IMG/VR virus record: IMGVR_UViG_3300033066_001295
Location: 32,001 to 96,000 of that record
Direction: 5' to 3' (one strand)
Length of the DNA: 64,000 bases
Source of the DNA: a virus
Lineage: Duplodnaviria > Caudoviricetes
The stretch's first letter is position 1. The number at the start of each line of letters is the position of its first letter. A model generated the notes under the pieces. That model did no database searches and was not told where the DNA came from. It saw only the letters and a program-made list of their open reading frames with translations. Positions 1 to 64,000 of this stretch are shown in pieces. The position numbers and the translations under genes were made by a program.

Positions 1-1144
1 CACCTTCGATTTCAGCCTTCTCTCCGCCCGCAGCTTCAAACATTGGGAGGGTTTCAACGACACCGGAGGGCTGGATACCAAGAAGCATCCAGTTGGCCTT
101 GACCCGGTTGGTTGCGCGCTGAATGAAGTTGCTGGCGTTAACGACAGCATCCACAAAACTGAGCTTGTGCTCGGTGTAGGAGATGTACGATCCGGTAGGA
201 ATCGTTGCATCCCATGATACGACACCACCGGAGGCAATGCGGCGAACGTCTTCGATGACCTCACGGTCAACTTCCCACTGGAGGTGGTTGGCGATGGCGT
301 TGCTGACAGTGCTTTCAGCGTTGACCTTGTGGAGGGCTTCAAGAGCCTTCGCAGCTTCCATCGACCAGCGACCGCGAAGCTTACGCTCCTTGGTGTAGAT
401 CGGGGCTGACACGATTTCAAAGTCAACCTGCTGTGCATCGGGATTGAGTTCCGCGTTGTAGTAGTAGGTTGCTTCGAGGGTACCGTTGGCCACAGTGCTG
501 CTGATGACGATGGCACCAGTGTTGTAGTTGATGGTACCGACATCGGTTCCAGCGGAGTTTTCAATGACACCGTTGCCGTTGTCAGTGAAGGTTGTCGTCG
601 CGCTGTCCGTCAGGGTGATCGAACCGGGCATCACCGGGCTGTAGCTGAGCGTGCCGGTAAGGGCATTGGCAGCGACAGTACCGACGAACTCGTTTTCCAC
701 GATAGCGTCGGAGTCGGTGTTGCGGTCAACGTGACCTGTGCGGCTGTCCCAGATTTTGGCTCCACGAGCGGTGTTGCCCTTCTGCTGGCCAGTGGTGAAG
801 TTCATGTAGAAAATCAGACCACTTGGACCGTCGAGCGGTTGAACGCTGACGAGGTCCTGAGCGACGAGGTTTTCTGACACGATGGTCAAGATGGGGAAGG
901 CGAACTTATCGAAGTTGCCGATCTGCATCGTTGACGTTGCTTCATCAAGACCATTGCGATAGTTCCGATAGTTTTCAAGGATGATGGCAGTGGTAGCCTG
1001 CTTGATCGGGCACTTGATGTCACTAACGATTTCTTTCCAGCCTTTTGCTTCGGTAAGGGGTTGCTTAGCGGTGATGCCAAGAGGCGTACGCGCCAACTCC
1101 ATACCTCGTGCAATGACCTTTGCGAGTTGATCCATGTTATGCAT
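1..1144 (-). CDS. gp23: Major capsid protein (T4 gp23-like), partial; runs off the left edge
   Basis: Not in the ORF track; translated by hand from ATG at 1144: MHNMDQLAKV...ILENYR...LDEATST...LVAQDLVSVQPLDGPSGLIFYM. VQPxxGPSGLIF is the gp23-family motif. Lies directly downstream of the prohead protease. Confidence 0.93.
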   Translation of the reverse strand, partial: MHNMDQLAKVIARGMELARTPLGITAKQPLTEAKGWKEIVSDIKCPIKQATTAIILENYRNYRNGLDEATSTMQIGNFDKFAFPILTIVSENLVAQDLVSVQPLDGPSGLIFYMNFTTGQQKGNTARGAKIWDSRTGHVDRNTDSDAIVENEFVGTVAANALTGTLSYSPVMPGSITLTDSATTTFTDNGNGVIENSAGTDVGTINYNTGAIVISSTVANGTLEATYYYNAELNPDAQQVDFEIVSAPIYTKERKLRGRWSMEAAKALEALHKVNAESTVSNAIANHLQWEVDREVIEDVRRIASGGVVSWDATIPTGSYISYTEHKLSFVDAVVNASNFIQRATNRVKANWMLLGIQPSGVVETLPMFEAAGGEKAEIEG

Positions 1145-1193
1145 GATGTTTTTTTGAGGGTAGGTTTGTTGTTATTGAATCCCTTTTCAGGTA

Positions 1194-3242
1194 TTAGCTG
1201 TAGAGGGGGATGTGCTGACGTGCCCGTGAGATAGATGCCACCATAGGGTGAACACTTTCTTCCACTGGGGGGGCAGGAGGAGGAGGAGCCTCTTCCTTGA
1301 CTGGAGCCGCGCCTTTCGGAGCACTTTCAGTCATTGCACCTTTATCCTCGGCACCTTGCGGGGCAGGAGGACTCTGCTGTTCATCAGCTTCTGAGATGAT
1401 CTTGCGGGAAAGTTCATCATAGGCCTTCCAAGTAGGGCACTTTGAAAGAGCCTCCTTGTTGGCTTCAAAAAGCTTGGGCTTCTTGAGTTTCCAGATGTAC
1501 TCACCGAGTTCAATCATCTCAGTGTTGTAGCGGGCAGCGATCTCACGAGCGGCAGCCTCACTTTTTGTGGCGCGTTCCTCGGCTTCTTTAAGCGAGGTTG
1601 AACCTTCACCGTTATGGCTACTTTCATTCAAATTTTTGTATGCCTTCATCAGCTTGGCACTGCTCTCGCGCAGACGAACATAGCGGGAGCGGAGCTTGCG
1701 ATAGGACTCAACAAACTTGTTGCGAGCCTTAGCATTGCTTTCGAGCTTTGGCACATCGGAGTCCTCCATAGGAGGCACGTCGTCAAGATCGACATTGTTT
1801 TCAATGCCTTCTTCACCACCGGGAGGGCCTTCAGCGGCACCAATCTGGTCACCGACTGACTGAAGCTGTGATGCGACTTCTTCGTTACCGGCGTCATGAA
1901 GGGCCTGAACAGCCTGATCAATGATGCTGGCAGCTTCGTCGGCTGTCATGTCACCTTCTTCACCACCGGGAGCGGGAGGAGGGGCTTCGTCACCACCGGG
2001 AGCCGGAGGGGCGTCACCTTCAGGGGCCGGAGGCGGAGGTGGTGGGGCGTCCATCTCTTCTTCATACTCGACCAGCTTCTTAGCAACTGGGGCGATGATT
2101 GAGGAGAGGAATGAGTTCTGTTCTTGAAGTTGGGCAAGCTCAATGCGGAGGGACTTTGCGCGTTCCAAGAGGGCAGAAGCTTCGGAGAGCTTCAGACCCG
2201 TGCGCTTGGAGTTAGCCAACAAAACGGCCTCTGACTGAATCTGCCGGATGCGATCCTGCACGTTCATGGTATTAGGTGGTGTGGTTTGGGTTGTTTCTGC
2301 GGTTGAAGCCGTGGCTGATTCAAAAATAAAGCCTGTGTTATTGCACAAAGCTGTCATTGCGTTCGTTGCCTCGGTGAATTGCTGAAATGTTCCAAGAGGT
2401 GGAGCCTTGTCGGATTCATTGACAGCCCTCCAGCGGAAAGAAACATTCTTGCCTTTGGATTCGGCAATAAGTTCAATTGGAATCATTTTCTTGCCTTCTT
2501 CGGCCTTTCCGGGACCGTAAAGACCTGTTATCAAAACAAAGGACGACTCAGTCATGTCTTCTTCTTCTTCTTTGGCAGGGGTTGGTTCAGATGCTGCTGA
2601 TGTTGCAGCTTCCTCCTTCAAGGAAGGTGCGGTGGTTTTCACCGGAGCAGATTCAAAAGCTTTGGCCACTGGGCGGGCACGCTTGACTGACGGAGTGAAC
2701 ACGACATCCCATGTTTCAAGGATATAGTCATCATTCACTTCAAAGGCGTCACTGGTTTCAGTGACGGTGCCGTTACCACGGGAAGAAACACCACCGAAGT
2801 CGATGTTAGCCCGTATGCAGCCTTCAAGAATCTTAGCCTTGGGGAAGTATTCACCGGGCAATACTTCATAGGTTCCAACTACGTCACCTTCTTCGAGTTC
2901 ACCACCGCTCTGAGAGATTTCAGCAGGGGTGGCAATATGCACTTCGGTGATGACATGTGAGGCAAGTTCAGCAAGAGTGACCCCATCCTTTGGGTGTTCC
3001 ATCATGCCTAGCACATTCCGCCTCTTCAGCCTGTTGGAAAAATCAGACCCTTCAGCAAAATGGCGTTCCCAAATCTTCTTGCCATATTTACGGCCATTTT
3101 CGTTCTTGAGCTTCCAGTTCTGAAAGACACCGGTCACTTCAAGCACTTGTTTTCCCGGAGTGTGGCTGCTTTCAACCAGTCTGGGCTTTCTCAAAAGCCT
3201 GAAGGGAAACGCATCAGTGAGTAATGGCAAATCTTGTGGCAT
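1194..3242 (-). CDS. Prohead protease (gp21-like) fused to a long acidic/coiled-coil scaffold (gp22-like) region
   Basis: N-terminal ~190 aa has NENGRKY, GMMEHP, SHVI, GVSSRGNG and TWDVVFTPS motifs. The rest is Pro/Glu-rich and coiled-coil with many hydrophobic-x-E(S/A) sites. Adjacent to the capsid gene. Confidence 0.88.
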   Translation of the reverse strand: MPQDLPLLTDAFPFRLLRKPRLVESSHTPGKQVLEVTGVFQNWKLKNENGRKYGKKIWERHFAEGSDFSNRLKRRNVLGMMEHPKDGVTLAELASHVITEVHIATPAEISQSGGELEEGDVVGTYEVLPGEYFPKAKILEGCIRANIDFGGVSSRGNGTVTETSDAFEVNDDYILETWDVVFTPSVKRARPVAKAFESAPVKTTAPSLKEEAATSAASEPTPAKEEEEDMTESSFVLITGLYGPGKAEEGKKMIPIELIAESKGKNVSFRWRAVNESDKAPPLGTFQQFTEATNAMTALCNNTGFIFESATASTAETTQTTPPNTMNVQDRIRQIQSEAVLLANSKRTGLKLSEASALLERAKSLRIELAQLQEQNSFLSSIIAPVAKKLVEYEEEMDAPPPPPPAPEGDAPPAPGGDEAPPPAPGGEEGDMTADEAASIIDQAVQALHDAGNEEVASQLQSVGDQIGAAEGPPGGEEGIENNVDLDDVPPMEDSDVPKLESNAKARNKFVESYRKLRSRYVRLRESSAKLMKAYKNLNESSHNGEGSTSLKEAEERATKSEAAAREIAARYNTEMIELGEYIWKLKKPKLFEANKEALSKCPTWKAYDELSRKIISEADEQQSPPAPQGAEDKGAMTESAPKGAAPVKEEAPPPPAPPVEESVHPMVASISRARQHIPLYS

Positions 3243-3248
3243 TAATCA

Positions 3249-3254
3249 TAACTA
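3249..3254 (-). promoter_or_regulatory. Putative late promoter TAnnTA (TAGTTA), 6 nt before the protease ATG
   Basis: The same TAnnTA hexamer recurs 5-7 nt upstream of several structural and tagged genes. Confidence 0.6.
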
Positions 3255-3346
3255 ATGGCTGCTCTTCAAAAAGCAGAATTGTGTTGAATTCAAGGGCGTT
3301 TCTGCATATCAGGTCTTTGTAAAGTATGTGAAGAACAACTTTTCTG

Positions 3347-3374
3347 TTGACAGATGGCTGACTTTTGATATAGT
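3347..3374 (+). promoter_or_regulatory. Early sigma70-type promoter TTGACA-N16-TATAGT with CTGACTTT spacer motif
   Basis: ttgaca gatggctgacttttga tatagt, 7 nt before ATG 3382. Confidence 0.8.
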
Positions 3375-3381
3375 TTGCACC

Positions 3382-3570
3382 ATGGAAAAGATCGAACTCA
3401 AGGATGTCAGGGACGAACGTGAGTATCTTGTCGAGTCAAGCTACGGCTGGCTCGTGATGATCTACCGGAATGGCAGGTTTGAACAAACCAACTGCCCATT
3501 CCTCAGTGCCGGGGTTGTGCCGGGTGCAAAGGCACTTCAGATTTTTCAACTTCCACCCAACTTCGTGTAA
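3382..3570 (+). CDS. Small hypothetical early protein
   Basis: ATG immediately after the early promoter. Confidence 0.6.
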   Translation: MEKIELKDVRDEREYLVESSYGWLVMIYRNGRFEQTNCPFLSAGVVPGAKALQIFQLPPNFV

Positions 3571-3674
3571 CAACTTGGTGAAACCGTTATGGCTATGAGA
3601 CTCGAAAGAGGCCCGCAAGGTTGCGATTAAACCCACGGTGTAAAAAACAACCCAGTGTCCAAAGCTGGGTCCCC

Positions 3675-4067
3675 ATGAAAAAGCCTCAAAACTACACCAT
3701 CGAAAACGGGCGGATTTTCCGCATTCGCAGAGCTACTGCTGAAGCACTGGCTAGTGAAGGATTTTTAACCCTGTCAGAGGGGTCAAAGCTTGATACCAGT
3801 CATGCCCTCACCCCAAAGGGTGTGGCGTTCTTCAACCACACTTCAAGAGGTCGATTTTCATGGAAGGAGCCTGAACCTGTCGGTGTGTCAATTGTCAGGA
3901 ATGATGACAATGAGGCTGAAAAGCCCAGCAGCATTCACAACTCACCAACACTCTTTGGTCTCCCTCATGGCTTGAAAAGGACGGCAGACCTATTCAGAGA
4001 GAGCCTCAACCCATCATCGCCACACTATGATCCAGCCACCTACACAGATGAAGCCGCAAAGGGCTGA
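3675..4067 (+). CDS. Hypothetical protein
   Basis: ORF in the plus-strand island; ATG 3675 preferred. Confidence 0.55.
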   Translation: MKKPQNYTIENGRIFRIRRATAEALASEGFLTLSEGSKLDTSHALTPKGVAFFNHTSRGRFSWKEPEPVGVSIVRNDDNEAEKPSSIHNSPTLFGLPHGLKRTADLFRESLNPSSPHYDPATYTDEAAKG

Positions 4068-4239
4068 AACAGTTGGTGAACTGATTGAGGCTATGAAGGG
4101 CCTGCCTCACGACATGAAACTTAGGAGTGAGCAGGATGGGGAGTTTCACGGTGTTTTTGCCACTGTGGAAGATGGCTTTCTCGTTTTTACCATCTCCGGT
4201 CTTGAGAGTGATGACGACGAGGAGGACTTGGAGGACTAG
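4048..4239 (+). CDS. Small acidic hypothetical protein
   Basis: TVGELIEAMKGLP motif typical of small phage early proteins; acidic tail. Confidence 0.6.
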   Translation: MKPQRAETVGELIEAMKGLPHDMKLRSEQDGEFHGVFATVEDGFLVFTISGLESDDDEEDLED

Positions 4240-4241
4240 GC

Positions 4242-4499
4242 ATGACTTCAGGCTGGAACAGAGTAGGCGACACGGTCATTTTCAAAAATGGTGGTAACAC
4301 CAGTGTCTTCGATGAGAAGGCTCTTAGAGGCTCTTTAGCCTCCTACCTTTCAGATAACAGCAGGGCAAGGTTTGGAGGTGACAACTTCATGCCAGACAGT
4401 GAATTTCTCAAGGGCATAGACTGGCACGTCGAAGGTCTCAAGCTCCTTATTCAACCATCTTCAGCACCGGAGCATACAACTCAGGGTTGTCAGACTTGA
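4242..4499 (+). CDS. Hypothetical protein
   Basis: Coupled to the upstream ORF. Confidence 0.5.
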   Translation: MTSGWNRVGDTVIFKNGGNTSVFDEKALRGSLASYLSDNSRARFGGDNFMPDSEFLKGIDWHVEGLKLLIQPSSAPEHTTQGCQT

Positions 4500-4797
4500 C
4501 ATACACCTTGCCAAAGTTCCAAACGTAATCCAGTGCCCGTTCGATCTTACCCTTTGGCAGACCTGTCCTGATAAGTTCAGTAATGATATGACGGGTGTAG
4601 TTGAATATCTGCCAGTCGCCTGACGGGTAGCAAACCTTCAACTGGCTGCTATAAGGCTCACGCATGAGCAGGAACACCCCTTTTGGAGGGGCGTGAGGTT
4701 TATCAGAGTAAACCTTGTAGTACTCCTCCTCCGGCTTGAATAGCTCAGCCAGCCAACGGTACTCTTCGGCTGTAAGAGGAGGCAGAAGTCCTGTCAT
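4447..4797 (-). CDS. Hypothetical protein
   Basis: Last gene of the minus-strand late array; overlapping start/stop with the upstream gene. Confidence 0.65.
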   Translation of the reverse strand: MTGLLPPLTAEEYRWLAELFKPEEEYYKVYSDKPHAPPKGVFLLMREPYSSQLKVCYPSGDWQIFNYTRHIITELIRTGLPKGKIERALDYVWNFGKVYVKSDNPELYAPVLKMVE

Positions 4798-5141
4798 TAT
4801 TCAGGGATGATCTCAGGCTTTTTGGCAAATTCAACATGTTTGTTGATTGCAGCCACGGTTTCATCACCGATCCACCTGTCATCAGTCACACCAACGGCTT
4901 TCTGGATGGCTTCCGCCTTGTCTCCAGCGTATTTGTGAATGATCACATTGATACCCGCATAGCAGAGAGCAACTGTGCCCTCAGCAAGCTTGATTTGGTC
5001 TTCTGCTGGCATGGCATAGTGAAGGTATGTTGCCATGTTTGACACGACAAAATGCACTACGGCACCGGCAATGACTGAAATGGCACCAGCGATAGGCTGA
5101 CCCATCTTACTGAAGAGAATCTTGAGGAAGAATGCTTTCAT
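4797..5141 (-). CDS. Two-TM membrane protein with a C-terminal peptidoglycan-binding-like motif (possible lysis protein)
   Basis: Two hydrophobic segments, then IQKAVGVTDDRWIGDETVAAI resembling the Q-x-A-x-G-V-x-x-D-G-x-I-G-x-x-T PG-binding motif. Confidence 0.5.
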   Translation of the reverse strand: MKAFFLKILFSKMGQPIAGAISVIAGAVVHFVVSNMATYLHYAMPAEDQIKLAEGTVALCYAGINVIIHKYAGDKAEAIQKAVGVTDDRWIGDETVAAINKHVEFAKKPEIIPE

Positions 5142-5149
5142 ATCAATAT

Positions 5150-5890
5150 CTAGTTCAATCCAGAACAGTACCTGAACAATTCAGATAGCTCGAACTCGAC
5201 ACTGGTCTCAGCCGCCCTCACTTTGCCATTCTCACAGCAAAACTCAGCAAAAGCGTTCTCATATTTTTCAATGTCAGTGCCGATTCCACCACGGTAAGCT
5301 GACAGAAGTGGCACAAGAGAGTAAGGGGTCAAACCCTTGCAAAAATCCTCAACTGGGGGGTATCCAAAAAGATCAAGCGTCTTGGCTTCCTGTGGTTTCA
5401 CACTGTTATCAATGAGGGCATTGACAACATGTATAACTTGAAGTTTGTCGATAGGAGTTTGAAATTTGTCAATAAGCTCCTTGTAGCTGCTGATGCCGCC
5501 TCTCAGATACTTCGTGAGACGGTCCATTGTAGCCATGTTAGGCTGAATGAGCTTGTGCTTCCATACCATCATCAAGTTGGTTGGTATGTTCAATTCCCAA
5601 TGACGCAGACCAAGACCTGTATAGAAGGTTACATCAATCCTGCTTCCACCGCGAAAGGCCATTGGGTAGATTGAAATAATGTCAGTTGACCTGTCATAGC
5701 GTGACATGGTGCTTGACCCACGCTCAAAGTTTTCGACAAAACGGATGCCCTTCAAACCCACATAGCTTTTTTTCAAACCAAGTGAGTCAATCCTTGCAAA
5801 CATAGCTGGGAGAGCCTCAGCCATGGAGGTCATCCGGCGCATGAAGTTTGGACTCTGACCGATGTACGTAGGTGTTATTGGAAGGGACAT
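5150..5890 (-). CDS. Hypothetical protein (morphogenesis cluster)
   Basis: 246-aa ORF, translationally coupled. Confidence 0.7.
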   Translation of the reverse strand: MSLPITPTYIGQSPNFMRRMTSMAEALPAMFARIDSLGLKKSYVGLKGIRFVENFERGSSTMSRYDRSTDIISIYPMAFRGGSRIDVTFYTGLGLRHWELNIPTNLMMVWKHKLIQPNMATMDRLTKYLRGGISSYKELIDKFQTPIDKLQVIHVVNALIDNSVKPQEAKTLDLFGYPPVEDFCKGLTPYSLVPLLSAYRGGIGTDIEKYENAFAEFCCENGKVRAAETSVEFELSELFRYCSGLN

Positions 5891-6342
5891 TATGAGTTGC
5901 TAAGTTTAGAGTATGTTGAAGGTTCAGCCTTCCAAGGGCCAACATAACCGGGGTAACTAGGCCCCCAAAAAGTGTTCTCGTGCTCGCGTTCAACCGCTCC
6001 CGGCTGCTCATGATGGTGGACATCCTGATGTGGCATCTCCTCCAGAGAGTCCCGGATTCTGGACATAAGGGCTGTCATTGGTGTAATAGGGCCATTCCCA
6101 GAAGGGTACTGCTTATGAAGGTCTGGACACCTTTCAGGCGTTAGAGGGGCAAGAAGATCGTACACATCACCAGTTGTAGCTCCAATGGTAGCGAGACGTT
6201 GAAGACCTTTTTGGAATTCAGGCCCATTTAACACCATTTCCTCATACTTTGACACAGTGTTTTGATACTCATCTTCCCAGTCAGTTTTGACCAGTGAAGG
6301 GCTATACCAAGGGCTACCCTCAAAAAGACTCAAGAATTTCAT
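5890..6342 (-). CDS. Putative internal head protein with N-terminal MKFLSLFE tag
   Basis: FxxLFE motif; lies in the head gene cluster. Confidence 0.6.
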   Translation of the reverse strand: MKFLSLFEGSPWYSPSLVKTDWEDEYQNTVSKYEEMVLNGPEFQKGLQRLATIGATTGDVYDLLAPLTPERCPDLHKQYPSGNGPITPMTALMSRIRDSLEEMPHQDVHHHEQPGAVEREHENTFWGPSYPGYVGPWKAEPSTYSKLSNS

Positions 6343-6833
6343 ACAGTAGGAGAGGTGTGAAGGCTGCTGGTTGGCTTCGGTGCGGATGAAGTCTGGCCTG
6401 ATGGGCTTTCTGGCCTCTCCTGCGCCTGTTGCCGGGGGTCGATTGGTTTGTTGTCATCAGCCCTCTCGTCACCAATGGAGATGGCTTCAAGGGGAACCTT
6501 CTCTGGTTCAGCTTGAGGGTTGACTGGGTCAACAACATAGACATCATTGCCATCAATCTTCATCACCTGACGCTGCATCATCTGCTTTGTATCGGGATTC
6601 AGGACGCCTATCTGCCTTCCGGGTGCAAGGTCACCAGCAAGTGCTTCAATGAGTTTTGCTGTGCGGGTATTCACCTGAACTGTGCTCAGAATACCCGTGT
6701 TATTGGACCGCAAAAGACCACTGCTAAGTGAACGAGCAATGGCAGTTTTTGATATACCACGGTGAATCAGCACTGACTCAGTGAACTGGCCGTTTAGCTT
6801 GGAGATGGCTCTGAGTTGAGAAAAGAAGTTCAT
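6339..6833 (-). CDS. Hypothetical virion-associated protein
   Basis: Coupled ORF with FTE-S and LIE-A sites. Confidence 0.65.
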   Translation of the reverse strand: MNFFSQLRAISKLNGQFTESVLIHRGISKTAIARSLSSGLLRSNNTGILSTVQVNTRTAKLIEALAGDLAPGRQIGVLNPDTKQMMQRQVMKIDGNDVYVVDPVNPQAEPEKVPLEAISIGDERADDNKPIDPRQQAQERPESPSGQTSSAPKPTSSLHTSPTV

Positions 6834-7429
6834 GCTAGTTTGAGGTCTTTGAGTAGGGCCGATGATGATTGCTGGTCTGGAGGTGGCTGGGCTGCCTGTT
6901 TGGGTGCTCCACCCTCTGGAGGTGCCCCTTCAGGTGCCCCACCTTCTGGGGTAGGTGCCGCTCCACCCTCTGGAGGTGCCCCTTCTGCCCCTTCAGGTGC
7001 TGGAGGCGGCTCAGTGGCTACGTCAATACGGTTCTTGAATGACTTCATGCCAGCCGAAAAGGTTTCCATGTAGGTGGAAACTTCACCGCTAGGAGCGTCC
7101 TTCAGCATCGAATCAATCTTTGAAGTCAAACCGTCAATCTTCTGACGCATTGTCTTGTTATCAGTTGATTCAGCGTCTTCAGCACGGATTTGATTACCTA
7201 GCAGGGCACCTTGCAGGGCTTCCAAGAAGAACTTATCACTGTTGTCACCATCTTCGCTGGACAGGTTTGAGAGCTTGTCTTGAACAAAGTCAACCGCTGG
7301 CTGCCAGATGTCATTGTAGTTTCGGATGATTGTCTCATCAGCTTCGACAAGATGCTTCCGCACCATACGAGATGCATTCCAATCATGTTGAATGGCTTTT
7401 CTGTAATAGGCGTCGAAAGCTTTGCTCAT
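6830..7429 (-). CDS. Hypothetical acidic protein with Pro/Glu/Gly-rich tail (prohead-core-like)
   Basis: LVE-A site, PEGGA repeats, TAGTTA at 7437-7442 upstream. Confidence 0.65.
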   Translation of the reverse strand: MSKAFDAYYRKAIQHDWNASRMVRKHLVEADETIIRNYNDIWQPAVDFVQDKLSNLSSEDGDNSDKFFLEALQGALLGNQIRAEDAESTDNKTMRQKIDGLTSKIDSMLKDAPSGEVSTYMETFSAGMKSFKNRIDVATEPPPAPEGAEGAPPEGGAAPTPEGGAPEGAPPEGGAPKQAAQPPPDQQSSSALLKDLKLA

Positions 7430-7439
7430 TTCATTATAA

Positions 7440-9353
7440 CTAGGTTGATGAATCCACGGAAGCTCCTGACACCACTTTAGGTGCCACGTTAGGAGCTACT
7501 GGAACAGTATTTTTCTGCTTGTTTGAGACATAGTCTGTAACATCCCTCTGTGTTGTAGCGAGATAGCCAGCCATTGCTGCCAAGTGCTTACAAAGTGACA
7601 GGCTTCTTGTAGGGTTTGTTATGTTCGGAGGCTGATTTGTAGCTTCACCACCCTGACCTGTTGGTGTGTGGCTGGCCCCTTTGTCAGCTAGAACTTTATG
7701 CCACCTGTACTTGAAGTCAGGACATGTGCAAAAGCAATGGACATCAGAGTCTGGCCCTTCTTTTGGCTGTTTCTTTATCAGCCCCTTGATCTTCTGGATC
7801 ATCCTCTTGAGGAAACCGGGAGGAATAAACTTGATATAACCCTTCTGCCTCATCCCTGTCGTGCTCCTGTCAGGCCTCGACTTGAAGTTGTAGTCTATGC
7901 GTGTCAGGCCATCTGTGTCCTGCTTCCAAGTTGGTGGCTTTGTAACAACAAACATGGAGTTCTGAACACGACCTTTTACTCTAGGGTCTGTAACCCATGA
8001 GTTACCAATCTTCACCAGACCACCAATTTTGTAGTTACCGTTCCTCTGGGTGAGGTCCATTAACTTGCGGAAAGTTACCTCCATCAGAAGCTTATCGAGT
8101 TGTGCTTCGGTAAGAACAGCTTCAGTGACAGGTATAGCATACTTAGGGCTTGACCAACCTTTTGTTTTTTCTGAGTGGAAGAGGTCATTCCATTCAGAAA
8201 TAACAGACCTCACCTTGGAAACAAGTGCGGTTTGCTGCTGGATGTACTTGAAGGCTTCAGGCCTGCTTTTCTTGGCTATACCTTCAGCAGTATTTTTTAT
8301 CTGAAGTGTCTTATCAGCCAAGTACTCCTCCACCTGATTGCGCAGGTGAATTTCACCCTCTTTCGTGTAGCTCCCACTTTCCCATGAGGCATTTATGTGG
8401 CTGCGAATTTCATTCACCAGATTAATGGTCATCCAGTGCAAGTCAGCTTGAGCAAACTTGGCTGGATCGTCAAAAATGGTGTGATGGTTGGCAGTTGCAT
8501 GAGTGGCGTTCCCGTCGTCATGATGAGCTTCCCTCCTGCCAGTTGTTATATACCGGCGTAGAATGTCAAAGTGTGTTATAGAGTGGTTTCTGACTAATGC
8601 AGCTACGTCACTAAACTTGAGTGGCACGTTCTTACCACCAACACTTATAACCAAAGTTTGAGGCTTCCTCAACCTGACTGATCCTGAAGGTATCAGGCCT
8701 TTACCGTCAAGCTCACTGATGAATGAGTCCCAGTAAGGAGGTATCTTGTTGCTATAGAGGTGCATTCTACCCTCACTACCAACCTGCATGTAGTAGGCAG
8801 ACCCCATTTTAAGGAAGTTGTCTTCAAGCTCGCTCAGTGCTGAATCAAGCTCTATTGGGTCGCCCTTCTTGAGGATGTAAGCCATATTTTTTGGCATCTT
8901 CTTCCTGAAGGACGAGTTCTTTTTCAGAACTCCCCAAGATGCCATAATAGCAAGTGAAGGCCTCTCGTTTCTTTCCTCACCAGACCTTATACTCTCTTTC
9001 TTCTTACCGACAACAAGTGTATAGACACTCTTGATGGGTATTTTGACATAACTGTTACCCATGGTTATGATCCATGTGCCAATAACATCGTTTTCACCCT
9101 CGGCCTGCTGTGCCGTCTGTTGAGGTATGGGTGGAGGTGTCTGTGGTGCCTGTGCTGGCTCGGGCTGCGCCTCTGGCTGTGACCCCTTCAGAGGAAAGGT
9201 CATATTAGGGGTGATTGGCGTAATCACCTCAACAAGAGTTTGTGCTTCACCAAGGTTCTTGTCCTTGGAAGCAGCTTCGGCTGCCTGACGAAGAAGTTCC
9301 TGCTTCTTGCGCCTTTTAGCAGCCAGACTGTAATACTGTATTAGTGCCCCCAT
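7440..9353 (-). CDS. Large protein with C-terminal SWIM-type zinc finger
   Basis: HCFCTCPDFKYRW...LCKHL (CxCxDF...CKH). Confidence 0.7.
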   Translation of the reverse strand: MGALIQYYSLAAKRRKKQELLRQAAEAASKDKNLGEAQTLVEVITPITPNMTFPLKGSQPEAQPEPAQAPQTPPPIPQQTAQQAEGENDVIGTWIITMGNSYVKIPIKSVYTLVVGKKKESIRSGEERNERPSLAIMASWGVLKKNSSFRKKMPKNMAYILKKGDPIELDSALSELEDNFLKMGSAYYMQVGSEGRMHLYSNKIPPYWDSFISELDGKGLIPSGSVRLRKPQTLVISVGGKNVPLKFSDVAALVRNHSITHFDILRRYITTGRREAHHDDGNATHATANHHTIFDDPAKFAQADLHWMTINLVNEIRSHINASWESGSYTKEGEIHLRNQVEEYLADKTLQIKNTAEGIAKKSRPEAFKYIQQQTALVSKVRSVISEWNDLFHSEKTKGWSSPKYAIPVTEAVLTEAQLDKLLMEVTFRKLMDLTQRNGNYKIGGLVKIGNSWVTDPRVKGRVQNSMFVVTKPPTWKQDTDGLTRIDYNFKSRPDRSTTGMRQKGYIKFIPPGFLKRMIQKIKGLIKKQPKEGPDSDVHCFCTCPDFKYRWHKVLADKGASHTPTGQGGEATNQPPNITNPTRSLSLCKHLAAMAGYLATTQRDVTDYVSNKQKNTVPVAPNVAPKVVSGASVDSST

Positions 9354-10162
9354 CGTTCAGAAAGTTTTAGCGTTTTGAAGCCCTTGCTTAGAACTTCACA
9401 ATCGCCACCCACTTCCTTTTCTTTGGTCAGAGGAGCATAGACAAACATCCAGCAGGACAGGTTTTCCCCAAAATTCCCGTACTCAATGTTAGGCACAGCA
9501 CCCTTCCTGAGAAGAAGGTAGCCAAATTCATCGGCAATACGTTCGATGTACGAGTTGGAGTTTGCAACCACGTCATTGAGTTTATTAGTGCTGTCAAGGT
9601 CGAGGTAGATGAACACACCATCCCTGATGGGTTCGTACTTAACAACGTCTATACCAAACTCTTTTTCGAGACCCTTGATAAACTTGGAGTGATCGACAAT
9701 GTTCTCAATCAAGCTCATACGTACTGACCCTGACATGACTCGAAGAAGCTCTTCAGCCAAACCACCAACTGCCTTCCCCTGCTTTACATTCTCAAGAAGA
9801 GTTGTTGAGTGGAATGCCTGCCTCTCAAGAAGGTCAGAAAGTTTCTTGGTCGGGTTTGCCTTGAAAGCTGAAACACTTTTCTCACAAAACGAAATCCACT
9901 TTCTCAGATGAGGGCTTGTCGTCCTTGAGCAGTGCTTGGCAAGACAAGTTATTGACTCAATGATCCGGTTGGTTTTGTCAGCCCATTCAGCGGCGGCAGC
10001 AGGGTCAGAAACACCTCTGCGTGAATTGCCAGTACGGATGATTGTGGACAGAACATTGGTCTTCTCCTCTTCTGTAAGATTTGGAGAAACAAAGTGTGCC
10101 CACCTTGAGTCCATTATCTCCTCAAGAAGCTTAGATTGAAATTTTTGGAATGGCTTAAACAT
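9341..10162 (-). CDS. Hypothetical virion-associated protein
   Basis: Coupled ORF with several LxE/IxE sites. Confidence 0.65.
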   Translation of the reverse strand: MFKPFQKFQSKLLEEIMDSRWAHFVSPNLTEEEKTNVLSTIIRTGNSRRGVSDPAAAAEWADKTNRIIESITCLAKHCSRTTSPHLRKWISFCEKSVSAFKANPTKKLSDLLERQAFHSTTLLENVKQGKAVGGLAEELLRVMSGSVRMSLIENIVDHSKFIKGLEKEFGIDVVKYEPIRDGVFIYLDLDSTNKLNDVVANSNSYIERIADEFGYLLLRKGAVPNIEYGNFGENLSCWMFVYAPLTKEKEVGGDCEVLSKGFKTLKLSERWGH

Positions 10163-10446
10163 TAGTACCAATCTGTTTCACAGGTTCCACTTTTTCTCAA
10201 CTCACTTTTGGTCAAACCTGAAAAAGGACCTGTCTTAGGCTGGGTAGCAGCCCTGTTACGTGCCCTAAACAAAGACTTCTTAGCTCTCTCGATCTTAGCT
10301 TGTATTACCTGCTCCCCACTCGACCCTTCTGGGTAGTTCCATACGTCCTGCCTAAGCTTCCTGATCTTTGACTCAGCATCACCGACAGAAACATGAGCCT
10401 CCTTCAGGAGAAGCTCGATTTTTTCATGGAGAGAAAGCCTTCGCAT
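10162..10446 (-). CDS. Small basic hypothetical protein
   Basis: Coupled ORF. Confidence 0.6.
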   Translation of the reverse strand: MRRLSLHEKIELLLKEAHVSVGDAESKIRKLRQDVWNYPEGSSGEQVIQAKIERAKKSLFRARNRAATQPKTGPFSGLTKSELRKSGTCETDWY

Positions 10447-10448
10447 GG

Positions 10449-10823
10449 TTAGGCAGCTTCAAAGAGTTGAACTTCAGCGGTGTCCACATCAGATGTCTTG
10501 TGGTATGCCACGCTGATAGCTATTGGAGCATCACCATAAGCCGTCATTCTGATATAAGGCTGGGAGGATGAAACTTTGAGCATGTGGACGTTTGTCGGGG
10601 TGATAGCAAAGTCAGTCTCAGTGCTGTCACCAACAGTAAACTCAATATCAGTCCATGTTGAACCATTTGAGCTTTCCTGAAAGGTGTAAAGGACGGTGTT
10701 ACCGCCACTCTCATCCTGATTCTCGATGAAAATTGCATATCCTGCCGGATTTACTCCGAAAATACGGAGAACGGAGGCTTCAGCAACAGGAGCTTGCTTG
10801 TTGAAAGACTTGGCTACGATCAT
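10449..10823 (-). CDS. Probable small beta-rich structural protein
   Basis: QESSNGSTWTDI motif; ATG 10823 is preceded by TACATA-tctat. Confidence 0.6.
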   Translation of the reverse strand: MIVAKSFNKQAPVAEASVLRIFGVNPAGYAIFIENQDESGGNTVLYTFQESSNGSTWTDIEFTVGDSTETDFAITPTNVHMLKVSSSQPYIRMTAYGDAPIAISVAYHKTSDVDTAEVQLFEAA

Positions 10824-10839
10824 ATAGATATGTAGTGCT

Positions 10840-11310
10840 CTATGTCGTTGGAGGGAACAACTTTGGAGGCTCAGACACAGAGGTCTGAGTGCTATAGCCA
10901 AACTGGAACCATCTTGCCCTTATCCTGTTTGAACTCAAGATCGCAGGTATGGCATCATGTATGGCCTGAACCCACCTCTGAGTAAGCTCATCAACTGTCT
11001 CACCCTCTTCTTTCTCAGGCAGCACAAAGGTCTGTCTGGAGGTTGATGTGCCATTGTCTGTTCTCACCAAAACAGATGGCCTTGTCCCATATTCAAAACC
11101 TTTTTCCGAGAATGTTATAGAGGCAAAGGAGTTACCAGTGTCATAGATGGCCTCAACCCTGTCGCTCTTCAATTCAGAAAAGTTGTCCTCATTGGCAAAA
11201 GCAAGTTTCACCTTGTCAAACCACTCCGAAAATACTGGGTAGGAGAAGACCCCACTATGGATATACCCAGTGTTCGACTCAAGGGGTATCGTGGAAGTGG
11301 CAAATCCCAT
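10840..11310 (-). CDS. Hypothetical protein (morphogenesis cluster)
   Basis: 156-aa ORF in the late array. Confidence 0.65.
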   Translation of the reverse strand: MGFATSTIPLESNTGYIHSGVFSYPVFSEWFDKVKLAFANEDNFSELKSDRVEAIYDTGNSFASITFSEKGFEYGTRPSVLVRTDNGTSTSRQTFVLPEKEEGETVDELTQRWVQAIHDAIPAILSSNRIRARWFQFGYSTQTSVSEPPKLFPPTT

Positions 11311-11316
11311 TAGAGA

Positions 11317-12564
11317 CTACTGGGCTGGTGCTGGCTGGGCTTGAGGGAGAGCTTGAGGTGCTTGAGCTTGGGGGAGAGCTTGTGGGGCCTGAGCTTGAGG
11401 TGCTTGAGCTTTCGCATTTATCTTTGACACAACAGCGTCAGCATTATCGGCCATTGCCTTGCCCATGGAGGCTAGTTTACCGCAAACTGCGTCTGAGAGG
11501 GAATCTGTAAGGTTCTGAATGAACTTTATGCTCTTCAGTGAGTTGCTGAAGATGATTGATACTACCGATCCTGCCAGTGTCTGGCCTATCTCAGTAGCCT
11601 GCATGAGATAGTTGGGCAGTGCTTTTGCCAAAACACCAACTAAGAATCGGCAATCTGTAAACAATTTTGGTAGCTCAAAAACACCAACTTCAGAAAGAGC
11701 TATGGCGATGTACTTGGCAAGGCCATGTGATGGGTCAAGGCCAAGCATTCCAAGAATCTTGGTAGCAACCATCTGCTTCAGTAGCTGAAACCCTCCATGG
11801 GTTACTTTTGAGAACAGGTTACCTAGAACCCCAAACAAACCTTTTCCGGCAGAAATAGCCGTTGGGTTTATACCGGCAGTTTGCATTGCTACATCGCCAA
11901 AACCCTCACAGATTGCCCTAGCTACACCCTCTTCAATAAACTCTGCTGGGACTCCGGCATCTTGCCAGACCTTAACCTGCTCGTAGATGCGGTTAACACT
12001 AGCATAGCTTATGGTTATCTTGCTCTCAGCTAGAGTACGGGCACGCTTGAACATGGGAGCCAAGCTCTCCTGTATCTTAACCACTATCTCAGGTGACTGG
12101 CCTTTGGCAAATGCTTCCAAGCTCTCAACTGAGTACCTAGTCGAGTTTTCAAGAAAGTACTCAGCACTTATGCACTCAGTCTTCTCACTCCTGCTCTTCT
12201 TATCCTTCTCAAAAGCGTCTTTGTTGAGCTTTTTGAGACGGCTTCTCAGAGCACTTGGCGAGAAGCCAATGATCTTGTCACTTTTCAGCATACTCACTAT
12301 CTGAGATGCTGACAGGCTGTTGATGTCTTTGGATGACATTGTTAAGCAGGGATTGCCCTGTCTAGTCGAGTTTTCAAGAAAGTACTCAGCACTTATGCAC
12401 TCAGTCTTCTCACTCCTGCTCTTCTTATCCTTCTCAAAAGCGTCTTTGTTGAGCTTTTTGAGACGGCTTCTCAGAGCACTTGGCGAGAAGCCAATGATCT
12501 TGTCACTTTTCAGCATACTCACTATCTGAGATGCTGACAGGCTGTTGATGTCTTTGGATGACAT
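11317..12564 (-). CDS. Hypothetical virion protein with exact N-terminal duplication and helical amphipathic C-terminal half
   Basis: Directly downstream of the tail tube; the first 68 aa occur twice; QAP-repeat tail. Confidence 0.7.
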   Translation of the reverse strand: MSSKDINSLSASQIVSMLKSDKIIGFSPSALRSRLKKLNKDAFEKDKKSRSEKTECISAEYFLENSTRQGNPCLTMSSKDINSLSASQIVSMLKSDKIIGFSPSALRSRLKKLNKDAFEKDKKSRSEKTECISAEYFLENSTRYSVESLEAFAKGQSPEIVVKIQESLAPMFKRARTLAESKITISYASVNRIYEQVKVWQDAGVPAEFIEEGVARAICEGFGDVAMQTAGINPTAISAGKGLFGVLGNLFSKVTHGGFQLLKQMVATKILGMLGLDPSHGLAKYIAIALSEVGVFELPKLFTDCRFLVGVLAKALPNYLMQATEIGQTLAGSVVSIIFSNSLKSIKFIQNLTDSLSDAVCGKLASMGKAMADNADAVVSKINAKAQAPQAQAPQALPQAQAPQALPQAQPAPAQ

Positions 12565-12586
12565 TGTTAAGCAGGGATTGCCCTGT
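12137..12586. repeat. Exact 225-bp tandem duplication (12137-12361 = 12362-12586)
   Basis: The two copies read identically by eye; 225 bp = 75 codons. Confidence 0.92.
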
Positions 12587-13121
12587 CAATGGAGATGGTG
12601 AGATTGATTTCAACAGGACTTCCGTCGTCATCCTGACTGAACTCACTGTAGGACAGAGCTTCAGGGAAGCAACCTTCAAGATGCCAGACACGGGCACCGT
12701 CAGAATGACTCACTGCTCCGGGGCAGCTTCCACCACCTGCTCCGGGAGGAAGCAGATAGATGTCACCACTCCTCTTGTATGATGAAGCACGACCGATGGA
12801 ACCGGTATCTTCACACCACACATACTTGCGCCACTCATTCAGGACTTTGAGGACGTTCCTGTCAACAAAGTCGGTGAAGGTGAGGTTGTGCTGCTCAAAC
12901 GGAGCAATAGCACCGGCATAGTGCATCGTCTCATTGAAGTACTTGAGACCTTTCTTCACAATCTTCCAAGCTGGAACATTGGACTTTCTCAAGGACAGAA
13001 CAAGGAGGTCTGAGTCAGAGACACCGTAGAATACAACAGCGAAGTTGCTCTTACGTAGTGGCTCAAAGCCACCACTCTGGTGAAGGAGGCTGTCTCCGGC
13101 AAATGATGAAACAACTGGCAT
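12567..13121 (-). CDS. gp19: Tail tube protein (T4 gp19-like)
   Basis: FEPLRKSNF, LNEW...YKRSG, WHLEGCFP, LTISIDRA; follows the sheath gene. Confidence 0.85.
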   Translation of the reverse strand: MPVVSSFAGDSLLHQSGGFEPLRKSNFAVVFYGVSDSDLLVLSLRKSNVPAWKIVKKGLKYFNETMHYAGAIAPFEQHNLTFTDFVDRNVLKVLNEWRKYVWCEDTGSIGRASSYKRSGDIYLLPPGAGGGSCPGAVSHSDGARVWHLEGCFPEALSYSEFSQDDDGSPVEINLTISIDRAIPA

Positions 13122-13139
13122 AGTGTGATGTGGTTAGAA

Positions 13140-15815
13140 TTAGGCTTCTCCAAGGTCTGCGGCGATGAACTCTTCGACATTTGCGCCCGATGGGAGGAGA
13201 GTGAAGTCGAGGATGATCTTCTCCGCTGTCTTCACCGGGATGATGTAGATTTTCGCAGCCATTTCATTATTATTCCTGCGTGAAGCCGGGTTGGTCGATT
13301 CGTCACAGATGACGCGGTACCATTCGAGTGCCCTGCGTCCACGAAGGTCCTTGAAGAATGGTTCAACAAGGTTGCGGAACTGCGCCCAGAGGATTGGGTC
13401 ATTCTGCTCAAACACCAGCTTGCGGGCGGCAGATGCCACTGTCTTCTCGATGTAGAAAAGAAGGCGGCGGACGTTAACCCTGTCAAGAGACGAAGGCGTG
13501 CGCTGAAGGGTCCTCTGACCGAACACCACAATGCCATCTTTCGGGAACTGGGCGATGGGGTTGAGGGCGTTGCCATTTCCGGGACCGTACATCTGCTCGA
13601 TGTGGCCTTTGGAAACAACTGTTTCAACAGCACGTGCATTTGGCACCGTACCACGGTTGATACCGGCAGGAGCATACCACACCTCACTTGTGAAGTCACT
13701 GTGGGCAATGACAGCAGGGATGATGGCAGTAGGCGGCAGCCAGATGTCAGACCTTGTGTAGGGGTCATACTGCTTCACCCAAGGGTAGTAGGCGGCAGCA
13801 CGATTGGTGGCAAAGGCAGCATGGTCACCTGTGTAAGTGCCCTGACCGTTGTGCCAGTCAATGGCTTCCTGAACTGACAGACCGAGAGGGGTGTCAATCA
13901 AGCCAAGACAATCATTGCGGTCATCACAGACATCAATGATCTCTGTTATAACACTGCTCAGAGTTACACCCGGAACACACAGGAGGTTGATGTCCCAAAG
14001 TTCAACCCTGCGGAAGTTCTGAATACCTGTGTAAACACCACCATCAGTGATGGTGCCAATGTAGGCGTCAGCAGTCGGGTTTGAACCATCAACACCACGA
14101 GCATTGTACAATGACTGGGCGGCAGCATTGGCAGTGTTCGCAATCTTAGCGTAGGTTGTGTTGCCAAGAAGCAGCCTTGGGTTGTTGGGGAACTTCACCT
14201 TTTGGTAGGTGCTCATTGGCTGTGCGCCAAGGTTGTCACCAGAACCCAGATACTCAGCATAAACGTAGCCTGAGACAGGGTTTGAAGGGTTGCCAATCAC
14301 CGTATCCCAGAAGTAGTTTGAGGTGTTGTCATGGCCTGACACAGCTTCGTACATTTCCACCTGCCTGCCTTGATAGAAGACACGGACCTGTTTGGTGTGA
14401 AGACCAATTTTCTTCCACTTGCTGTCAGTGGAAGACACAGAAGTGCAGAGGTAAACACCGGCAGGTGCTGGGCGGCTCTTGTTGAGAGCATAACCGAGCG
14501 TGTCACTTGTTCCGGGGGTGGTGAGATAGGTGACTTCAGGGCCAAACTTCAGTGTGCCTGTGGCTGATGCATAGTCAACATCCCAAGCAAGATCAATGTT
14601 GATCACACCTGTGGCAACACTGTTGACCGTGTGAATGCCGTCAAGACCAGTGATGTCAGTTCCAGAGATGAGGACAATGTCAGTAGCAATAACGCCAGAC
14701 GTGACATTGACATTCAGCTTGGTGTACCCGGCATTGCTTGAAGTGCTGGTGATATTGATCGCTCCAGCTAGGTTAGCCAGCCTGATCTTGTCAGTCGTGG
14801 TATTGGTGGAGGAGACATACAAGTCAGTGTCGTCATATGTGCTCGATGAATTGATCACCGTGCCGTTGATGGCAACATTGTCACCCTTTGAGAAGAAGGA
14901 AGCATCATCCACTTCAAAGAGAGCAACACCTGAAGAGTTGCTGATTGAGACAACAGGGGTGTTGAACCAGTCCTTGTTAACACCACGCATTTGCTGACTC
15001 ACCGTCTCAGCCGATGTCATGGCAAAGAGGTCGAGAGGGGAGTCAACTGAAGGGGAGCTTGGGAGAACACCCTCAAGAACTGTGCCGTCATCATCCTCAT
15101 AGGGGCTGCCGGTAGCCGGGTCGATGTTCTTGAAAGCACCACCGTCTGAGATAGTGATCTCAACACCTGAACTTGAGCCGTAGTTGGCCCACGCGCCTGA
15201 ATGACGGGCGGTGAACTTGACCAAGTCGGTGATGGTTGAGTCGTACCGGCCAACAGCGAACACTTCGGCGTTGTTGGCAGCAGCACCTACTGTGCTGTCG
15301 TCAAGGTCGATAACAGCTACAGTTGAGGTGTAGTCCTCAATGTTCAGAAGACGGGTATTGCTGGTAGGGTCAAGCTCAAGAACGGCACCAGTAACACTCG
15401 ACACTTTCAAAGTGTATGAGGTGCGCTTACCAGCTTCACGGATACGAATCCAGTCACCGACAGAAATACCATGGGTAGTGCTCGTCAGCGTGATTGTGTA
15501 GGTGTCAGTGTTGCTGTCATATGAGTATGACAGGAATACGCCCACTTCAAGAGCGTACTCCTTGGCAACCCTCACATAGTAAAGCTGATTTCCCCTGCGG
15601 AGGTAGTTGATGGCAGCATAAGGGCCATACTGGTTCACATCAGGCTCACCGAAGATGTTGAGAAACTCCTCTGGGGTGGTGCAGAGGGTAGGTTCATTAA
15701 GCGGACCCTTCTTGGCAGTGCCAACCATGCCTACTGCCGTCTGACCAAGAGCAGCCACATAGTCGCTGAAATCGCGCTCAAGGATATACACACCGGGTGA
15801 AACAAACTGTGACAT
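13140..15815 (-). CDS. gp18: Tail sheath protein (T4 gp18-like), 891 aa
   Basis: SPGVYILERDFS, KGPLNEP, WYAPAGINRG, GQRTLQ...DRVNVRRL, FEQND, VICDESTN. Confidence 0.96.
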   Translation of the reverse strand: MSQFVSPGVYILERDFSDYVAALGQTAVGMVGTAKKGPLNEPTLCTTPEEFLNIFGEPDVNQYGPYAAINYLRRGNQLYYVRVAKEYALEVGVFLSYSYDSNTDTYTITLTSTTHGISVGDWIRIREAGKRTSYTLKVSSVTGAVLELDPTSNTRLLNIEDYTSTVAVIDLDDSTVGAAANNAEVFAVGRYDSTITDLVKFTARHSGAWANYGSSSGVEITISDGGAFKNIDPATGSPYEDDDGTVLEGVLPSSPSVDSPLDLFAMTSAETVSQQMRGVNKDWFNTPVVSISNSSGVALFEVDDASFFSKGDNVAINGTVINSSSTYDDTDLYVSSTNTTTDKIRLANLAGAINITSTSSNAGYTKLNVNVTSGVIATDIVLISGTDITGLDGIHTVNSVATGVINIDLAWDVDYASATGTLKFGPEVTYLTTPGTSDTLGYALNKSRPAPAGVYLCTSVSSTDSKWKKIGLHTKQVRVFYQGRQVEMYEAVSGHDNTSNYFWDTVIGNPSNPVSGYVYAEYLGSGDNLGAQPMSTYQKVKFPNNPRLLLGNTTYAKIANTANAAAQSLYNARGVDGSNPTADAYIGTITDGGVYTGIQNFRRVELWDINLLCVPGVTLSSVITEIIDVCDDRNDCLGLIDTPLGLSVQEAIDWHNGQGTYTGDHAAFATNRAAAYYPWVKQYDPYTRSDIWLPPTAIIPAVIAHSDFTSEVWYAPAGINRGTVPNARAVETVVSKGHIEQMYGPGNGNALNPIAQFPKDGIVVFGQRTLQRTPSSLDRVNVRRLLFYIEKTVASAARKLVFEQNDPILWAQFRNLVEPFFKDLRGRRALEWYRVICDESTNPASRRNNNEMAAKIYIIPVKTAEKIILDFTLLPSGANVEEFIAADLGEA

Positions 15816-15868
15816 AGCTTTTGTATTTTGATTTGCAGGTCTGGCACTTGAAACACCTGCTCAAAAAA

Positions 15869-15874
15869 TAGATA
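15869..15874 (-). promoter_or_regulatory. Putative late promoter TATCTA for the sheath/tube operon
   Basis: TAnnTA in the intergenic region about 53 nt upstream of the sheath start. Confidence 0.45.
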
Positions 15875-15973
15875 GTGACGAGCATTTGGTAACAGGCACT
15901 TTTCGCTTCAAACTCCAGTCTTCAGTTAAAAATAGCTTGATAATGCACTGTTATGTCTAACAATATCTGTTAG

Positions 15974-16189
15974 ATGCCAAAGAACATAACAAGAATAGAC
16001 TCTGAAACGGCACATGGGTGGCTTGTCAGAATGCAGCGAAAAAAGAAGAAGCTGGCGAAGTTTTTTTCTGACTATGCTCACGGCGGTGAGGAACCAGCTA
16101 TGAAACAAGCTAAGGAGTTTCTTACCGAGATTGATAACAGCTACTCAACCAGCTTTATCTCAGTCTTTCCAAGTGGACTTGAAAATTGA
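15974..16189 (+). CDS. Stand-alone AP2-like DNA-binding domain protein
   Basis: NITRID...HGWLVR...KFFSD..HGG...A...A pattern of AP2 domains. Confidence 0.6.
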   Translation: MPKNITRIDSETAHGWLVRMQRKKKKLAKFFSDYAHGGEEPAMKQAKEFLTEIDNSYSTSFISVFPSGLEN

Positions 16190-16680
16190 AGTGTGTTCAC
16201 ACGTAGTTCTACACCTTCCAAGAACCTGCCTGTGTACTTTTTACCGGCACCATTTTTAAGGTAGGCTATGGTGAGGTGAGGCTGATACTCGGGGTGGCTG
16301 CTATGGTGCTCAAGACTTGACTTCAAAAGGTTGTTCAGTTTGATTAAGGAGTCAGACTCAACGTCCACTTTCAAAACATCATACTCTTCGTTCTCGAAGA
16401 GTGTTATTTTACCAAGCTTCAGGCTAAAGCATCGTTGGTCTCTGAGCAGGTCCTTAGTCTTGTCTGGTGACTTGTCAAGAATGCCATAGAGTACGGTGAC
16501 ATGGAACTCGTCTTCAAGGCCTTTCTCATTTGGTGACAGGTCTTCAGGGTAGATAAGCTGCTGAAAGCGAGAAATAGCTGAATCAATCTCCTCCGGCAAC
16601 ATGGCCATAACACAGGAGTACTTGTACGCCTCGTTCAAACTGTCTTTTTTATATCCAAAGCACTCCAAAAATCTGAGCAT
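16141..16680 (-). CDS. 2H phosphoesterase (T4 gp57B/Acb1-like or 2'-5' RNA ligase family)
   Basis: Two HxT motifs: FHVTVLYG and PHLTIAY. Confidence 0.8.
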   Translation of the reverse strand: MLRFLECFGYKKDSLNEAYKYSCVMAMLPEEIDSAISRFQQLIYPEDLSPNEKGLEDEFHVTVLYGILDKSPDKTKDLLRDQRCFSLKLGKITLFENEEYDVLKVDVESDSLIKLNNLLKSSLEHHSSHPEYQPHLTIAYLKNGAGKKYTGRFLEGVELRVNTLQFSSPLGKTEIKLVE

Positions 16681-16681
16681 G

Positions 16682-16691
16682 TAGATATGTA
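16682..16691. promoter_or_regulatory. Overlapping divergent TAnnTA late-type elements (TAGATA on +, TACATA on -)
   Basis: 14-nt gap between divergent ATGs at 16680 and 16695; CTACATATCTA is also found before ATG 10823. Confidence 0.55.
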
Positions 16692-16694
16692 GTT

Positions 16695-17138
16695 ATGAAA
16701 CGAGTTCTTGTAATTTTGTCGCTCATTCCTTGTTTTGCACTAGCTGGGCCTGTTGAAAAAATAGAGCCACCCGTCATTCAAAACCCATATATCAGCAACA
16801 CAGCATGGGTTGACGTGTTTGGCTTTTGGGATGGTTCTTCAACTGACCTTGGTATTCAAACCACCTACTTCATCAGCAAGTACATCGGAGTAGGGGTTGA
16901 AGCAAGATCACATGATGGGGTTGATGTCGGTGGCTTGATTGTCTTGCGATACCCAGACGAAAAGTTGATCCTAGCACCTTACCTTGTTTTTGCTGCTAGA
17001 AGCAACAATTATGCAGCAGGTGCCGGTTTGAGGGTGGCTCTCGACCATGATTTTGACTTTTTTGTTGAAGGTCGGTATAACTGGGGTGAAGATCAATCAG
17101 CCGAAGTAAGGGCTGGCATAGGTTTTCGATTCTGGTAA
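16695..17138 (+). CDS. Small outer-membrane beta-barrel protein
   Basis: Signal peptide (ALA-G), alternating amphipathic strands, C-terminal aromatic RAGIGFRFW. Confidence 0.7.
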   Translation: MKRVLVILSLIPCFALAGPVEKIEPPVIQNPYISNTAWVDVFGFWDGSSTDLGIQTTYFISKYIGVGVEARSHDGVDVGGLIVLRYPDEKLILAPYLVFAARSNNYAAGAGLRVALDHDFDFFVEGRYNWGEDQSAEVRAGIGFRFW

Positions 17139-17139
17139 T

Positions 17140-17394
17140 ATGAAACGCAAAGAGCTAAAAGAAGAAATTGTCGATTTTGTAGAGTACGAGCTTAGCATCG
17201 CCTTCGGGGATGATGTTCAGTTCTCGGATTTCCTAGACGAATACCCTCAAAGAGACGAACTTGTCGAGGCATTCAAAAATGCTTGTGAATCAGGCTACTC
17301 TGTTACAGTTCCAGATAGCGCACTTCAATCAGCAGAAACAATTCAGGATGTACTTGACGAATGCATTGATGCTGTTTTAAGTGAGGAAGAATGA
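17140..17394 (+). CDS. Acyl-carrier-protein-like acidic protein
   Basis: 84 aa, very acidic, ELVEAF...YSVTVPD...ETIQDVLD; no canonical DSL serine. Confidence 0.5.
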   Translation: MKRKELKEEIVDFVEYELSIAFGDDVQFSDFLDEYPQRDELVEAFKNACESGYSVTVPDSALQSAETIQDVLDECIDAVLSEEE

Positions 17395-17840
17395 AAGCTT
17401 TCAGCATTACAAGTCAACCAGCAACAAATATTCTGGAGGGCCTTAAAGCCCAGTTTACCTCAAGTATCGAAAAACTTGACTCTATAATGACCGAGTATGG
17501 CCTTGGAAGTGCCATAACTCTCCATGGTCTGATCATAGGATTTCAAAAAGATGGTGTTCTGGAGCCTCATGCCACGGCTGTCACCTTCAATGAGGAGCTT
17601 GGGTATCTAGTTGTTAACAGCGACCACCCAGACGGTGAGGAACTTCAGAAAAAGATACCGAGTATTGAGCCTACGCCTCAAACACTTACTGAGGCTTTTG
17701 GAGGTAAGCCTTTTGAAAAGAACGGCAAGATACATTTTATCTCAGTCAAGTATCTTGGGGACCCGATTTTGTTTGTTCCTGATGGGATGGAGGTTAGCCT
17801 ACCAGAAGGTCTTCAACCAATCAGCCATGTGACTGTTTGA
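17391..17840 (+). CDS. Hypothetical protein
   Basis: ATGA-coupled ORF. Confidence 0.65.
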   Translation: MKAFSITSQPATNILEGLKAQFTSSIEKLDSIMTEYGLGSAITLHGLIIGFQKDGVLEPHATAVTFNEELGYLVVNSDHPDGEELQKKIPSIEPTPQTLTEAFGGKPFEKNGKIHFISVKYLGDPILFVPDGMEVSLPEGLQPISHVTV

Positions 17841-17864
17841 CATGAAGCTAAATTCTGACATTGT
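17837..17864 (+). promoter_or_regulatory. Early promoter TTGACA-N16-CATTGT
   Basis: 6 nt before ATG 17871. Confidence 0.55.
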
Positions 17865-17870
17865 ATAACA

Positions 17871-18344
17871 ATGGAGAGCTTAGACGGTGATATTCTTGAC
17901 ATTGCTGAGGGCGTTATCTGCCATCAAGTCAACTGCTTTGGTGTAATGGGTGCTGGTCTCGCAGCTTCTATCCGAAGGGAATATCCTGAAGTGTACGACA
18001 GCTACAGAAAGCTTTGCTACTCCTATGGTGATGAAGACAGATTTAACCTTCTTGGGCAGATTCAAATTGTCCCGGTTGAAAAAAACAAATGGGTGGTGAA
18101 TCTTTTCGGGCAGTATGACATCGGAGGCGAGAGAGCCACTGAATACTGTGCCTTGGCTACAAGTCTGGCAAACCTTCAAGAATGGGCCACAAAAACAGGT
18201 GATGTTATCTGGCTTAAAGAGCCTGTTCCGATATACCTACCATTCAAAATTGGTTGTGGTCTCGGTGGTGGTGACTGGGGTATTGTCAAGAATATCATCT
18301 ATAACAAACTTCCACGAGCCACTATTGTCCGCAAGCGCGACTAA
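17871..18344 (+). CDS. Macro domain (ADP-ribose processing) protein
   Basis: GDILD, HQVNCFGVMGAGLA, VNLFGQ, PFKIGCGLGGGDW. Confidence 0.9.
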   Translation: MESLDGDILDIAEGVICHQVNCFGVMGAGLAASIRREYPEVYDSYRKLCYSYGDEDRFNLLGQIQIVPVEKNKWVVNLFGQYDIGGERATEYCALATSLANLQEWATKTGDVIWLKEPVPIYLPFKIGCGLGGGDWGIVKNIIYNKLPRATIVRKRD

Positions 18345-18838
18345 AAGTTAAACGGCTCCAGAAAGTTGTGGATCAATGGTTGAATGCCATTTTTCTGGAC
18401 CAGTCTGGCTACGGTGGTGGTATCCCCGTCTTCAGTGACATTAAAGCTGATGGCCATTCGCACGACTCCTGACTCAGTCACATCATCACTGTCAAGCTCA
18501 AACAGGAAAATGGAGTCGTACGTGAATTTGGCACCCGTAGCTCTACGCACGATGTCAATCACTGGGTGAGAGGACTCTATTGTTGAAGGTGATGTCACGG
18601 AGCCATCAAAAGTGATGGCACCAAACCTAAATTCGTCCTCTGGCGTGACGAAGAGGTAGGCTGTTGGCTTGAAGCAAGGCCTCTCGTCTATTTCCGAGAT
18701 GTCCACTTCAACAATTTTACCTCCGAGTTTGATGAACTGTGAAAATTCATCAAACACTTCCTGTGGTGATGATCGTGTTGTGTGAGCAAGAAGCTGACCC
18801 TTCAGCTTCATCGCGTATGCTTCTTCATTTCTTGTCAT
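18341..18838 (-). CDS. Hypothetical late protein
   Basis: Isolated minus-strand ORF with TAGGTA (18845-18850) 6 nt upstream. Confidence 0.6.
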   Translation of the reverse strand: MTRNEEAYAMKLKGQLLAHTTRSSPQEVFDEFSQFIKLGGKIVEVDISEIDERPCFKPTAYLFVTPEDEFRFGAITFDGSVTSPSTIESSHPVIDIVRRATGAKFTYDSIFLFELDSDDVTESGVVRMAISFNVTEDGDTTTVARLVQKNGIQPLIHNFLEPFNF

Positions 18839-18878
18839 CCTTGATACCTACGTTTTCCCTAGAGATCAAACAATATGT

Positions 18879-18906
18879 TTGACAAATGACTGACTTTTGG
18901 TATTGT
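18879..18906 (+). promoter_or_regulatory. Early promoter TTGACA-N16-TATTGT with CTGACTTT spacer
   Basis: 7 nt before the rIIA ATG. Confidence 0.8.
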
Positions 18907-18913
18907 TGTTGCA

Positions 18914-21058
18914 ATGATTATCGAAACGCTCGGTTCGGCCTCCGTTGAAGCCGGTGAAGGATTTGAATCTTCTGATTACACAGTGGACAATGCACTCGCC
19001 ATGCTTGTTCTTCGGGACAAAATTTATGTTCAGCCTCAGCTTGCAGTTGTTCGTGAAGTTATGAGCAACGCTCGTGACGCTAACCGAGAAAATGGCAAAG
19101 CAAAAGTCCCAATTGAGGTTTTCATTGACGAATCAAACCCTGTCTTGATCATCAAGGACAGTGGTATCGGGATCAGCCCTGAACGTCTGAAGTTTTTCAC
19201 GAGATATGGGGGTTCAACCAAGCGCAATGACAACACACAGACAGGCGGATGGGGTCTTGGGTGCAAAAGCCCATTCGCTGTCTCTGACCAGTTCACTGTA
19301 AACACAGTTTGGGCGGATGAAAAAGGTAAGCACCAAGCAACCTACCTGATGTTCATCAATGACAGCAGCTTGAGTTCCCTATCAACTCTGAGCAAAAAGG
19401 ATGTTTCTGACAAAACACCGACCGGCACAGAAATTCATGTCCCTATTCAGCAGGATGATGTGAGACTATTCCGCAGGTATGCTGAAAGTGTTTCCAAATT
19501 TTGGGGTCACCCTTTGGTGAAGGATTCTGTCATGCCCATTCTTCACTGGGCAGCTTTGAAGCCCGTGTACCCTGAAGTTGTTGAAGGGCACAATTACTGT
19601 GAAGGCGAAGGTGTTGTCATTGACGGAATCCATTATGACTTCGACACGGACAAGTTTCTTGAGTTTCCAACCAACTTGAAAAAGGTTGCCAGCAAACTCA
19701 TTTATTTCTTCAATACAGGTGAGATTGATGTCAACCCTACCCGCGAAGACATCAACTACCAGTCTGCCAAGACTTTTGATGCCATCTACTCTAGCGTCAC
19801 CCAAGCTAAGGATGAGATCAAAGCTGAGGTGATGAAAAAGCTCGAAGAATTTAAGGACACCCCTTTGCTCGCAGCCATGTGTCTGTCACAGATGGACGGA
19901 AGACTCAAGATTGTGGCGAGTGAAGTGATGCAGGAGCTTAATCTGCCGTCACTGGATGCCAATATAACAATGGATGATCTGGAACTTTCTGATGAGTTCA
20001 AGATTGTGTCACACAGCACCCTTGTTCCCCTCATGAGCTACCGCAACAAAGCTTTGTCGGTTGATATGAGGGTATGCACAAGAAGCAATTTCAAGCTTGA
20101 GAATGTAGTCTCTGATGATGTAGCCTTGGTGCTTCGAGACCTGAGTGGATCGAAGATCAACACCTATATCCGTGGGGCACTCACCCAGTTTAAGACTGTG
20201 GTCTTGATTCCTACTACCCCAGAGAAAAGTAGCATTGTGGACGGTAAGCCAGTTGTGGTGCCGTCTGACATGGCCAAGATAAAGGACATTATCAGTAAGA
20301 CTACAGGCCTAAAGGACCTGAAACTCTATCTCCTGTCCTCCTTTCAGAAGACTTCACCACCTGTTCACCTGAAAAAGAGAAGCAAGGCTGCCCCAAAGGA
20401 ATTTTTACGGGATGCCAAGAGGGGTATGTCTCTCACTGAACGTGTAGTCACTACCAAGCGTGGTGGAGTGATGGTTGTTTGCCGTTATGGAAATGGATAT
20501 ATCTATGACAAAACTTTTGCAGAAAGCAGGGACAAGCTAAAAGATGCCCCAGACTCAGGGTATAAGTATAACGCTGAAAATCTGCCTGATGATGTGCCTG
20601 TTTATGGTGTCTTGCCGAAGTGTGTGAAATTCCTCAGTGAAGATTGGATCACTCCTTCTGATTTCAGAAAGAAAGCCTACGACAGGAAAAAGTCTCAAAG
20701 CATTGAAAAGGTCATGGCCTTTGAGAAGCTGGATTTCATGCAGTCACTTGACTTGAAAGTCAATTCTTTGAGAGTGTTTGCCAACAAACTGGGTCCGAGC
20801 AAGCTTAGAACTTTCATTCTTGAAGTGTTGGATACCCCTTATGTCAAAATACATGGTAAGGTGGAAGTAGATTATAACGACGAAAACCGTGTTAAAGATC
20901 ACCGGTCATACACTCAAACAGAAGTTGAAGAAGCAGCATATAAGCTGAAGGAGGACATTCTCAAAACTTACCCGTTGCTGAGAGCCTCTCACCCATCGCT
21001 GAACAGGTCCACACTCGAAAAGGAAATCATTCTCTACGTCAGGTCAAAAAAAGCTTGA
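18914..21058 (+). CDS. rIIA: rIIA-like protein (N-terminal GHKL/Hsp90-type ATPase)
   Basis: REVMSNARDA, IKDSGIGIS, STK...GGWGLGCKSPF, GTEI, INPTRE-like motif; followed by rIIB. Confidence 0.85.
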   Translation: MIIETLGSASVEAGEGFESSDYTVDNALAMLVLRDKIYVQPQLAVVREVMSNARDANRENGKAKVPIEVFIDESNPVLIIKDSGIGISPERLKFFTRYGGSTKRNDNTQTGGWGLGCKSPFAVSDQFTVNTVWADEKGKHQATYLMFINDSSLSSLSTLSKKDVSDKTPTGTEIHVPIQQDDVRLFRRYAESVSKFWGHPLVKDSVMPILHWAALKPVYPEVVEGHNYCEGEGVVIDGIHYDFDTDKFLEFPTNLKKVASKLIYFFNTGEIDVNPTREDINYQSAKTFDAIYSSVTQAKDEIKAEVMKKLEEFKDTPLLAAMCLSQMDGRLKIVASEVMQELNLPSLDANITMDDLELSDEFKIVSHSTLVPLMSYRNKALSVDMRVCTRSNFKLENVVSDDVALVLRDLSGSKINTYIRGALTQFKTVVLIPTTPEKSSIVDGKPVVVPSDMAKIKDIISKTTGLKDLKLYLLSSFQKTSPPVHLKKRSKAAPKEFLRDAKRGMSLTERVVTTKRGGVMVVCRYGNGYIYDKTFAESRDKLKDAPDSGYKYNAENLPDDVPVYGVLPKCVKFLSEDWITPSDFRKKAYDRKKSQSIEKVMAFEKLDFMQSLDLKVNSLRVFANKLGPSKLRTFILEVLDTPYVKIHGKVEVDYNDENRVKDHRSYTQTEVEEAAYKLKEDILKTYPLLRASHPSLNRSTLEKEIILYVRSKKA

Positions 21059-21096
21059 CCATATAACAAAATTCAGTTAATTACAACCCAACATCT

Positions 21097-22179
21097 ATGA
21101 AATACGTCCAGCATATCAAAACTCCTCGCGGCCTCACTATTGTTGCCGTTGATGGCAAAAAAGACGTGGTGAAAACTTTTGAGGCATCCTCAAATGAGTA
21201 TGCCAAGGGCATTGAATTCATCCGTCAAAAGAAGCTGAACAAGCTAGTCGAACTGCTCGTACCGAAGAAGGCACCTGCTGGAGTGAGGGTGGACAAGGAC
21301 GTGGTCTGGTTCAACGGTGAAGAACTGCCGCCTGCTCTCGCAACCAAAGCAAGACAGTTTATCGAAACAGGCACGCCTATTGCCTCATTGAAAGCCTTCT
21401 GGGAACGCTGCAAGAAGAACCCAACTGAGTACAGCCGTCAGTCATTCTATGACTTTGTCGGCAAACACGGGGTAACCATCTTGCCAGATGGGCGTGTCCT
21501 TCTCTACAAGGGTGTCAGAAATGACATGAAAAGCCACTATGATGGGACCACACTCCACACGTTTGGTGTTCCGGTCAAAGTTGACCGTAAGAGGTGTGCT
21601 TCTACCCCACATGATGCTTGTGGTTTCGGTCTTCATTGTGCTCCGTTTGAGTATGTCAAAAACTACTACAGCAGTGGTATCATTATTGAGGTGGTTGTCG
21701 ATCCAGAGCATGTCACCTCTGTGCCAGCCAATGAGCAGAAACTTCGGTGCTGTGAGTATCTGCCGAACTGTATGGCTGACAAAAAGGGTGTTGGTATCAA
21801 AACCGGCTTGGTAACCACAACCAAAAAGGTGACCAAGAAGGCTCCTGAAAAGCCAACTTCCAAGAAGTACACCGTGATTCCATTCCTTGAATCAATCACC
21901 ATTGTCGGGTCACTGATGACTCGTGCAGGGTTCTCCCCGAAACAGAACGTCAAGGTGTGGTCTGGACGTGACAGGGTTATCATCGCACCTGCCTCTATTG
22001 AGGATGATGAGGTAGCTAAGCGTTACAAGGTGAAAGACCCTGTCTTAGCGACCACCAAGGAGTCATGCAGTCTTCGCATCCGGGCACTCATCATGGGCAA
22101 GCACCTTGGTGTGGACCGTAAAGGCCAGTTCAAAGCAACAGTTCTCGAACAGAATGCCATCGCCATCTACAAAAACTAA
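21097..22179 (+). CDS. rIIB: rIIB-like protein
   Basis: NPT...FYDF, ILPDGRVLLYKGV, CGFGLH, VVVDPEHVTSVP, KLRCCEY. Confidence 0.88.
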   Translation: MKYVQHIKTPRGLTIVAVDGKKDVVKTFEASSNEYAKGIEFIRQKKLNKLVELLVPKKAPAGVRVDKDVVWFNGEELPPALATKARQFIETGTPIASLKAFWERCKKNPTEYSRQSFYDFVGKHGVTILPDGRVLLYKGVRNDMKSHYDGTTLHTFGVPVKVDRKRCASTPHDACGFGLHCAPFEYVKNYYSSGIIIEVVVDPEHVTSVPANEQKLRCCEYLPNCMADKKGVGIKTGLVTTTKKVTKKAPEKPTSKKYTVIPFLESITIVGSLMTRAGFSPKQNVKVWSGRDRVIIAPASIEDDEVAKRYKVKDPVLATTKESCSLRIRALIMGKHLGVDRKGQFKATVLEQNAIAIYKN

Positions 22180-23339
22180 TGACGGCTACCCAGCATTCTG
22201 TTATATCCAACATCAAAAAGGCTAAGAAGCCAGAGGACTTGTTTGGTCCAATCTCAACCGACGTATCCAAGCAACAGGAGACGCTGGAGAAGATCAAGCA
22301 AGTCTTCTGGAAGATGTCGAAGGTGATTCACCCTGACATCTACAAGGCCAAGGATGCTTCTGAGCTTTTTGACAAGCTTAACAAGCTCAGAGGCGAGGCT
22401 GAAAAGAAATGCACAGGTGAGAAGGACCCGTTGTACAACAACAACGGTGTTCTAGTTAAGCCAGTTGAGTTCAAAAGCCGACACCTCACCTACAGCCTGC
22501 TCAGAAGGTTGGCAAATGGAGGCACGTGTGGCATCTTTGAGGGCATAGCCAAGGACAGGCTCAATAACACACTGAATGTCATTGCTAGGGCAGCTAAAAG
22601 CTCGAAAGACAATGACTTGATGGAGAGAGAGGCAAAGGCTTTTGACATCATCAACAAAAAGCTGAAGGAGATCAGCCAGTGGGAAGAAGGAAAAAAAGCT
22701 GCTGAGCGTTTCTCGTGGAAAATCCCCTATTTTGTTGAGTCGGTCAAAATAAAGGAGCCTCACTCAGACAAGCTCAAGGTGGTGAACATCTTCTCCAGAC
22801 TTGATGAGTATAAGTCTGGGTGGTATTCACTTGAAGAGATTCACGCTCAGTATCCGAAGGGTGTTGATATGAGGATCGCTGCCTTCATTTTCAACAGAGT
22901 GCTTGAAGCTCTTACCCTTTCCCATAGCTGTGGTGTTATACACGGTGCTGTTACACCAAACCATATCCTAGTTCATGCTGAAACCCATGTTGGTAACTTA
23001 ATTGACTGGACATCTTCCTGCCATAGTGGTATAATAACAGTGCCATTCATGGACAAAAGATACACAGACTTTTTCGCCCCGGAAACACTCAATACCAAGG
23101 TGGCTTTTGCCTCCAGTGACATCTACATGGCAGCCAAGTGCATGGTGTACTTGATCGGTGAGGATCATGTCTGGACTCCTAAAGAGGAGCCAGTTCGCAA
23201 GGTTCTTAACCTTTGCCTTCAACCAAACAGAGCTTTGCGGCCAACAGCCGAGCAAGCTTATGAAAAATTTCGACAGGCTCTCAGAGACACATTCGGTGCC
23301 CCTAAGTTTGTCGAGTTAACAATGACCCAAAAGGTCTAA
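22179..23339 (+). CDS. J-domain fused to a Ser/Thr-kinase-like (probably pseudokinase) domain
   Basis: SKVIHPD J-motif; ANGGTCG loop; catalytic loop IHGAVTPNHIL lacking the HRD Asp; IDW, APE, SDIY. Confidence 0.75.
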   Translation: MTATQHSVISNIKKAKKPEDLFGPISTDVSKQQETLEKIKQVFWKMSKVIHPDIYKAKDASELFDKLNKLRGEAEKKCTGEKDPLYNNNGVLVKPVEFKSRHLTYSLLRRLANGGTCGIFEGIAKDRLNNTLNVIARAAKSSKDNDLMEREAKAFDIINKKLKEISQWEEGKKAAERFSWKIPYFVESVKIKEPHSDKLKVVNIFSRLDEYKSGWYSLEEIHAQYPKGVDMRIAAFIFNRVLEALTLSHSCGVIHGAVTPNHILVHAETHVGNLIDWTSSCHSGIITVPFMDKRYTDFFAPETLNTKVAFASSDIYMAAKCMVYLIGEDHVWTPKEEPVRKVLNLCLQPNRALRPTAEQAYEKFRQALRDTFGAPKFVELTMTQKV

Positions 23340-23356
23340 CCAAACACACACAACAT

Positions 23357-24394
23357 ATGGGATATTCACCTCCTAGCACAGTTGACTACAGCAAAGCTGC
23401 TGCTCAACTCAAACAGTCAGGTCAGTCGTTTGCCCGCTCTACAACAGCGGCAGCAACTGGCAACTACAGCAACATTGCTGACATCCTGAATCCGCGCAAA
23501 CTCAAGAACGGTCTCCGTGAATCGTGCTTTGCCAAGGGATTCAATGATGCAACACCAATCATCATCGCCCTTGATGGCACAGGCTCAATGGGTGCTGTTC
23601 CCGGAATCGTTCAGGACCAGCTTCCAAAGTTGATCGAACTGCTCGTTGAGCAAGGTGTCAGTGACCATCCAAACGTGATGTTCATGTGCTTTGATGACGA
23701 GCACGCCTGCCCTCCAGACGCCGTGTTCCAGATGTCTCAATTCGAGATCGGGGCAAAAGAGCTTGTCACCTCTCTCAATGAGATGATCATCCCCGGCAAT
23801 GGTGGTGGTAACAGTGGGGAAGCTTATCACCTCCCCATCTACGCCGCAGCCAATCACACAAAACTTGAGTGTTTTGAGCAGAATGGTCAGAAGGGCTTTT
23901 TCTTCCTCATCTGTGACGAAGAGCCTTACTACTACGCTGGCGACCCATCGGTTCATGGAACCAGCCCAGCTATCGCCAAGGAAGTGTTCGGTGACACACT
24001 GGAGAAGGAAGTGTCCATGCTCGACAGCCTCAAGAAGCTGGCTGAACGGTACCACGTCTTCTGCCTCCGTCCTGAACACACTTCGCACGGCAGGGACAAT
24101 GAGATCAAGAAGCTCTGGCAGAAGCTTTTCCGGGATGCCGGTGAAGACCCAGAACGTGTGATCAACGTCGGTGAGACTGAAGCTCTCATTTCAACCATGG
24201 CCATGACCATCGGTCGTCTGGCTGGCATTGATCGTTCACAGCTTGTGGACGTGCTCAAAGCCAAGGGTGCGGCAGGCGTTGACTCGGCTGACATTGCCAC
24301 TCTCGCTATCAGACCGGGTGAAGCCTTGGTCTCAGTTGGAGCCACCTCCAGTTCTCTGGTGGAAGGCGAAGACACCGGTCGTGACCGGTCGTAA
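23357..24394 (+). CDS. vWA-domain protein
   Basis: MIDAS motif LDGTGSM, GGGNSGEAY, ICDE. Confidence 0.85.
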   Translation: MGYSPPSTVDYSKAAAQLKQSGQSFARSTTAAATGNYSNIADILNPRKLKNGLRESCFAKGFNDATPIIIALDGTGSMGAVPGIVQDQLPKLIELLVEQGVSDHPNVMFMCFDDEHACPPDAVFQMSQFEIGAKELVTSLNEMIIPGNGGGNSGEAYHLPIYAAANHTKLECFEQNGQKGFFFLICDEEPYYYAGDPSVHGTSPAIAKEVFGDTLEKEVSMLDSLKKLAERYHVFCLRPEHTSHGRDNEIKKLWQKLFRDAGEDPERVINVGETEALISTMAMTIGRLAGIDRSQLVDVLKAKGAAGVDSADIATLAIRPGEALVSVGATSSSLVEGEDTGRDRS

Positions 24395-24446
24395 TTGACC
24401 AAACCCTTACGGCGGAGAGGAGTGTAAGCTCCCTCCGCTTCCCAAA

Positions 24447-24650
24447 ATGAAACCTCCTCAAAGCAGATATGACCTGATTCCTGAACTTCCTGAGAATGGA
24501 AGTTTCTTCCAACACTTTCCCGGTGTTTACTGCCAGAAGTGCGGGAGGGACTTTGCTTTGTACTCCTACAGTGTGTTCAAGCCTGATGGGGTTGATGAGA
24601 ACAAGAAACCATTTTATACCCGATGCTCCTTGTGTAGTCAGGGACGCTAA
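24447..24650 (+). CDS. Small Zn-ribbon protein
   Basis: CQKC...CSLC. Confidence 0.55.
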   Translation: MKPPQSRYDLIPELPENGSFFQHFPGVYCQKCGRDFALYSYSVFKPDGVDENKKPFYTRCSLCSQGR

Positions 24651-24653
24651 TCT

Positions 24654-25970
24654 ATGTCACAGGCAAAAATCATTGTTGGATTAGGTTATGGAGACGAAGG
24701 CAAGGGCACTGTCGCTGATTATCTTTGTAAGGCAGAGGGTAGATCACTGGTGGTGAGATATAACGGCGGGTCACAAGCTGCCCACAATGTGGTTACTGAT
24801 GATGGTAGGCATCACACTTTCTCTCAGATTGGCAGTGGCACCTTTCAAGGGGCAGGAACTCTCCTGTCTCGTTATATGATGGTGGACCCGATAAGTCTTG
24901 CCATTGAAGCTATCAGGCTTTCACCCAAGCTCAGCTTACACGCTCTTAGCCATCATTATGTTGATGCTCGCGCCCCTGTTATAACACCATTCCATGGGGC
25001 TGCCAACAGGGTTAAAGAGTGGCTTAGAAAGTCAAAGCATGGCTCATGTGGTATGGGTATCGGTGAACTTGCTGAAGACCTTCTCTATAACCCAATGGAG
25101 GTGATACGTGTAGGTGACCTAGCACGAGGTTGTTCTGACACTTTGAAGAAGATTCAGGCAAGAAAACGTGCCCTCTTTGGCTCTATTGAACTAGGTTCTG
25201 TAGATGAAACCATCAAGGACTCAATAACCACTCTGCTCGATCCAAGAGTTATAACAGAAATAGACTCGTCCTTCAGAAGTATAAGTGAAGAACTCAATAT
25301 TCTGAATGAGGACCAAGTAAATGACTTGCTGAAGAAGAATAGCCTTCTGTTCGAGGGTGCTCAGGGGGTTGGCTTGGATGAGTGGCATGGCTTCCACCCC
25401 TACACAACATGGTCAACTACGACTCAGTTTAATGCCCTGAAGGTTCTTGAGGAAGCTGGCATCAAAGACTTTGAGACAGTTGGCATTCTAAGGTCCTACT
25501 CAACAAGGCACGGTGCTGGTCCTTTTGTTACAGAGGATGCATCAATGTCATCCATATCACCTAAAGAGCACAATCGCAAAGGACTCTATCAAGGGTCATT
25601 TCGTTCAGGACCTTTTGATGCTGTTCTTACCCGATATACCTCTGGGTGTGTGAACAAAATATCACCTCTCACAGGTGTGGCTGTCACTCACATGGACCTG
25701 TTTGAAGCTGCTGGTAGAAAATACTGCGACAGCTATGTGAGTAAGGACGATTGGCCATATCACCTGAAGCCAAGGTTCGATAAAAACTTGGATGCCCAAG
25801 AAAAGATGGGTGCTGATGTGTCTAGTTGCTCACCACTTCTTGCTGAAGCTGGAAGTTCTGACGAATTTCTTGGCTATGTCGGCAAGTGGTGTCACGCTCC
25901 AGTAAGTATCATTTCATGTGGCCCAGCCACAGCAGACAAAGTAATAACAGAATGCAGGGTGAAAAAGTGA
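24654..25970 (+). CDS. Divergent adenylosuccinate-synthetase-family ligase
   Basis: GLGYGDEGKG, RYNGGSQAAH, FEGAQG, HPYTT, TRHGAGPF; the PurA TTGR loop is absent. Confidence 0.85.
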   Translation: MSQAKIIVGLGYGDEGKGTVADYLCKAEGRSLVVRYNGGSQAAHNVVTDDGRHHTFSQIGSGTFQGAGTLLSRYMMVDPISLAIEAIRLSPKLSLHALSHHYVDARAPVITPFHGAANRVKEWLRKSKHGSCGMGIGELAEDLLYNPMEVIRVGDLARGCSDTLKKIQARKRALFGSIELGSVDETIKDSITTLLDPRVITEIDSSFRSISEELNILNEDQVNDLLKKNSLLFEGAQGVGLDEWHGFHPYTTWSTTTQFNALKVLEEAGIKDFETVGILRSYSTRHGAGPFVTEDASMSSISPKEHNRKGLYQGSFRSGPFDAVLTRYTSGCVNKISPLTGVAVTHMDLFEAAGRKYCDSYVSKDDWPYHLKPRFDKNLDAQEKMGADVSSCSPLLAEAGSSDEFLGYVGKWCHAPVSIISCGPATADKVITECRVKK

Positions 25971-26099
25971 TCCAAAAGGCTGATACCGGTGAATACTGGT
26001 TGTCATCTAAACTGAAGTGGGTTAGTGATATAAAGGACGCAACAAAGTTTCCGTCCAAGTATGCCGCAAAGCAAGAAGCTTGGGCTATCATGAACCATC

Positions 26100-27101
26100 A
26101 TGTCAATGAACAACTCACCGTCGTCTCCGCAGATTAACCTTGCTGTCATAGACGCTCATAACCACCTTCACAAGTATCATCACAAGGTGCCTGAAGAGGC
26201 AACTCTCTGCTACTCATGGGGGTCAATGCTTTCGTCTCTGATAAGGGACCTTAACTTGAATGGGGCTGTTGCTGTCTTCGACCCATTGGTGAAGGAACCC
26301 AAACCGGGTAGAAAACCAACGCCGGAAAGAATAGCCCGAGACCAGCCCGATATTCAGCGCATCTGTGAGGCTGTAGGTATCCCGGCAATAAACCCTTCTG
26401 AGCTTCTTGAAGAAGGTGACCAGTTGGTTGCGGACATTTGTTATAACCTTCCTTTTGAGAAGTTTGAGCGGATGTGGGGGGAACATACACTCAACGTCTA
26501 TATTGTATCATCAGACAAGGATTTCGCTCAGCTTGTTACAACCGAAAAGATTGGTAATTGCTCACTCAACGTACGTCTTGTCAGAAGGGAGGATGAAAGC
26601 TGGAAGATTTATGACGAGCCAAGGGTGCTAAGCAAGTGGGGGGTGAGACCAGACCAAATAGTTGATTATCTGACATTGGTTGGTGATTCAACAGACGGCA
26701 TTCCGGGAGTGAAGGGGATAGGTGAGAAAACAGCAGCAGCCATCCTTACAGTGTATGGCTCCATTCAGAACTTGCTGCTCAAGTCATCCGGCCTTTCAGC
26801 AGACGATTTCATAGAAAAGTTCAGGAGTGGTGAGCTTGTGCTTAACCCAGTACCATCTTTTACACAAACAAACGCAAATAACATGTCATACTCATTGCCG
26901 TTTATAGCAGAACGCAGGGCGATGATCGAATTAACACCAAGAAGACTCCAGAGCTTCCCAAATTTGTTCGGCACAACGCCTAATATCACTAAAACCATGA
27001 TGTTGCTTGGCTCTTTTGGCCTGTCTGACATGGCGGCTAAGCTTGCAGAAGGTAGATTGTGGCGAAAAACACGTCAAATAACAGAAAAAAAGCCTGTTTG
27101 A
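26100..27101 (+). CDS. 5'-3' exonuclease / flap endonuclease (PolI N-terminal, T4 RNase H family)
   Basis: VIDAHN, SSDKDFAQL, LVGDSTDGIPGVKGIGEKTA. Confidence 0.9.
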   Translation: MSMNNSPSSPQINLAVIDAHNHLHKYHHKVPEEATLCYSWGSMLSSLIRDLNLNGAVAVFDPLVKEPKPGRKPTPERIARDQPDIQRICEAVGIPAINPSELLEEGDQLVADICYNLPFEKFERMWGEHTLNVYIVSSDKDFAQLVTTEKIGNCSLNVRLVRREDESWKIYDEPRVLSKWGVRPDQIVDYLTLVGDSTDGIPGVKGIGEKTAAAILTVYGSIQNLLLKSSGLSADDFIEKFRSGELVLNPVPSFTQTNANNMSYSLPFIAERRAMIELTPRRLQSFPNLFGTTPNITKTMMLLGSFGLSDMAAKLAEGRLWRKTRQITEKKPV

Positions 27102-27126
27102 CAACAGACTGACCTAGTGCTATAGT
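27098..27126 (+). promoter_or_regulatory. Early promoter TTGACA-N17-TATAGT with CTGAC spacer
   Basis: 7 nt before ATG 27134. Confidence 0.75.
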
Positions 27127-27133
27127 CCAAAAC

Positions 27134-27742
27134 ATGGAATATTACATTAATCCAGTGCTACTCATCCCAATTTACAAGGAGATTGCGGACAAATATCACA
27201 ACAAAATTCACAAACAGGTACGCAAGTATAACGGTTTGCCGTACACAACTCACACGGATGAGGTTGAATTGCTCGTTGCCTCTGTAGAGCCTAACAATGT
27301 TGTTGCTAGAGCAGCAGCCCACGGGCACGATCTGTATGAGGATGTCTTCCCCCTCCTGTCTAATGAGGACTTCAAGGGTAAAATGGAGCAGGAGGTGAAG
27401 CACTTCCTATCTCTTGAGCTTTTCCCAGAAATAAGGGCCACTGTGCGTAGAATCAATGATGTTATCATTGAGTTAAGCAACGAATTCACTCCTGAACGTC
27501 ACCCAGTCCTTAATCGCAACAAGCGAAAAGAGCTTGAACGTGAGAGACTGGCATCAGTTTCAGATGATGCACAAACTGTGAAGCTTGCTGACATCATCAG
27601 CAACACAAGTAAGATTTTTGAAGAAGACCCTGACTGGGCAAGAATCTACACTGGTGAGAAAAGAGAGGTTGTGCCCCGGTTAACACGTGGTAATAGAGTG
27701 TTACATGAGAGGGCAAAGAAGAATGTCGAAAGACGAAGCTAG
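27134..27742 (+). CDS. HD hydrolase, RelA/SpoT-hydrolase (Mesh1/small alarmone hydrolase)-like
   Basis: H..QVRKYNGLPYTTH, HDLYED, VKLADIISN. Confidence 0.82.
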   Translation: MEYYINPVLLIPIYKEIADKYHNKIHKQVRKYNGLPYTTHTDEVELLVASVEPNNVVARAAAHGHDLYEDVFPLLSNEDFKGKMEQEVKHFLSLELFPEIRATVRRINDVIIELSNEFTPERHPVLNRNKRKELERERLASVSDDAQTVKLADIISNTSKIFEEDPDWARIYTGEKREVVPRLTRGNRVLHERAKKNVERRS

Positions 27743-27902
27743 TTTTCTTGTTCAAACAGCAATCAAGGCTGTTGAACAGGCAGGATTTGTTGTGCTTGCT
27801 GACTTCCGTGATTCAAGCAAGGGCAACACCCTCGAACGGATCGACAAGAACACAGTCCATGCCGTGGAAAAGCCTGAACCTTTTTTCACTGAGGCTAGTT
27901 GA
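27723..27902 (+). CDS. Small hypothetical protein
   Basis: Overlaps the end of the HD gene. Confidence 0.45.
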   Translation: MSKDEASFLVQTAIKAVEQAGFVVLADFRDSSKGNTLERIDKNTVHAVEKPEPFFTEAS

Positions 27903-27975
27903 CAAGTAACCGTTATTAGCCTACATGTTACTGGTAGGTGGAGTTGTAAGAAAGACACTCCCCGTAACTATTAAC

Positions 27976-28668
27976 ATGCCAAGTGAGTTCATAAACCTTT
28001 TTGAATCCGGGCTGTCACGTGTGTGGCAAGCCTCAGAGAAGTTTGATATAGCCATGCTGACAGCGTGGCGAAACAGGATGATGAACTGTGTTAAGAAGGA
28101 TCACTGCACTGGTGAGGTCCTGACACGTGAGCAGAAGAACGAGAGGAATACCCATCTGAAGGCTGCTCTGCTCCAAAGAGGCTATGGTGTAACAAAAATC
28201 GACGGTAGCTACATTGAAGAGTACTCAACCTCGAATGAGAAAGAGTGTGCTGAGCAGTCATTCTTTGTTGTTAACCTGAACAACGATTTTTCATTTACCC
28301 ACGTCATAGCAAAGCTTGGTGCCGAATACTGCCAGTCTTCTGTCTTTCTCAAGCCTGTAGGTGATGCACCTTACCTTCTTGGAACAAACAATGAGGAGTG
28401 GCCCGGTTTGTGGAAAAAGATTGCGCTTCCTAACCTAAAAGTCGGATGGGATAGGGAGCCAGCCAAGGTTGATGGGAAAGAAATTCCCGGAAGACCAAGA
28501 GCTAGCTATATGGGCTACTCAAAAGTTGGGGGCAGGCCCTTCGGCTGGACAGAGAGCCTTGAGACCAAAAGCATCTTGCAGAACAACGCAAAGTCAGTTG
28601 TTGCCCTGTGGGGAATGAAAGTCCTTGAGAGTGCCGGTGTCAAAGATGCACCGTTTACAAAGCAATGA
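27976..28668 (+). CDS. Putative head-packaged protein with N-terminal FINLFE tag
   Basis: TAACTA-ttaac-ATG; MPSEFINLFE-SGLSRV; LTAWR, GSYIE, E.SFFV, YCQSSV motifs. Confidence 0.7.
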   Translation: MPSEFINLFESGLSRVWQASEKFDIAMLTAWRNRMMNCVKKDHCTGEVLTREQKNERNTHLKAALLQRGYGVTKIDGSYIEEYSTSNEKECAEQSFFVVNLNNDFSFTHVIAKLGAEYCQSSVFLKPVGDAPYLLGTNNEEWPGLWKKIALPNLKVGWDREPAKVDGKEIPGRPRASYMGYSKVGGRPFGWTESLETKSILQNNAKSVVALWGMKVLESAGVKDAPFTKQ

Positions 28669-29486
28669 ACCTAACAGAAACACCAGATACAATTAGGTTT
28701 AGCAAGCTCGTGTCACTGAGCTTTGATAACCCGGCAGCAACCACCTTTGTCGTTTTACCCGGAGGATGTGTCCTTGCCTCAAAACGTCCACACCAGTTCA
28801 TTTATAATGCTCTACGTATCTGCACAGGTGAGAGGCCTTACCTTGGCCAGACAGTAAAGAGGTCTGGGAAAGAAGCACTGAAGGTGCTAAAGGACTATGA
28901 GTCATGGGTAGCACCGGGATTGCCTTTATCAGAAGAGGCCATTGATGGTGTAATTGAGGCTCAAAAGAATTACAAAGGTAACCAGCAAGCAGGAGACTTC
29001 TGGAGGTCTGTTCTTGTTGTTGGACGCTTGTGGAAAAATGTGAAGATACCTGAGATCGGTGTAGTATCAGCCATGTCATTTTGGCTTTCGTCTGAAAAGC
29101 TCACCAACTCTGTCATTAGTGCCCTATCCAATGCCTTTAAGGTGACTGGACCACTCTATGTGGAAACACTGGACTCATCGAAGCCTGATCTGTATAACGC
29201 TCCATCAGACACCTTCTTGCCAGCCGAGAAGAGGCCAGTCTCTAGCTCAATAGCACCTCATCTGAGTAAGGAGGAGATATTTGACATTGTTGCTAGAGCA
29301 CATAATGCTCCTTGGACTCTGAACGCTCTGGAAAGAGAAGTTGCCGCCGAATGGTACGGTAAAGGCCTTCCAGTTCCGGGGACAGATGGTGGTTACAGCA
29401 CTAGGGCTGAGTTGAACTTCAGGAAAACCATTGGTGACTCAGTGATCAAGACCAGATTTCTTGATCTTTTTGAGAAGCACCCTTGA
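28665..29486 (+). CDS. Putative head-packaged protein with C-terminal FLDLFE tag
   Basis: Starts MNLTE-T and ends RFLDLFEKHP; resembles 53307-54137. Confidence 0.65.
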   Translation: MNLTETPDTIRFSKLVSLSFDNPAATTFVVLPGGCVLASKRPHQFIYNALRICTGERPYLGQTVKRSGKEALKVLKDYESWVAPGLPLSEEAIDGVIEAQKNYKGNQQAGDFWRSVLVVGRLWKNVKIPEIGVVSAMSFWLSSEKLTNSVISALSNAFKVTGPLYVETLDSSKPDLYNAPSDTFLPAEKRPVSSSIAPHLSKEEIFDIVARAHNAPWTLNALEREVAAEWYGKGLPVPGTDGGYSTRAELNFRKTIGDSVIKTRFLDLFEKHP

Positions 29487-29531
29487 TACAGTTTGCGTCT
29501 TCTCGGTTCTCGGTATGTACTTCATGGAGAC

Positions 29532-29969
29532 ATGGAGTTCAAACTGGTCGAGTCTAAAAAGCCCCATCTTTGCAAGGTAAAGTTCTGCCGCAATCGTCAT
29601 GCTAAAGGTAGAATTCTATGCTGGAAGCACGCAATGCAGCGGTGGAGGGCTAATAACCCGAAGAAGTGTGTGTATTACAACATCAAGGACAGGGCCAGAA
29701 AGAGGGATGTTGAGTTTACACTAACCTTGGCTGAGTTTCTTCAGTTCTGTGATGACACAGGCTATCTTAGTGTAAAAGGTATGCATGTGGACCGGATAGA
29801 CGCCACCGAAGGCTACCATCTCTGGAACATTCAGGCCTTGATAGGCTCGGAAAACATCGCCAAGGGTAACAGGGAAAGACATTCACCAAGGTATCAGGAG
29901 TACCTTCGCAAGAAGAGGGAGAAAGAGCTTCAGGAGAGTGGTCTAACTGAAGAAGACTGCCCTTTTTGA
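29532..29969 (+). CDS. HNH-superfamily endonuclease-like protein
   Basis: N-terminal Cys cluster; RAR..FTLT; HVDRIDATEGY...NIQ...EN..K. Confidence 0.65.
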   Translation: MEFKLVESKKPHLCKVKFCRNRHAKGRILCWKHAMQRWRANNPKKCVYYNIKDRARKRDVEFTLTLAEFLQFCDDTGYLSVKGMHVDRIDATEGYHLWNIQALIGSENIAKGNRERHSPRYQEYLRKKREKELQESGLTEEDCPF

Positions 29970-30068
29970 ATTATTTCTTGACACACTTTTCAGTTTGTGT
30001 CAAACTTTCGTCGGACGCCTGCTGTGCGTCGGGTAGTTAGAAACGGCTACTGAAACAGCGAAGACAAA

Positions 30069-31040
30069 GTGAATAAAAAATACAAAGAAAAGCTGGAGGC
30101 AGCTAAAAGCCTCATTGTGGACTATGTCCGGGTTGTTGATCCAAATGCCGATGCGGCACCTATTATCCCAACCTTTCTCAGTGGTGAAGACGCACCTAAC
30201 ATCACTACAAACACTGAACTAAAAGCGGAAGCTTTTGAGTACAGGGTCAAGGAAAGTGGTGCTATAACAGAAGAAGGTCTAGCACTTCTGTCACATGAAG
30301 ACATCGGTGACATTCTTGTCAAAGCTCAGGTATCAGTTGATGCCGTTCCAAAGGTCCTAGCCAAGCAGGTTGCCGGGGTATTCAGGAGTAGTGAAAGCAA
30401 GTCAGGGTGTAAGTCAGGGTATGTCTCGTCACGAAAAGCCGAGGCCATGACACTTCGTGAGCTACTTGAAGCTTATGATCCTCTGGACCCGGATAACTCA
30501 GTTGGATCGCGGCTTAAAAGCCTGTCAGGTGGCAAGCCATTCCTTGTTTTCAACTATGACGCCAAGAGCCTGAATGTTGATGACAGCTTGTTCCTTCTGG
30601 AGGAGGTTAGGGCTGGCTACAATCCGCGCCAACACTACAATGGTGAGCCGGTTTGTAAGGTTGGCGATGTTGGAGTCCACCTCTGTGTGAATGAGAACCC
30701 ACTTTTTCCGGGCAGGCCACTTCGTAGTGACGGCACTTGTGACATGACAAATCGTTCATGGAAGGGTGTCTCTCTTGAAACTGAGCAACTAGCTAGCCTG
30801 ATTGACTTGAGTAGTGAAAGCTCCAGAAAAGCAGGAGTTACAGCCAACACCATTCTCGACATTGTAGAAGTAGCTGGAGCTAAAGATGGGTTCAAACGCC
30901 TTGGGGATCGTTTCCCAGAAGCTCTTGTCAAGTTTAACACTCTCAAGAGGGAGGGCAAGCTACCAAGCCTTCAGGTATATCTCAACCCACTAACCAAAAA
31001 ACCAACTAGTCTGTTCTCAGGAGGAAAAAAAGTATCATGA
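30069..31040 (+). CDS. Hypothetical protein
   Basis: 323-aa ORF coupled to the vWA gene. Confidence 0.7.
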   Translation: MNKKYKEKLEAAKSLIVDYVRVVDPNADAAPIIPTFLSGEDAPNITTNTELKAEAFEYRVKESGAITEEGLALLSHEDIGDILVKAQVSVDAVPKVLAKQVAGVFRSSESKSGCKSGYVSSRKAEAMTLRELLEAYDPLDPDNSVGSRLKSLSGGKPFLVFNYDAKSLNVDDSLFLLEEVRAGYNPRQHYNGEPVCKVGDVGVHLCVNENPLFPGRPLRSDGTCDMTNRSWKGVSLETEQLASLIDLSSESSRKAGVTANTILDIVEVAGAKDGFKRLGDRFPEALVKFNTLKREGKLPSLQVYLNPLTKKPTSLFSGGKKVS

Positions 31041-31750
31041 TCACAAAATCAATCACCATTCTCGACAAATCAGGCTCGATGGGGTCAGCACGTGCTGGCA
31101 CCATCAAAGGCCTCAATGAACTTATCCAGCAGATCAAGCTGGATTCAAAGGAGGGGAAGGAAATCAAAGCCAGCCTTATAACATTCAATGGCAGTGTCTT
31201 TGAAAACTTCTGGAATATCAGTGCTGACGAGCTTCATGAGATCACTGAAGAAGACTACGTTCCAGAAGGTGGTACGGCCATGAATGATGCAATTGGCTAT
31301 GTCTGTCAGAAGCTTCTTGATGAAAAAGCTGAAGATGCGCCAAACACGAGGTATGAGATAAGTGTAATCACTGATGGTGACACCAACTGTGACAGAAAGT
31401 ACTCCTTTGAGACCATCAAGGAGTTCATTGAGTCTGGCAGGGCGGCTGGGAATTTCACGATTTCTTGGATTGGATGCTCTGAAAGCCATGCTCTGCGTAT
31501 GGCTAAAGCTTACGCTGTCCCTGTCGGTAGCATGGCAAGCTACACCACTGGAAGTAATGTTGGTGCTGAGGCTGCTTTCAGAGGTCTGAAGGAAAGACGT
31601 TCTGCCTTCTACAGCAGTGATCTAGCTGCTACGTGCTGCATGATGAGTGCAGGTGACACGGTAGCCGATTTCACTGTCAAGCCTGAAACTCTAGCGGGCC
31701 TGACAACCACTACTACGGCCTCTTCAGTTGATTTGGTGGAGAAAAAATGA
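31037..31750 (+). CDS. vWA-domain protein
   Basis: LDKSGSM, GGTAMNDAIG, ITDG. Confidence 0.88.
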   Translation: MITKSITILDKSGSMGSARAGTIKGLNELIQQIKLDSKEGKEIKASLITFNGSVFENFWNISADELHEITEEDYVPEGGTAMNDAIGYVCQKLLDEKAEDAPNTRYEISVITDGDTNCDRKYSFETIKEFIESGRAAGNFTISWIGCSESHALRMAKAYAVPVGSMASYTTGSNVGAEAAFRGLKERRSAFYSSDLAATCCMMSAGDTVADFTVKPETLAGLTTTTTASSVDLVEKK

Positions 31751-31771
31751 GCAAAAAATGATATTTCCTAT

Positions 31772-31799
31772 TTGACGAGTGACTGACTTTCGATATAGT
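31772..31799 (+). promoter_or_regulatory. Early promoter TTGACG-N16-TATAGT with CTGACTTT spacer
   Basis: ttgacg agtgactgactttcga tatagt. Confidence 0.75.
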
Positions 31800-31828
31800 G
31801 AGAACTGTGAAAGTAATCTCTCGTTGAT

Positions 31829-32137
31829 ATGAAGCACATCATCAAGCACATCCATGACGCCTCCCACGTCGCAATCCGCCCCATCACCATCGTTGTGGAT
31901 CATTTCCACAACGCAAACATCGGAAAGATCGTCCACTCGAAGAAGGCATCTAAAGTCACCATCGGAATCGTCATCATGCTTGTTGGTTCAGGCATGGCTG
32001 CTCACCCAGTAGCTTTCATTCCACACGTCATCTGGGACGCTATCGCCTATGGTCTCCATGGGTATGGTGCTCTGCCGATTGTGAAGATCGGCTGCAAGTT
32101 CTTCAACCTTGAAGAACTTGACGACGACGAAACCTGA
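31829..32137 (+). CDS. His-rich small membrane protein
   Basis: His-rich N-terminus, hydrophobic hairpin, own promoter and terminator. Confidence 0.65.
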   Translation: MKHIIKHIHDASHVAIRPITIVVDHFHNANIGKIVHSKKASKVTIGIVIMLVGSGMAAHPVAFIPHVIWDAIAYGLHGYGALPIVKIGCKFFNLEELDDDET

Positions 32138-32155
32138 CAGCTACATAACACCTCA

Positions 32156-32186
32156 AGGCTGGCGGAGAAATCCGCCAGCTTTTTTG
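32156..32186 (+). terminator. Intrinsic terminator between convergent genes
   Basis: ggctggcgga-gaaa-tccgccagct followed by a T run. Confidence 0.85.
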
Positions 32187-33119
32187 TTATACAGCTTTAG
32201 GCTGAACAGGCTCACCCTTGGGCTTTGGTGGAGAAGGGGCAGCAAATACCTCCCGCAGCTTTCGCCCTTCGGATGACTTTTCTGGAGTCGCCCAGTCCGG
32301 CATTTTGAACGGTCGTTGAGGGCTACTTGTTCTGAATGGCCTGAAAGCTTCGGATACTGATTTCATATTTTTGCTGTTATCACTCTGACCGGATTCTTGT
32401 TCAAGCTCAATTTCGATCTGACCCTTAGACTTTGGAGAGGCAAGGGCAGTTGTGTCGTGCATGTCCTTGAACTGCTCCCAAAGGGAACGTCCCATAGTTT
32501 CAGCCTCCTCACGACTGTTAACTGCTTCGGACTTCAGTGTCTGGTAGCGGTTATAGAACTCGCCCCTGCCATCTGGTTTGACCACCCGCTCAACACGATA
32601 GACGTTGATATAGGCTGGAAAACTCACCTGAGAATTGGTAAACACCATTTCGCTGTCAGCATCACCCATGTAGGCCGTGACATCTGAGTCATAGTAGTTC
32701 TCATTCAGGAAGTAGGCTACTGCTGACTCCACAGAGTCACCCATGGTGCCTTTTCTTTGGTCCATGCCACAGTTGCGGCACCGACCATAAAGAGTGCCGC
32801 CTAACCTGCCAAGAGAATACACAGGACCACCACAGCCACCGCACTCCCAATCAAGGTCGTTGTCATCATCACTATAATCAAGACGTGATCGTTGCGCGTC
32901 GTCAGCTTTATTGTGTGGGGGAGGCTCTGGTGGGGCATAAATAGTGCCAAGGTCACCACCCCATTCACCGACGCCTTTACCATCTGCACCAAAGGCATTG
33001 GCAATGTCTCTGTCGCCCTCAAATCTGACAGCACCAGCCTGTAGGCAAGCCCTGCGCCAAGCACCATAAGTCTGGTACTCACGCTCCCCAAGATGATTCA
33101 AACCCTCTTTAAGCTTCAT
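32187..33119 (-). CDS. Putative multi-segment internal head protein with Zn ribbon
   Basis: TAGTTA 5 nt upstream; MKLKE-G start; CGGC...CRNC; VES, LNE and VSE sites. Confidence 0.6.
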   Translation of the reverse strand: MKLKEGLNHLGEREYQTYGAWRRACLQAGAVRFEGDRDIANAFGADGKGVGEWGGDLGTIYAPPEPPPHNKADDAQRSRLDYSDDDNDLDWECGGCGGPVYSLGRLGGTLYGRCRNCGMDQRKGTMGDSVESAVAYFLNENYYDSDVTAYMGDADSEMVFTNSQVSFPAYINVYRVERVVKPDGRGEFYNRYQTLKSEAVNSREEAETMGRSLWEQFKDMHDTTALASPKSKGQIEIELEQESGQSDNSKNMKSVSEAFRPFRTSSPQRPFKMPDWATPEKSSEGRKLREVFAAPSPPKPKGEPVQPKAV

Positions 33120-33127
33120 GGTAATAA

Positions 33128-33430
33128 CTACTTTTCGATTGGATAGTTCGCTTTCAGTTCTTTGACGTGTAGATACCTCTGGCCGTACCACACGTGACCG
33201 TTTGCGTCTTCAAAAGCGGTCCACTTGAACAAGATGGGGGAACCGTCTGGTGAAAGCTCAGGTGTTTTGAACTTGCCATTTTCCCTGTCGGCAATCGACC
33301 GGATGGCAAACTTAACCTCCTCCTTTTGAGGTTTTTCCACCTCGACTACTTTAGGTTTTGAGGCAAAGGAGCACGACATGAGAAGTACTCCGACAACTGT
33401 TAGTGCTATACCGAGAATGAACATTTTCAT
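33128..33430 (-). CDS. Putative lipoprotein
   Basis: Hydrophobic signal ending LLMSC. Confidence 0.55.
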   Translation of the reverse strand: MKMFILGIALTVVGVLLMSCSFASKPKVVEVEKPQKEEVKFAIRSIADRENGKFKTPELSPDGSPILFKWTAFEDANGHVWYGQRYLHVKELKANYPIEK

Positions 33431-35502
33431 TAGTATGGTGTTCCGCTTATGTGACTTACGACCGCTGTTATAGTAGGTGCCCCAACAGTGCTAACGACAA
33501 ATAGATGGGACCCCGAAATAGAGCCTTCACTTCCACTATTTGGGTCGAGACTTAGTGCTGTTGTAACACTTGAGTGCCTGCCAGAAAATGAAGCTGCTAT
33601 ACCAGATGTGCCATTGCCATTAGGGCCAGAGCCTCCAGCACCTGAGTTACCATAAATGTAAACTGCGTCTGAGTGGATAAGATCAACAAGACCACCATGG
33701 CCACCGTTGCCACCAGTCGAGTTCATATCACCACTGCTTCCGCCCGTACCACCATTCACACTAATAGAGCTAGTTACACTTGACCTGATTAGGCGTACAG
33801 TCCCCCCATTGCCTGCTGCTGAACCGGTAACTTCAGAATAGCCACCTGAACCACCGTTGCTATTAATTGTTGCAACAATGCAGTTGGTGAGTGTTATATT
33901 ACCAGCGTTACCACCCGTACCTGAATTGTTATTGCCATCTGAAGCTCCGCCATTACCCGCATTACCCCGAATTGTGGCAGCGTACACTCCGTACAGGTAG
34001 ATAGCTCCAGAAGAGCTACCACTACCGGCACCGGTGTCTGCTGTTGAGGCATCTACACCTATAATTGAAATGTTAACTGAAAACACCCCAATATCACGCA
34101 CTATTATGTCACCTTGAGCTACACTTAGTATGACTGAAATTGTTGTTCTTGATGCACCTTGGCCAAGAATAGAGATGTCTATTGACCCATTGGAGAGTTG
34201 AATTCCAGAAAAGGTTCCATAACCAAGATAAAACATCCTAGCACCATCATCAAATGCTGCCTGCATTGTAGCATATGGTTTGGCAGGGTTGCCTATGGCC
34301 GCTGTGCTATCATTTCCATCAGACTCAACCCAAGCTGAATAGTTTATCCCGATTGGGGTATTGCTGTAGTCTATCAAACCCCATACGCCTCCAGCACTGC
34401 TCACCAACATCTTATTGGCAGCAGAAGGAAGACCGGGAAGGGCTAGTGCTGTGAGAGCCTTGTTACTCTCTTTAATGGTAGAGTGTATTCTGGAAGGTGT
34501 ATCACCTTCAAAAGACAAGGTAACATCCACAGTAGCAGGACCAGAAACTCTGGCTGTGTAAACTTTGACCAGAAGTCTGTCAGTTAGTGCCAAAAAATGT
34601 GAGTCTGTGTCTGTTGAAGACCACGTAAGTGGTGTAAGTGAGGTATAAGAGAAATCTTGTGAAGTGTAAGTGTTGAGCAGTGTCTCTGTTGCATTAAGTG
34701 CTCTTTTGTAAAGCTCAACTTTTATTTTAGCTACAGGATTACTTCTATCATTACCTGTAGTAGCATAAATAACCAAATCACACATACCACTAGGTATGAC
34801 CTGAACTTGTGGCTCGTCTGTATTTGTGATAAATGCGGCAGCGAGGTTAAAGTCAGTTCCTGTATTGCTCTGGGTAACACCAGATTGTACATTAGTGCTC
34901 GGGTTTGGTAGCAGAGTACCGTAGCCACCAACATCTGCTTCGTCTGTCAGGTCAAAATAAAAAGCTCTACCGCCACTCCCTATGATGTTTGTAGCCGCAC
35001 TAGACTGACGTATAGTCTGAGGACTCCAGCTTCTCACTTCCGTGACCACACCACTTACAGCCTCATAGCTAGTTGCAGGTGTCTGAGTGTTCTCTTTTGC
35101 ATTTAGCGCAAGTTGGGTGGCACTTGAGACAGGTTTATTAGCGTCTGAGGTGTTATCAACATTTCCAAGTCCAACTTGAGTCTTGGTAACTGAATGTGGG
35201 TTTGAAGTATTTCCTGTATGTGACGACAGGCTTGATGTGCTTGCCTTTAGATCAAGAGCACTCTGAGTAGCACTTGAAATTGGTTTGTTAGCATCTGAAG
35301 TATTATCAACATTTCCAAGTCCAATATCAGACTTACTGGCCATCTGCACAAGTTGTGCCGGTGTGGCTGATAGTGAGTCTGTAGGGGCAGCACCAAGTGT
35401 GGCTGGACCTACGTCAACCATGAGACGCTTGATCAAAGCGGCATCAGCAATCTGATCCGAAGTGATTGCTGTCATCTTGAATGGGTGAATGGGGTCTGGC
35501 AT
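33430..35502 (-). CDS. Tail fibre / receptor-binding-like protein
   Basis: Two GLGNVDNTSDANKP repeats, GNDSTA..GNPAKPYAT motif, Gly-rich beta-helix-like C-terminus. Confidence 0.8.
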   Translation of the reverse strand: MPDPIHPFKMTAITSDQIADAALIKRLMVDVGPATLGAAPTDSLSATPAQLVQMASKSDIGLGNVDNTSDANKPISSATQSALDLKASTSSLSSHTGNTSNPHSVTKTQVGLGNVDNTSDANKPVSSATQLALNAKENTQTPATSYEAVSGVVTEVRSWSPQTIRQSSAATNIIGSGGRAFYFDLTDEADVGGYGTLLPNPSTNVQSGVTQSNTGTDFNLAAAFITNTDEPQVQVIPSGMCDLVIYATTGNDRSNPVAKIKVELYKRALNATETLLNTYTSQDFSYTSLTPLTWSSTDTDSHFLALTDRLLVKVYTARVSGPATVDVTLSFEGDTPSRIHSTIKESNKALTALALPGLPSAANKMLVSSAGGVWGLIDYSNTPIGINYSAWVESDGNDSTAAIGNPAKPYATMQAAFDDGARMFYLGYGTFSGIQLSNGSIDISILGQGASRTTISVILSVAQGDIIVRDIGVFSVNISIIGVDASTADTGAGSGSSSGAIYLYGVYAATIRGNAGNGGASDGNNNSGTGGNAGNITLTNCIVATINSNGGSGGYSEVTGSAAGNGGTVRLIRSSVTSSISVNGGTGGSSGDMNSTGGNGGHGGLVDLIHSDAVYIYGNSGAGGSGPNGNGTSGIAASFSGRHSSVTTALSLDPNSGSEGSISGSHLFVVSTVGAPTITAVVSHISGTPY

Positions 35503-35503
35503 G

Positions 35504-35731
35504 TTAAGAAACTTGTGAAACGTGTGTCTGAGCTAAACGAGTTTTTGGACTCGACTGAAAAGCAACCTCAGATACAATAAAGGGGACAGTTGCTTTTATT
35601 TTTGATATAACACTTGAAGAAGATGGAAGACTTGGGAAAACAACATCACCCGCATAGACAACATAAGCCTCATTGTAGGCAATCACGTTGGCCCCACTGG
35701 CAGTGATAACGGATGTAAGTGGTGCGGCCAT
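35504..35731 (-). CDS. Small tail-associated protein
   Basis: Coupled between the adaptor and fibre genes. Confidence 0.55.
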   Translation of the reverse strand: MAAPLTSVITASGANVIAYNEAYVVYAGDVVFPSLPSSSSVISKIKATVPFIVSEVAFQSSPKTRLAQTHVSQVS

Positions 35732-36084
35732 TAGGAATCAAAGACGGCTCCAATAATGTCAATTTGAACATTGCTGGTTCTGTAATAGTGACCTTCAAGA
35801 GCAGCCTCAACTTGAGCATAAGCTCTCAGTTTTCTGTCTATACTGACATCAGAGGTGTAGTTGCCATTGACAATCACGGCAATTTTCCCATTGGCAGCAT
35901 CTGTGAGGTCGAAAGAGGATGAGCTTACGCTACTGGTCAGACTGACAAGGGCAAGGGCGTCACTATCTGAAATATCACGTTTTACCATGACACGGGCGGT
36001 GCATCCCGTGAGGTCAATGGCACTATTTGAACGGTTGGTGAATGTAGCGGAGATCGAAAAATCCGCCCCTTGCATGACTTCCAT
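35731..36084 (-). CDS. Baseplate/fibre adaptor (BppU-like Ig fold)
   Basis: QGADF, IDLTGCTAR..VK, DAANGKI; TAATTA 5 nt upstream. Confidence 0.65.
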   Translation of the reverse strand: MEVMQGADFSISATFTNRSNSAIDLTGCTARVMVKRDISDSDALALVSLTSSVSSSSFDLTDAANGKIAVIVNGNYTSDVSIDRKLRAYAQVEAALEGHYYRTSNVQIDIIGAVFDS

Positions 36085-36129
36085 GTGAATAATTACAACA
36101 TGGGCAAAAAGAAATTGTTCTCCCATCGT

Positions 36130-36157
36130 TTGACAAATGTCTCAATGCTGATATTGT
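36130..36157 (+). promoter_or_regulatory. Early promoter TTGACA-N16-TATTGT
   Basis: Heads the plus-strand small-gene array. Confidence 0.65.
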
Positions 36158-36167
36158 TAGGGTTATT

Positions 36168-36737
36168 ATGAGCACACGAGGAGCAATCGGATTCCGCATC
36201 GACGGAGAAGACAAAATTTCATACAACCACTCGGACAGCTACCCGGACTGGCTGGGTAAATCGTTCGTCAAACAAGCCAGAAAACTGGCGAAGGTGCCAG
36301 ACCTTGCTGACAAAGTTCGCAAGCTGCAAATGGTGGACCAGAATGACACTCCAACACAGGAGCAACTGGAAAGCCTAAAGAAGGCAGGCATTGTACCAAA
36401 CCTGAACGTCGGTAATCAGTCAGAAAATGACTGGTACTGTCTCTTGAGAGACAATCAGGGTGACCTGATTCAGACGCTCAAAACTGGCATCGCTATTGAC
36501 AGCGGGCCGTTCATCGCTGACTCACTCTTCTGTGAGTATGCCTATATCATCAACCTCGACACCAGAAAAGTTGAGTTTTACAGGGGGTTTCAAGAGGCTA
36601 AACATGACTTTGGGAGGTACGGGCACTTGAAGGAGACGTATCCAAATGGTAGCACCTATTGGGGGTGCAAGCTTGTTGGCGAATTCCCTCTCGACAATAT
36701 TCCACGCAACTGGGCCAAAGTCTTTCCAAAGGAGTAG
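36168..36737 (+). CDS. Conserved phage hypothetical protein (MSTRG...YNHSDSYP..LG family)
   Basis: Recognisable motif pattern incl. CEYAYIINLD. Confidence 0.7.
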   Translation: MSTRGAIGFRIDGEDKISYNHSDSYPDWLGKSFVKQARKLAKVPDLADKVRKLQMVDQNDTPTQEQLESLKKAGIVPNLNVGNQSENDWYCLLRDNQGDLIQTLKTGIAIDSGPFIADSLFCEYAYIINLDTRKVEFYRGFQEAKHDFGRYGHLKETYPNGSTYWGCKLVGEFPLDNIPRNWAKVFPKE

Positions 36738-36740
36738 CAT

Positions 36741-38783
36741 ATGTCAGATCATCCAAATATCAAATCAATCAAGGCTGTCGATAAGGTCAAAGAACTTGTT
36801 CAAAATGACCCTATCAAGGCTTTCAGTGAGGCAATAAGGCTTGTAAAAGAACTGGCGGACTCGGCGGACAAAAGAGCCATGCCAGACGACTTTACCAAGC
36901 TGGTCACCATGGGACCTGCCCTTGCAACTACCGGTTTTGTGTCACAAACTGAAGTTCTGGTTGCGCTCTACCAGCTTGGGATCAGGCATGGTCGCGCTCA
37001 AGCCGCTCCAGCAGGCTGACATGTAAACTTTTCGGCTTTTTCTTTACACATTTCTCAAACATGTAAACAATCCCACTATGTCTAAACCGATCAAGGCAAA
37101 TATCACACTTGAAGCAACCAATGGGGCACCAGCTTTAGCTGCAATGATTGCGAAGCTCCTCGAACAAGCTGGTGCTGAGGTGTCTTTTTCTGACAAGAGA
37201 ATATCAAAATTATCCCATCGAAAGGTGAATCTTCAAGGTTTGAAGGTTAATTTTGGTCGTCTTGTTTGGGCACGTGAAGAAGAAGCCGATAGGTGGTAGT
37301 TATGGGTATGGACACTACACGTGCCGGTGAATTTGAAGGTCATGACAAAGAGTGGTTTGAAGACCATCTTTGCAGGGTTGCTGACGTGTATGTAATAGTG
37401 GAACTGGCTCCCAAGCACTTTAAGCCTGTCAAGATCGACAGAGCTATGGCTCTTGAACTTGTGTCTGGACCCGGTAAAAAGTACGGTTTTGTGTCAACAG
37501 CAGAAGACTATAGGACCTCATTGCTTATTGGGGGAATTGGCATTCACCTTTACCCCATATGATCAAATGTGCTGCCATCAAGAGTGAAAATGGTGCTGTC
37601 TATTCACTCCCCACACCAAACAGGCACAGAGACATTGTCATGCACATGATCATGCGTGGAGCCGGAGCAAGCGGGGAGCAAGGTTTTCTCACAACAGATG
37701 GTTCTTTTCTCACCAGAGAGGAAGCGGCCCATGATGCCTTGAAGAGCGGTCAAATTCAGTCGTTCGATGGCTTGGTTGGTGGTGTTCTTGCTACTGAAGA
37801 CTTGTGGTAGTTGACATGACTAAAAGCCAAGTATAGCTTTAAGCCTATGTCAGAAATACCTCAACCTATCTCAATTGATTCATCACCTGCTCAAGAAGTT
37901 CATGGGGAAGTAGCTCCAGCAGCTAACCCAGAAGGATACGAAACTACACATCAGGTGGCAAAAAGACTTTTGGATGGACCTGATGTCATCATGGTTTTGG
38001 CTGCCCCTGTATTCGATTCACCGGGTGATTGCATCGCCGTGCCACTGGAAGTGAGCTACCATGAAGTGAACGGAGTAGATTGTGCTGTAGTAGCAGCCAA
38101 GTGACTGAAATACCAGACAGGAACGATCCAGCCTTTTGGGACTGGATGGGGGAGGCTCAAAAAGAGCATCATTCAGGTGGTGCTCCTGTCAATCCGTTAA
38201 AGGCAACTTCTTGGATCGTAAAAGCTACCATATGTGGAGTAGCTAGTAATGACGCTGCCGATATACCTAAAATGGCTATAGGTACTCCGAGGTTTAGCAT
38301 ATCAACTAAACCGCAAACACTTTCTGTGGGTGGTCTTAGAGTGTCTGTTCCGACTATCTCAACGTACGAGTTTGAAGGCTATCTGAAAGAGGATGACTTC
38401 AACAAGATAATAAAGGACCCTAAATTTCTCATAAGAAGTGCTGATTGGAAGTTATGTTGGGGCTGTTGACAAGAGGGCTACTTTCGTTATATTGATGGGT
38501 GAGTCGTCCATTCCCAGAAATCATCAAAGGCTTGCCGATACCTCCAGACCCTCTGTCTTCAAGTGATGGAAGGCGTAGAATGGTGCGTGACCCAAGACCT
38601 GAAAGCCCTTGGAAAACATACTTCAGAGACAAGGCTGAGTATGGGGACAGTTTTGAAATACCGTACGCGCAGTTTGTGACAGCACTAAAATATGCCAGAC
38701 AGTACCACTTTTCCCTCAGAAAAATCAAGACAGACAAATTCAAGGGCAGTTGTCGCCTTTGTCATGTGTGGGTAATACACTGA
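36741..38783 (+). other. Array of small early hypothetical ORFs (36741-37019, 37078-37299, 37293-37562, 37559-37810, 37847-38104, 38101-38469, 38499-38783)
   Basis: Tightly packed same-strand ORFs; TTGACA promoters at 37811 and 38466. Confidence 0.6.
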
Positions 38784-38796
38784 AATTAATGAAATT

Positions 38797-39447
38797 ATGC
38801 GTACGTTTGCAATAGGTGATGTTCATGGCGAGGCTGAGATTCTTGAGCGTTTAGTCAACTACGCTCCCATTATAAAAAGCGATTTGCTGGTCACTTTAGG
38901 GGACTACATCGACAGAGGGCCTGATTCTTGTGAAGTAATCAACTACCTGATAAACTATCCGGGAAAGTTGAAAGCTTTGAAAGGCAACCATGAAGAGATG
39001 ATGCTCCTTGCTCGAAGTACACGAGAGGCTTTACCAATCTGGATGGCTAACGGGGGTGGTAAAACACTCGACTCGTACCATGCTGCCTCTTTCAAGGACA
39101 TCCCGGATGATCACTGGAAGTTTCTGGAAGGGTGTAAAGACTACTATGATAGTGGCAGTTTCTTCTGTGTTCATGCTTGGGCTAACCCAGACAAGAGCTT
39201 GGATGATCAAGACTGGAATACAGCCCGGTGGTGTCATTTAGACCACTGGATGAAGCCCAATAATCGGCTCATGGTGTGTGGTCACACGCCACAATTTGAT
39301 GGTCGTCCTTTCTTTGACAAGGAAAGGAACATTGCCTGTATTGACACGGGTGGTTTCAAAACCGGGTGGATCACCTGCCTTGAACCTGAAACTGGTCATT
39401 ACTGGCAGGCCAGCAAGACTGATCTTCGAGAAGGTGATTTGTATTGA
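38797..39447 (+). CDS. Ser/Thr protein phosphatase (lambda-PP/PrpA-like metallophosphoesterase)
   Basis: GDVHG, LGDYIDRGP, KGNHE, CGHTP, IDTG. Confidence 0.92.
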   Translation: MRTFAIGDVHGEAEILERLVNYAPIIKSDLLVTLGDYIDRGPDSCEVINYLINYPGKLKALKGNHEEMMLLARSTREALPIWMANGGGKTLDSYHAASFKDIPDDHWKFLEGCKDYYDSGSFFCVHAWANPDKSLDDQDWNTARWCHLDHWMKPNNRLMVCGHTPQFDGRPFFDKERNIACIDTGGFKTGWITCLEPETGHYWQASKTDLREGDLY

Positions 39448-39471
39448 CAAAACACTGACTTTCGATATAGT
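39444..39471 (+). promoter_or_regulatory. Early promoter TTGACA-N16-TATAGT with CTGACTTT spacer
   Basis: 6 nt before ATG 39478. Confidence 0.8.
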
Positions 39472-39477
39472 TACTGT

Positions 39478-42400
39478 ATGGACCATCTCCATCTAATCAC
39501 AGTAATTGCCGTCTTCGCCCTAGTGTGTGTAGCCCTTATCTTCTTCGTTATCAATGACATCAAAGGTCAGAGAAAAGAGAACGAGGTCTTCTGGTCCTTC
39601 ATGGACACAATCAGCAACAGGGCAAAAGCAGCTACTTCCTCTGAAGAGCTTTTTGAACTTCGGCGTGAACTGAAGGAGTATTGTGCTGAAAACAAGGTGC
39701 TTGCATACCGGCTCTTTAGCTCAGTTCAGAGAGTTCAAGATGTTATTTTTGACTGCCATGAAGAGCTTGTCAGGGAGGAACAGCAGCCCAGCACATCAGC
39801 ATGATAACAAAACTTTTTGAAGTAAGAGACGTGGCTACCTTTATCCCGGTTATGGCCGTGAGAATGAAGGCAAAAGTGCCAATATACTTCTACATGAAAG
39901 AGAGCAAGGCTGAAGAGTATCTTCTCAGACGTTCCGGGTTCTGGGGTGAGACAGGGTCAAACTTGGTTGGCCTAGCCATGCTTAGCGGTGAGGAAAGCCA
40001 CATGAACTTTGTCCCACATCTTTGGGAGGGCAGAACCATGACTACAGCCCACAAGTACATTGCTGAACACTTTGATGATCTTGAGTCAGGTAGTGTGATT
40101 GATGTCGAATTTATCCTTGGAGAGTCCGCTACTAAGAAAGTGAGTGAAAGACTAGCATGACACCCACCTCTTTTCAGGATCAACTCAGACAGGTTTCAGC
40201 CATGGTTGACACAATGCGTGCCGACTGCCAGTGGAAGCTGAAATCCATTAATGCCCTTATCTTGAGGTATGGTCGTCAGATGGTCATTTCAAAAAAGACC
40301 AAGTTGAGCAGTGACACACCTAAGCTGTGCTACCAGAATGCTTATCGGGCTGCCTGTGAGAACTCGAACCTGTTTTACTGTGAGGGCTATGTCAGTTTCA
40401 TGGGCATCCCAATCAACCATGCGTGGGTGGTGGACAAGGACGGCAATGGTTTTGAGCCTACGCTGAAATTCAAAAAAGGTGAATCACTGGAATACTTCGG
40501 CGTCACCTTTACCACTCCGTTCATCCTTGAGGAGAGTCTCAAATCAGGCCACTATGGTGTCTTTGGTGACATGCTCAAGCCTTGGCAGGTGGAATGGCTG
40601 AAGAGCGGAGAACTACCTGAAAACGCATTGTATCAATTCAAATGAAAAAGCTTCCACACGAAAGAGTTGGCTTACCAGAGTTGGCATATAACATTTACTT
40701 TGGGCAAGGCTACAGAGAGGGGTTAAAGCCTCTTAGAGATTGTTTTCATAGGTACACCCGTGGCACCAAAGAACACAAAGCTTGGTCTGCTGGTCGTCGT
40801 GCCTCTAAACGTGGCTAAAATGAAACTCATCCCATCCAAGGACATTCCTGAATATGGCTATTTTAACTGCCTGTCTTCTGAAGATGGTAAGGTGATCATG
40901 GGCATCTCTGTCGTCATCTTCGGCTACAGGGTGGTTGGTTATTGTAAAGGTGATTGTGGACCCCGAGTAAACTGGTGTGGAGGTGACAACCAGCTAAACG
41001 TAGAACGTCTTTTCTCCATGCTGAAAGCCATTCTGGAGAAGCGTGACACAACGGGTAACCCATTTGAAGGCCTGCCTATAGCTTCGGAAGTAAAACCCTT
41101 CTTCCTTGATGAAAAATTTGTCCGAGAGGTAGGCAACAAAGCAGGCGACTTCGCACTTGAAAAGGTGGCACCTCTGTCAGAGATTAGGGAACGCTACTGG
41201 AGGGCATCTGAGAAATGGGCGGCATAGAGTCAGACTACCCTTACTACTGGGAAGCTGTCATCATTTCACGTGATAACAGGGGGACCTTAGTGGAGTGGCA
41301 TGATGGTGAGAGGGAACGTCTCAAGGGTTATCTTGACATACCACTTCGATTCTTGGCCAACGGCACAAATGTCGGGGTGAGAGTAAAACTCGGCCAGCAA
41401 GGTAAGGTGACTGAACTCTGGCATGAAGTGAAAATCCTAAACCCTGAAGCCACGAAAGAATTTTGGAGGAAAACAAATGAGCAAACAAATCAAACCGGGC
41501 AGCAGGCCGAACAACCTTAAAGCCCTCGAATACATCATTGACACCCTTATGGAAGGCGTGCCGGAAGCACATCAACTTGCCATTGACTTTGGTAGGAGAA
41601 AACTTGCCATGAAGCTTCAAAAAGGCATCAAGGCCTATGAAGCATGGGCTGCTGAGGGGGCTGAAGCATGGGGAAGCCGATGAATACTCCAAAGAAAAGA
41701 AAAAAAGAGGACATTGCCAAGCTCGAAGCACTGGCAAGTGGCACTGGCTATGACAACGCAGCACTAGGCTTAGCCTATCTGAGATTCCAGCAGTTGCTGA
41801 CATTCAACCTGACTACCTATGCTATTCTTGAGCGGAGAAAGCTTGAAGGTGAGAATGTGAATGACATACTTGACGATATGATCCTTGCTGCCAACAAATG
41901 AAAGCTTCACTCACACTCAACTTTGAAGATGGCTCACAGACGGTGCTGACGTTGTCCAAGGCTATTGAGATCAACACGCTGCCACAGACAAAACAAAGTT
42001 TGTGTTTCAACCAGACCAGCAAGGGTGACTGGGTGATGTCATTCACAAAAGCGATGTTTGAGGGGAAGAAGATCAAGACCATCTCAATGAAAAAAACCGG
42101 AGAAGTGTAAAGGACGCTAGTTGTACTTTGTCGGGTGTAAGTATCTTCCGCTATGAAGAACGATGCCCTGATTGAGGATAATTTTGCTAGCGGCAGAAAA
42201 TGGCTAAAACTGCCGGACTATGAGAGGGATGCCTCAAAACCGATTGAGGATCAATACAAGGAACTCGAAGAGCACCACCAAAAAGAAGTCGAGGTACTTC
42301 TCAGCGAGATGAGGGGTATCTACTCTGACTTCTCCAGTGCCTTTCTCTTTCTCAAAAAGCTTGAAGGAAGCTTGATACAGGAAAACAAGTATCAAGGGGT

Positions 42401-42751
42401 GATGACCCAAAAGTTTCTTGAGTCCTTCGCCTTTAGGTGGGGATGGAATCCAAATGAGGTTCCAATGGTAGAGCACAAGGCCTTGACATCTGAATGACTT
42501 ATGTCATAGTCAAGCATGTTATCAGCACAGAGCAGATCGAAAGTGCCAGATGCATTGTCAATGACATTGCAGAGGACATCGACAACAAGGAGAATCGCCG
42601 TGAACTACGCACGGCTCTTGCCATCTATGCTGACCTGTTGAATGATGAGCGTGGAAAGCGTGAGGTCATCAACTCTGACAAGTTGTTAGTACAGCTTGCA
42701 AATCTCAACAAGTCTTTGGAGGAGCTAAAAGATGCCAGACGGAAAAAATGA
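39478..42751 (+). other. Array of small early ORFs (39478-39804 with N-terminal TM, 39801-40160, 40157-40645, 40642-40818, 40820-41227, 41215-41520, 41477-41683, 41680-41901, 41898-42110, 42153-42497, 42494-42751)
   Basis: Coupled ORFs; 40157-40645 has CYQNA...YCEGY...HAWV (papain/transglutaminase-like Cys-His pattern). Confidence 0.6.
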
Positions 42752-42841
42752 TAATGACGGTTGTGGGTGCCTTGGCTGTCTCTCTCTTATCGTGATAGCG
42801 ATATGGCTTTCTGTACTTGGTGCATGGGGCCTTAAAGAGCT

Positions 42842-43486
42842 ATGGAACCTGATCTTCTAAAAGGCTACACACCACCTTCAGTTCCGTCCTGTGTTCAGAA
42901 CAAACGTAAGAAGGAGCGTGAACTAGCCCGTCAGTGGGTTAGAGCAATGGTGGATGTTGTAGGTGAGTGCTACTGGTGCTCTGTTCCGCTAAGGGACACA
43001 CTCAAGAGCACTATAGATCACGTCATTCCAGTTTCCAAAGGAGGCACATCGGAGCTTCACAACATTGTTCTGTGCTGTAACCAGTGCAACAATGCCAAAA
43101 AGAATCATGAGAGCCTGATATGGGGTGCCAGACTTGTTCATTGGGCTATAAGATACATCCGTGAACGAAAAAATGAGTTTTCATGGAAGGACATCTATGG
43201 TCTGATAAAGTCAAAACCTGCTGTCACTGTCGAACACTCCAAAAGAAGGCCTATAGGTGAAGGTGTCATCAAAGAGGTAATGCGGAGGGGTGAGAGTAAA
43301 TCAGCGAAAACTCTTCGTGAGCGTTACTCCCCATTGCTGGAACCTTTTGAGCCTATGATGCATGTCAGGCATGGGTATGACAAGCACGTGCTCAAACGCC
43401 TGAATGACGCAAGAGAGAATCCAGCGGTAGCAAGGTATCAGCCACCAGAGAGCTTGCCGACCATGGGAAACATATGGCCGACGTAG
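42842..43486 (+). CDS. HNH endonuclease
   Basis: CYWC...TIDHVIPVSKGG...NIVLCCNQCNNAK. Confidence 0.88.
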   Translation: MEPDLLKGYTPPSVPSCVQNKRKKERELARQWVRAMVDVVGECYWCSVPLRDTLKSTIDHVIPVSKGGTSELHNIVLCCNQCNNAKKNHESLIWGARLVHWAIRYIRERKNEFSWKDIYGLIKSKPAVTVEHSKRRPIGEGVIKEVMRRGESKSAKTLRERYSPLLEPFEPMMHVRHGYDKHVLKRLNDARENPAVARYQPPESLPTMGNIWPT

Positions 43487-43685
43487 AACCAAAGGGGCCA
43501 TTCTGCATTGAGGTGAAAGAATGCGGTGTGTGGATGGAGACAACAGATGTTCCCACACTAGCCGAAGCACTGAAGGAGGCCTCTTTCCTGTGTAACTCTT
43601 TTCCTGAAGAGCGTATCAGAATATCGACAGGTGACTTCAAATTGTTATAGCTTGACAAGCAATAACAGATGGCCTACCCGTCAAG

Positions 43686-43931
43686 ATGACTATTCGACAA
43701 GAGTTTCCCGTTGGAGTTACACGCGAAGAACTGCTATCTGCCATCTCTTCTGAGTATGGCAAAATGCTGGTAGCTTCCAATAAGGGCGACCGGGTTGGCA
43801 TCTCTACATCATCACTAAACATTGCCTGTCTGGCCATGAAGATGGATGAGTATTTTGGTGTCAAAGACAGCCTTGAGATACCGGCTGAACCCACAAAGCT
43901 TTTCACCCATGTCGAAGACAAAGACTTGTAA
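43686..43931 (+). CDS. Hypothetical protein
   Basis: Follows TTGACA at about 43652. Confidence 0.55.
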   Translation: MTIRQEFPVGVTREELLSAISSEYGKMLVASNKGDRVGISTSSLNIACLAMKMDEYFGVKDSLEIPAEPTKLFTHVEDKDL

Positions 43932-44098
43932 AATCAAGGTCATACCAAGACTGGCTAAAGGCCTGCGCTACAAGGTGTGGTTGGTTGAGAACAAGTGGGG
44001 TGGAACTAGCAACCCCATGGGCAAGAGAAGGGCCTTGAAGCTGGTTGAACCGGGCTGCTGCTTGATTCAAACATGGAGTTGTGTATCAGTCAAAAACC

Positions 44099-44740
44099 AT
44101 GAAAAGTGCTACTGAGCTATTTGATACCACTTGCCACTTTGGCAAACCGATAAGGACCAAAGCTGCCTGCCGTAATGCTATCGGACGGGTGGCTGAAGTT
44201 TTTGTGTCGAGGTCCCTTGATGTTGACATACTTCCGGTGGACGGAAGCAAAAAAGTCTGCCCGGATTTTGAAGGCGGGGAGATCAAGTCAGTAGGCAAGA
44301 GCAATTCAGTTATGCTATACCAGTGGAGGTTAAGCAAGGAGGCTGAGAGCTTTGACCCGAAGGACTACTTCTATGTCTTTGTCAGGCACACCTGCCCTAT
44401 CACCATCACCAACACGGCTGAGATTGTTGAACACTTTGCCAAAAATACACCAAGGCTTATCTGTACCAGCCTGCATGAGCTTCTCAGTATAACACGAGGT
44501 ATCAAGCCAAAGAAATTCAAGTGGTTTGGAGATCAAACTGTTGACCAAAGAATCGGTTATTACAGAAAAGGGTATGATCAAGGTGGGTGGCAATTTTCGC
44601 TTTCCCGGCTGAAGATAGTTCAGGGAGGGTACCGAACATGCAAGTGGAATGGCAGTGACATCGGTGTCAGGTTATTTGCCACAAAAGGCGCAAAGAAGTT
44701 TCTGAAAAATCAGTTTACCCTTCGAGATGAAATTCACTGA
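44099..44740 (+). CDS. PD-(D/E)xK nuclease-like protein
   Basis: GRVAE...CPDFEGGEIKS. Confidence 0.55.
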   Translation: MKSATELFDTTCHFGKPIRTKAACRNAIGRVAEVFVSRSLDVDILPVDGSKKVCPDFEGGEIKSVGKSNSVMLYQWRLSKEAESFDPKDYFYVFVRHTCPITITNTAEIVEHFAKNTPRLICTSLHELLSITRGIKPKKFKWFGDQTVDQRIGYYRKGYDQGGWQFSLSRLKIVQGGYRTCKWNGSDIGVRLFATKGAKKFLKNQFTLRDEIH

Positions 44741-45208
44741 TAATGGCCTGTCAGCGGAGAAGTATTGGTGGACGAGTGAGTTTACCGAAGGTGGTGGTAC
44801 CTCAAATACCACTTCAACGTATATTCTCAGTCCATATTATGAGGATATTACACTTCATCAGGCTAAAAAAGACCCCCCATGTAAGCACAATTGGAGAAAT
44901 AAGTGGAAAAATCCCAAAAAGAGAGAACAGTACTGCACCAAATGTCCAGCGACAAGACTCTAAAGAAATATGTTGTAACCCACTCGGGTTGGTTTCTCCT
45001 TTGCCCTGTGTGGTTGGCAGATTTTGACAAGCCTGACATTGTGCCTATCCCAAAAGGCAGAATGTGGTGGCTGTTTGATCTCATGACAGCCCTTCAGCAA
45101 GGCCTGAACTTCATCATTGGTTTGTTCAAACCAGACTCCTGTGGGTTCGTGTTTCATCGAGTTCAGGAGGTGCCAAAATTTGAGATGGACGTTTAGGTAT
45201 CTATCAAG

Positions 45209-45763
45209 ATGCATCTGTCATCTACACATTTTGTAGCCTTGTTTGAGGGCTGGAAGGAAACTGAGAAAGCCCGTGCTGAGGCACGAAAGCTTACAGATAC
45301 AAACCCTTCCGAAGAGCAGAAAATGGCAGGCAACTATGCCAAAGGGAAGTTCTGGTGGAATGCGATGGAAATATCCATTGAGAACCCAAAAGGTTCAGTG
45401 CGGCGTGGGAAGGACAAGAAGGGTGTCGAATGGGAGACCAAGATGCCCGCTGATTATGGCTATATCCGTAGAACTGAATCGGAAGCGGATGGTGATCACA
45501 TTGATGTCTTCATTGGGGATGATTTGTCCTCACCCATGGTGTGGATTGTGAATCAGATGAACCCAGACAACGGACGCTTTGATGAGCACAAGTGTGTGAT
45601 TGGAGTGGTGCTTGAGAAGGACGCAAAGGAGCTTTATCGTAACGCTTACACTAAAAGCTGGACAGGTATGGGGACAGTTGTTGGAATGACTGTGGATCAG
45701 TTTAGGCTATGGGTAGAAAAGGGTGACACATCAAAAGAGGTACCTGAGAAATGGATTTTCTGA
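45209..45763 (+). CDS. Inorganic pyrophosphatase (InPase domain of polyvalent proteins) with FVALFE tag
   Basis: ISIENPKGSVR, YGYI..TE..DGDHIDVFIG, FDEHK; TATCTA 5 nt upstream. Confidence 0.85.
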   Translation: MHLSSTHFVALFEGWKETEKARAEARKLTDTNPSEEQKMAGNYAKGKFWWNAMEISIENPKGSVRRGKDKKGVEWETKMPADYGYIRRTESEADGDHIDVFIGDDLSSPMVWIVNQMNPDNGRFDEHKCVIGVVLEKDAKELYRNAYTKSWTGMGTVVGMTVDQFRLWVEKGDTSKEVPEKWIF

Positions 45764-45848
45764 AGAAACTTTGTGCGCTTATACTGAAAAAATTCAAGTG
45801 TAAAAAACCTCCGTCACCACCTTCAAATCTGAAGTGGGAGATTGATTC

Positions 45849-46097
45849 ATGGGACGAGTAGTTCACTGCAAAAAGTCCAAGTACGACGTGTACATTGGTC
45901 GTGGTGGTATCTGGGGTAACCCTTTTGTAGAAGGGCGTGACGGCTCTCGGGCTGAGGTGATAGAGAAATACCGTGAGTATCTTCTAGCAAATCCAGTGTT
46001 GATGAGCAAGCTGCCATCACTCAAAGGCAAGGTTCTCGGCTGTTGGTGCTCACCCAAGCCATGCCACGGGGACGTTTTAGCAGAGCTATCAAGTTGA
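45849..46097 (+). CDS. DUF4326-family protein
   Basis: YDVYIGRGGIWGNPF, LGCWCSPKPCHGDVL. Confidence 0.88.
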   Translation: MGRVVHCKKSKYDVYIGRGGIWGNPFVEGRDGSRAEVIEKYREYLLANPVLMSKLPSLKGKVLGCWCSPKPCHGDVLAELSS

Positions 46098-46121
46098 CAG
46101 GAAGCACCTTGTTGTTATAAT
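46094..46121 (+). promoter_or_regulatory. Early promoter TTGACA-N16-TATAAT
   Basis: Consensus hexamers, 5 nt before ATG 46127. Confidence 0.8.
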
Positions 46122-46126
46122 GTGGC

Positions 46127-47341
46127 ATGTCTGATATTGAATGGAAAACTCGCGAAGAAGTTCCTGAACATGACAGGAAAGTTCTCGCTTTCTCACCTGT
46201 CTATCCAGTTGGTCACCCAACCCGTTTCCGCATTTTGGACGGACAGTTTGTCCGCATCTGTGACGAAATTGAGAAGTGGTTTTACCTCGAAGACATCGCC
46301 CCCTGTCAGGATGAGTGTGAGGAAGCTGAATATGAGGTGGCTTTACCCAGAACTTTGAGGAGCTAAATGAAAATACCAAAACTGTCAGACAACCCCACAA
46401 TCGGTGAAACACTTGGTTTTGCCATGAAGATCACCAATCAAGAGCAGGCCGACGCATGGTTTGAAATTCTTGTGCAAGATGGCATCAAAAGAAGGGGTGA
46501 CCTCCTTGTAAAGTTCAAGGACAATGAGAACCCAGCTTTCCGTGTCAGGTCTGAGATTGAAAAGATCATCAGAGGCAACCTCGGCTATTACGCCGGATAC
46601 TATGACCATGAAACCCGTGCTCGGGTTGAACGTCTGTTCAAGTGCTCACACCCAGTCTTTGGCTCTATCGAAGCCAATGGTGCTCCGTCTCCAGAAGAAG
46701 CCTTCAAAAAAGGTTTGGAGTTGGGATTAAAACATTTGACGGAAGTCTGACTTTTGATATAGTGTCTGCATGACACCGTCTGAAAAGTCGCCTGAAATTG
46801 AAAAAGCCCTGAAGGATGTTTTTGGGGTAGATAGGCAGGAATCAATTCGTGCAAACACCTGCGTTGCCCCTCCAATTGGCTGTGGAAAGCCGATCACTGC
46901 TTTTCGTGATGAGACATCCCGTCGTGAGTTCACAATCTCCGGCCTCTGCCAAGACTGCCAAGACAAAATTTTCGGAGCATGAAAACCTACACCAATAATG
47001 ACCTCTGGGATTGTGGTGAGTACACCAAACCTTGGTTGCTGCCGCCGCTGGAACCGGGCATGACATCTTTGAATGACCCTGTTGAGATCAAGCCAAGATG
47101 TGAGTATTACCATTACTCAAACCCGAGAAGTCAGGGAGCCTTGATTTGTGAGACAAGTGGTTTTCCTGCTGGCTTTTTTAAGGACACCGAAAGTTACTTA
47201 CCTGAAGATGAGCTAAAGAGGTTTGCCAAGGTGGCTCTTAACCTACCCTGCACCCCAACACATGTCAGAGTTGTACACTGGTACAACGTGGCTACGGGTT
47301 ATAGCTGCCCAACTGTCGAAGCAATTTATCCAAAACAATAA
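46127..47341 (+). other. Small early ORFs (46127-46366, 46367-46750, 46770-46982 with Zn finger, 46979-47341)
   Basis: Coupled ORFs; promoter TTGACG-N16-TATAGT at 46736-46763. Confidence 0.6.
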
Positions 47342-47344
47342 ATC

Positions 47345-48280
47345 ATGGGAAGAGAACTAAAAAGAGTACCGCTGGATTTTGACTGGCCTTTGAACAAGCC
47401 TTGGAAGGGTTTTATCAACCCGCTCTATGTGGCCAAAGACTGCACCCACTGTAAAGGCAGAGGCGAATCGCCAAAAGCAAAGCACCTCAGTGACCAGTGG
47501 TATGGCTATGCGCCTTTCAAACCGGAAGATCGTGGCAGCAAGCCTTTCTCTTCAACGGAAGGTCCCGTGTATGAGTTTGCCAAGAGGCAGGTAGCTCGAA
47601 ACCCAGACTTCTTCTGCCGTGGAGGCCTACTGCCAGAGAGTATAGCCATTCAACGTGAGGCTGAGAGGCTTTGTGACCTGTGGAACCATCAGTGGTGCCA
47701 CCACCTCAATGCTGATGATGTGAAAGCTTTGATAGCTAAAGACAGGCTTTGGGACTTCACACGCACTCCACGGACTGATGAACAGCGTGAGATTGTGAAG
47801 GAAAAAGTGGCCAAAGGGGAAAACTCGTGGCTCCCAGAGAATAATGGTTATACCCCAACACCTGAAGAAGTGAATGCATGGAGCATTTGTGGCTTCGGGC
47901 ATGACTCCCTTAACTCGTGGGTTGTCATAGAGGCTGAGTGCAAACGCCTTGGTGTCGATTCCATCTGCAAGTTCTGCAAGGGCAAGGGTGCCATTTGGCC
48001 CAGTGACGAAGCTGAAAAGGCTTATGACAACTGGGAAAAGGAGGAACCACCAACTGGCGAAGGCTATCAGGTGTGGGAAACTGTGAGTGAAGGTTCGCCT
48101 GTAACACCAGTATTTGACACCCCAGAAAAGCTGGCCGACTGGTTGGTTGAAAATGACACTTCAATCACAAAAAACACCACTCGTGAACAGTGGTTGGCTT
48201 TCATCAATGGTCCCGGATGGGCACCCAGCTTTATCTCAGACTCCAAAGGACTAAGAACAGGAGTAGAAGCTATCTCATGA
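47345..48280 (+). CDS. Conserved phage protein with DnaJ-like CxxCxGxG Zn motifs
   Basis: CTHCKGRG, CKFCKGKG, GEGYQVWETVSEGSP. Confidence 0.7.
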   Translation: MGRELKRVPLDFDWPLNKPWKGFINPLYVAKDCTHCKGRGESPKAKHLSDQWYGYAPFKPEDRGSKPFSSTEGPVYEFAKRQVARNPDFFCRGGLLPESIAIQREAERLCDLWNHQWCHHLNADDVKALIAKDRLWDFTRTPRTDEQREIVKEKVAKGENSWLPENNGYTPTPEEVNAWSICGFGHDSLNSWVVIEAECKRLGVDSICKFCKGKGAIWPSDEAEKAYDNWEKEEPPTGEGYQVWETVSEGSPVTPVFDTPEKLADWLVENDTSITKNTTREQWLAFINGPGWAPSFISDSKGLRTGVEAIS

Positions 48281-48750
48281 GCACAATACCCACAACACCA
48301 ACACAAGACGTAACTGTCGGAACCCTCGAATATCACAAGAAGAGGGCGGCGGCGGCAACCAAGGACTTCAATGACTTCACCGATCCGAAGGGGTTTACGC
48401 CGGGTGATGTCCATTACTTCAACATCACTGACTGGGGCCTGCTTATCTATGTCCTGAGAGGCTACGCTTTGCTGGTTGACAAGGACAATAAGTCACAAAA
48501 AAAGGCCGTAACCATAGTGGCGTCATGTATGAATGATGCTAAAAAGGTGATCGCTAAGACGAGGGAACTTAACTGCAAGGGCACCAGCCCTCTTGCTGAT
48601 TGGCAGACCTGTGTCGAAAAAGCCCTTCAAGAACTGTACCCACACTGCCTCTTTGTGGAACTTGCCCCACCAAATTTTGACACAGAAAAAGCGTCTATAA
48701 CATTCTGCTATGATGACATCGGAGTAGTGGAAGAGCCAGCAACAGTTTAA
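48277..48750 (+). CDS. Hypothetical protein
   Basis: ATGA-coupled ORF. Confidence 0.55.
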   Translation: MSTIPTTPTQDVTVGTLEYHKKRAAAATKDFNDFTDPKGFTPGDVHYFNITDWGLLIYVLRGYALLVDKDNKSQKKAVTIVASCMNDAKKVIAKTRELNCKGTSPLADWQTCVEKALQELYPHCLFVELAPPNFDTEKASITFCYDDIGVVEEPATV

Positions 48751-48773
48751 TCAACACAACACACACAACACAC

Positions 48774-49397
48774 ATGAAAACAGCACTCGGTATTATCGGC
48801 GTCCTCGCAGGCATTGTCCTCGTCGTGGGCGGAATCATCGGCCTCACTCTCATCGGCACCTACAACGGGATGGTCGGTGGTGAACAGGCAGTCAATCAGT
48901 CATGGTCTCAGGTTCAAAACGTCTATCAGCGGCGTGCGGACCTTGTTCCAAACCTCGTTGCCACCGTCAAGGGGGCGGCACAGTTTGAGCAATCGACCCT
49001 CACTGCAATCACAGAAGCTCGCGCCAGCGTCGGCAAGTTGAACATCAGTTCCTCACAAGCTCCGACAACGGCAGATGAACTCCAGAAGTTTCAGCAAGCC
49101 CAAGGTCAACTTGGATCAGCTTTGTCACGTCTTCTGGTTGTCTCTGAGAACTACCCGCAGCTTCGGGCTACATCCAACTTTGCCACCCTGCAAGCTCAGC
49201 TTGAAGGCACAGAGAACCGGATTAGCGTGGAACGCAGAAGCTTCACTGAGGCTGTCCAAACCTATAACAACAAGGTCAAAGGCTTCCCCGGTGTGTTTCT
49301 AGCCGGTGTATTCGGTTTCGCACCGAAGCCTTACTTTGAAGCGGACCAAGGTGCTGACAAGGCACCGAAAGTGGACTTCAACGTCAGCAAGAACTGA
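48774..49397 (+). CDS. lemA: LemA family protein
   Basis: N-terminal TM, YN, WSQVQNVYQRRADLVPNLV, ENYPQLRA, LEGTENRI..ER. Confidence 0.95.
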   Translation: MKTALGIIGVLAGIVLVVGGIIGLTLIGTYNGMVGGEQAVNQSWSQVQNVYQRRADLVPNLVATVKGAAQFEQSTLTAITEARASVGKLNISSSQAPTTADELQKFQQAQGQLGSALSRLLVVSENYPQLRATSNFATLQAQLEGTENRISVERRSFTEAVQTYNNKVKGFPGVFLAGVFGFAPKPYFEADQGADKAPKVDFNVSKN

Positions 49398-49501
49398 TGA
49401 AAAAAGTTCTCACCTTGGCTGTGGTCATCTTGGCCACAGCCATTGCTTACAAAGCACTCTGCTATCTCCCTGCATTTCTTCCACCTCAAACACTACCATG
49501 A
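49397..49501 (+). CDS. 34-aa hydrophobic peptide
   Basis: MKKVLTLAVVILATAIAYKALCYLPAFLPPQTLP; overlaps both the lemA stop and the TPM start. Confidence 0.5.
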   Translation: MKKVLTLAVVILATAIAYKALCYLPAFLPPQTLP

Positions 49502-50250
49502 AAAAATTTCTTCTCCTAGCCTTATCGGCACTCTCGCTGCAAGCCTTTGCTGCTGAAAAACTCCCCCCAAGCCCTGAGCACTACTTCAACGACTATGCTG
49601 GACTCGTCAGCAAATCTACTGCCGACAGTCTCGAAGCCAAGCTTGTTGATCTCGAAAAACGGACCACGATTCAGTTCGTGGTGGCAACTTTCCCAACTCT
49701 TGAATCTGACTCACAAGTTACAGACTATGCCCAACGGGTCATGCAGTCATGGCATGTAGGCCAAAAGAAGACAAACAACGGTGTCACCCTGTTTATCTTC
49801 CTGAAGAACAAGGCAGGGAAAACTGACACGGTGATTCAAACTGGCTACGGCCTTGAAGGTGCCCTTCCTGATGCTACGTGCAAAGCCATCATTGACAACG
49901 ACATCAGACCCCATGTCAGAGCCGCTAAAGCTAACGGCAGTCAGTCAGAGTGGAATGCTGCTCTAACAAGTGGGGTAAACTCAGTCATCAAAGCTGCCCA
50001 AGGTGAATACAAAGCAGAGACCAGTTCACCGGATGTTGAGACACTGAAAAAAATTATCAGGCGGTTTTTCATCATCATCGTCTGCATCGTCATTCTCATG
50101 GTAATCATTGCCATCCTCGGTGGTGGAGGTAGCTACAGTAGCGGTGGTTATAGCAGTGGAGGAAGCTGGGGTAGCAGTAGCGGTGGCGGCGGAGGCTTTT
50201 CTGGTGGCGGAGGCTCCTGTGGAGGCGGCGGTGCCAGCGGTTCTGATTGA
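49498..50250 (+). CDS. TPM-domain (YgcG-like) membrane protein with Gly/Ser tail
   Basis: Signal peptide, YFNDYAG, WHVGQK..NNG, TGYGLEGALPD, TM, GGFSGGGGSCGGGGASGSD. Confidence 0.92.
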   Translation: MKKFLLLALSALSLQAFAAEKLPPSPEHYFNDYAGLVSKSTADSLEAKLVDLEKRTTIQFVVATFPTLESDSQVTDYAQRVMQSWHVGQKKTNNGVTLFIFLKNKAGKTDTVIQTGYGLEGALPDATCKAIIDNDIRPHVRAAKANGSQSEWNAALTSGVNSVIKAAQGEYKAETSSPDVETLKKIIRRFFIIIVCIVILMVIIAILGGGGSYSSGGYSSGGSWGSSSGGGGGFSGGGGSCGGGGASGSD

Positions 50251-50291
50251 CATCTAACAAAACACACCTAACTTTTAACGTCTAACACACA

Positions 50292-50603
50292 ATGAAGTAC
50301 GAACTATCCAAGCAATACAAACGGGGGGCAGAAGTTGACTACCAAGGGCTTCTCTATGAGGCGACCACAAATGTCCCTGCTGGCATATCCCCGTCACATT
50401 TGACCTACTGGAGGCGCAAAGACAGTGCCTCTACATCAAGGGCTTCGTCAGATGACGACAGTGAAAGCTCATTCCGTTCAAGCTCGTTCTCAAGCTCGTC
50501 CGGTTATAGCTCGTCCGATAGCTCATCCTATGATTCTGGATCATCTGGGTTTGACAGCGGTGGCGGAGACTGTGGAGGCGGCGGTGCCAGTGGTTCTGAC
50601 TAG
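50292..50603 (+). CDS. Small carbohydrate-binding-module-like domain plus Ser/Gly tail
   Basis: YKRGAEVDYQGLLYEA...P...W; ends GGGDCGGGGASGSD. Confidence 0.6.
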   Translation: MKYELSKQYKRGAEVDYQGLLYEATTNVPAGISPSHLTYWRRKDSASTSRASSDDDSESSFRSSSFSSSSGYSSSDSSSYDSGSSGFDSGGGDCGGGGASGSD

Positions 50604-50605
50604 CC

Positions 50606-51258
50606 ATGCCAACTAACGACACACCGATCCATCTCGGTAAGGCGTCACAGGAAATCCCTGTGACGCTTTTTCAGGACCATCTTGATGGCTTATGCACCTT
50701 GATTCATTTCTGCAATGGGTTAGCGGCTTCCGGGAACGGTGAGGTTCCCGGCTCCTTTGAACTGGTCATGCACTACCGGGAGCTTAAATCAAGAGTAAAC
50801 GCCAGTAAGAAATGAGTGAGTATATCAAACCCGGTGGGTGTAAAAAGGGTTACCTGTACAGGGTTTCGTCAAGGAACCTTAACAAGGCTGTTTTTGATGG
50901 AGATAATGGCTTCATAGGCATCCGAGAAAAATTCGGAGCTAGGTACCTCTTCAAGGAATATCACAAAGACACCGACAAGAACTTTGGCACCGTATTACCT
51001 CTTGAGGAGCTAAAGAAAGTGCCAAGTAGCATACCAATCACTGCCCAGCTTGAGCACGAACATGGTAACTTGTGGGGCAAACGTGGTGACACATGGGTGC
51101 CGATTATCAGCAGGAACCTCAAAAAAGATGAAGCTGCCCATGGCGGAAGGCAAGGTTTTGTTGACCTATGGGCTGATACAGGTGAAAGAACCGGCGATCA
51201 TGAGTACCCAAAAATCAGGGGCAATGACAAACTGATGAAGTGGCTTGAAAAACAATGA
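50606..51258 (+). other. Two hypothetical ORFs (50606-50815, 50812-51258)
   Basis: Coupled ORFs. Confidence 0.55.
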
Positions 51259-51815
51259 GCAGACCCCTAGCACCTGACGGTGGAAATGATCGAATCTACA
51301 CACCAAGATACATCGCAAATGGTCTGGTAAAGCACTTCAAACCTTCAGGTTATATGCTGGAGCCTTGTGCAGGTAGGGCAGACTATCAGCCCTTCTATGA
51401 TGCTCTAAGGCATAGATCAAGCTATGTTGAATGGTGCGAGATAGACTTGGAGAGAGACTTCTTTGAGTGGGGCACGTCCGTTGACTGGATCGTGACAAAC
51501 CCACCTTGGGGCAAGTTTAGGCGATTCCTCCAGCATAGCATGGAGGTGGCTGACAACATCGTTTTCTTGTGCCTTACCAATGCTTGGTACATGAAGGCAA
51601 GACAGCGTGACATCAAAGAAGCTGGCTTTGGTCTTGTCGAGATAGCACACATTGAAACCCCACCGGCACCATGGCCACAAGCTGGATTCCAACTTGGGGC
51701 TGGATGGTTAAGACGTGGGTGGAAAGGCAGCACCTATGTCCATGACTTGGTTATACCGGCTGAAGAAGACCACTTGGAAGCTTCTGTCCATAACCTGTCA
51801 CTCCAGTGTTCATGA
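51255..51815 (+). CDS. Amino-DNA methyltransferase (N6-A/N4-C type)
   Basis: YTP, LEPCAG (SAM motif), VTNPPW catalytic motif. Confidence 0.82.
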   Translation: MSRPLAPDGGNDRIYTPRYIANGLVKHFKPSGYMLEPCAGRADYQPFYDALRHRSSYVEWCEIDLERDFFEWGTSVDWIVTNPPWGKFRRFLQHSMEVADNIVFLCLTNAWYMKARQRDIKEAGFGLVEIAHIETPPAPWPQAGFQLGAGWLRRGWKGSTYVHDLVIPAEEDHLEASVHNLSLQCS

Positions 51816-52722
51816 AGACAAAAAAAGATCGTGGAATGGGCGTGTCACGTGATCTCGAATTGCTCGAAGCACGAGCGCATTCCTTTGGCAAAACTGGTGT
51901 GATTGAAGTGAGATGCCCGTCTGGAATATCAGTTTTACGTGTAAAGGACGCGCTCAAGTTGGCCAGCAATATCATCGAAGCAGTAAAAAAATGACAATCA
52001 CAGAAGGCCCTATAACATGGAAGGGGATTGAGCTTATCCCTGTTGGAACCAAAGTTGAACTGTTCAACAAGGAGTGGACCATAACATCACACCTTAGCTC
52101 ATACTATGCCCTCAAGTTTGAAGGACCGGGCTACATAGGAAAGACAACTGTCTCTTTCAACTCAACAGAACTGCTAAAGAAAAGCATAAGGCCATGATCA
52201 AGGTAACTGTAGAATTGGTTTCAGCAGTAGCTACACCGAGAATCCTATTCCTCGACGGTGATGAGATATGCAATGATGGCACAGGAGACAAAGACACTGG
52301 CAACTACAAGGTTACTTTATCAAAATTTGGCGGCTCAGGTATCTGGAAGAGAGGTGAAGTGAAAAACTTTGACCGCATGAATCGTGGTGCATGGGACCTT
52401 CTTTATGTTATACTTCACAAGCTAATAGGTGGAAGAAAAAATGAAAACACAACCTTCGCAGATAGTAGCAGTACTGAACAAAGTTGAGGAGCTATTCCCT
52501 CTTCCTGTTCGAGACAACCCACCATTCAAGGGTAACCACAGCATCACTCTTCAGGATGGTATATTGGTCATCACCATATGGTTCAAGAAGGGCGATAGGA
52601 TCATGGCACAGTCTTTTGCTTTTGAGGACGGAGAAACAAGCATCGAAGAAGACTTGGAAGAAATCAAGAACACTTGGGAAGACTGGCGATGGGAACGATT
52701 TCTCAAGAACACTGAATACTAG
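51806..52722 (+). other. Small early ORFs (51806-51994, 51991-52197, 52194-52487, 52441-52722)
   Basis: Coupled ORFs. Confidence 0.55.
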
Positions 52723-52750
52723 GCATCATCAAACTACTAAAGACTACTGA

Positions 52751-53320
52751 ATGAGAGTGATAGTTGCTGGCAGCAGAACTTGCAAAAAGTACCCCATCGT
52801 CAAGGAGGCTATAGAGCTATCTGGTTTCAAGCCAACGCTCATTATCAGTGGAACAGCTACAGGTGCAGACCGCTTCGGGGAAAAGTGGGCTGCCGAAAAT
52901 AACATACCTGTAGAACTATTCCCGGCAGACTGGTCACAGGGTAAAGGGGCCGGATACAGGAGAAATGAAGAGATGGCATCAAAAGCTGATGCCCTTGTTT
53001 GCTGCTGGGACGGAAAGAGCAAGGGCAGCAAACACATGATTGATATTGCCAAGCGTGTTGGCTTGAAAGTGTTTGTCCATGAGTTCAACCCAGAAATATA
53101 CTCTCTGAGACTACTCCCCTACTGGTCAAAGGTCACAATTAAAAGTGGTGAGACTCTTGAAAAATGGGTGGCTGGATACCACTGTCCAGCATGTAACAAG
53201 AGAGGTCAGTGGAGAACAGGTGTTTATTTTGACCACATGATGAGGTGCTTTAATGGGTGTGATCCAGCACCTATCTGGATTCCCGGAGAAACTTACCTCA
53301 AGTATGTTAAAAAGCTGTGA
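52751..53320 (+). CDS. SLOG superfamily protein (DUF2493/YspA-like) with C-terminal Zn ribbon
   Basis: VIVAGSR, ISGTATGAD, ADW..GKGAG.RRN, WDGKSKGS.HMI. Confidence 0.88.
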   Translation: MRVIVAGSRTCKKYPIVKEAIELSGFKPTLIISGTATGADRFGEKWAAENNIPVELFPADWSQGKGAGYRRNEEMASKADALVCCWDGKSKGSKHMIDIAKRVGLKVFVHEFNPEIYSLRLLPYWSKVTIKSGETLEKWVAGYHCPACNKRGQWRTGVYFDHMMRCFNGCDPAPIWIPGETYLKYVKKL

Positions 53321-54137
53321 CAAAACTCTCCTGCCTCAGCCTTGAGTTATAGGCGGCAGTGTTGTCAAAACCTGCCTTTGAAGCTTGTGAGGCAGCCATG
53401 CTGGCACCCCATCCAGCTTTTCTCTCAGCAGCTTCTTTTTCGGCTGCTTCTGCCGCTTCGGCTGCGTTTCTGCTGTTAGACCTCAGCATGGCAATCTGCA
53501 TTGAGATACGCTTGTGATCCTCTGGAGTTGCTGTGTGAAGAAGAGCAGTAAGCTCAGCAATCTGTTTGGCTGTTTCTGGATCAGTCTGCCTGACAAACTT
53601 GCCACTATCATTGAACTCGTGCCACTCGTTGTCGTGAAAGTTGTCATCTTGAACCCACACTTTTCTGGCAGGCTTGTTGAGGTATGACGTTGTAGCTGTA
53701 GCAGCTTCAATCACCTTGGTTTTCCAGTCAGGATCAACCCTGATTACACTTCCATGAAAAGAGATGAGAACATTGTCTCCTGAAACCCATCCTCGACCGG
53801 GAGTCTTCAAGGCCAGTTTTGCTTCACGCCTCATCTGAAACTCTTTTGGATGTGCTGCAATCTCGTCATAACTGATTGTGTTAAACAGCCCGGTCCTGCC
53901 AATACTGACAAGCTCCTCATAATTTCTTGAATTCAAAGCAGACAGCTTGTTATGGGTCATGTAGCGCAATGGCTCACCAAAGACTAGCTCAACGTCGTCA
54001 GTGACTTCGTCTTGACCGGCAAAAACAATCTCCCCATTTATCCAGCCAAAGGTGACACAATTATTTTGAAAGGTGTGACGCTCAGTGTTGAATATCACTT
54101 CTTCGGCGTTCTCAAAAAGATGGATAAATTTTCCCAC
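53307..54137 (-). CDS. Putative head-packaged protein with N-terminal FIHLFE tag
   Basis: TATCTA (54143-54148) 5 nt upstream of GTG; MGKFIHLFE-N. Confidence 0.65.
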   Translation of the reverse strand: MGKFIHLFENAEEVIFNTERHTFQNNCVTFGWINGEIVFAGQDEVTDDVELVFGEPLRYMTHNKLSALNSRNYEELVSIGRTGLFNTISYDEIAAHPKEFQMRREAKLALKTPGRGWVSGDNVLISFHGSVIRVDPDWKTKVIEAATATTSYLNKPARKVWVQDDNFHDNEWHEFNDSGKFVRQTDPETAKQIAELTALLHTATPEDHKRISMQIAMLRSNSRNAAEAAEAAEKEAAERKAGWGASMAASQASKAGFDNTAAYNSRLRQESFVTAF

Positions 54138-54171
54138 ACTGATAGATACGTCAAACAGTGGTCACATCAGG

Positions 54172-54199
54172 TTGACACAAGTCCTACTTCTGTTATATT
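54172..54199 (+). promoter_or_regulatory. Early promoter TTGACA-N16-TATATT
   Basis: 5 nt before ATG 54205. Confidence 0.7.
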
Positions 54200-54204
54200 T
54201 TACC

Positions 54205-54618
54205 ATGAGAGAAGCCCTTCGCCCTCGCCGCCAACTGAAAGAGTTCATGAGCAGTTGTGAAAACCGCAAGTGGCTCAACGTAGGCTTTGGAAAAATCTAT
54301 GTCAGAAAGTCAAAGCGCATCTTTGAAAATGAAATGCACTCAGCTTTCGATGTGGCCACAATTGAAGTGAAAGAGGGAAGGCGTGGAAAGGGGCTTTTCA
54401 CCAATTGGCTAAACACTGTGGAAAAGTTCTGTGATGAACTAAACTTACCTGTGTACATTGAGAATGTTCACGAAGAGAGGTTCAGGAAGTTCTTCGAGAA
54501 GCAAGGCTACTTGCCAAGCCACACATGGGCCTGCTATTACAAGCCACCGTCTAGCTGGCACAAGCCTCAAGCTCAAGCTTTAGCTGACCCGGATGGTGCT
54601 GCTCATGAGCCTTCTTAG
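54205..54618 (+). CDS. GNAT acetyltransferase-like protein
   Basis: VATIEV..GRRGKGLF acetyl-CoA loop; ENV...FFEKQGY. Confidence 0.75.
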   Translation: MREALRPRRQLKEFMSSCENRKWLNVGFGKIYVRKSKRIFENEMHSAFDVATIEVKEGRRGKGLFTNWLNTVEKFCDELNLPVYIENVHEERFRKFFEKQGYLPSHTWACYYKPPSSWHKPQAQALADPDGAAHEPS

Positions 54619-55051
54619 CTAAAGGGCAGTCAAGAAGACAGCGTTGCTCAGTTCTCGGGTTCTCTACGCAGACACCGATAAACCTTTCAGGCTTGCCTGT
54701 GCTCTTGCTATATGTAAACCGCCCGATACCCCTGATTACTTTGTGAGGATCAGAGGCAAGTCTGTAACAGCAGTTGAACTTTCCGCCCTTGGCAATTACG
54801 TCACTGATGCACTTGTTCACAGTTGGCAGGTCTTCAGGATGGACAAGCTTAGCAAAGTCCTCAAAAGTGCTTCCAAAGACTTGGTCAAGGTTAAAAAGCT
54901 CGTGCATCCTTCGGTCCCACACAAGTTTGTTCGTGTCTATATCCCAATCCCATACGCCTATCATGCCCACATCGAGGGCTAGCCTGAGACGTTCTTCAGC
55001 ACGACCTATCTGCTCACTAAGCTCTTCAAGTGTTCTCAAATTATCTGACAT
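54551..55051 (-). CDS. Stand-alone PAS (PAS_3) sensor-domain protein
   Basis: EERLRLAL..GMIGVWDWD...WDRRMHELF...VHPED...YRL. Confidence 0.85.
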   Translation of the reverse strand: MSDNLRTLEELSEQIGRAEERLRLALDVGMIGVWDWDIDTNKLVWDRRMHELFNLDQVFGSTFEDFAKLVHPEDLPTVNKCISDVIAKGGKFNCCYRLASDPHKVIRGIGRFTYSKSTGKPERFIGVCVENPRTEQRCLLDCPLAKKAHEQHHPGQLKLELEACAS

Positions 55052-55059
55052 ACCTGAGA

Positions 55060-55347
55060 TTATTTGGAGGCATGTGAGAATACCCAAGCTATTAAGACCG
55101 CTACTGTCTGTGCTGCCGCATATACTCCGATGAGCATGTACTTCCAGTTTTCGAGTTTTGTCACGCGACTGCTTAGAGCCTCCGCGTGACTTTGGCGAAA
55201 AAAATTTTCTTTGATGTTATGGATGTCTTCCTGAATACTGGATACTGCCTTTCTCAGGTGTGAAATATCATCCCCAAGACGATTCCTGTATTCTTGCCGA
55301 AGTTGGGCCAGTTCTTCTTCGTTAGACATATCACTTTTTGAGGTCAC
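55060..55347 (-). CDS. Small coiled-coil protein with C-terminal TM (holin/XhlA-like architecture)
   Basis: RVTKLENWKY followed by a hydrophobic helix; TATAAATA on the minus strand at 55351-55358. Confidence 0.55.
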   Translation of the reverse strand: MTSKSDMSNEEELAQLRQEYRNRLGDDISHLRKAVSSIQEDIHNIKENFFRQSHAEALSSRVTKLENWKYMLIGVYAAAQTVAVLIAWVFSHASK

Positions 55348-55365
55348 TTGTATTTATACATACAG

Positions 55366-57540
55366 ATGAACCTATCCTTTCTGGAACTTTTTGAGACTGA
55401 GGCGACTGAAGCTGAGCTTATTGAGTCTGATAGTGTTATCATTGGCTGCACTAATCGAGATTTCTCCAGCAGGTCGAGGACAATACCGGCAGGTTCATTT
55501 TCAAGAGATGACATGTTTGGTCGTTACACGCACGAAAACTTGAGACTTGATGATGATTTCAACTGGAGATACCGTCCAGATACACGAACACTCTACTGGT
55601 GGACACCTCCAGTAGATGAGGAATACACCACTGCTGTCATTGCTTATATCAGGAAAAAAACAGGATCGGAACCACTGAGGCAAAAGAATGTTGAGTCCGA
55701 GCTATCACTTGCTCACGGTCTCAAAAATCCTGTAAAGGCAGAGAGCATCTTGTCTGAAGATTTTACAGACAGGCTGAAGTGGGTGGTTAATAATGAAAAA
55801 AACCCTGTAACAGCCTTCCTAACGCTTGATGCTGTTATAAGTAATAGGCCATCTTATGCTAGTGATATTAGGAAAGGTGCAGAGCAAGTCGCATCTGATA
55901 TGAGGTCACTTGCCAATGACAACTACGACCCAAGTATTCCTGAGACCAACACCCTTACAGATGCTCAAGTTCTTGAGAAGCTGAAACAGATGTTGGATGA
56001 ATGGCTGAGCACAGGCAAGTGGTATGATGACAGTGTGATCCCAGACAGAAGTCCTGTTGAAAAACTTGTCGGCTGGATACACAACTGGATGAGGAAAGGT
56101 GTTGAAGCAACGAACGAGATCAAAACCTTCATCAGGTTCAAGAATGAAATAGCAGACTGGTTCATGGCTACACGGCCAAACATCATGAGCCTGAAGCCAT
56201 CTCAAGCGGCAGCCAGATCACACAGGTGGCACGCTGCAATGGCGCGGAAGGACGCTGAGAGGATTGCCATCGAGGGCACAAAGCACCTGAAGAAGGTTGC
56301 TGAGTTGGGTGACGGTGTGGAAATATATGAACTTACAGTTAATGACCTGAAGGACGAAGGTTCCACCATGAAACACTGTATTGGGCGGATGCCACGTTAC
56401 ACTGATGGTATTACCAAAGGAACCAACAAAGCTTTCTCAATCAGGAGAGATGGCAAGAGGCTCTACACCGTCTTTACTACAACTGACAAAGGTAACATAG
56501 GTGGCCACAGCTTTGAATCACTACCGACAATCGAGCAGTTCAAGGCCAAGACTAACCTCATACCCGGCCAGAAGGGAACTGACATAGAGGCTGCCGTGGC
56601 TGCAAAGAAATGGTTCAAGTCGCAGGGGTACTATGTCAAGTGTCATGACCTCCACATATTGGCACTTGATGAATCGGTGGCTGAGTCTCTTCTTGCTGAA
56701 ATGCCTGTTGGCAAATTTGAGCTTATTGGTGATTGGTCACCGGGAGCAAAGCCACGTGGTTATGACAAGCCGTCCATTGGTATCGTAACCAGTCAGGCTG
56801 GTGTGGAAAAGATCAGGCAGAAGTGGGCGAAAGTAAATGAAACATTTGATATTTACTTGGTAAGATCACCGAAAGGCTACAAGCATGTTGAGGTGGGTGA
56901 GGTATCGCCGGAATGGGTGCAGAAAAATCTTGGCATCAACCTTGAATATGACGATGACAAGATCACAATGATCTACACCAACAACAAGGGTTCAGAAAAG
57001 GTTCCGATGACTCCTTGGACACTGGCTCACAGATTTGGTCATGCAAGTTCGAGGATGTTCAAAGACAGTAGCTACACAAAAGATGAGTCAAACCCTGTCA
57101 TGCACTTCACCCGTCAGCTTGACTCTAGTCTTACCAAGATAGCTCAGGTTGTTTATGGGATCAGCCAGTTCAAGGACTACTATGGTGGGTATTCTGGATC
57201 ATCAAACTACCCAAGAAAAGAGGTAATCTTCAGACAGATATGTCAAAATCTTGGGACCATGAAAAGTTGCCGAGATGGCAACCTACGAAACTGGGGAGAG
57301 TTTGCTTTTGAGGTGCTTGCCCAGTATATGATCACAGGTAAAGTATCACTGAACAGGAACCTTAGCAGTGTTCTTGCCACCAGCTTTGCATGGGGCAGAC
57401 CACAAGGGCCTTGGAAAAGGAGTATGTCACCAGAACAGCAAATAGCTGTTGAGGGTATCATTGATGACCTTGAGATGGAGGCTGAAAACTATGCTTTTGA
57501 AACCTTAAAGAGGGCAATTGGCCGAATTTATGTCATGTAG
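55366..57540 (+). CDS. Multidomain putative virion protein with FLELFE tag, PcfJ-like domain and zincin-like C-terminal domain
   Basis: MNLSFLELFE; WH..., LKDEGSTMKHCIG, FSIR, IEQFK; TPWTLAHRFGH. Confidence 0.65.
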   Translation: MNLSFLELFETEATEAELIESDSVIIGCTNRDFSSRSRTIPAGSFSRDDMFGRYTHENLRLDDDFNWRYRPDTRTLYWWTPPVDEEYTTAVIAYIRKKTGSEPLRQKNVESELSLAHGLKNPVKAESILSEDFTDRLKWVVNNEKNPVTAFLTLDAVISNRPSYASDIRKGAEQVASDMRSLANDNYDPSIPETNTLTDAQVLEKLKQMLDEWLSTGKWYDDSVIPDRSPVEKLVGWIHNWMRKGVEATNEIKTFIRFKNEIADWFMATRPNIMSLKPSQAAARSHRWHAAMARKDAERIAIEGTKHLKKVAELGDGVEIYELTVNDLKDEGSTMKHCIGRMPRYTDGITKGTNKAFSIRRDGKRLYTVFTTTDKGNIGGHSFESLPTIEQFKAKTNLIPGQKGTDIEAAVAAKKWFKSQGYYVKCHDLHILALDESVAESLLAEMPVGKFELIGDWSPGAKPRGYDKPSIGIVTSQAGVEKIRQKWAKVNETFDIYLVRSPKGYKHVEVGEVSPEWVQKNLGINLEYDDDKITMIYTNNKGSEKVPMTPWTLAHRFGHASSRMFKDSSYTKDESNPVMHFTRQLDSSLTKIAQVVYGISQFKDYYGGYSGSSNYPRKEVIFRQICQNLGTMKSCRDGNLRNWGEFAFEVLAQYMITGKVSLNRNLSSVLATSFAWGRPQGPWKRSMSPEQQIAVEGIIDDLEMEAENYAFETLKRAIGRIYVM

Positions 57541-58060
57541 TTTTACCGGTCTGTTTGAGTCGAGCAACCCTTGGCTTAGTGTGAAGCAGTCAAGAACTGC
57601 TGAAGAGGCTGAGGCATGTCTCAAACAATTTGAGCAGGCTTGGGGCAGATATAGCACTGCTTTCTATATCAGCCCGAATGAGATCATCAAAGTGAGTCCT
57701 GAAGACAAAGCCTTCGCTGCCTTTGCCATGATGTGCCATAGAGGAAATAACAGCTTGTTTCCAAAGGTGTTTGACTTTGTGTCCCTGCCTGATGGCACGT
57801 TTTGTTGCAGGATGGAGAGAGTGACGCCTCTAATCAAATTCAAGGATGCCTATAGTGTCGAAGAGTTGGTTGATTGCCTTAGTGACGGCAGTGAGGTTCC
57901 AGTAGAGTATGATGGGCTGATGCAAAGTCTCCACTTCACCGAGAGTGACCTTGACTCATTTATAACACAAGTATCAAGCCTTGGTAAGAATGATATTCAT
58001 GTTAACAACATGGGCAGGCGCAAAGACGGATCGCTAGTTATTTTTGACCCTATAAACTGA
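57530..58060 (+). CDS. Minimal Ser/Thr-kinase-like protein with FTGLFE tag
   Basis: GRYSTAF, IIKV, FPKV, MERV, DIHVNNMG, VIFDP. Confidence 0.72.
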   Translation: MSCSFTGLFESSNPWLSVKQSRTAEEAEACLKQFEQAWGRYSTAFYISPNEIIKVSPEDKAFAAFAMMCHRGNNSLFPKVFDFVSLPDGTFCCRMERVTPLIKFKDAYSVEELVDCLSDGSEVPVEYDGLMQSLHFTESDLDSFITQVSSLGKNDIHVNNMGRRKDGSLVIFDPIN

Positions 58061-58481
58061 TGGCTAGGTCTTTTCTCAACTTATTTGAAACAAGTGACGT
58101 TGCTGTCATAAAGTCTTTCATTAGAAGATATGTGCCTGAGAATGGTGGGTTGCAAGCTTGCCGTCATGGTGGTTGCTTTGAATTTGTGGAAGCGTTTATA
58201 GCTGAACATGACGATGCTGAAATGTGGGAGACACTTGAGCTAGATGATAGCCATGTCGGTCTCCCCTTAGTGATGTCTTTTGAACTGGTGAATCAACTGA
58301 TTGCAAGTGAGAAACAAAAAGCCAAAAATCCAGCAAATGTTGAGTATGTCACTGACATAGGTATCACTGGTGGGCACGCTGGCACAAATATGTTTTTGAT
58401 GCTGCTGGCATCTCGTCATTTGAAGCTATAACAAAGTATTTTGACTCCTTGTCAAATGTTCACTGGGTACGAACAACATAG
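58060..58481 (+). pseudogene. FLNLFE-tagged papain-like protein with apparent frameshift near 58380
   Basis: GGCFEF...GGHA in frame 0; WHKYVFDAAGI...TT* continues in the -1 frame to 58481. Confidence 0.5.
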
Positions 58482-58493
58482 GAGCACGAAGTC

Positions 58494-60599
58494 ATGATCA
58501 TCTACAGAGGAGTAAGTGCACATCAAAGACCAGCACCGGGGTGGTTCTATCATCCTGATATTGAGTTTGCACGTCAATTCACTCAGAGCGGTCAATTCAA
58601 TGAGATACTGAAAGCTGAACTTCAGGATGATGCAATCTATTACCATGACCCACTTCCTTACGGTGGTGACCCTGATGAAGTTGATGGTGTTATCGAGTTG
58701 GCCAAAGCTGCTGGCAAGTATGCTGTAGCTTGTGACGAAGGCGGCGGATATGAGCCTTCCATACTGGTGTTGAAGTCAGCACTGGCAAAGCGTGTGATGA
58801 GGTTGCTTGGTAGATGCACAGAGATGGACGAATCAACAAGCCTAGTTGAGGTCCACTATAGTGATGCCTTCCCAAAAGCATTCAATGAGTTTTATGCCAA
58901 ATGGAAGGGCAAGAAGTCCGATCCTAACCTCTATGTCAGGTTTGACAATGGCAACACCACAGATTCTCTATCCAGAGGTGCTAGCAGCAATCCAAGCCAC
59001 AGTGATCCAATTGGAACTTACGCTTACCCTTTGAAGTATGTTATCGACCATCCCGGAGACATCTGGTACGGACATAACAGCAAGTTCATCAAGGTTATCA
59101 GGAACAAAGCCAAGAACAAGCTGCTTCTCAGCAGTCTTGAATGGTGGAGAATGAAAAACCTGTTTTTCAGGTCAAGCATCAAAAATGACTTGGAACAGGC
59201 AGCCACATACTACCCTGACAGGGCTAAGGGTGTAACTGGTCCGGGAAAGATATTCATGTCAGCGGTTCAGATGAACTTCGATGACGCTGACCCACCAAGA
59301 AGCAAAAGAAAAGATGGCTACAAAGCTCCGGTGATACGGAGCAGTGAGGACCAGACAAGACGTATTTTGAGCCTTGGCATTGATGCTCTTGAGGATAGGG
59401 CCTCACGCTTGTCCCAAGCATCCATCAACGACCGTGAGCCTGAACAGATTGTGTGGCTCAGGCCGACTTCATTTGAAATACTTGATACATTCAGGCTGTC
59501 AGACCCCAAAACTCACCGGTCACAAGTCATTCTCGATGCTGACAGGATAAAGAGAAAAATAGCCGCCTTGGTAGCAGGTATCATGGGTGATGGTTTGAAG
59601 GACCATGAGAAGAACAGCAATGACTATTGGACCACGAAGGAGCGTAGGATAAACATCGAGCACTACGACTCGTCCCTTCAATGGCGAATGCAGAACCTGA
59701 AGATGGGGCAGAAGAAGCACAAGATGTTCAAGAAGTCGGAAAAAACCGGCTTCAAGGTCAACATTGACAGTGAGAGAGGCAAGTTTGCCTTCACCGTTTT
59801 CTCAGATGATAAAATCAAGCCAGCCCTTGGAGTATTTGCCATTAACTGGAAAAACTCCCCGGAGCAAGACTCTGGGGAATGCTACTCATTGGCAAGACAG
59901 AAAGCGGAGGAGAAAGCAGAACGTGATGCTAGGTGGGCCGAAGAAAGGATAAAAGAGGATCAGCGAATTATTGAGATATGGCCAAGCCAGATAATGGGTA
60001 GGTACAACATGCTGGCTAAAAGGTTGAATTTGCCGTTGATCCCGCCTAATCTTGACAATGACACTATCACCACCACTTACAGGGGAATGCTATCAAAAGA
60101 CTTTGATGATGTCTTAACCGGAGGTAGAGCTTACCTGCCAGCCCTTAAAGGTTATGAAGAGCTTGTTAAGGTAGCTGCCACGGGTGGTGGAAGACCAGCC
60201 AGAATACCACAGCACTTGATGAATGACGTGAACAACATTTTGACAAGGGACGTGAACGAATCAGAACAAGTTTGCAGAGCGGTCGATCTTGACGGGACAC
60301 TGGCTCATTATGACGGCTGGAAAGGCGAGCACCACATAGGCGAGCCTGTACCCAAGATGCTCGATAACGTGAAGACGTGGCTGAAGCAGGGCGACAGGGT
60401 TGTCATCTTCACCGCCAGAGCAAAGACGGATTCAGCCAAGAGCCATATCAAAAAGTGGTTGTCGAAGCATGGTCTCCCAGAGCTTGAGATAACTAACGTG
60501 AAGACACCAAAAATGGACTTCTTCTATGATGACAAGGCTGTTGGGATTGCTGCCAACACTGGCCTGCCTTCACTTAGCTTTGTCAAAATGTTTGAATGA
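58494..60599 (+). CDS. Multidomain protein: ART-like N-terminal domain(s) and C-terminal HAD phosphatase, ending FVKMFE
   Basis: IYRG...GWFY...FARQF; YVRF...PIGTYAYPL...EPEQ; AVDLDGTLA, IFTAR, TNVK, YDDKAV. Confidence 0.7.
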   Translation: MIIYRGVSAHQRPAPGWFYHPDIEFARQFTQSGQFNEILKAELQDDAIYYHDPLPYGGDPDEVDGVIELAKAAGKYAVACDEGGGYEPSILVLKSALAKRVMRLLGRCTEMDESTSLVEVHYSDAFPKAFNEFYAKWKGKKSDPNLYVRFDNGNTTDSLSRGASSNPSHSDPIGTYAYPLKYVIDHPGDIWYGHNSKFIKVIRNKAKNKLLLSSLEWWRMKNLFFRSSIKNDLEQAATYYPDRAKGVTGPGKIFMSAVQMNFDDADPPRSKRKDGYKAPVIRSSEDQTRRILSLGIDALEDRASRLSQASINDREPEQIVWLRPTSFEILDTFRLSDPKTHRSQVILDADRIKRKIAALVAGIMGDGLKDHEKNSNDYWTTKERRINIEHYDSSLQWRMQNLKMGQKKHKMFKKSEKTGFKVNIDSERGKFAFTVFSDDKIKPALGVFAINWKNSPEQDSGECYSLARQKAEEKAERDARWAEERIKEDQRIIEIWPSQIMGRYNMLAKRLNLPLIPPNLDNDTITTTYRGMLSKDFDDVLTGGRAYLPALKGYEELVKVAATGGGRPARIPQHLMNDVNNILTRDVNESEQVCRAVDLDGTLAHYDGWKGEHHIGEPVPKMLDNVKTWLKQGDRVVIFTARAKTDSAKSHIKKWLSKHGLPELEITNVKTPKMDFFYDDKAVGIAANTGLPSLSFVKMFE

Positions 60600-60778
60600 A
60601 CCCTGAACGCAGATACTACGCTGTCAGCAAACAAGGCTGGGACCTAAACTGGCACGCTCATTTCCGTTTTGAAGACGGTCGGGAGTCATGGGACCTCATA
60701 ACAAAAGAGGAGGCCCTGAAGATAGCTGAGGAGCTTGATGCTAAGCTGATGGAGAGTCCCCTTCACCGGAAGGGCTGA
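60596..60778 (+). CDS. Small hypothetical protein
   Basis: ATGA-coupled ORF. Confidence 0.5.
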   Translation: MNPERRYYAVSKQGWDLNWHAHFRFEDGRESWDLITKEEALKIAEELDAKLMESPLHRKG

Positions 60779-63309
60779 GTTCAGCCAAGATGCTGCCAGT
60801 GTCGAGCCAGTGCTGAAGATGCTTGACCAGCCTGCGGACCTGCTTCTCGTTCAGGTGCATCCGGGTGTGTAACAGAACCTCCTTCGGAAGTGGGTATGGC
60901 ACCCACCCTGTAGGCTGTCCGTTGAGAAACTCGGTCCCTTCCGGCAACTTCATTCCTAGCTTGAGAGCCTCGCGTCCAAGGATTTCTGGTTTACCGTCAT
61001 CTATGCCAAGCCATATCCAGCCAAGAGGATCGTCCACGCTGCCGTCTGCATTCTCACAGACAGCCCTTGAGCTTTCCTGAATGGAGCACGGAAGATTGTA
61101 CTCATCCTCGAAGTTGACGATCTCAAAACCCCTGTTTGTTCTGCCTTGCGGCCAGTCTTTTTCTTGCTTCATAGACAGTTAATCAAAACGTCATTGTTGT
61201 ACTTGTCTTTGTATCGTCGTGACATTTCAAAGGTGTCAGCCTTGAACCTATCTGCCAATAGCTGGCGGAGTTCGATGCCATTCCAGTCTTTAGGGATGCG
61301 ACCAGACTTAATGTCACTGAGAACCTTGTCACGCAAAGACCTTGTCAGATCACGTACAAATCTCTGTTTTTCTGTTTTTGTCATGGTTATTCTCCGTTCG
61401 TGATTTTGATAAAACGTGGGCAGGATATTTCAAACTCTGCATTTTCTGCATTGCTCTGGTCGATCATGCTTTGCACCACTTTCATCACCCTTTCCTCAGT
61501 AACAACTGAGCCGGGTTTGTAGTCGATGTTAACACGCTCTTTGACCCCTGCTCCTGTGAGGCCAAGTCCAGCGTTACGCATGAGGTTGGACAGTTGTCGC
61601 TTTCCTCGCACCCACTCAACCGTTGCGACGGGGTGTTTCAATTTTTCTTCTGACATGCGTTTGCTTTCATGTGGGCTAAAATTTTCCTTGCTTGGTAGTA
61701 ACTATGGCACCAAGCAATAGACATAAGCACCCAGCCTATTGCTACATAGTTTCTTGTGATTACCATAGCTACAATGGCTAAACTTGTTGGGATAAGGTTA
61801 AGTAGGAACATCCGCTGTATCAGCTTTAGCTCAGCAGCCAGAGGCCCTAACTCAGGATTTTCATCCAGCAATTTTTCAAGGCTTGTCACAGATGCATATA
61901 GGTTGTCCTTCACCTCATCATTTGCTTCAGATTTGGTTATATGCCATTTCCACTTGGTAATGACCTCCTTAGCCTTGTCATGTGGTAGGGAGGCAACTGC
62001 TTGAAAGTTTCTTTTCAAGACTCTCAGTTGATGCCAGAGAACCAGACGTTGATAGCAGTAGTTGAAAAAATTGGTCACTCTGGTCATGGTATTCTCTTCA
62101 GGGTAAAGTTCAGTTCTCCGATCTCAAAGTTCAACTTGGCCATGAGCTTCCACCTTTCGGCTTGCTCATAGAGGGGGGAGGCCGGAATTGAGCCTCCTCC
62201 TTTGCTCGTCTCAGTAAAAATTGAACTCCAGTAATCCAGTTCTACCTGAAGAACAGTTTTCTTGAGCATGAGGTTGCGAAGCCTACGCTTGACCCTGTTT
62301 CGTTTTGAGAAGTACCTAAACATATCACTTGTCTGGGTAAGTTTTTCTCACACAGCCGTAGTCTTCCCTGAGTATATGATATTTGCCGTGAGTAACACAA
62401 AATGCTGGTAGGTCTTTGGGATCAAGTCTTGGAAGACCGGCCTCTTCCCTCACCAAATTCCAGATGAAAAGTGCATTTGGGTTAGCCCCAGTATCAGTAA
62501 CGGTCCTGAAGTGGTCTTTTTCCACCTTTTGAATGAATTCTACTATACTCATTGTTTTATTGGTTTCCCGTCGTTCAGACGTTGAGAGAGGGTTTTGTTT
62601 CGCTTGGTAAGCCTCTTTCCCACCACAGGCACGTTATACCTGTGCTTCCAAGCAAGATCACGCTCAGTTTCCACCTCTTTGGGTGTTAACTCACGAACAC
62701 GGTTTATCAGTTGAGTGCGAAAACGTCTCACTTTTTTGCTGACGCCACGATAGACAACAAAGATGCCATTATCACCCGGATCATAACGGTTGAGGCTTTC
62801 TGCTGAAATGCTCTTTGGGCCGTTGGAAATTCCGAGAGACAAGCCACCGTGGGCATCGAGGTCAAAGAATTCACCAAGGCTGGTGCAGGCAACGGCTCTG
62901 GCTCGTCTGTCGTGTAGTCATACATCTCCTTTCGCCGTCGCCTGACCAGCAGCGTTAGCCTCAATAAATTCCAGCGTTGACGCCATTCCGACCTTCACAT
63001 CTCCCCCGCGCTCGATGTCCGCTAAGTATCGGATACCAGCCGCGCCTTTGGTGTAGTCGTCCACGCATTCGCGCACGTTTAGGCATTTGCCTTTTATTTC
63101 TGAGTAGTCGTTCGCGGATGTCGCTTTGACCGTCTTTCCAATATACTGATCGTAGTCGTGTAGTCGTTTCATAAATCAAAAGTGGTTTCGGCGGATTTGC
63201 CGGTTGTGTCGATGTAGTCAGCGAAGAGTTCGTTCAGGCTTCTGTCGAGAGCGACATGACGCTGGCGATGTTCTTCGGTGCTTGCTGGGTTTGCGGTTTG
63301 GTTTGGCAT
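60741..63309 (-). other. Minus-strand early array (60741-61172, 61169-61384, 61387-61656, 61638-62087 with TMs, 62084-62323, 62325-62552, 62549-62842, 62918-63172, 63169-63309)
   Basis: Coupled small ORFs downstream of an early promoter. Confidence 0.6.
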
Positions 63310-63318
63310 AAGGCTTAT

Positions 63319-63346
63319 ACTATATCGAAAGTCGGTTACTTGTCAA
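63319..63346 (-). promoter_or_regulatory. Early promoter TTGACA-N16-TATAGT with CCGACTTT spacer
   Basis: Reverse complement reads ttgaca agtaaccgactttcga tatagt. Confidence 0.8.
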
Positions 63347-64000
63347 TTGGAAGCTTCACTGTTTTGTTAGTTCCGGGCTTCCATCCAAAGCACATGTCAA
63401 TTATGTTTTGCATGTCACCTTCATTGATGGCTGATAGCATTCTCGTCCCGAGTCTGCCCTTGGCGTAAAACTTGATTTTGGAAAGGCGATTACCAAACTC
63501 CTTCGTAAGGTCTGGAGTATCCAATAGAGGGATAGGTGGTCCGAACTTGAGATCACCGAGAGTGTCCACGGGTGAAAAAGTCATTTCTGGCTGACTTCAC
63601 AGCCAACTCTTCCTTGCCTCCCAAGCTCTTTGTCAGCTTGAAGAAGACCACTTCAGCAGGGCAGGTGACAACACCATTCTTGCCTGAGTATCGCACCCAG
63701 TACCAGCCTTCAGTTTTAGGCGTCTTCTTGGACCACTTCATGCGGCGGCAGCGACTGGTTGCTTTGCTTCGACACGGATCACGTTGTAGGTGTAGATTTC
63801 CCACTTGGACCACACCAGCTTGCCGTCCTCATCCTCATCGTTGGCGACATAAGCAACCGTTTTGCTGAGCTTGGCAGGACGCGTACCTTGGCCGGGTCCA
63901 TCACCGCAGTAGAGCGTGTGTGTGGCACCACGATCAGCAGCCCAGTCATTAGGGGGACCGTCGAAGAATGTGTGGTACTTTTTGAATTCCTTCTCACGAA

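Follow-up and report, generated by a model that had tools for sequence, protein, structure and literature searches.

[quoted passage not shown] Its targeting residues are positions 4 and 7, hydrophobic/aromatic in nature, and targeting and cleavage were mapped to separate residues of this one 10-mer (PMC9026906). T4 gp21 and its relatives all cleave C-terminal to Glu, for example at LIE-9 of gp21 and at ITE-6 and LTE-619 of Alt (PMC5694885, PMC9026906), the latter two being the gp21 processing sites at both ends of this ADP-ribosyltransferase (PMC5694885). Head and ejection proteins of phiKZ, 201phi2-1 and SPN3US possess propeptides that are cut at S/A/G-x-E or A-x-E (PMC5694885, PMC10052503). 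For the polyvalent proteins of phages and conjugative elements, co-delivery with the DNA was predicted (Iyer et al. 2017, PMC5512222).

Here we describe the hexapeptide F-x-x-[LM]-F-E of an uncultured T4-related phage with a genome of 207,816 bp (~208 kb), of which the window covers 64,000 nucleotides. We consider it probable that this motif is the CTS of the phage lineage, loading cargo for injection with the DNA. Similar to the T4 CTS, it forms a leader of about 10 N-terminal residues on otherwise unrelated, non-essential proteins from late genes, ends in (L/I)-x-E, is portable between proteins and is accompanied by a gp21/S77 protease; the cargo is likewise counter-defence-like and fast-evolving. 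Differences concern the register, with hydrophobic residues at -6, -3 and -2 in T4 but at -5, -2 and -1 here and aromatic ones at -6 and -3 compared to -5 and -1, and the number of carriers per genome (3 in T4, about 17 here). The T4 internal proteins are small and basic, whereas the carriers here are mostly acidic, reach 724 aa and include enzymes. The shifted register, as well as the acidity and size of the cargo, count against the CTS reading. Unlike the T4 CTS, the same motif is also used C-terminally, and the phage is only distantly T4-like, with a PolA-type polymerase and a protease fused to the scaffold. The proposed mechanism is a dialect of the known T4 system; what is new is that the repertoire is large and that either terminus is used.

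Alt resembles the proposed cargo: the enzyme is packaged and injected, and each of its termini bears a propeptide that is cut off after Glu. Like Alt, a 701-aa protein in the window combines a domain of ART-like fold with L-x-E sites, located at a domain junction and at the C-terminus. Alt is, however, an R-S-E-type ART (PMC5512222), while the 701-aa protein has a PARP-like fold match (Z ~6). The C-terminal propeptide of Alt comprises 63 residues and does not repeat the N-terminal leader, whereas here one hexapeptide serves both ends. With the phiKZ-type phages a related prohead protease is shared, and the cut after Glu and the processing of many internal or ejection proteins would be too, but their propeptides are long and heterogeneous without one common short leader, and small residues are preferred at P3 instead of Leu/Met. 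Polyvalent proteins comprise the same kinds of cargo domains (InPase, ART-like, hydrolases) joined in one giant polypeptide; here these occur in separate genes, each with its own tag. Encapsulin cargo-loading peptides, short and C- or N-terminal, bring unrelated enzymes into an HK97-fold shell by direct binding to the shell protein and stay uncleaved; their likeness to the tag is functional only.

A terminal hexapeptide on unrelated proteins

In 349 greedily called ORFs covering the genome (63,127 residues), F..[LM]FE was found 18 times, whereas 300 within-protein shuffles gave 0.81 matches on average and never more than 5. A PSSM built from the motif instances was bimodal, with true sites at 20 bits or more and no other sequence above 11 bits. 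One match (genome positions 172882-173595, plus strand) is probably spurious because its ORF lies antisense to a better minus-strand ORF, leaving a credible set of 17. Thirteen of these are N-terminal, 2-8 residues after the start Met (P = 5e-15 in a binomial test for starts among residues 1-8), and three lie 0-3 residues from the protein end (P = 0.006); the remaining copy is internal, at residue 45 of the ORF at genome positions 27985-28431 (minus strand). Pairwise BLASTP among the carriers with the tag masked revealed no similarity at E <= 0.01. An earlier note on this DNA had quoted such termini on unrelated proteins, all of which were found at the given positions (Table 1), and had suggested the regex comparison with shuffled controls; enrichment at both ends was obtained, in agreement also with its claim of C-terminal use.

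The 13 N-terminal leaders are 8-13 aa long. All 17 credible copies end in [L/M]-F-E, and in 13/13 N-terminal copies the Glu is followed by S, G, T, A or N. Phe at -5 is invariant, -4 is hydrophobic and -1 is Phe among the PSSM instances. Leu, Glu and the first Phe are encoded by mixed codons. The second Phe is TTT in 18/18 cases, against a genome-wide TTT-GAR bias of 136/151. Since the synonymous codons vary and TTT is explained by the genome bias, the signal resides in the peptide and not in DNA or RNA; codon use shows selection at the peptide level.

Table 1. Head genes and tagged genes of the window; a slash marks the position after Glu.
Feature	Coordinates	Strand	Product	Tag	Motif (nt)
gp23-family major capsid protein	1..1144	-	first 381 residues; gene continues beyond window start		
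Prohead protease-scaffold fusion	1194..3242	-	682 aa; gp21/S77 domain at residues ~31-195		
Head-operon tagged gene	5890..6342	-	150 aa	starts MKFLSLFE/G	6319-6336
Degenerate-leader gene	16141..16680	-	179 aa; 2H/Acb1-like phosphoesterase	leader MLRFLECFGYKKDSLNE/A	
N-tagged gene	27976..28668	+	230 aa	starts MPSEFINLFE/S	27988-28005
C-tagged gene	28665..29486	+	273 aa	ends RFLDLFE/KHP	29457-29474
Inorganic pyrophosphatase (InPase family)	45209..45763	+	184 aa	starts MHLSSTHFVALFE/G	45230-45247
N-tagged gene	53307..54137	-	276 aa; GTG start	starts (M)GKFIHLFE/N	54111-54128
PcfJ-like protein	55366..57540	+	724 aa	starts MNLSFLELFE/T	55378-55395
N-tagged gene	57530..58060	+	176 aa	starts MSCSFTGLFE/S	57542-57559
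N-tagged gene	58060..58431	+	123 aa	starts MARSFLNLFE/T	58072-58089
Three-part protein	58494..60599	+	701 aa	ends SFVKMFE	60579-60596

The 150-aa product matched nothing in Pfam or PHROG; its gene lies in the head-morphogenesis operon between portal-side genes and the protease, the location of the T4 core proteins gp67/gp68. Ahead of the gene for the 230-aa protein, which shows a weak S-adenosylmethionine-lyase-like match (PF23780, 25 bits, below the family cut-off of 28), the late box TAACTAT (27965-27971) is found 4 nt upstream of the ATG. The C-tagged gene overlaps the stop of this N-tagged gene and therefore belongs to the same operon. The pyrophosphatase (PF18823, 2.9e-50) represents a domain predicted to be virion-packaged and injected (PMC5512222), and its gene, in an otherwise early-looking block, carries TATCTAT as a late box 4 nt ahead of the ATG. 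The same box (54142-54148) occurs 4 nt upstream of the start of the gene for the 276-aa protein, and TATTTAT 8 nt upstream of the PcfJ-like gene (PF14284, 25.8 bits, cut-off 25), with which the gene for the 176-aa protein shares an operon. The latter product exhibits a very weak kinase-like match (phrog_15752, E = 0.001). For the 179-aa protein PF13563 was matched with 33.9 bits (cut-off 27) and Acb1 with 25.9 bits (cut-off 27); the late box TACATAT precedes its ATG by 4 nt, and its degenerate leader MLRFLECF...LNE-A is a possible variant of the tag. Of the function labels, those of kinase, S-adenosylmethionine lyase and ART are weak.

Head protease, late box and proposed loading

The protease domain matches Pfam Peptidase_S77 (PF03420) with 34.4 bits (cut-off 27) and is followed by Pro/Glu-rich and helical, scaffold-like sequence. 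It aligns to T4 gp21 (PDB 5jbl), with the His of MEHP and the Ser of GVSSRG at two aligned positions, which we take to be catalytic. Tag-like sites are present within the fusion protein itself, VAKAFE/S where the protease domain ends as well as GFIFE/S and KPKLFE/A. The capsid protein (PF07068 Gp23, 113 bits) has the L-x-E sites PLTE/AKGW and GLDE/ATST upstream of its Gp23 domain, both conserved in a 66%-identical relative. The L-F-E end of the tag fits the (L/I)-x-E site of gp21-type proteases. The fusion protein is proposed as the enzyme acting on the tag, and possibly it is the receptor as well.

The box TAnnTAT, which we infer to be a late promoter, is located 3-6 nt upstream of the start in 8 of 13 N-tagged genes compared to 17 of 336 others (Fisher P = 2e-7). 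It also precedes the protease gene, one scaffold-like gene and large structural genes. The remaining tagged genes are situated downstream within the same operons as box-led ones, as had been claimed beforehand for TAnnTA elements. The asserted absence of the motif from early-promoter ORFs was borne out as well: 0/17 genes behind sigma70-like early boxes carry it, and a search for early boxes at the tagged genes found none.

For the capsid-targeting reading we infer docking, cleavage, packaging and injection as follows. Late-made proteins with the N-terminal leader or, less often, a C-terminal tail would dock through the hydrophobic residues (F -5, L/M -2, F -1) on the assembling prohead core, built around the protease-scaffold fusion protein. 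After closure of the shell, the gp21-type protease would cleave after Glu and free N-tagged cargo in the head. A C-terminal tag ending at Glu is not removable by a cut after Glu, so release must differ: such cargo would lose at most 0-4 residues and become free when the scaffold is degraded. At the next infection, the cargo (pyrophosphatase, 2H/Acb1-like esterase, PcfJ-like protein, ART-fold/HAD protein and a dozen uncharacterised proteins) would enter the host along with the DNA.

The motif ends in the preferred site of the protease and many carriers are enzymes, which would also suit a mere removable propeptide, a zymogen-type lock on toxic enzymes without targeting role. We regard this as improbable. 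Inhibiting unrelated enzyme folds is an unlikely role for a leader of 8 residues, C-terminal copies ending at Glu would stay uncut, the invariant F -5 and the hydrophobic -4 exceed the needs of L-x-E cleavage, and T4 targeting and cleavage residues are separable in the same 10-mer (PMC9026906).

Tags of homologues in other phages

The tag persists in orthologues whose adjoining sequence has changed, combining conservation with modularity. A PcfJ-like orthologue (P0002) keeps MNLSFLELFE despite an insert of ~290 aa right after it, P0003 starts with MFLRLFE, and the InPase orthologue P0039 with MIIGFTRLFE. In viral contigs, most InPase domains are part of giant polyvalent proteins.

The 701-aa protein consists of an N-terminal domain (1-119, ending in STSLVE/), a conserved domain of ~460 aa and a HAD-like domain. 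Residues ~128-342 match the fold of PARP catalytic domains (Z 5.5-6.0); in fold comparison, the protein is best matched by a cyanophage pre-ejectosome protein (Z 7.1). PARP-like ARTs are defined by the ART fold together with an H-Y-E/D catalytic triad, and H169, E315 and several Tyr residues hardly vary across the family. The central domain gave no sequence-profile match in Pfam/PHROG searches, and its designation as ART-like, drawn only from the fold match (Z ~6), is weak. In 31/32 homologues [LIVMF]-x-E directly precedes the conserved domain. Most begin with leaders of 5-15 residues, e.g. MAAFKQFLAE or MKSFKNYISE, some of which almost match MKTYQEFIAE of T4 (PMC8442874), and in other lineages the hydrophobic residues stand in the exact T4 register. 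P0011 starts with MTSFLQLFE and P0005 ends with SFVKMFESSEP. In homologues from other S77 phages, T4-like tags occupy precisely the position that corresponds to the tag of this phage. Where another domain comes first, L-x-E is retained at the domain junction; alternatively, the conserved [L]-x-E could be part of the fold and not a cleavage site. The 1270-aa protein L029, with one terminal and one internal tag, is an intermediate form between separate tagged cargo and giant polyvalent proteins.

An S77 protease is encoded in 3/4 long contigs that carry this conserved-domain family. In one of these three, an unrelated phage of 144 kb (G002), 12/153 ORFs start with M-x-x-F-x-x-[YF]-[LI]-x-E, and seven N-terminal core-motif matches compare with 0.25 in shuffles; no C-terminal tags were found there, a point against the reading. 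At the sequence level, the homologues in other phages decide in favor of the capsid-targeting reading. The sequence-level predictions of the earlier claim of a lineage-specific T4-CTS equivalent all held, namely the S77 protease, the (L/I)-x-E end, the late box and the homologue tags.

The bacterial sliding-clamp-binding consensus QL[SD]LF occurs at either protein end, and FL[SDNE]LF resembles it in sequence and in the terminal position typical of such linear motifs. Docking on the host clamp or another host or phage hub protein, recruiting effectors to DNA or a complex, is nevertheless very unlikely. All copies have F in place of Q, and a small residue comes after the Glu, which never varies. 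With a PolA-type phage polymerase and a DnaB-like helicase, no T4-type clamp is expected. Furthermore, the carriers (pyrophosphatase, esterase, PcfJ-like protein, unknowns) are not replication proteins, the tagged genes have late boxes, and T4-CTS-like leaders are found at the equivalent position in homologues. Least likely of all is a turnover or translation signal, i.e. a host AAA+ protease degron, possible at either terminus, or a feature of leaderless late mRNA (late genes appear leaderless, with the box 3-6 nt before the ATG), as 17/25 late-box genes have no tag, C-terminal copies are unable to affect translation initiation, codon variation indicates no RNA-level constraint, and both orthologue tag conservation and the T4 CTS match would be left unexplained.

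Implications for phage-injected proteins

Phage-injected proteins act ahead of any phage gene expression and thus are the earliest means of counter-defence. Except in T4 and a few giant phages, they can be found only by virion proteomics. If L-x-E leaders mark cargo as the capsid-targeting reading implies, packaged effectors could be listed straight from metagenomic genomes, and the uncharacterised tagged proteins of this phage and of the 144-kb contig (12 tagged ORFs) would be prime anti-defence candidates. More tentatively, and with some doubt on our part, the hexapeptide may be a true bidirectional loading signal with optional cleavage, in the manner of encapsulin loading peptides, CTS tags being lineage-coded address labels in S77-protease phages and the injected proteome (~17-19 proteins) readable from sequence. 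If the bidirectional reading is true, the injected set would include anti-CBASS-like and anti-restriction-like enzymes. The C-terminal version of the tag would also give more freedom in designing foreign proteins to be loaded into heads of the T4 type.

Placement of the tag and selection on the peptide

A search for F..[LM]FE in 349 non-overlapping ORFs, obtained by our own greedy ORF calling over the whole 207,816-bp genome (of which the window covers bases 32001-96000), gave 18 matches, whereas 300 within-protein shuffles gave 0.81 on average and never more than 5. A position matrix derived from these matches sets them clearly apart: all of them score 20 bits or more, and the best of the remaining sites in the proteome scores 11. 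One match (genome 172882-173595(+)) was dropped because its ORF lies antisense to a better minus-strand ORF. Among the 17 credible matches, 13 begin 2-8 residues past the start codon (P = 5e-15), three end 0, 1 or 3 residues short of the stop (P = 0.006) and one lies internally, at residue 45 of the product of a late-box gene of 148 aa. The window holds nine strict copies and one degenerate variant; eight further copies lie outside it. All ten termini quoted in the earlier note were found in the sequence at their places, and both the enrichment over a shuffled control and the occurrence of the motif at either terminus are borne out. The tag is real and highly non-random.

The product of the 148-aa gene (L002:7985-8431(-)) starts with a Cys-rich, zinc-ribbon-like part of 44 residues that is followed by the internal SFVKLFE|F; this N-terminal part may be a longer removable propeptide. 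Two other late-box genes, L005:16840-17187(-) and L006:18079-18612(-), begin with MNSFISSMNE|S and MATSFLQAID..., respectively, and look like degenerate kin of the tag.

With the tag masked, BLASTP revealed no similarity of the carriers to one another. Over the 18 copies, five codons and one Met are used at the Leu position, GAA and GAG encode the Glu in a ratio of 9:9, TTT and TTC the first Phe in a ratio of 12:6, and the second Phe is TTT throughout (18/18). A nucleotide-level element, suggested by this invariant TTT and by a TTTTTGA recurring near promoters, was rejected in view of the varying other codons and of a TTT bias that is not confined to the tag: of 151 Phe-Glu pairs elsewhere, 136 have TTT ahead of GAR. 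Since the bias extends beyond the tag and TTCGAA is absent from the genome, selection acts on the peptide. Going by base composition, 207,816 bp should contain about 56 TTCGAA sites instead of none, and TCGA, with 572 occurrences, falls short of the 808 expected; this suggests restriction-site avoidance.

Putative late boxes and the head module

Of the 349 genes, 25 lack a Shine-Dalgarno sequence and have a TAnnTAT box 3-6 nt ahead of their start codon; of all ATGs, just 0.6% have this box. It precedes 8 of the 13 N-tagged genes compared to 17 of 336 others (Fisher P = 2e-7), and also stands ahead of the protease gene, of a 199-aa gene that is scaffold-like and of the genes of 811 and 1220 aa in the structural region. 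Unboxed tagged genes, including all three C-tagged ones, sit downstream of a boxed tagged gene, and tagged genes within early-looking blocks, such as that of the pyrophosphatase, have their own late box. None of the 17 genes behind early boxes (TTGAC-N-TAnnnT) is tagged. This is in accordance with the earlier note, in which tagged genes or their operons were placed behind TAnnTA elements and the motif was missing from early-promoter genes. The late promoter of T4 is TATAAATA. From the likeness of TAnnTAT to this sequence and from the company that the box keeps, we infer that it is a late promoter; the late mRNAs probably have no leader or almost none.

Judged by its sequence, the head module is of the T4 type. 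The capsid protein matches Pfam Gp23 (113 bits), and the 682-aa protein (1194-3242(-)) carries an N-terminal Peptidase_S77 domain (34.4 bits, cut-off 27) and aligns to T4 gp21 (5jbl), with His (MEHP) and Ser (GVSSRG) at two aligned positions taken as catalytic. Beyond this domain it is Pro/Glu-rich and helical, which makes it look like a fusion of protease and scaffold. Cleavage by this protease family takes place C-terminal to Glu; among the sites of T4 gp21 are ITE-6 and LTE-619 (both in Alt) as well as LIE-9 (in gp21 itself) (PMC5694885, PMC9026906). Going by its residues, the L-F-E of the tag fits such sites. The capsid protein contains PLTE|AKGW and GLDE|ATST ahead of the Gp23 domain, both kept in a 66%-identical relative, and the protease-scaffold protein contains VAKAFE|S precisely where its protease domain ends, as well as GFIFE|S and KPKLFE|A. 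One tagged gene (5890-6342) lies inside the head operon, in the place that is taken in T4 by the core proteins gp67 and gp68. A co-fold of the 682-aa protein with a 66-aa tagged protein scored 0.00 and, run without controls, is uninformative either way.

Elsewhere in the window, an rIIA-like gene (714 aa), an rIIB-like gene (360 aa) and then a kinase-like gene (386 aa) lie at 18914-23339(+). At 24654-27742(+), a PurZ-like gene (phrog_1211, '2-aminooxy adenylosuccinate synthetase', 1e-73) has an HD phosphohydrolase and an exonuclease-like gene as neighbours, possibly a module for 2-aminoadenine (Z-base) DNA.

Putative cargo and relatives

Coordinates of tag copies, late boxes and assigned cargo (window-based unless marked genome; bit scores with cut-offs)
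Feature	Position	Strand	Signal or assignment
Tag copy outside window	genome 7647-8174	-	F..[LM]FE
Tag copy outside window	genome 27703-27984	+	F..[LM]FE
Internal tag copy outside window	genome 27985-28431	-	F..[LM]FE
C-terminal tag copy outside window	genome 145859-147028	-	F..[LM]FE
Tag copy outside window	genome 147055-147690	-	F..[LM]FE
Tag copy outside window	genome 153196-153396	-	F..[LM]FE
Tag copy outside window	genome 153914-154360	-	F..[LM]FE
Tag copy outside window	genome 168853-169758	-	F..[LM]FE
TAnnTAT boxes before ATG/GTG	3248-3254, 16685-16691, 27965-27971, 54142-54148		21 more genome-wide
Inorganic pyrophosphatase (InPase), 184 aa	45209		2.9e-50, secure
2H/2'-5' ligase-like (Acb1-like), 179 aa, variant leader	16141-16680		33.9 bits vs 27; Acb1 model 25.9 vs 27
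PcfJ-like, 724 aa	55366		25.8 vs 25
HAD-like, C-terminal domain of 701-aa protein	58494
SAM-lyase-like, 230 aa	27976		25 vs 28, below cut-off
Kinase-like, 176 aa	57530		E = 0.001, negligible

From the toolbox of tagged enzymes envisaged in the earlier note, the pyrophosphatase is secure, the 2H and PcfJ-like matches lie above their cut-offs and the C-terminal domain of the 701-aa protein is HAD-like; the kinase match is negligible and the ART-like part is suggestive. For 12 of the 17 carriers, Pfam and PHROG searches returned no family. The central domain of the 701-aa protein has a confident predicted fold (pLDDT 75-92 over residues ~120-585), and the closest match to the model is a pre-ejectosome chain of cyanophage A4 (Z 7.1), with PARP-type ART domains next (Z 5.5-6.0), a result that is suggestive rather than conclusive; the C-terminal tag was modelled as a short helix in a low-confidence tail. 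InPase was predicted to be virion-packaged and injected by Iyer et al. (PMC5512222). Its domain matched 454 viral-contig stretches, and in most of the 80 loci analysed (L046-L125) it lies inside a very large, polyvalent multi-domain protein.

Megablast of the window against GenBank phages gave no match, and neither did the PcfJ-like protein against viral contigs. Two matches were obtained for the capsid protein, a viral contig of 66% identity (G001) and a metagenome fragment of 1.3 kb; no F..LFE tags were found in G001 (65 kb, mostly structural genes). The closest relatives sharing the dialect (P0002 and P0005 on a 17-kb contig, P0011, P0039) were compared as single proteins only. A PcfJ-like orthologue of 78% identity keeps MNLSFLELFE despite about 290 extra residues after the tag, and one of 49% starts with MFLRLFE. 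Similarly, a pyrophosphatase orthologue of 75% identity starts with MIIGFTRLFE, and remoter ones carry other short leaders ending in L-x-E.

The family of the C-tagged 701-aa protein is the most informative among the relatives. A 95%-identical relative ends with SFVKMFESSEP, so the tag is preserved while the stop codon shifts. The central domain of ~460 aa unites 30-odd metagenomic phage proteins in one family, and 31 of 32 members have [LIVMF]-x-E directly ahead of the conserved VHYxDxYPKGF start. Most are about 490 aa long and begin with a leader of 5-15 residues, such as MAAFKQFLAE, MKSFKNYISE, MQRFKEFLTE, MRAYEILNE or, in P0011, MTSFLQLFE. These leaders are close to the T4 capsid targeting sequence (CTS), MKTYQEFIAE (PMC8442874). 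In proteins with a further domain in front (701-aa protein, P0016, P0017, P0023 and a 1270-aa protein on L029), L-x-E is retained at the junction. Thus one cargo domain is N-tagged with F..LFE in one phage and C-tagged here, an extra domain filling the N-terminus. The 1270-aa polyvalent protein of another phage (L029:7523-11335(+)) starts with MKSFNTYISNINE and has a second, internal tag-like sequence, LKFKNFLNE, directly ahead of its ART-like domain, as if cassettes of tag plus domain were concatenated in it.

An S77 protease is encoded in three of four long viral contigs carrying the ~460-aa-domain family, the fourth being 56% complete. In one of these contigs, G002 (L038-L045, IMGVR_UViG_3300042198_000079; 144 kb, 30% GC), which encodes an S77 protease, the T4-CTS-like leader M-x-x-F-x-x-[YF]-[LI]-x-E opens 12 of 153 ORFs, spread over the genome. 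Its core motif occurs seven times within the first eight residues compared to 0.25 in shuffles, and no C-terminal copies were found in this contig. Neighbouring genes on L024 and L029 show the same leader pattern.

Probable capsid targeting and comparison with T4

The internal proteins of T-even phages share only the CTS, which loads them onto the scaffolding core and by which ip genes are recognised (PMC3012670, PMC12373910). In T4, residues 4 and 7 of the CTS serve targeting and residues 8 and 10 cleavage (PMC9026906), and both ends of Alt undergo processing (PMC5694885). The tag described here resembles the CTS in length, terminal L-x-E, kind of enzyme partner and timing, and is likewise conserved on fast-changing cargo; for these reasons we regard it as a likely dialect of the CTS. 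In contrast to T4, the register of hydrophobic residues is shifted; the repertoire comprises about 17 proteins, or 19 if degenerate leaders like MLRFLECF...LNE|A and MNSFISSMNE|S are included; most of the cargo is acidic, and often it is enzymatic; and the identical peptide is also used at the C-terminus.

A propeptide without a targeting role was considered, as was a motif for docking to a different hub, for example the host clamp. FL[SD]LF indeed resembles the clamp-type QL[SD]LF, but the replication genes are of PolA and DnaB type, which disfavours a T4-like clamp as receptor. Neither reading, nor that of a degron or translation signal, accounts for three features together: the late boxes, the tagged gene in the head operon and the leaders of T4 type that homologues carry. 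A capsid-targeting tag of the phage's own, as first suggested in the earlier note, is supported and is the probable explanation.

A tag ending at a C-terminal Glu cannot be cut off, so C-tagged cargo would stay tagged. Speculatively, it would be freed upon scaffold degradation; alternatively, the C-terminal tag might bind as a product-like ligand. As far as the genome can be read, the mechanism is of a known kind, that of the T4 CTS, and what is new is the putative dialect with its unusually large repertoire on either terminus.
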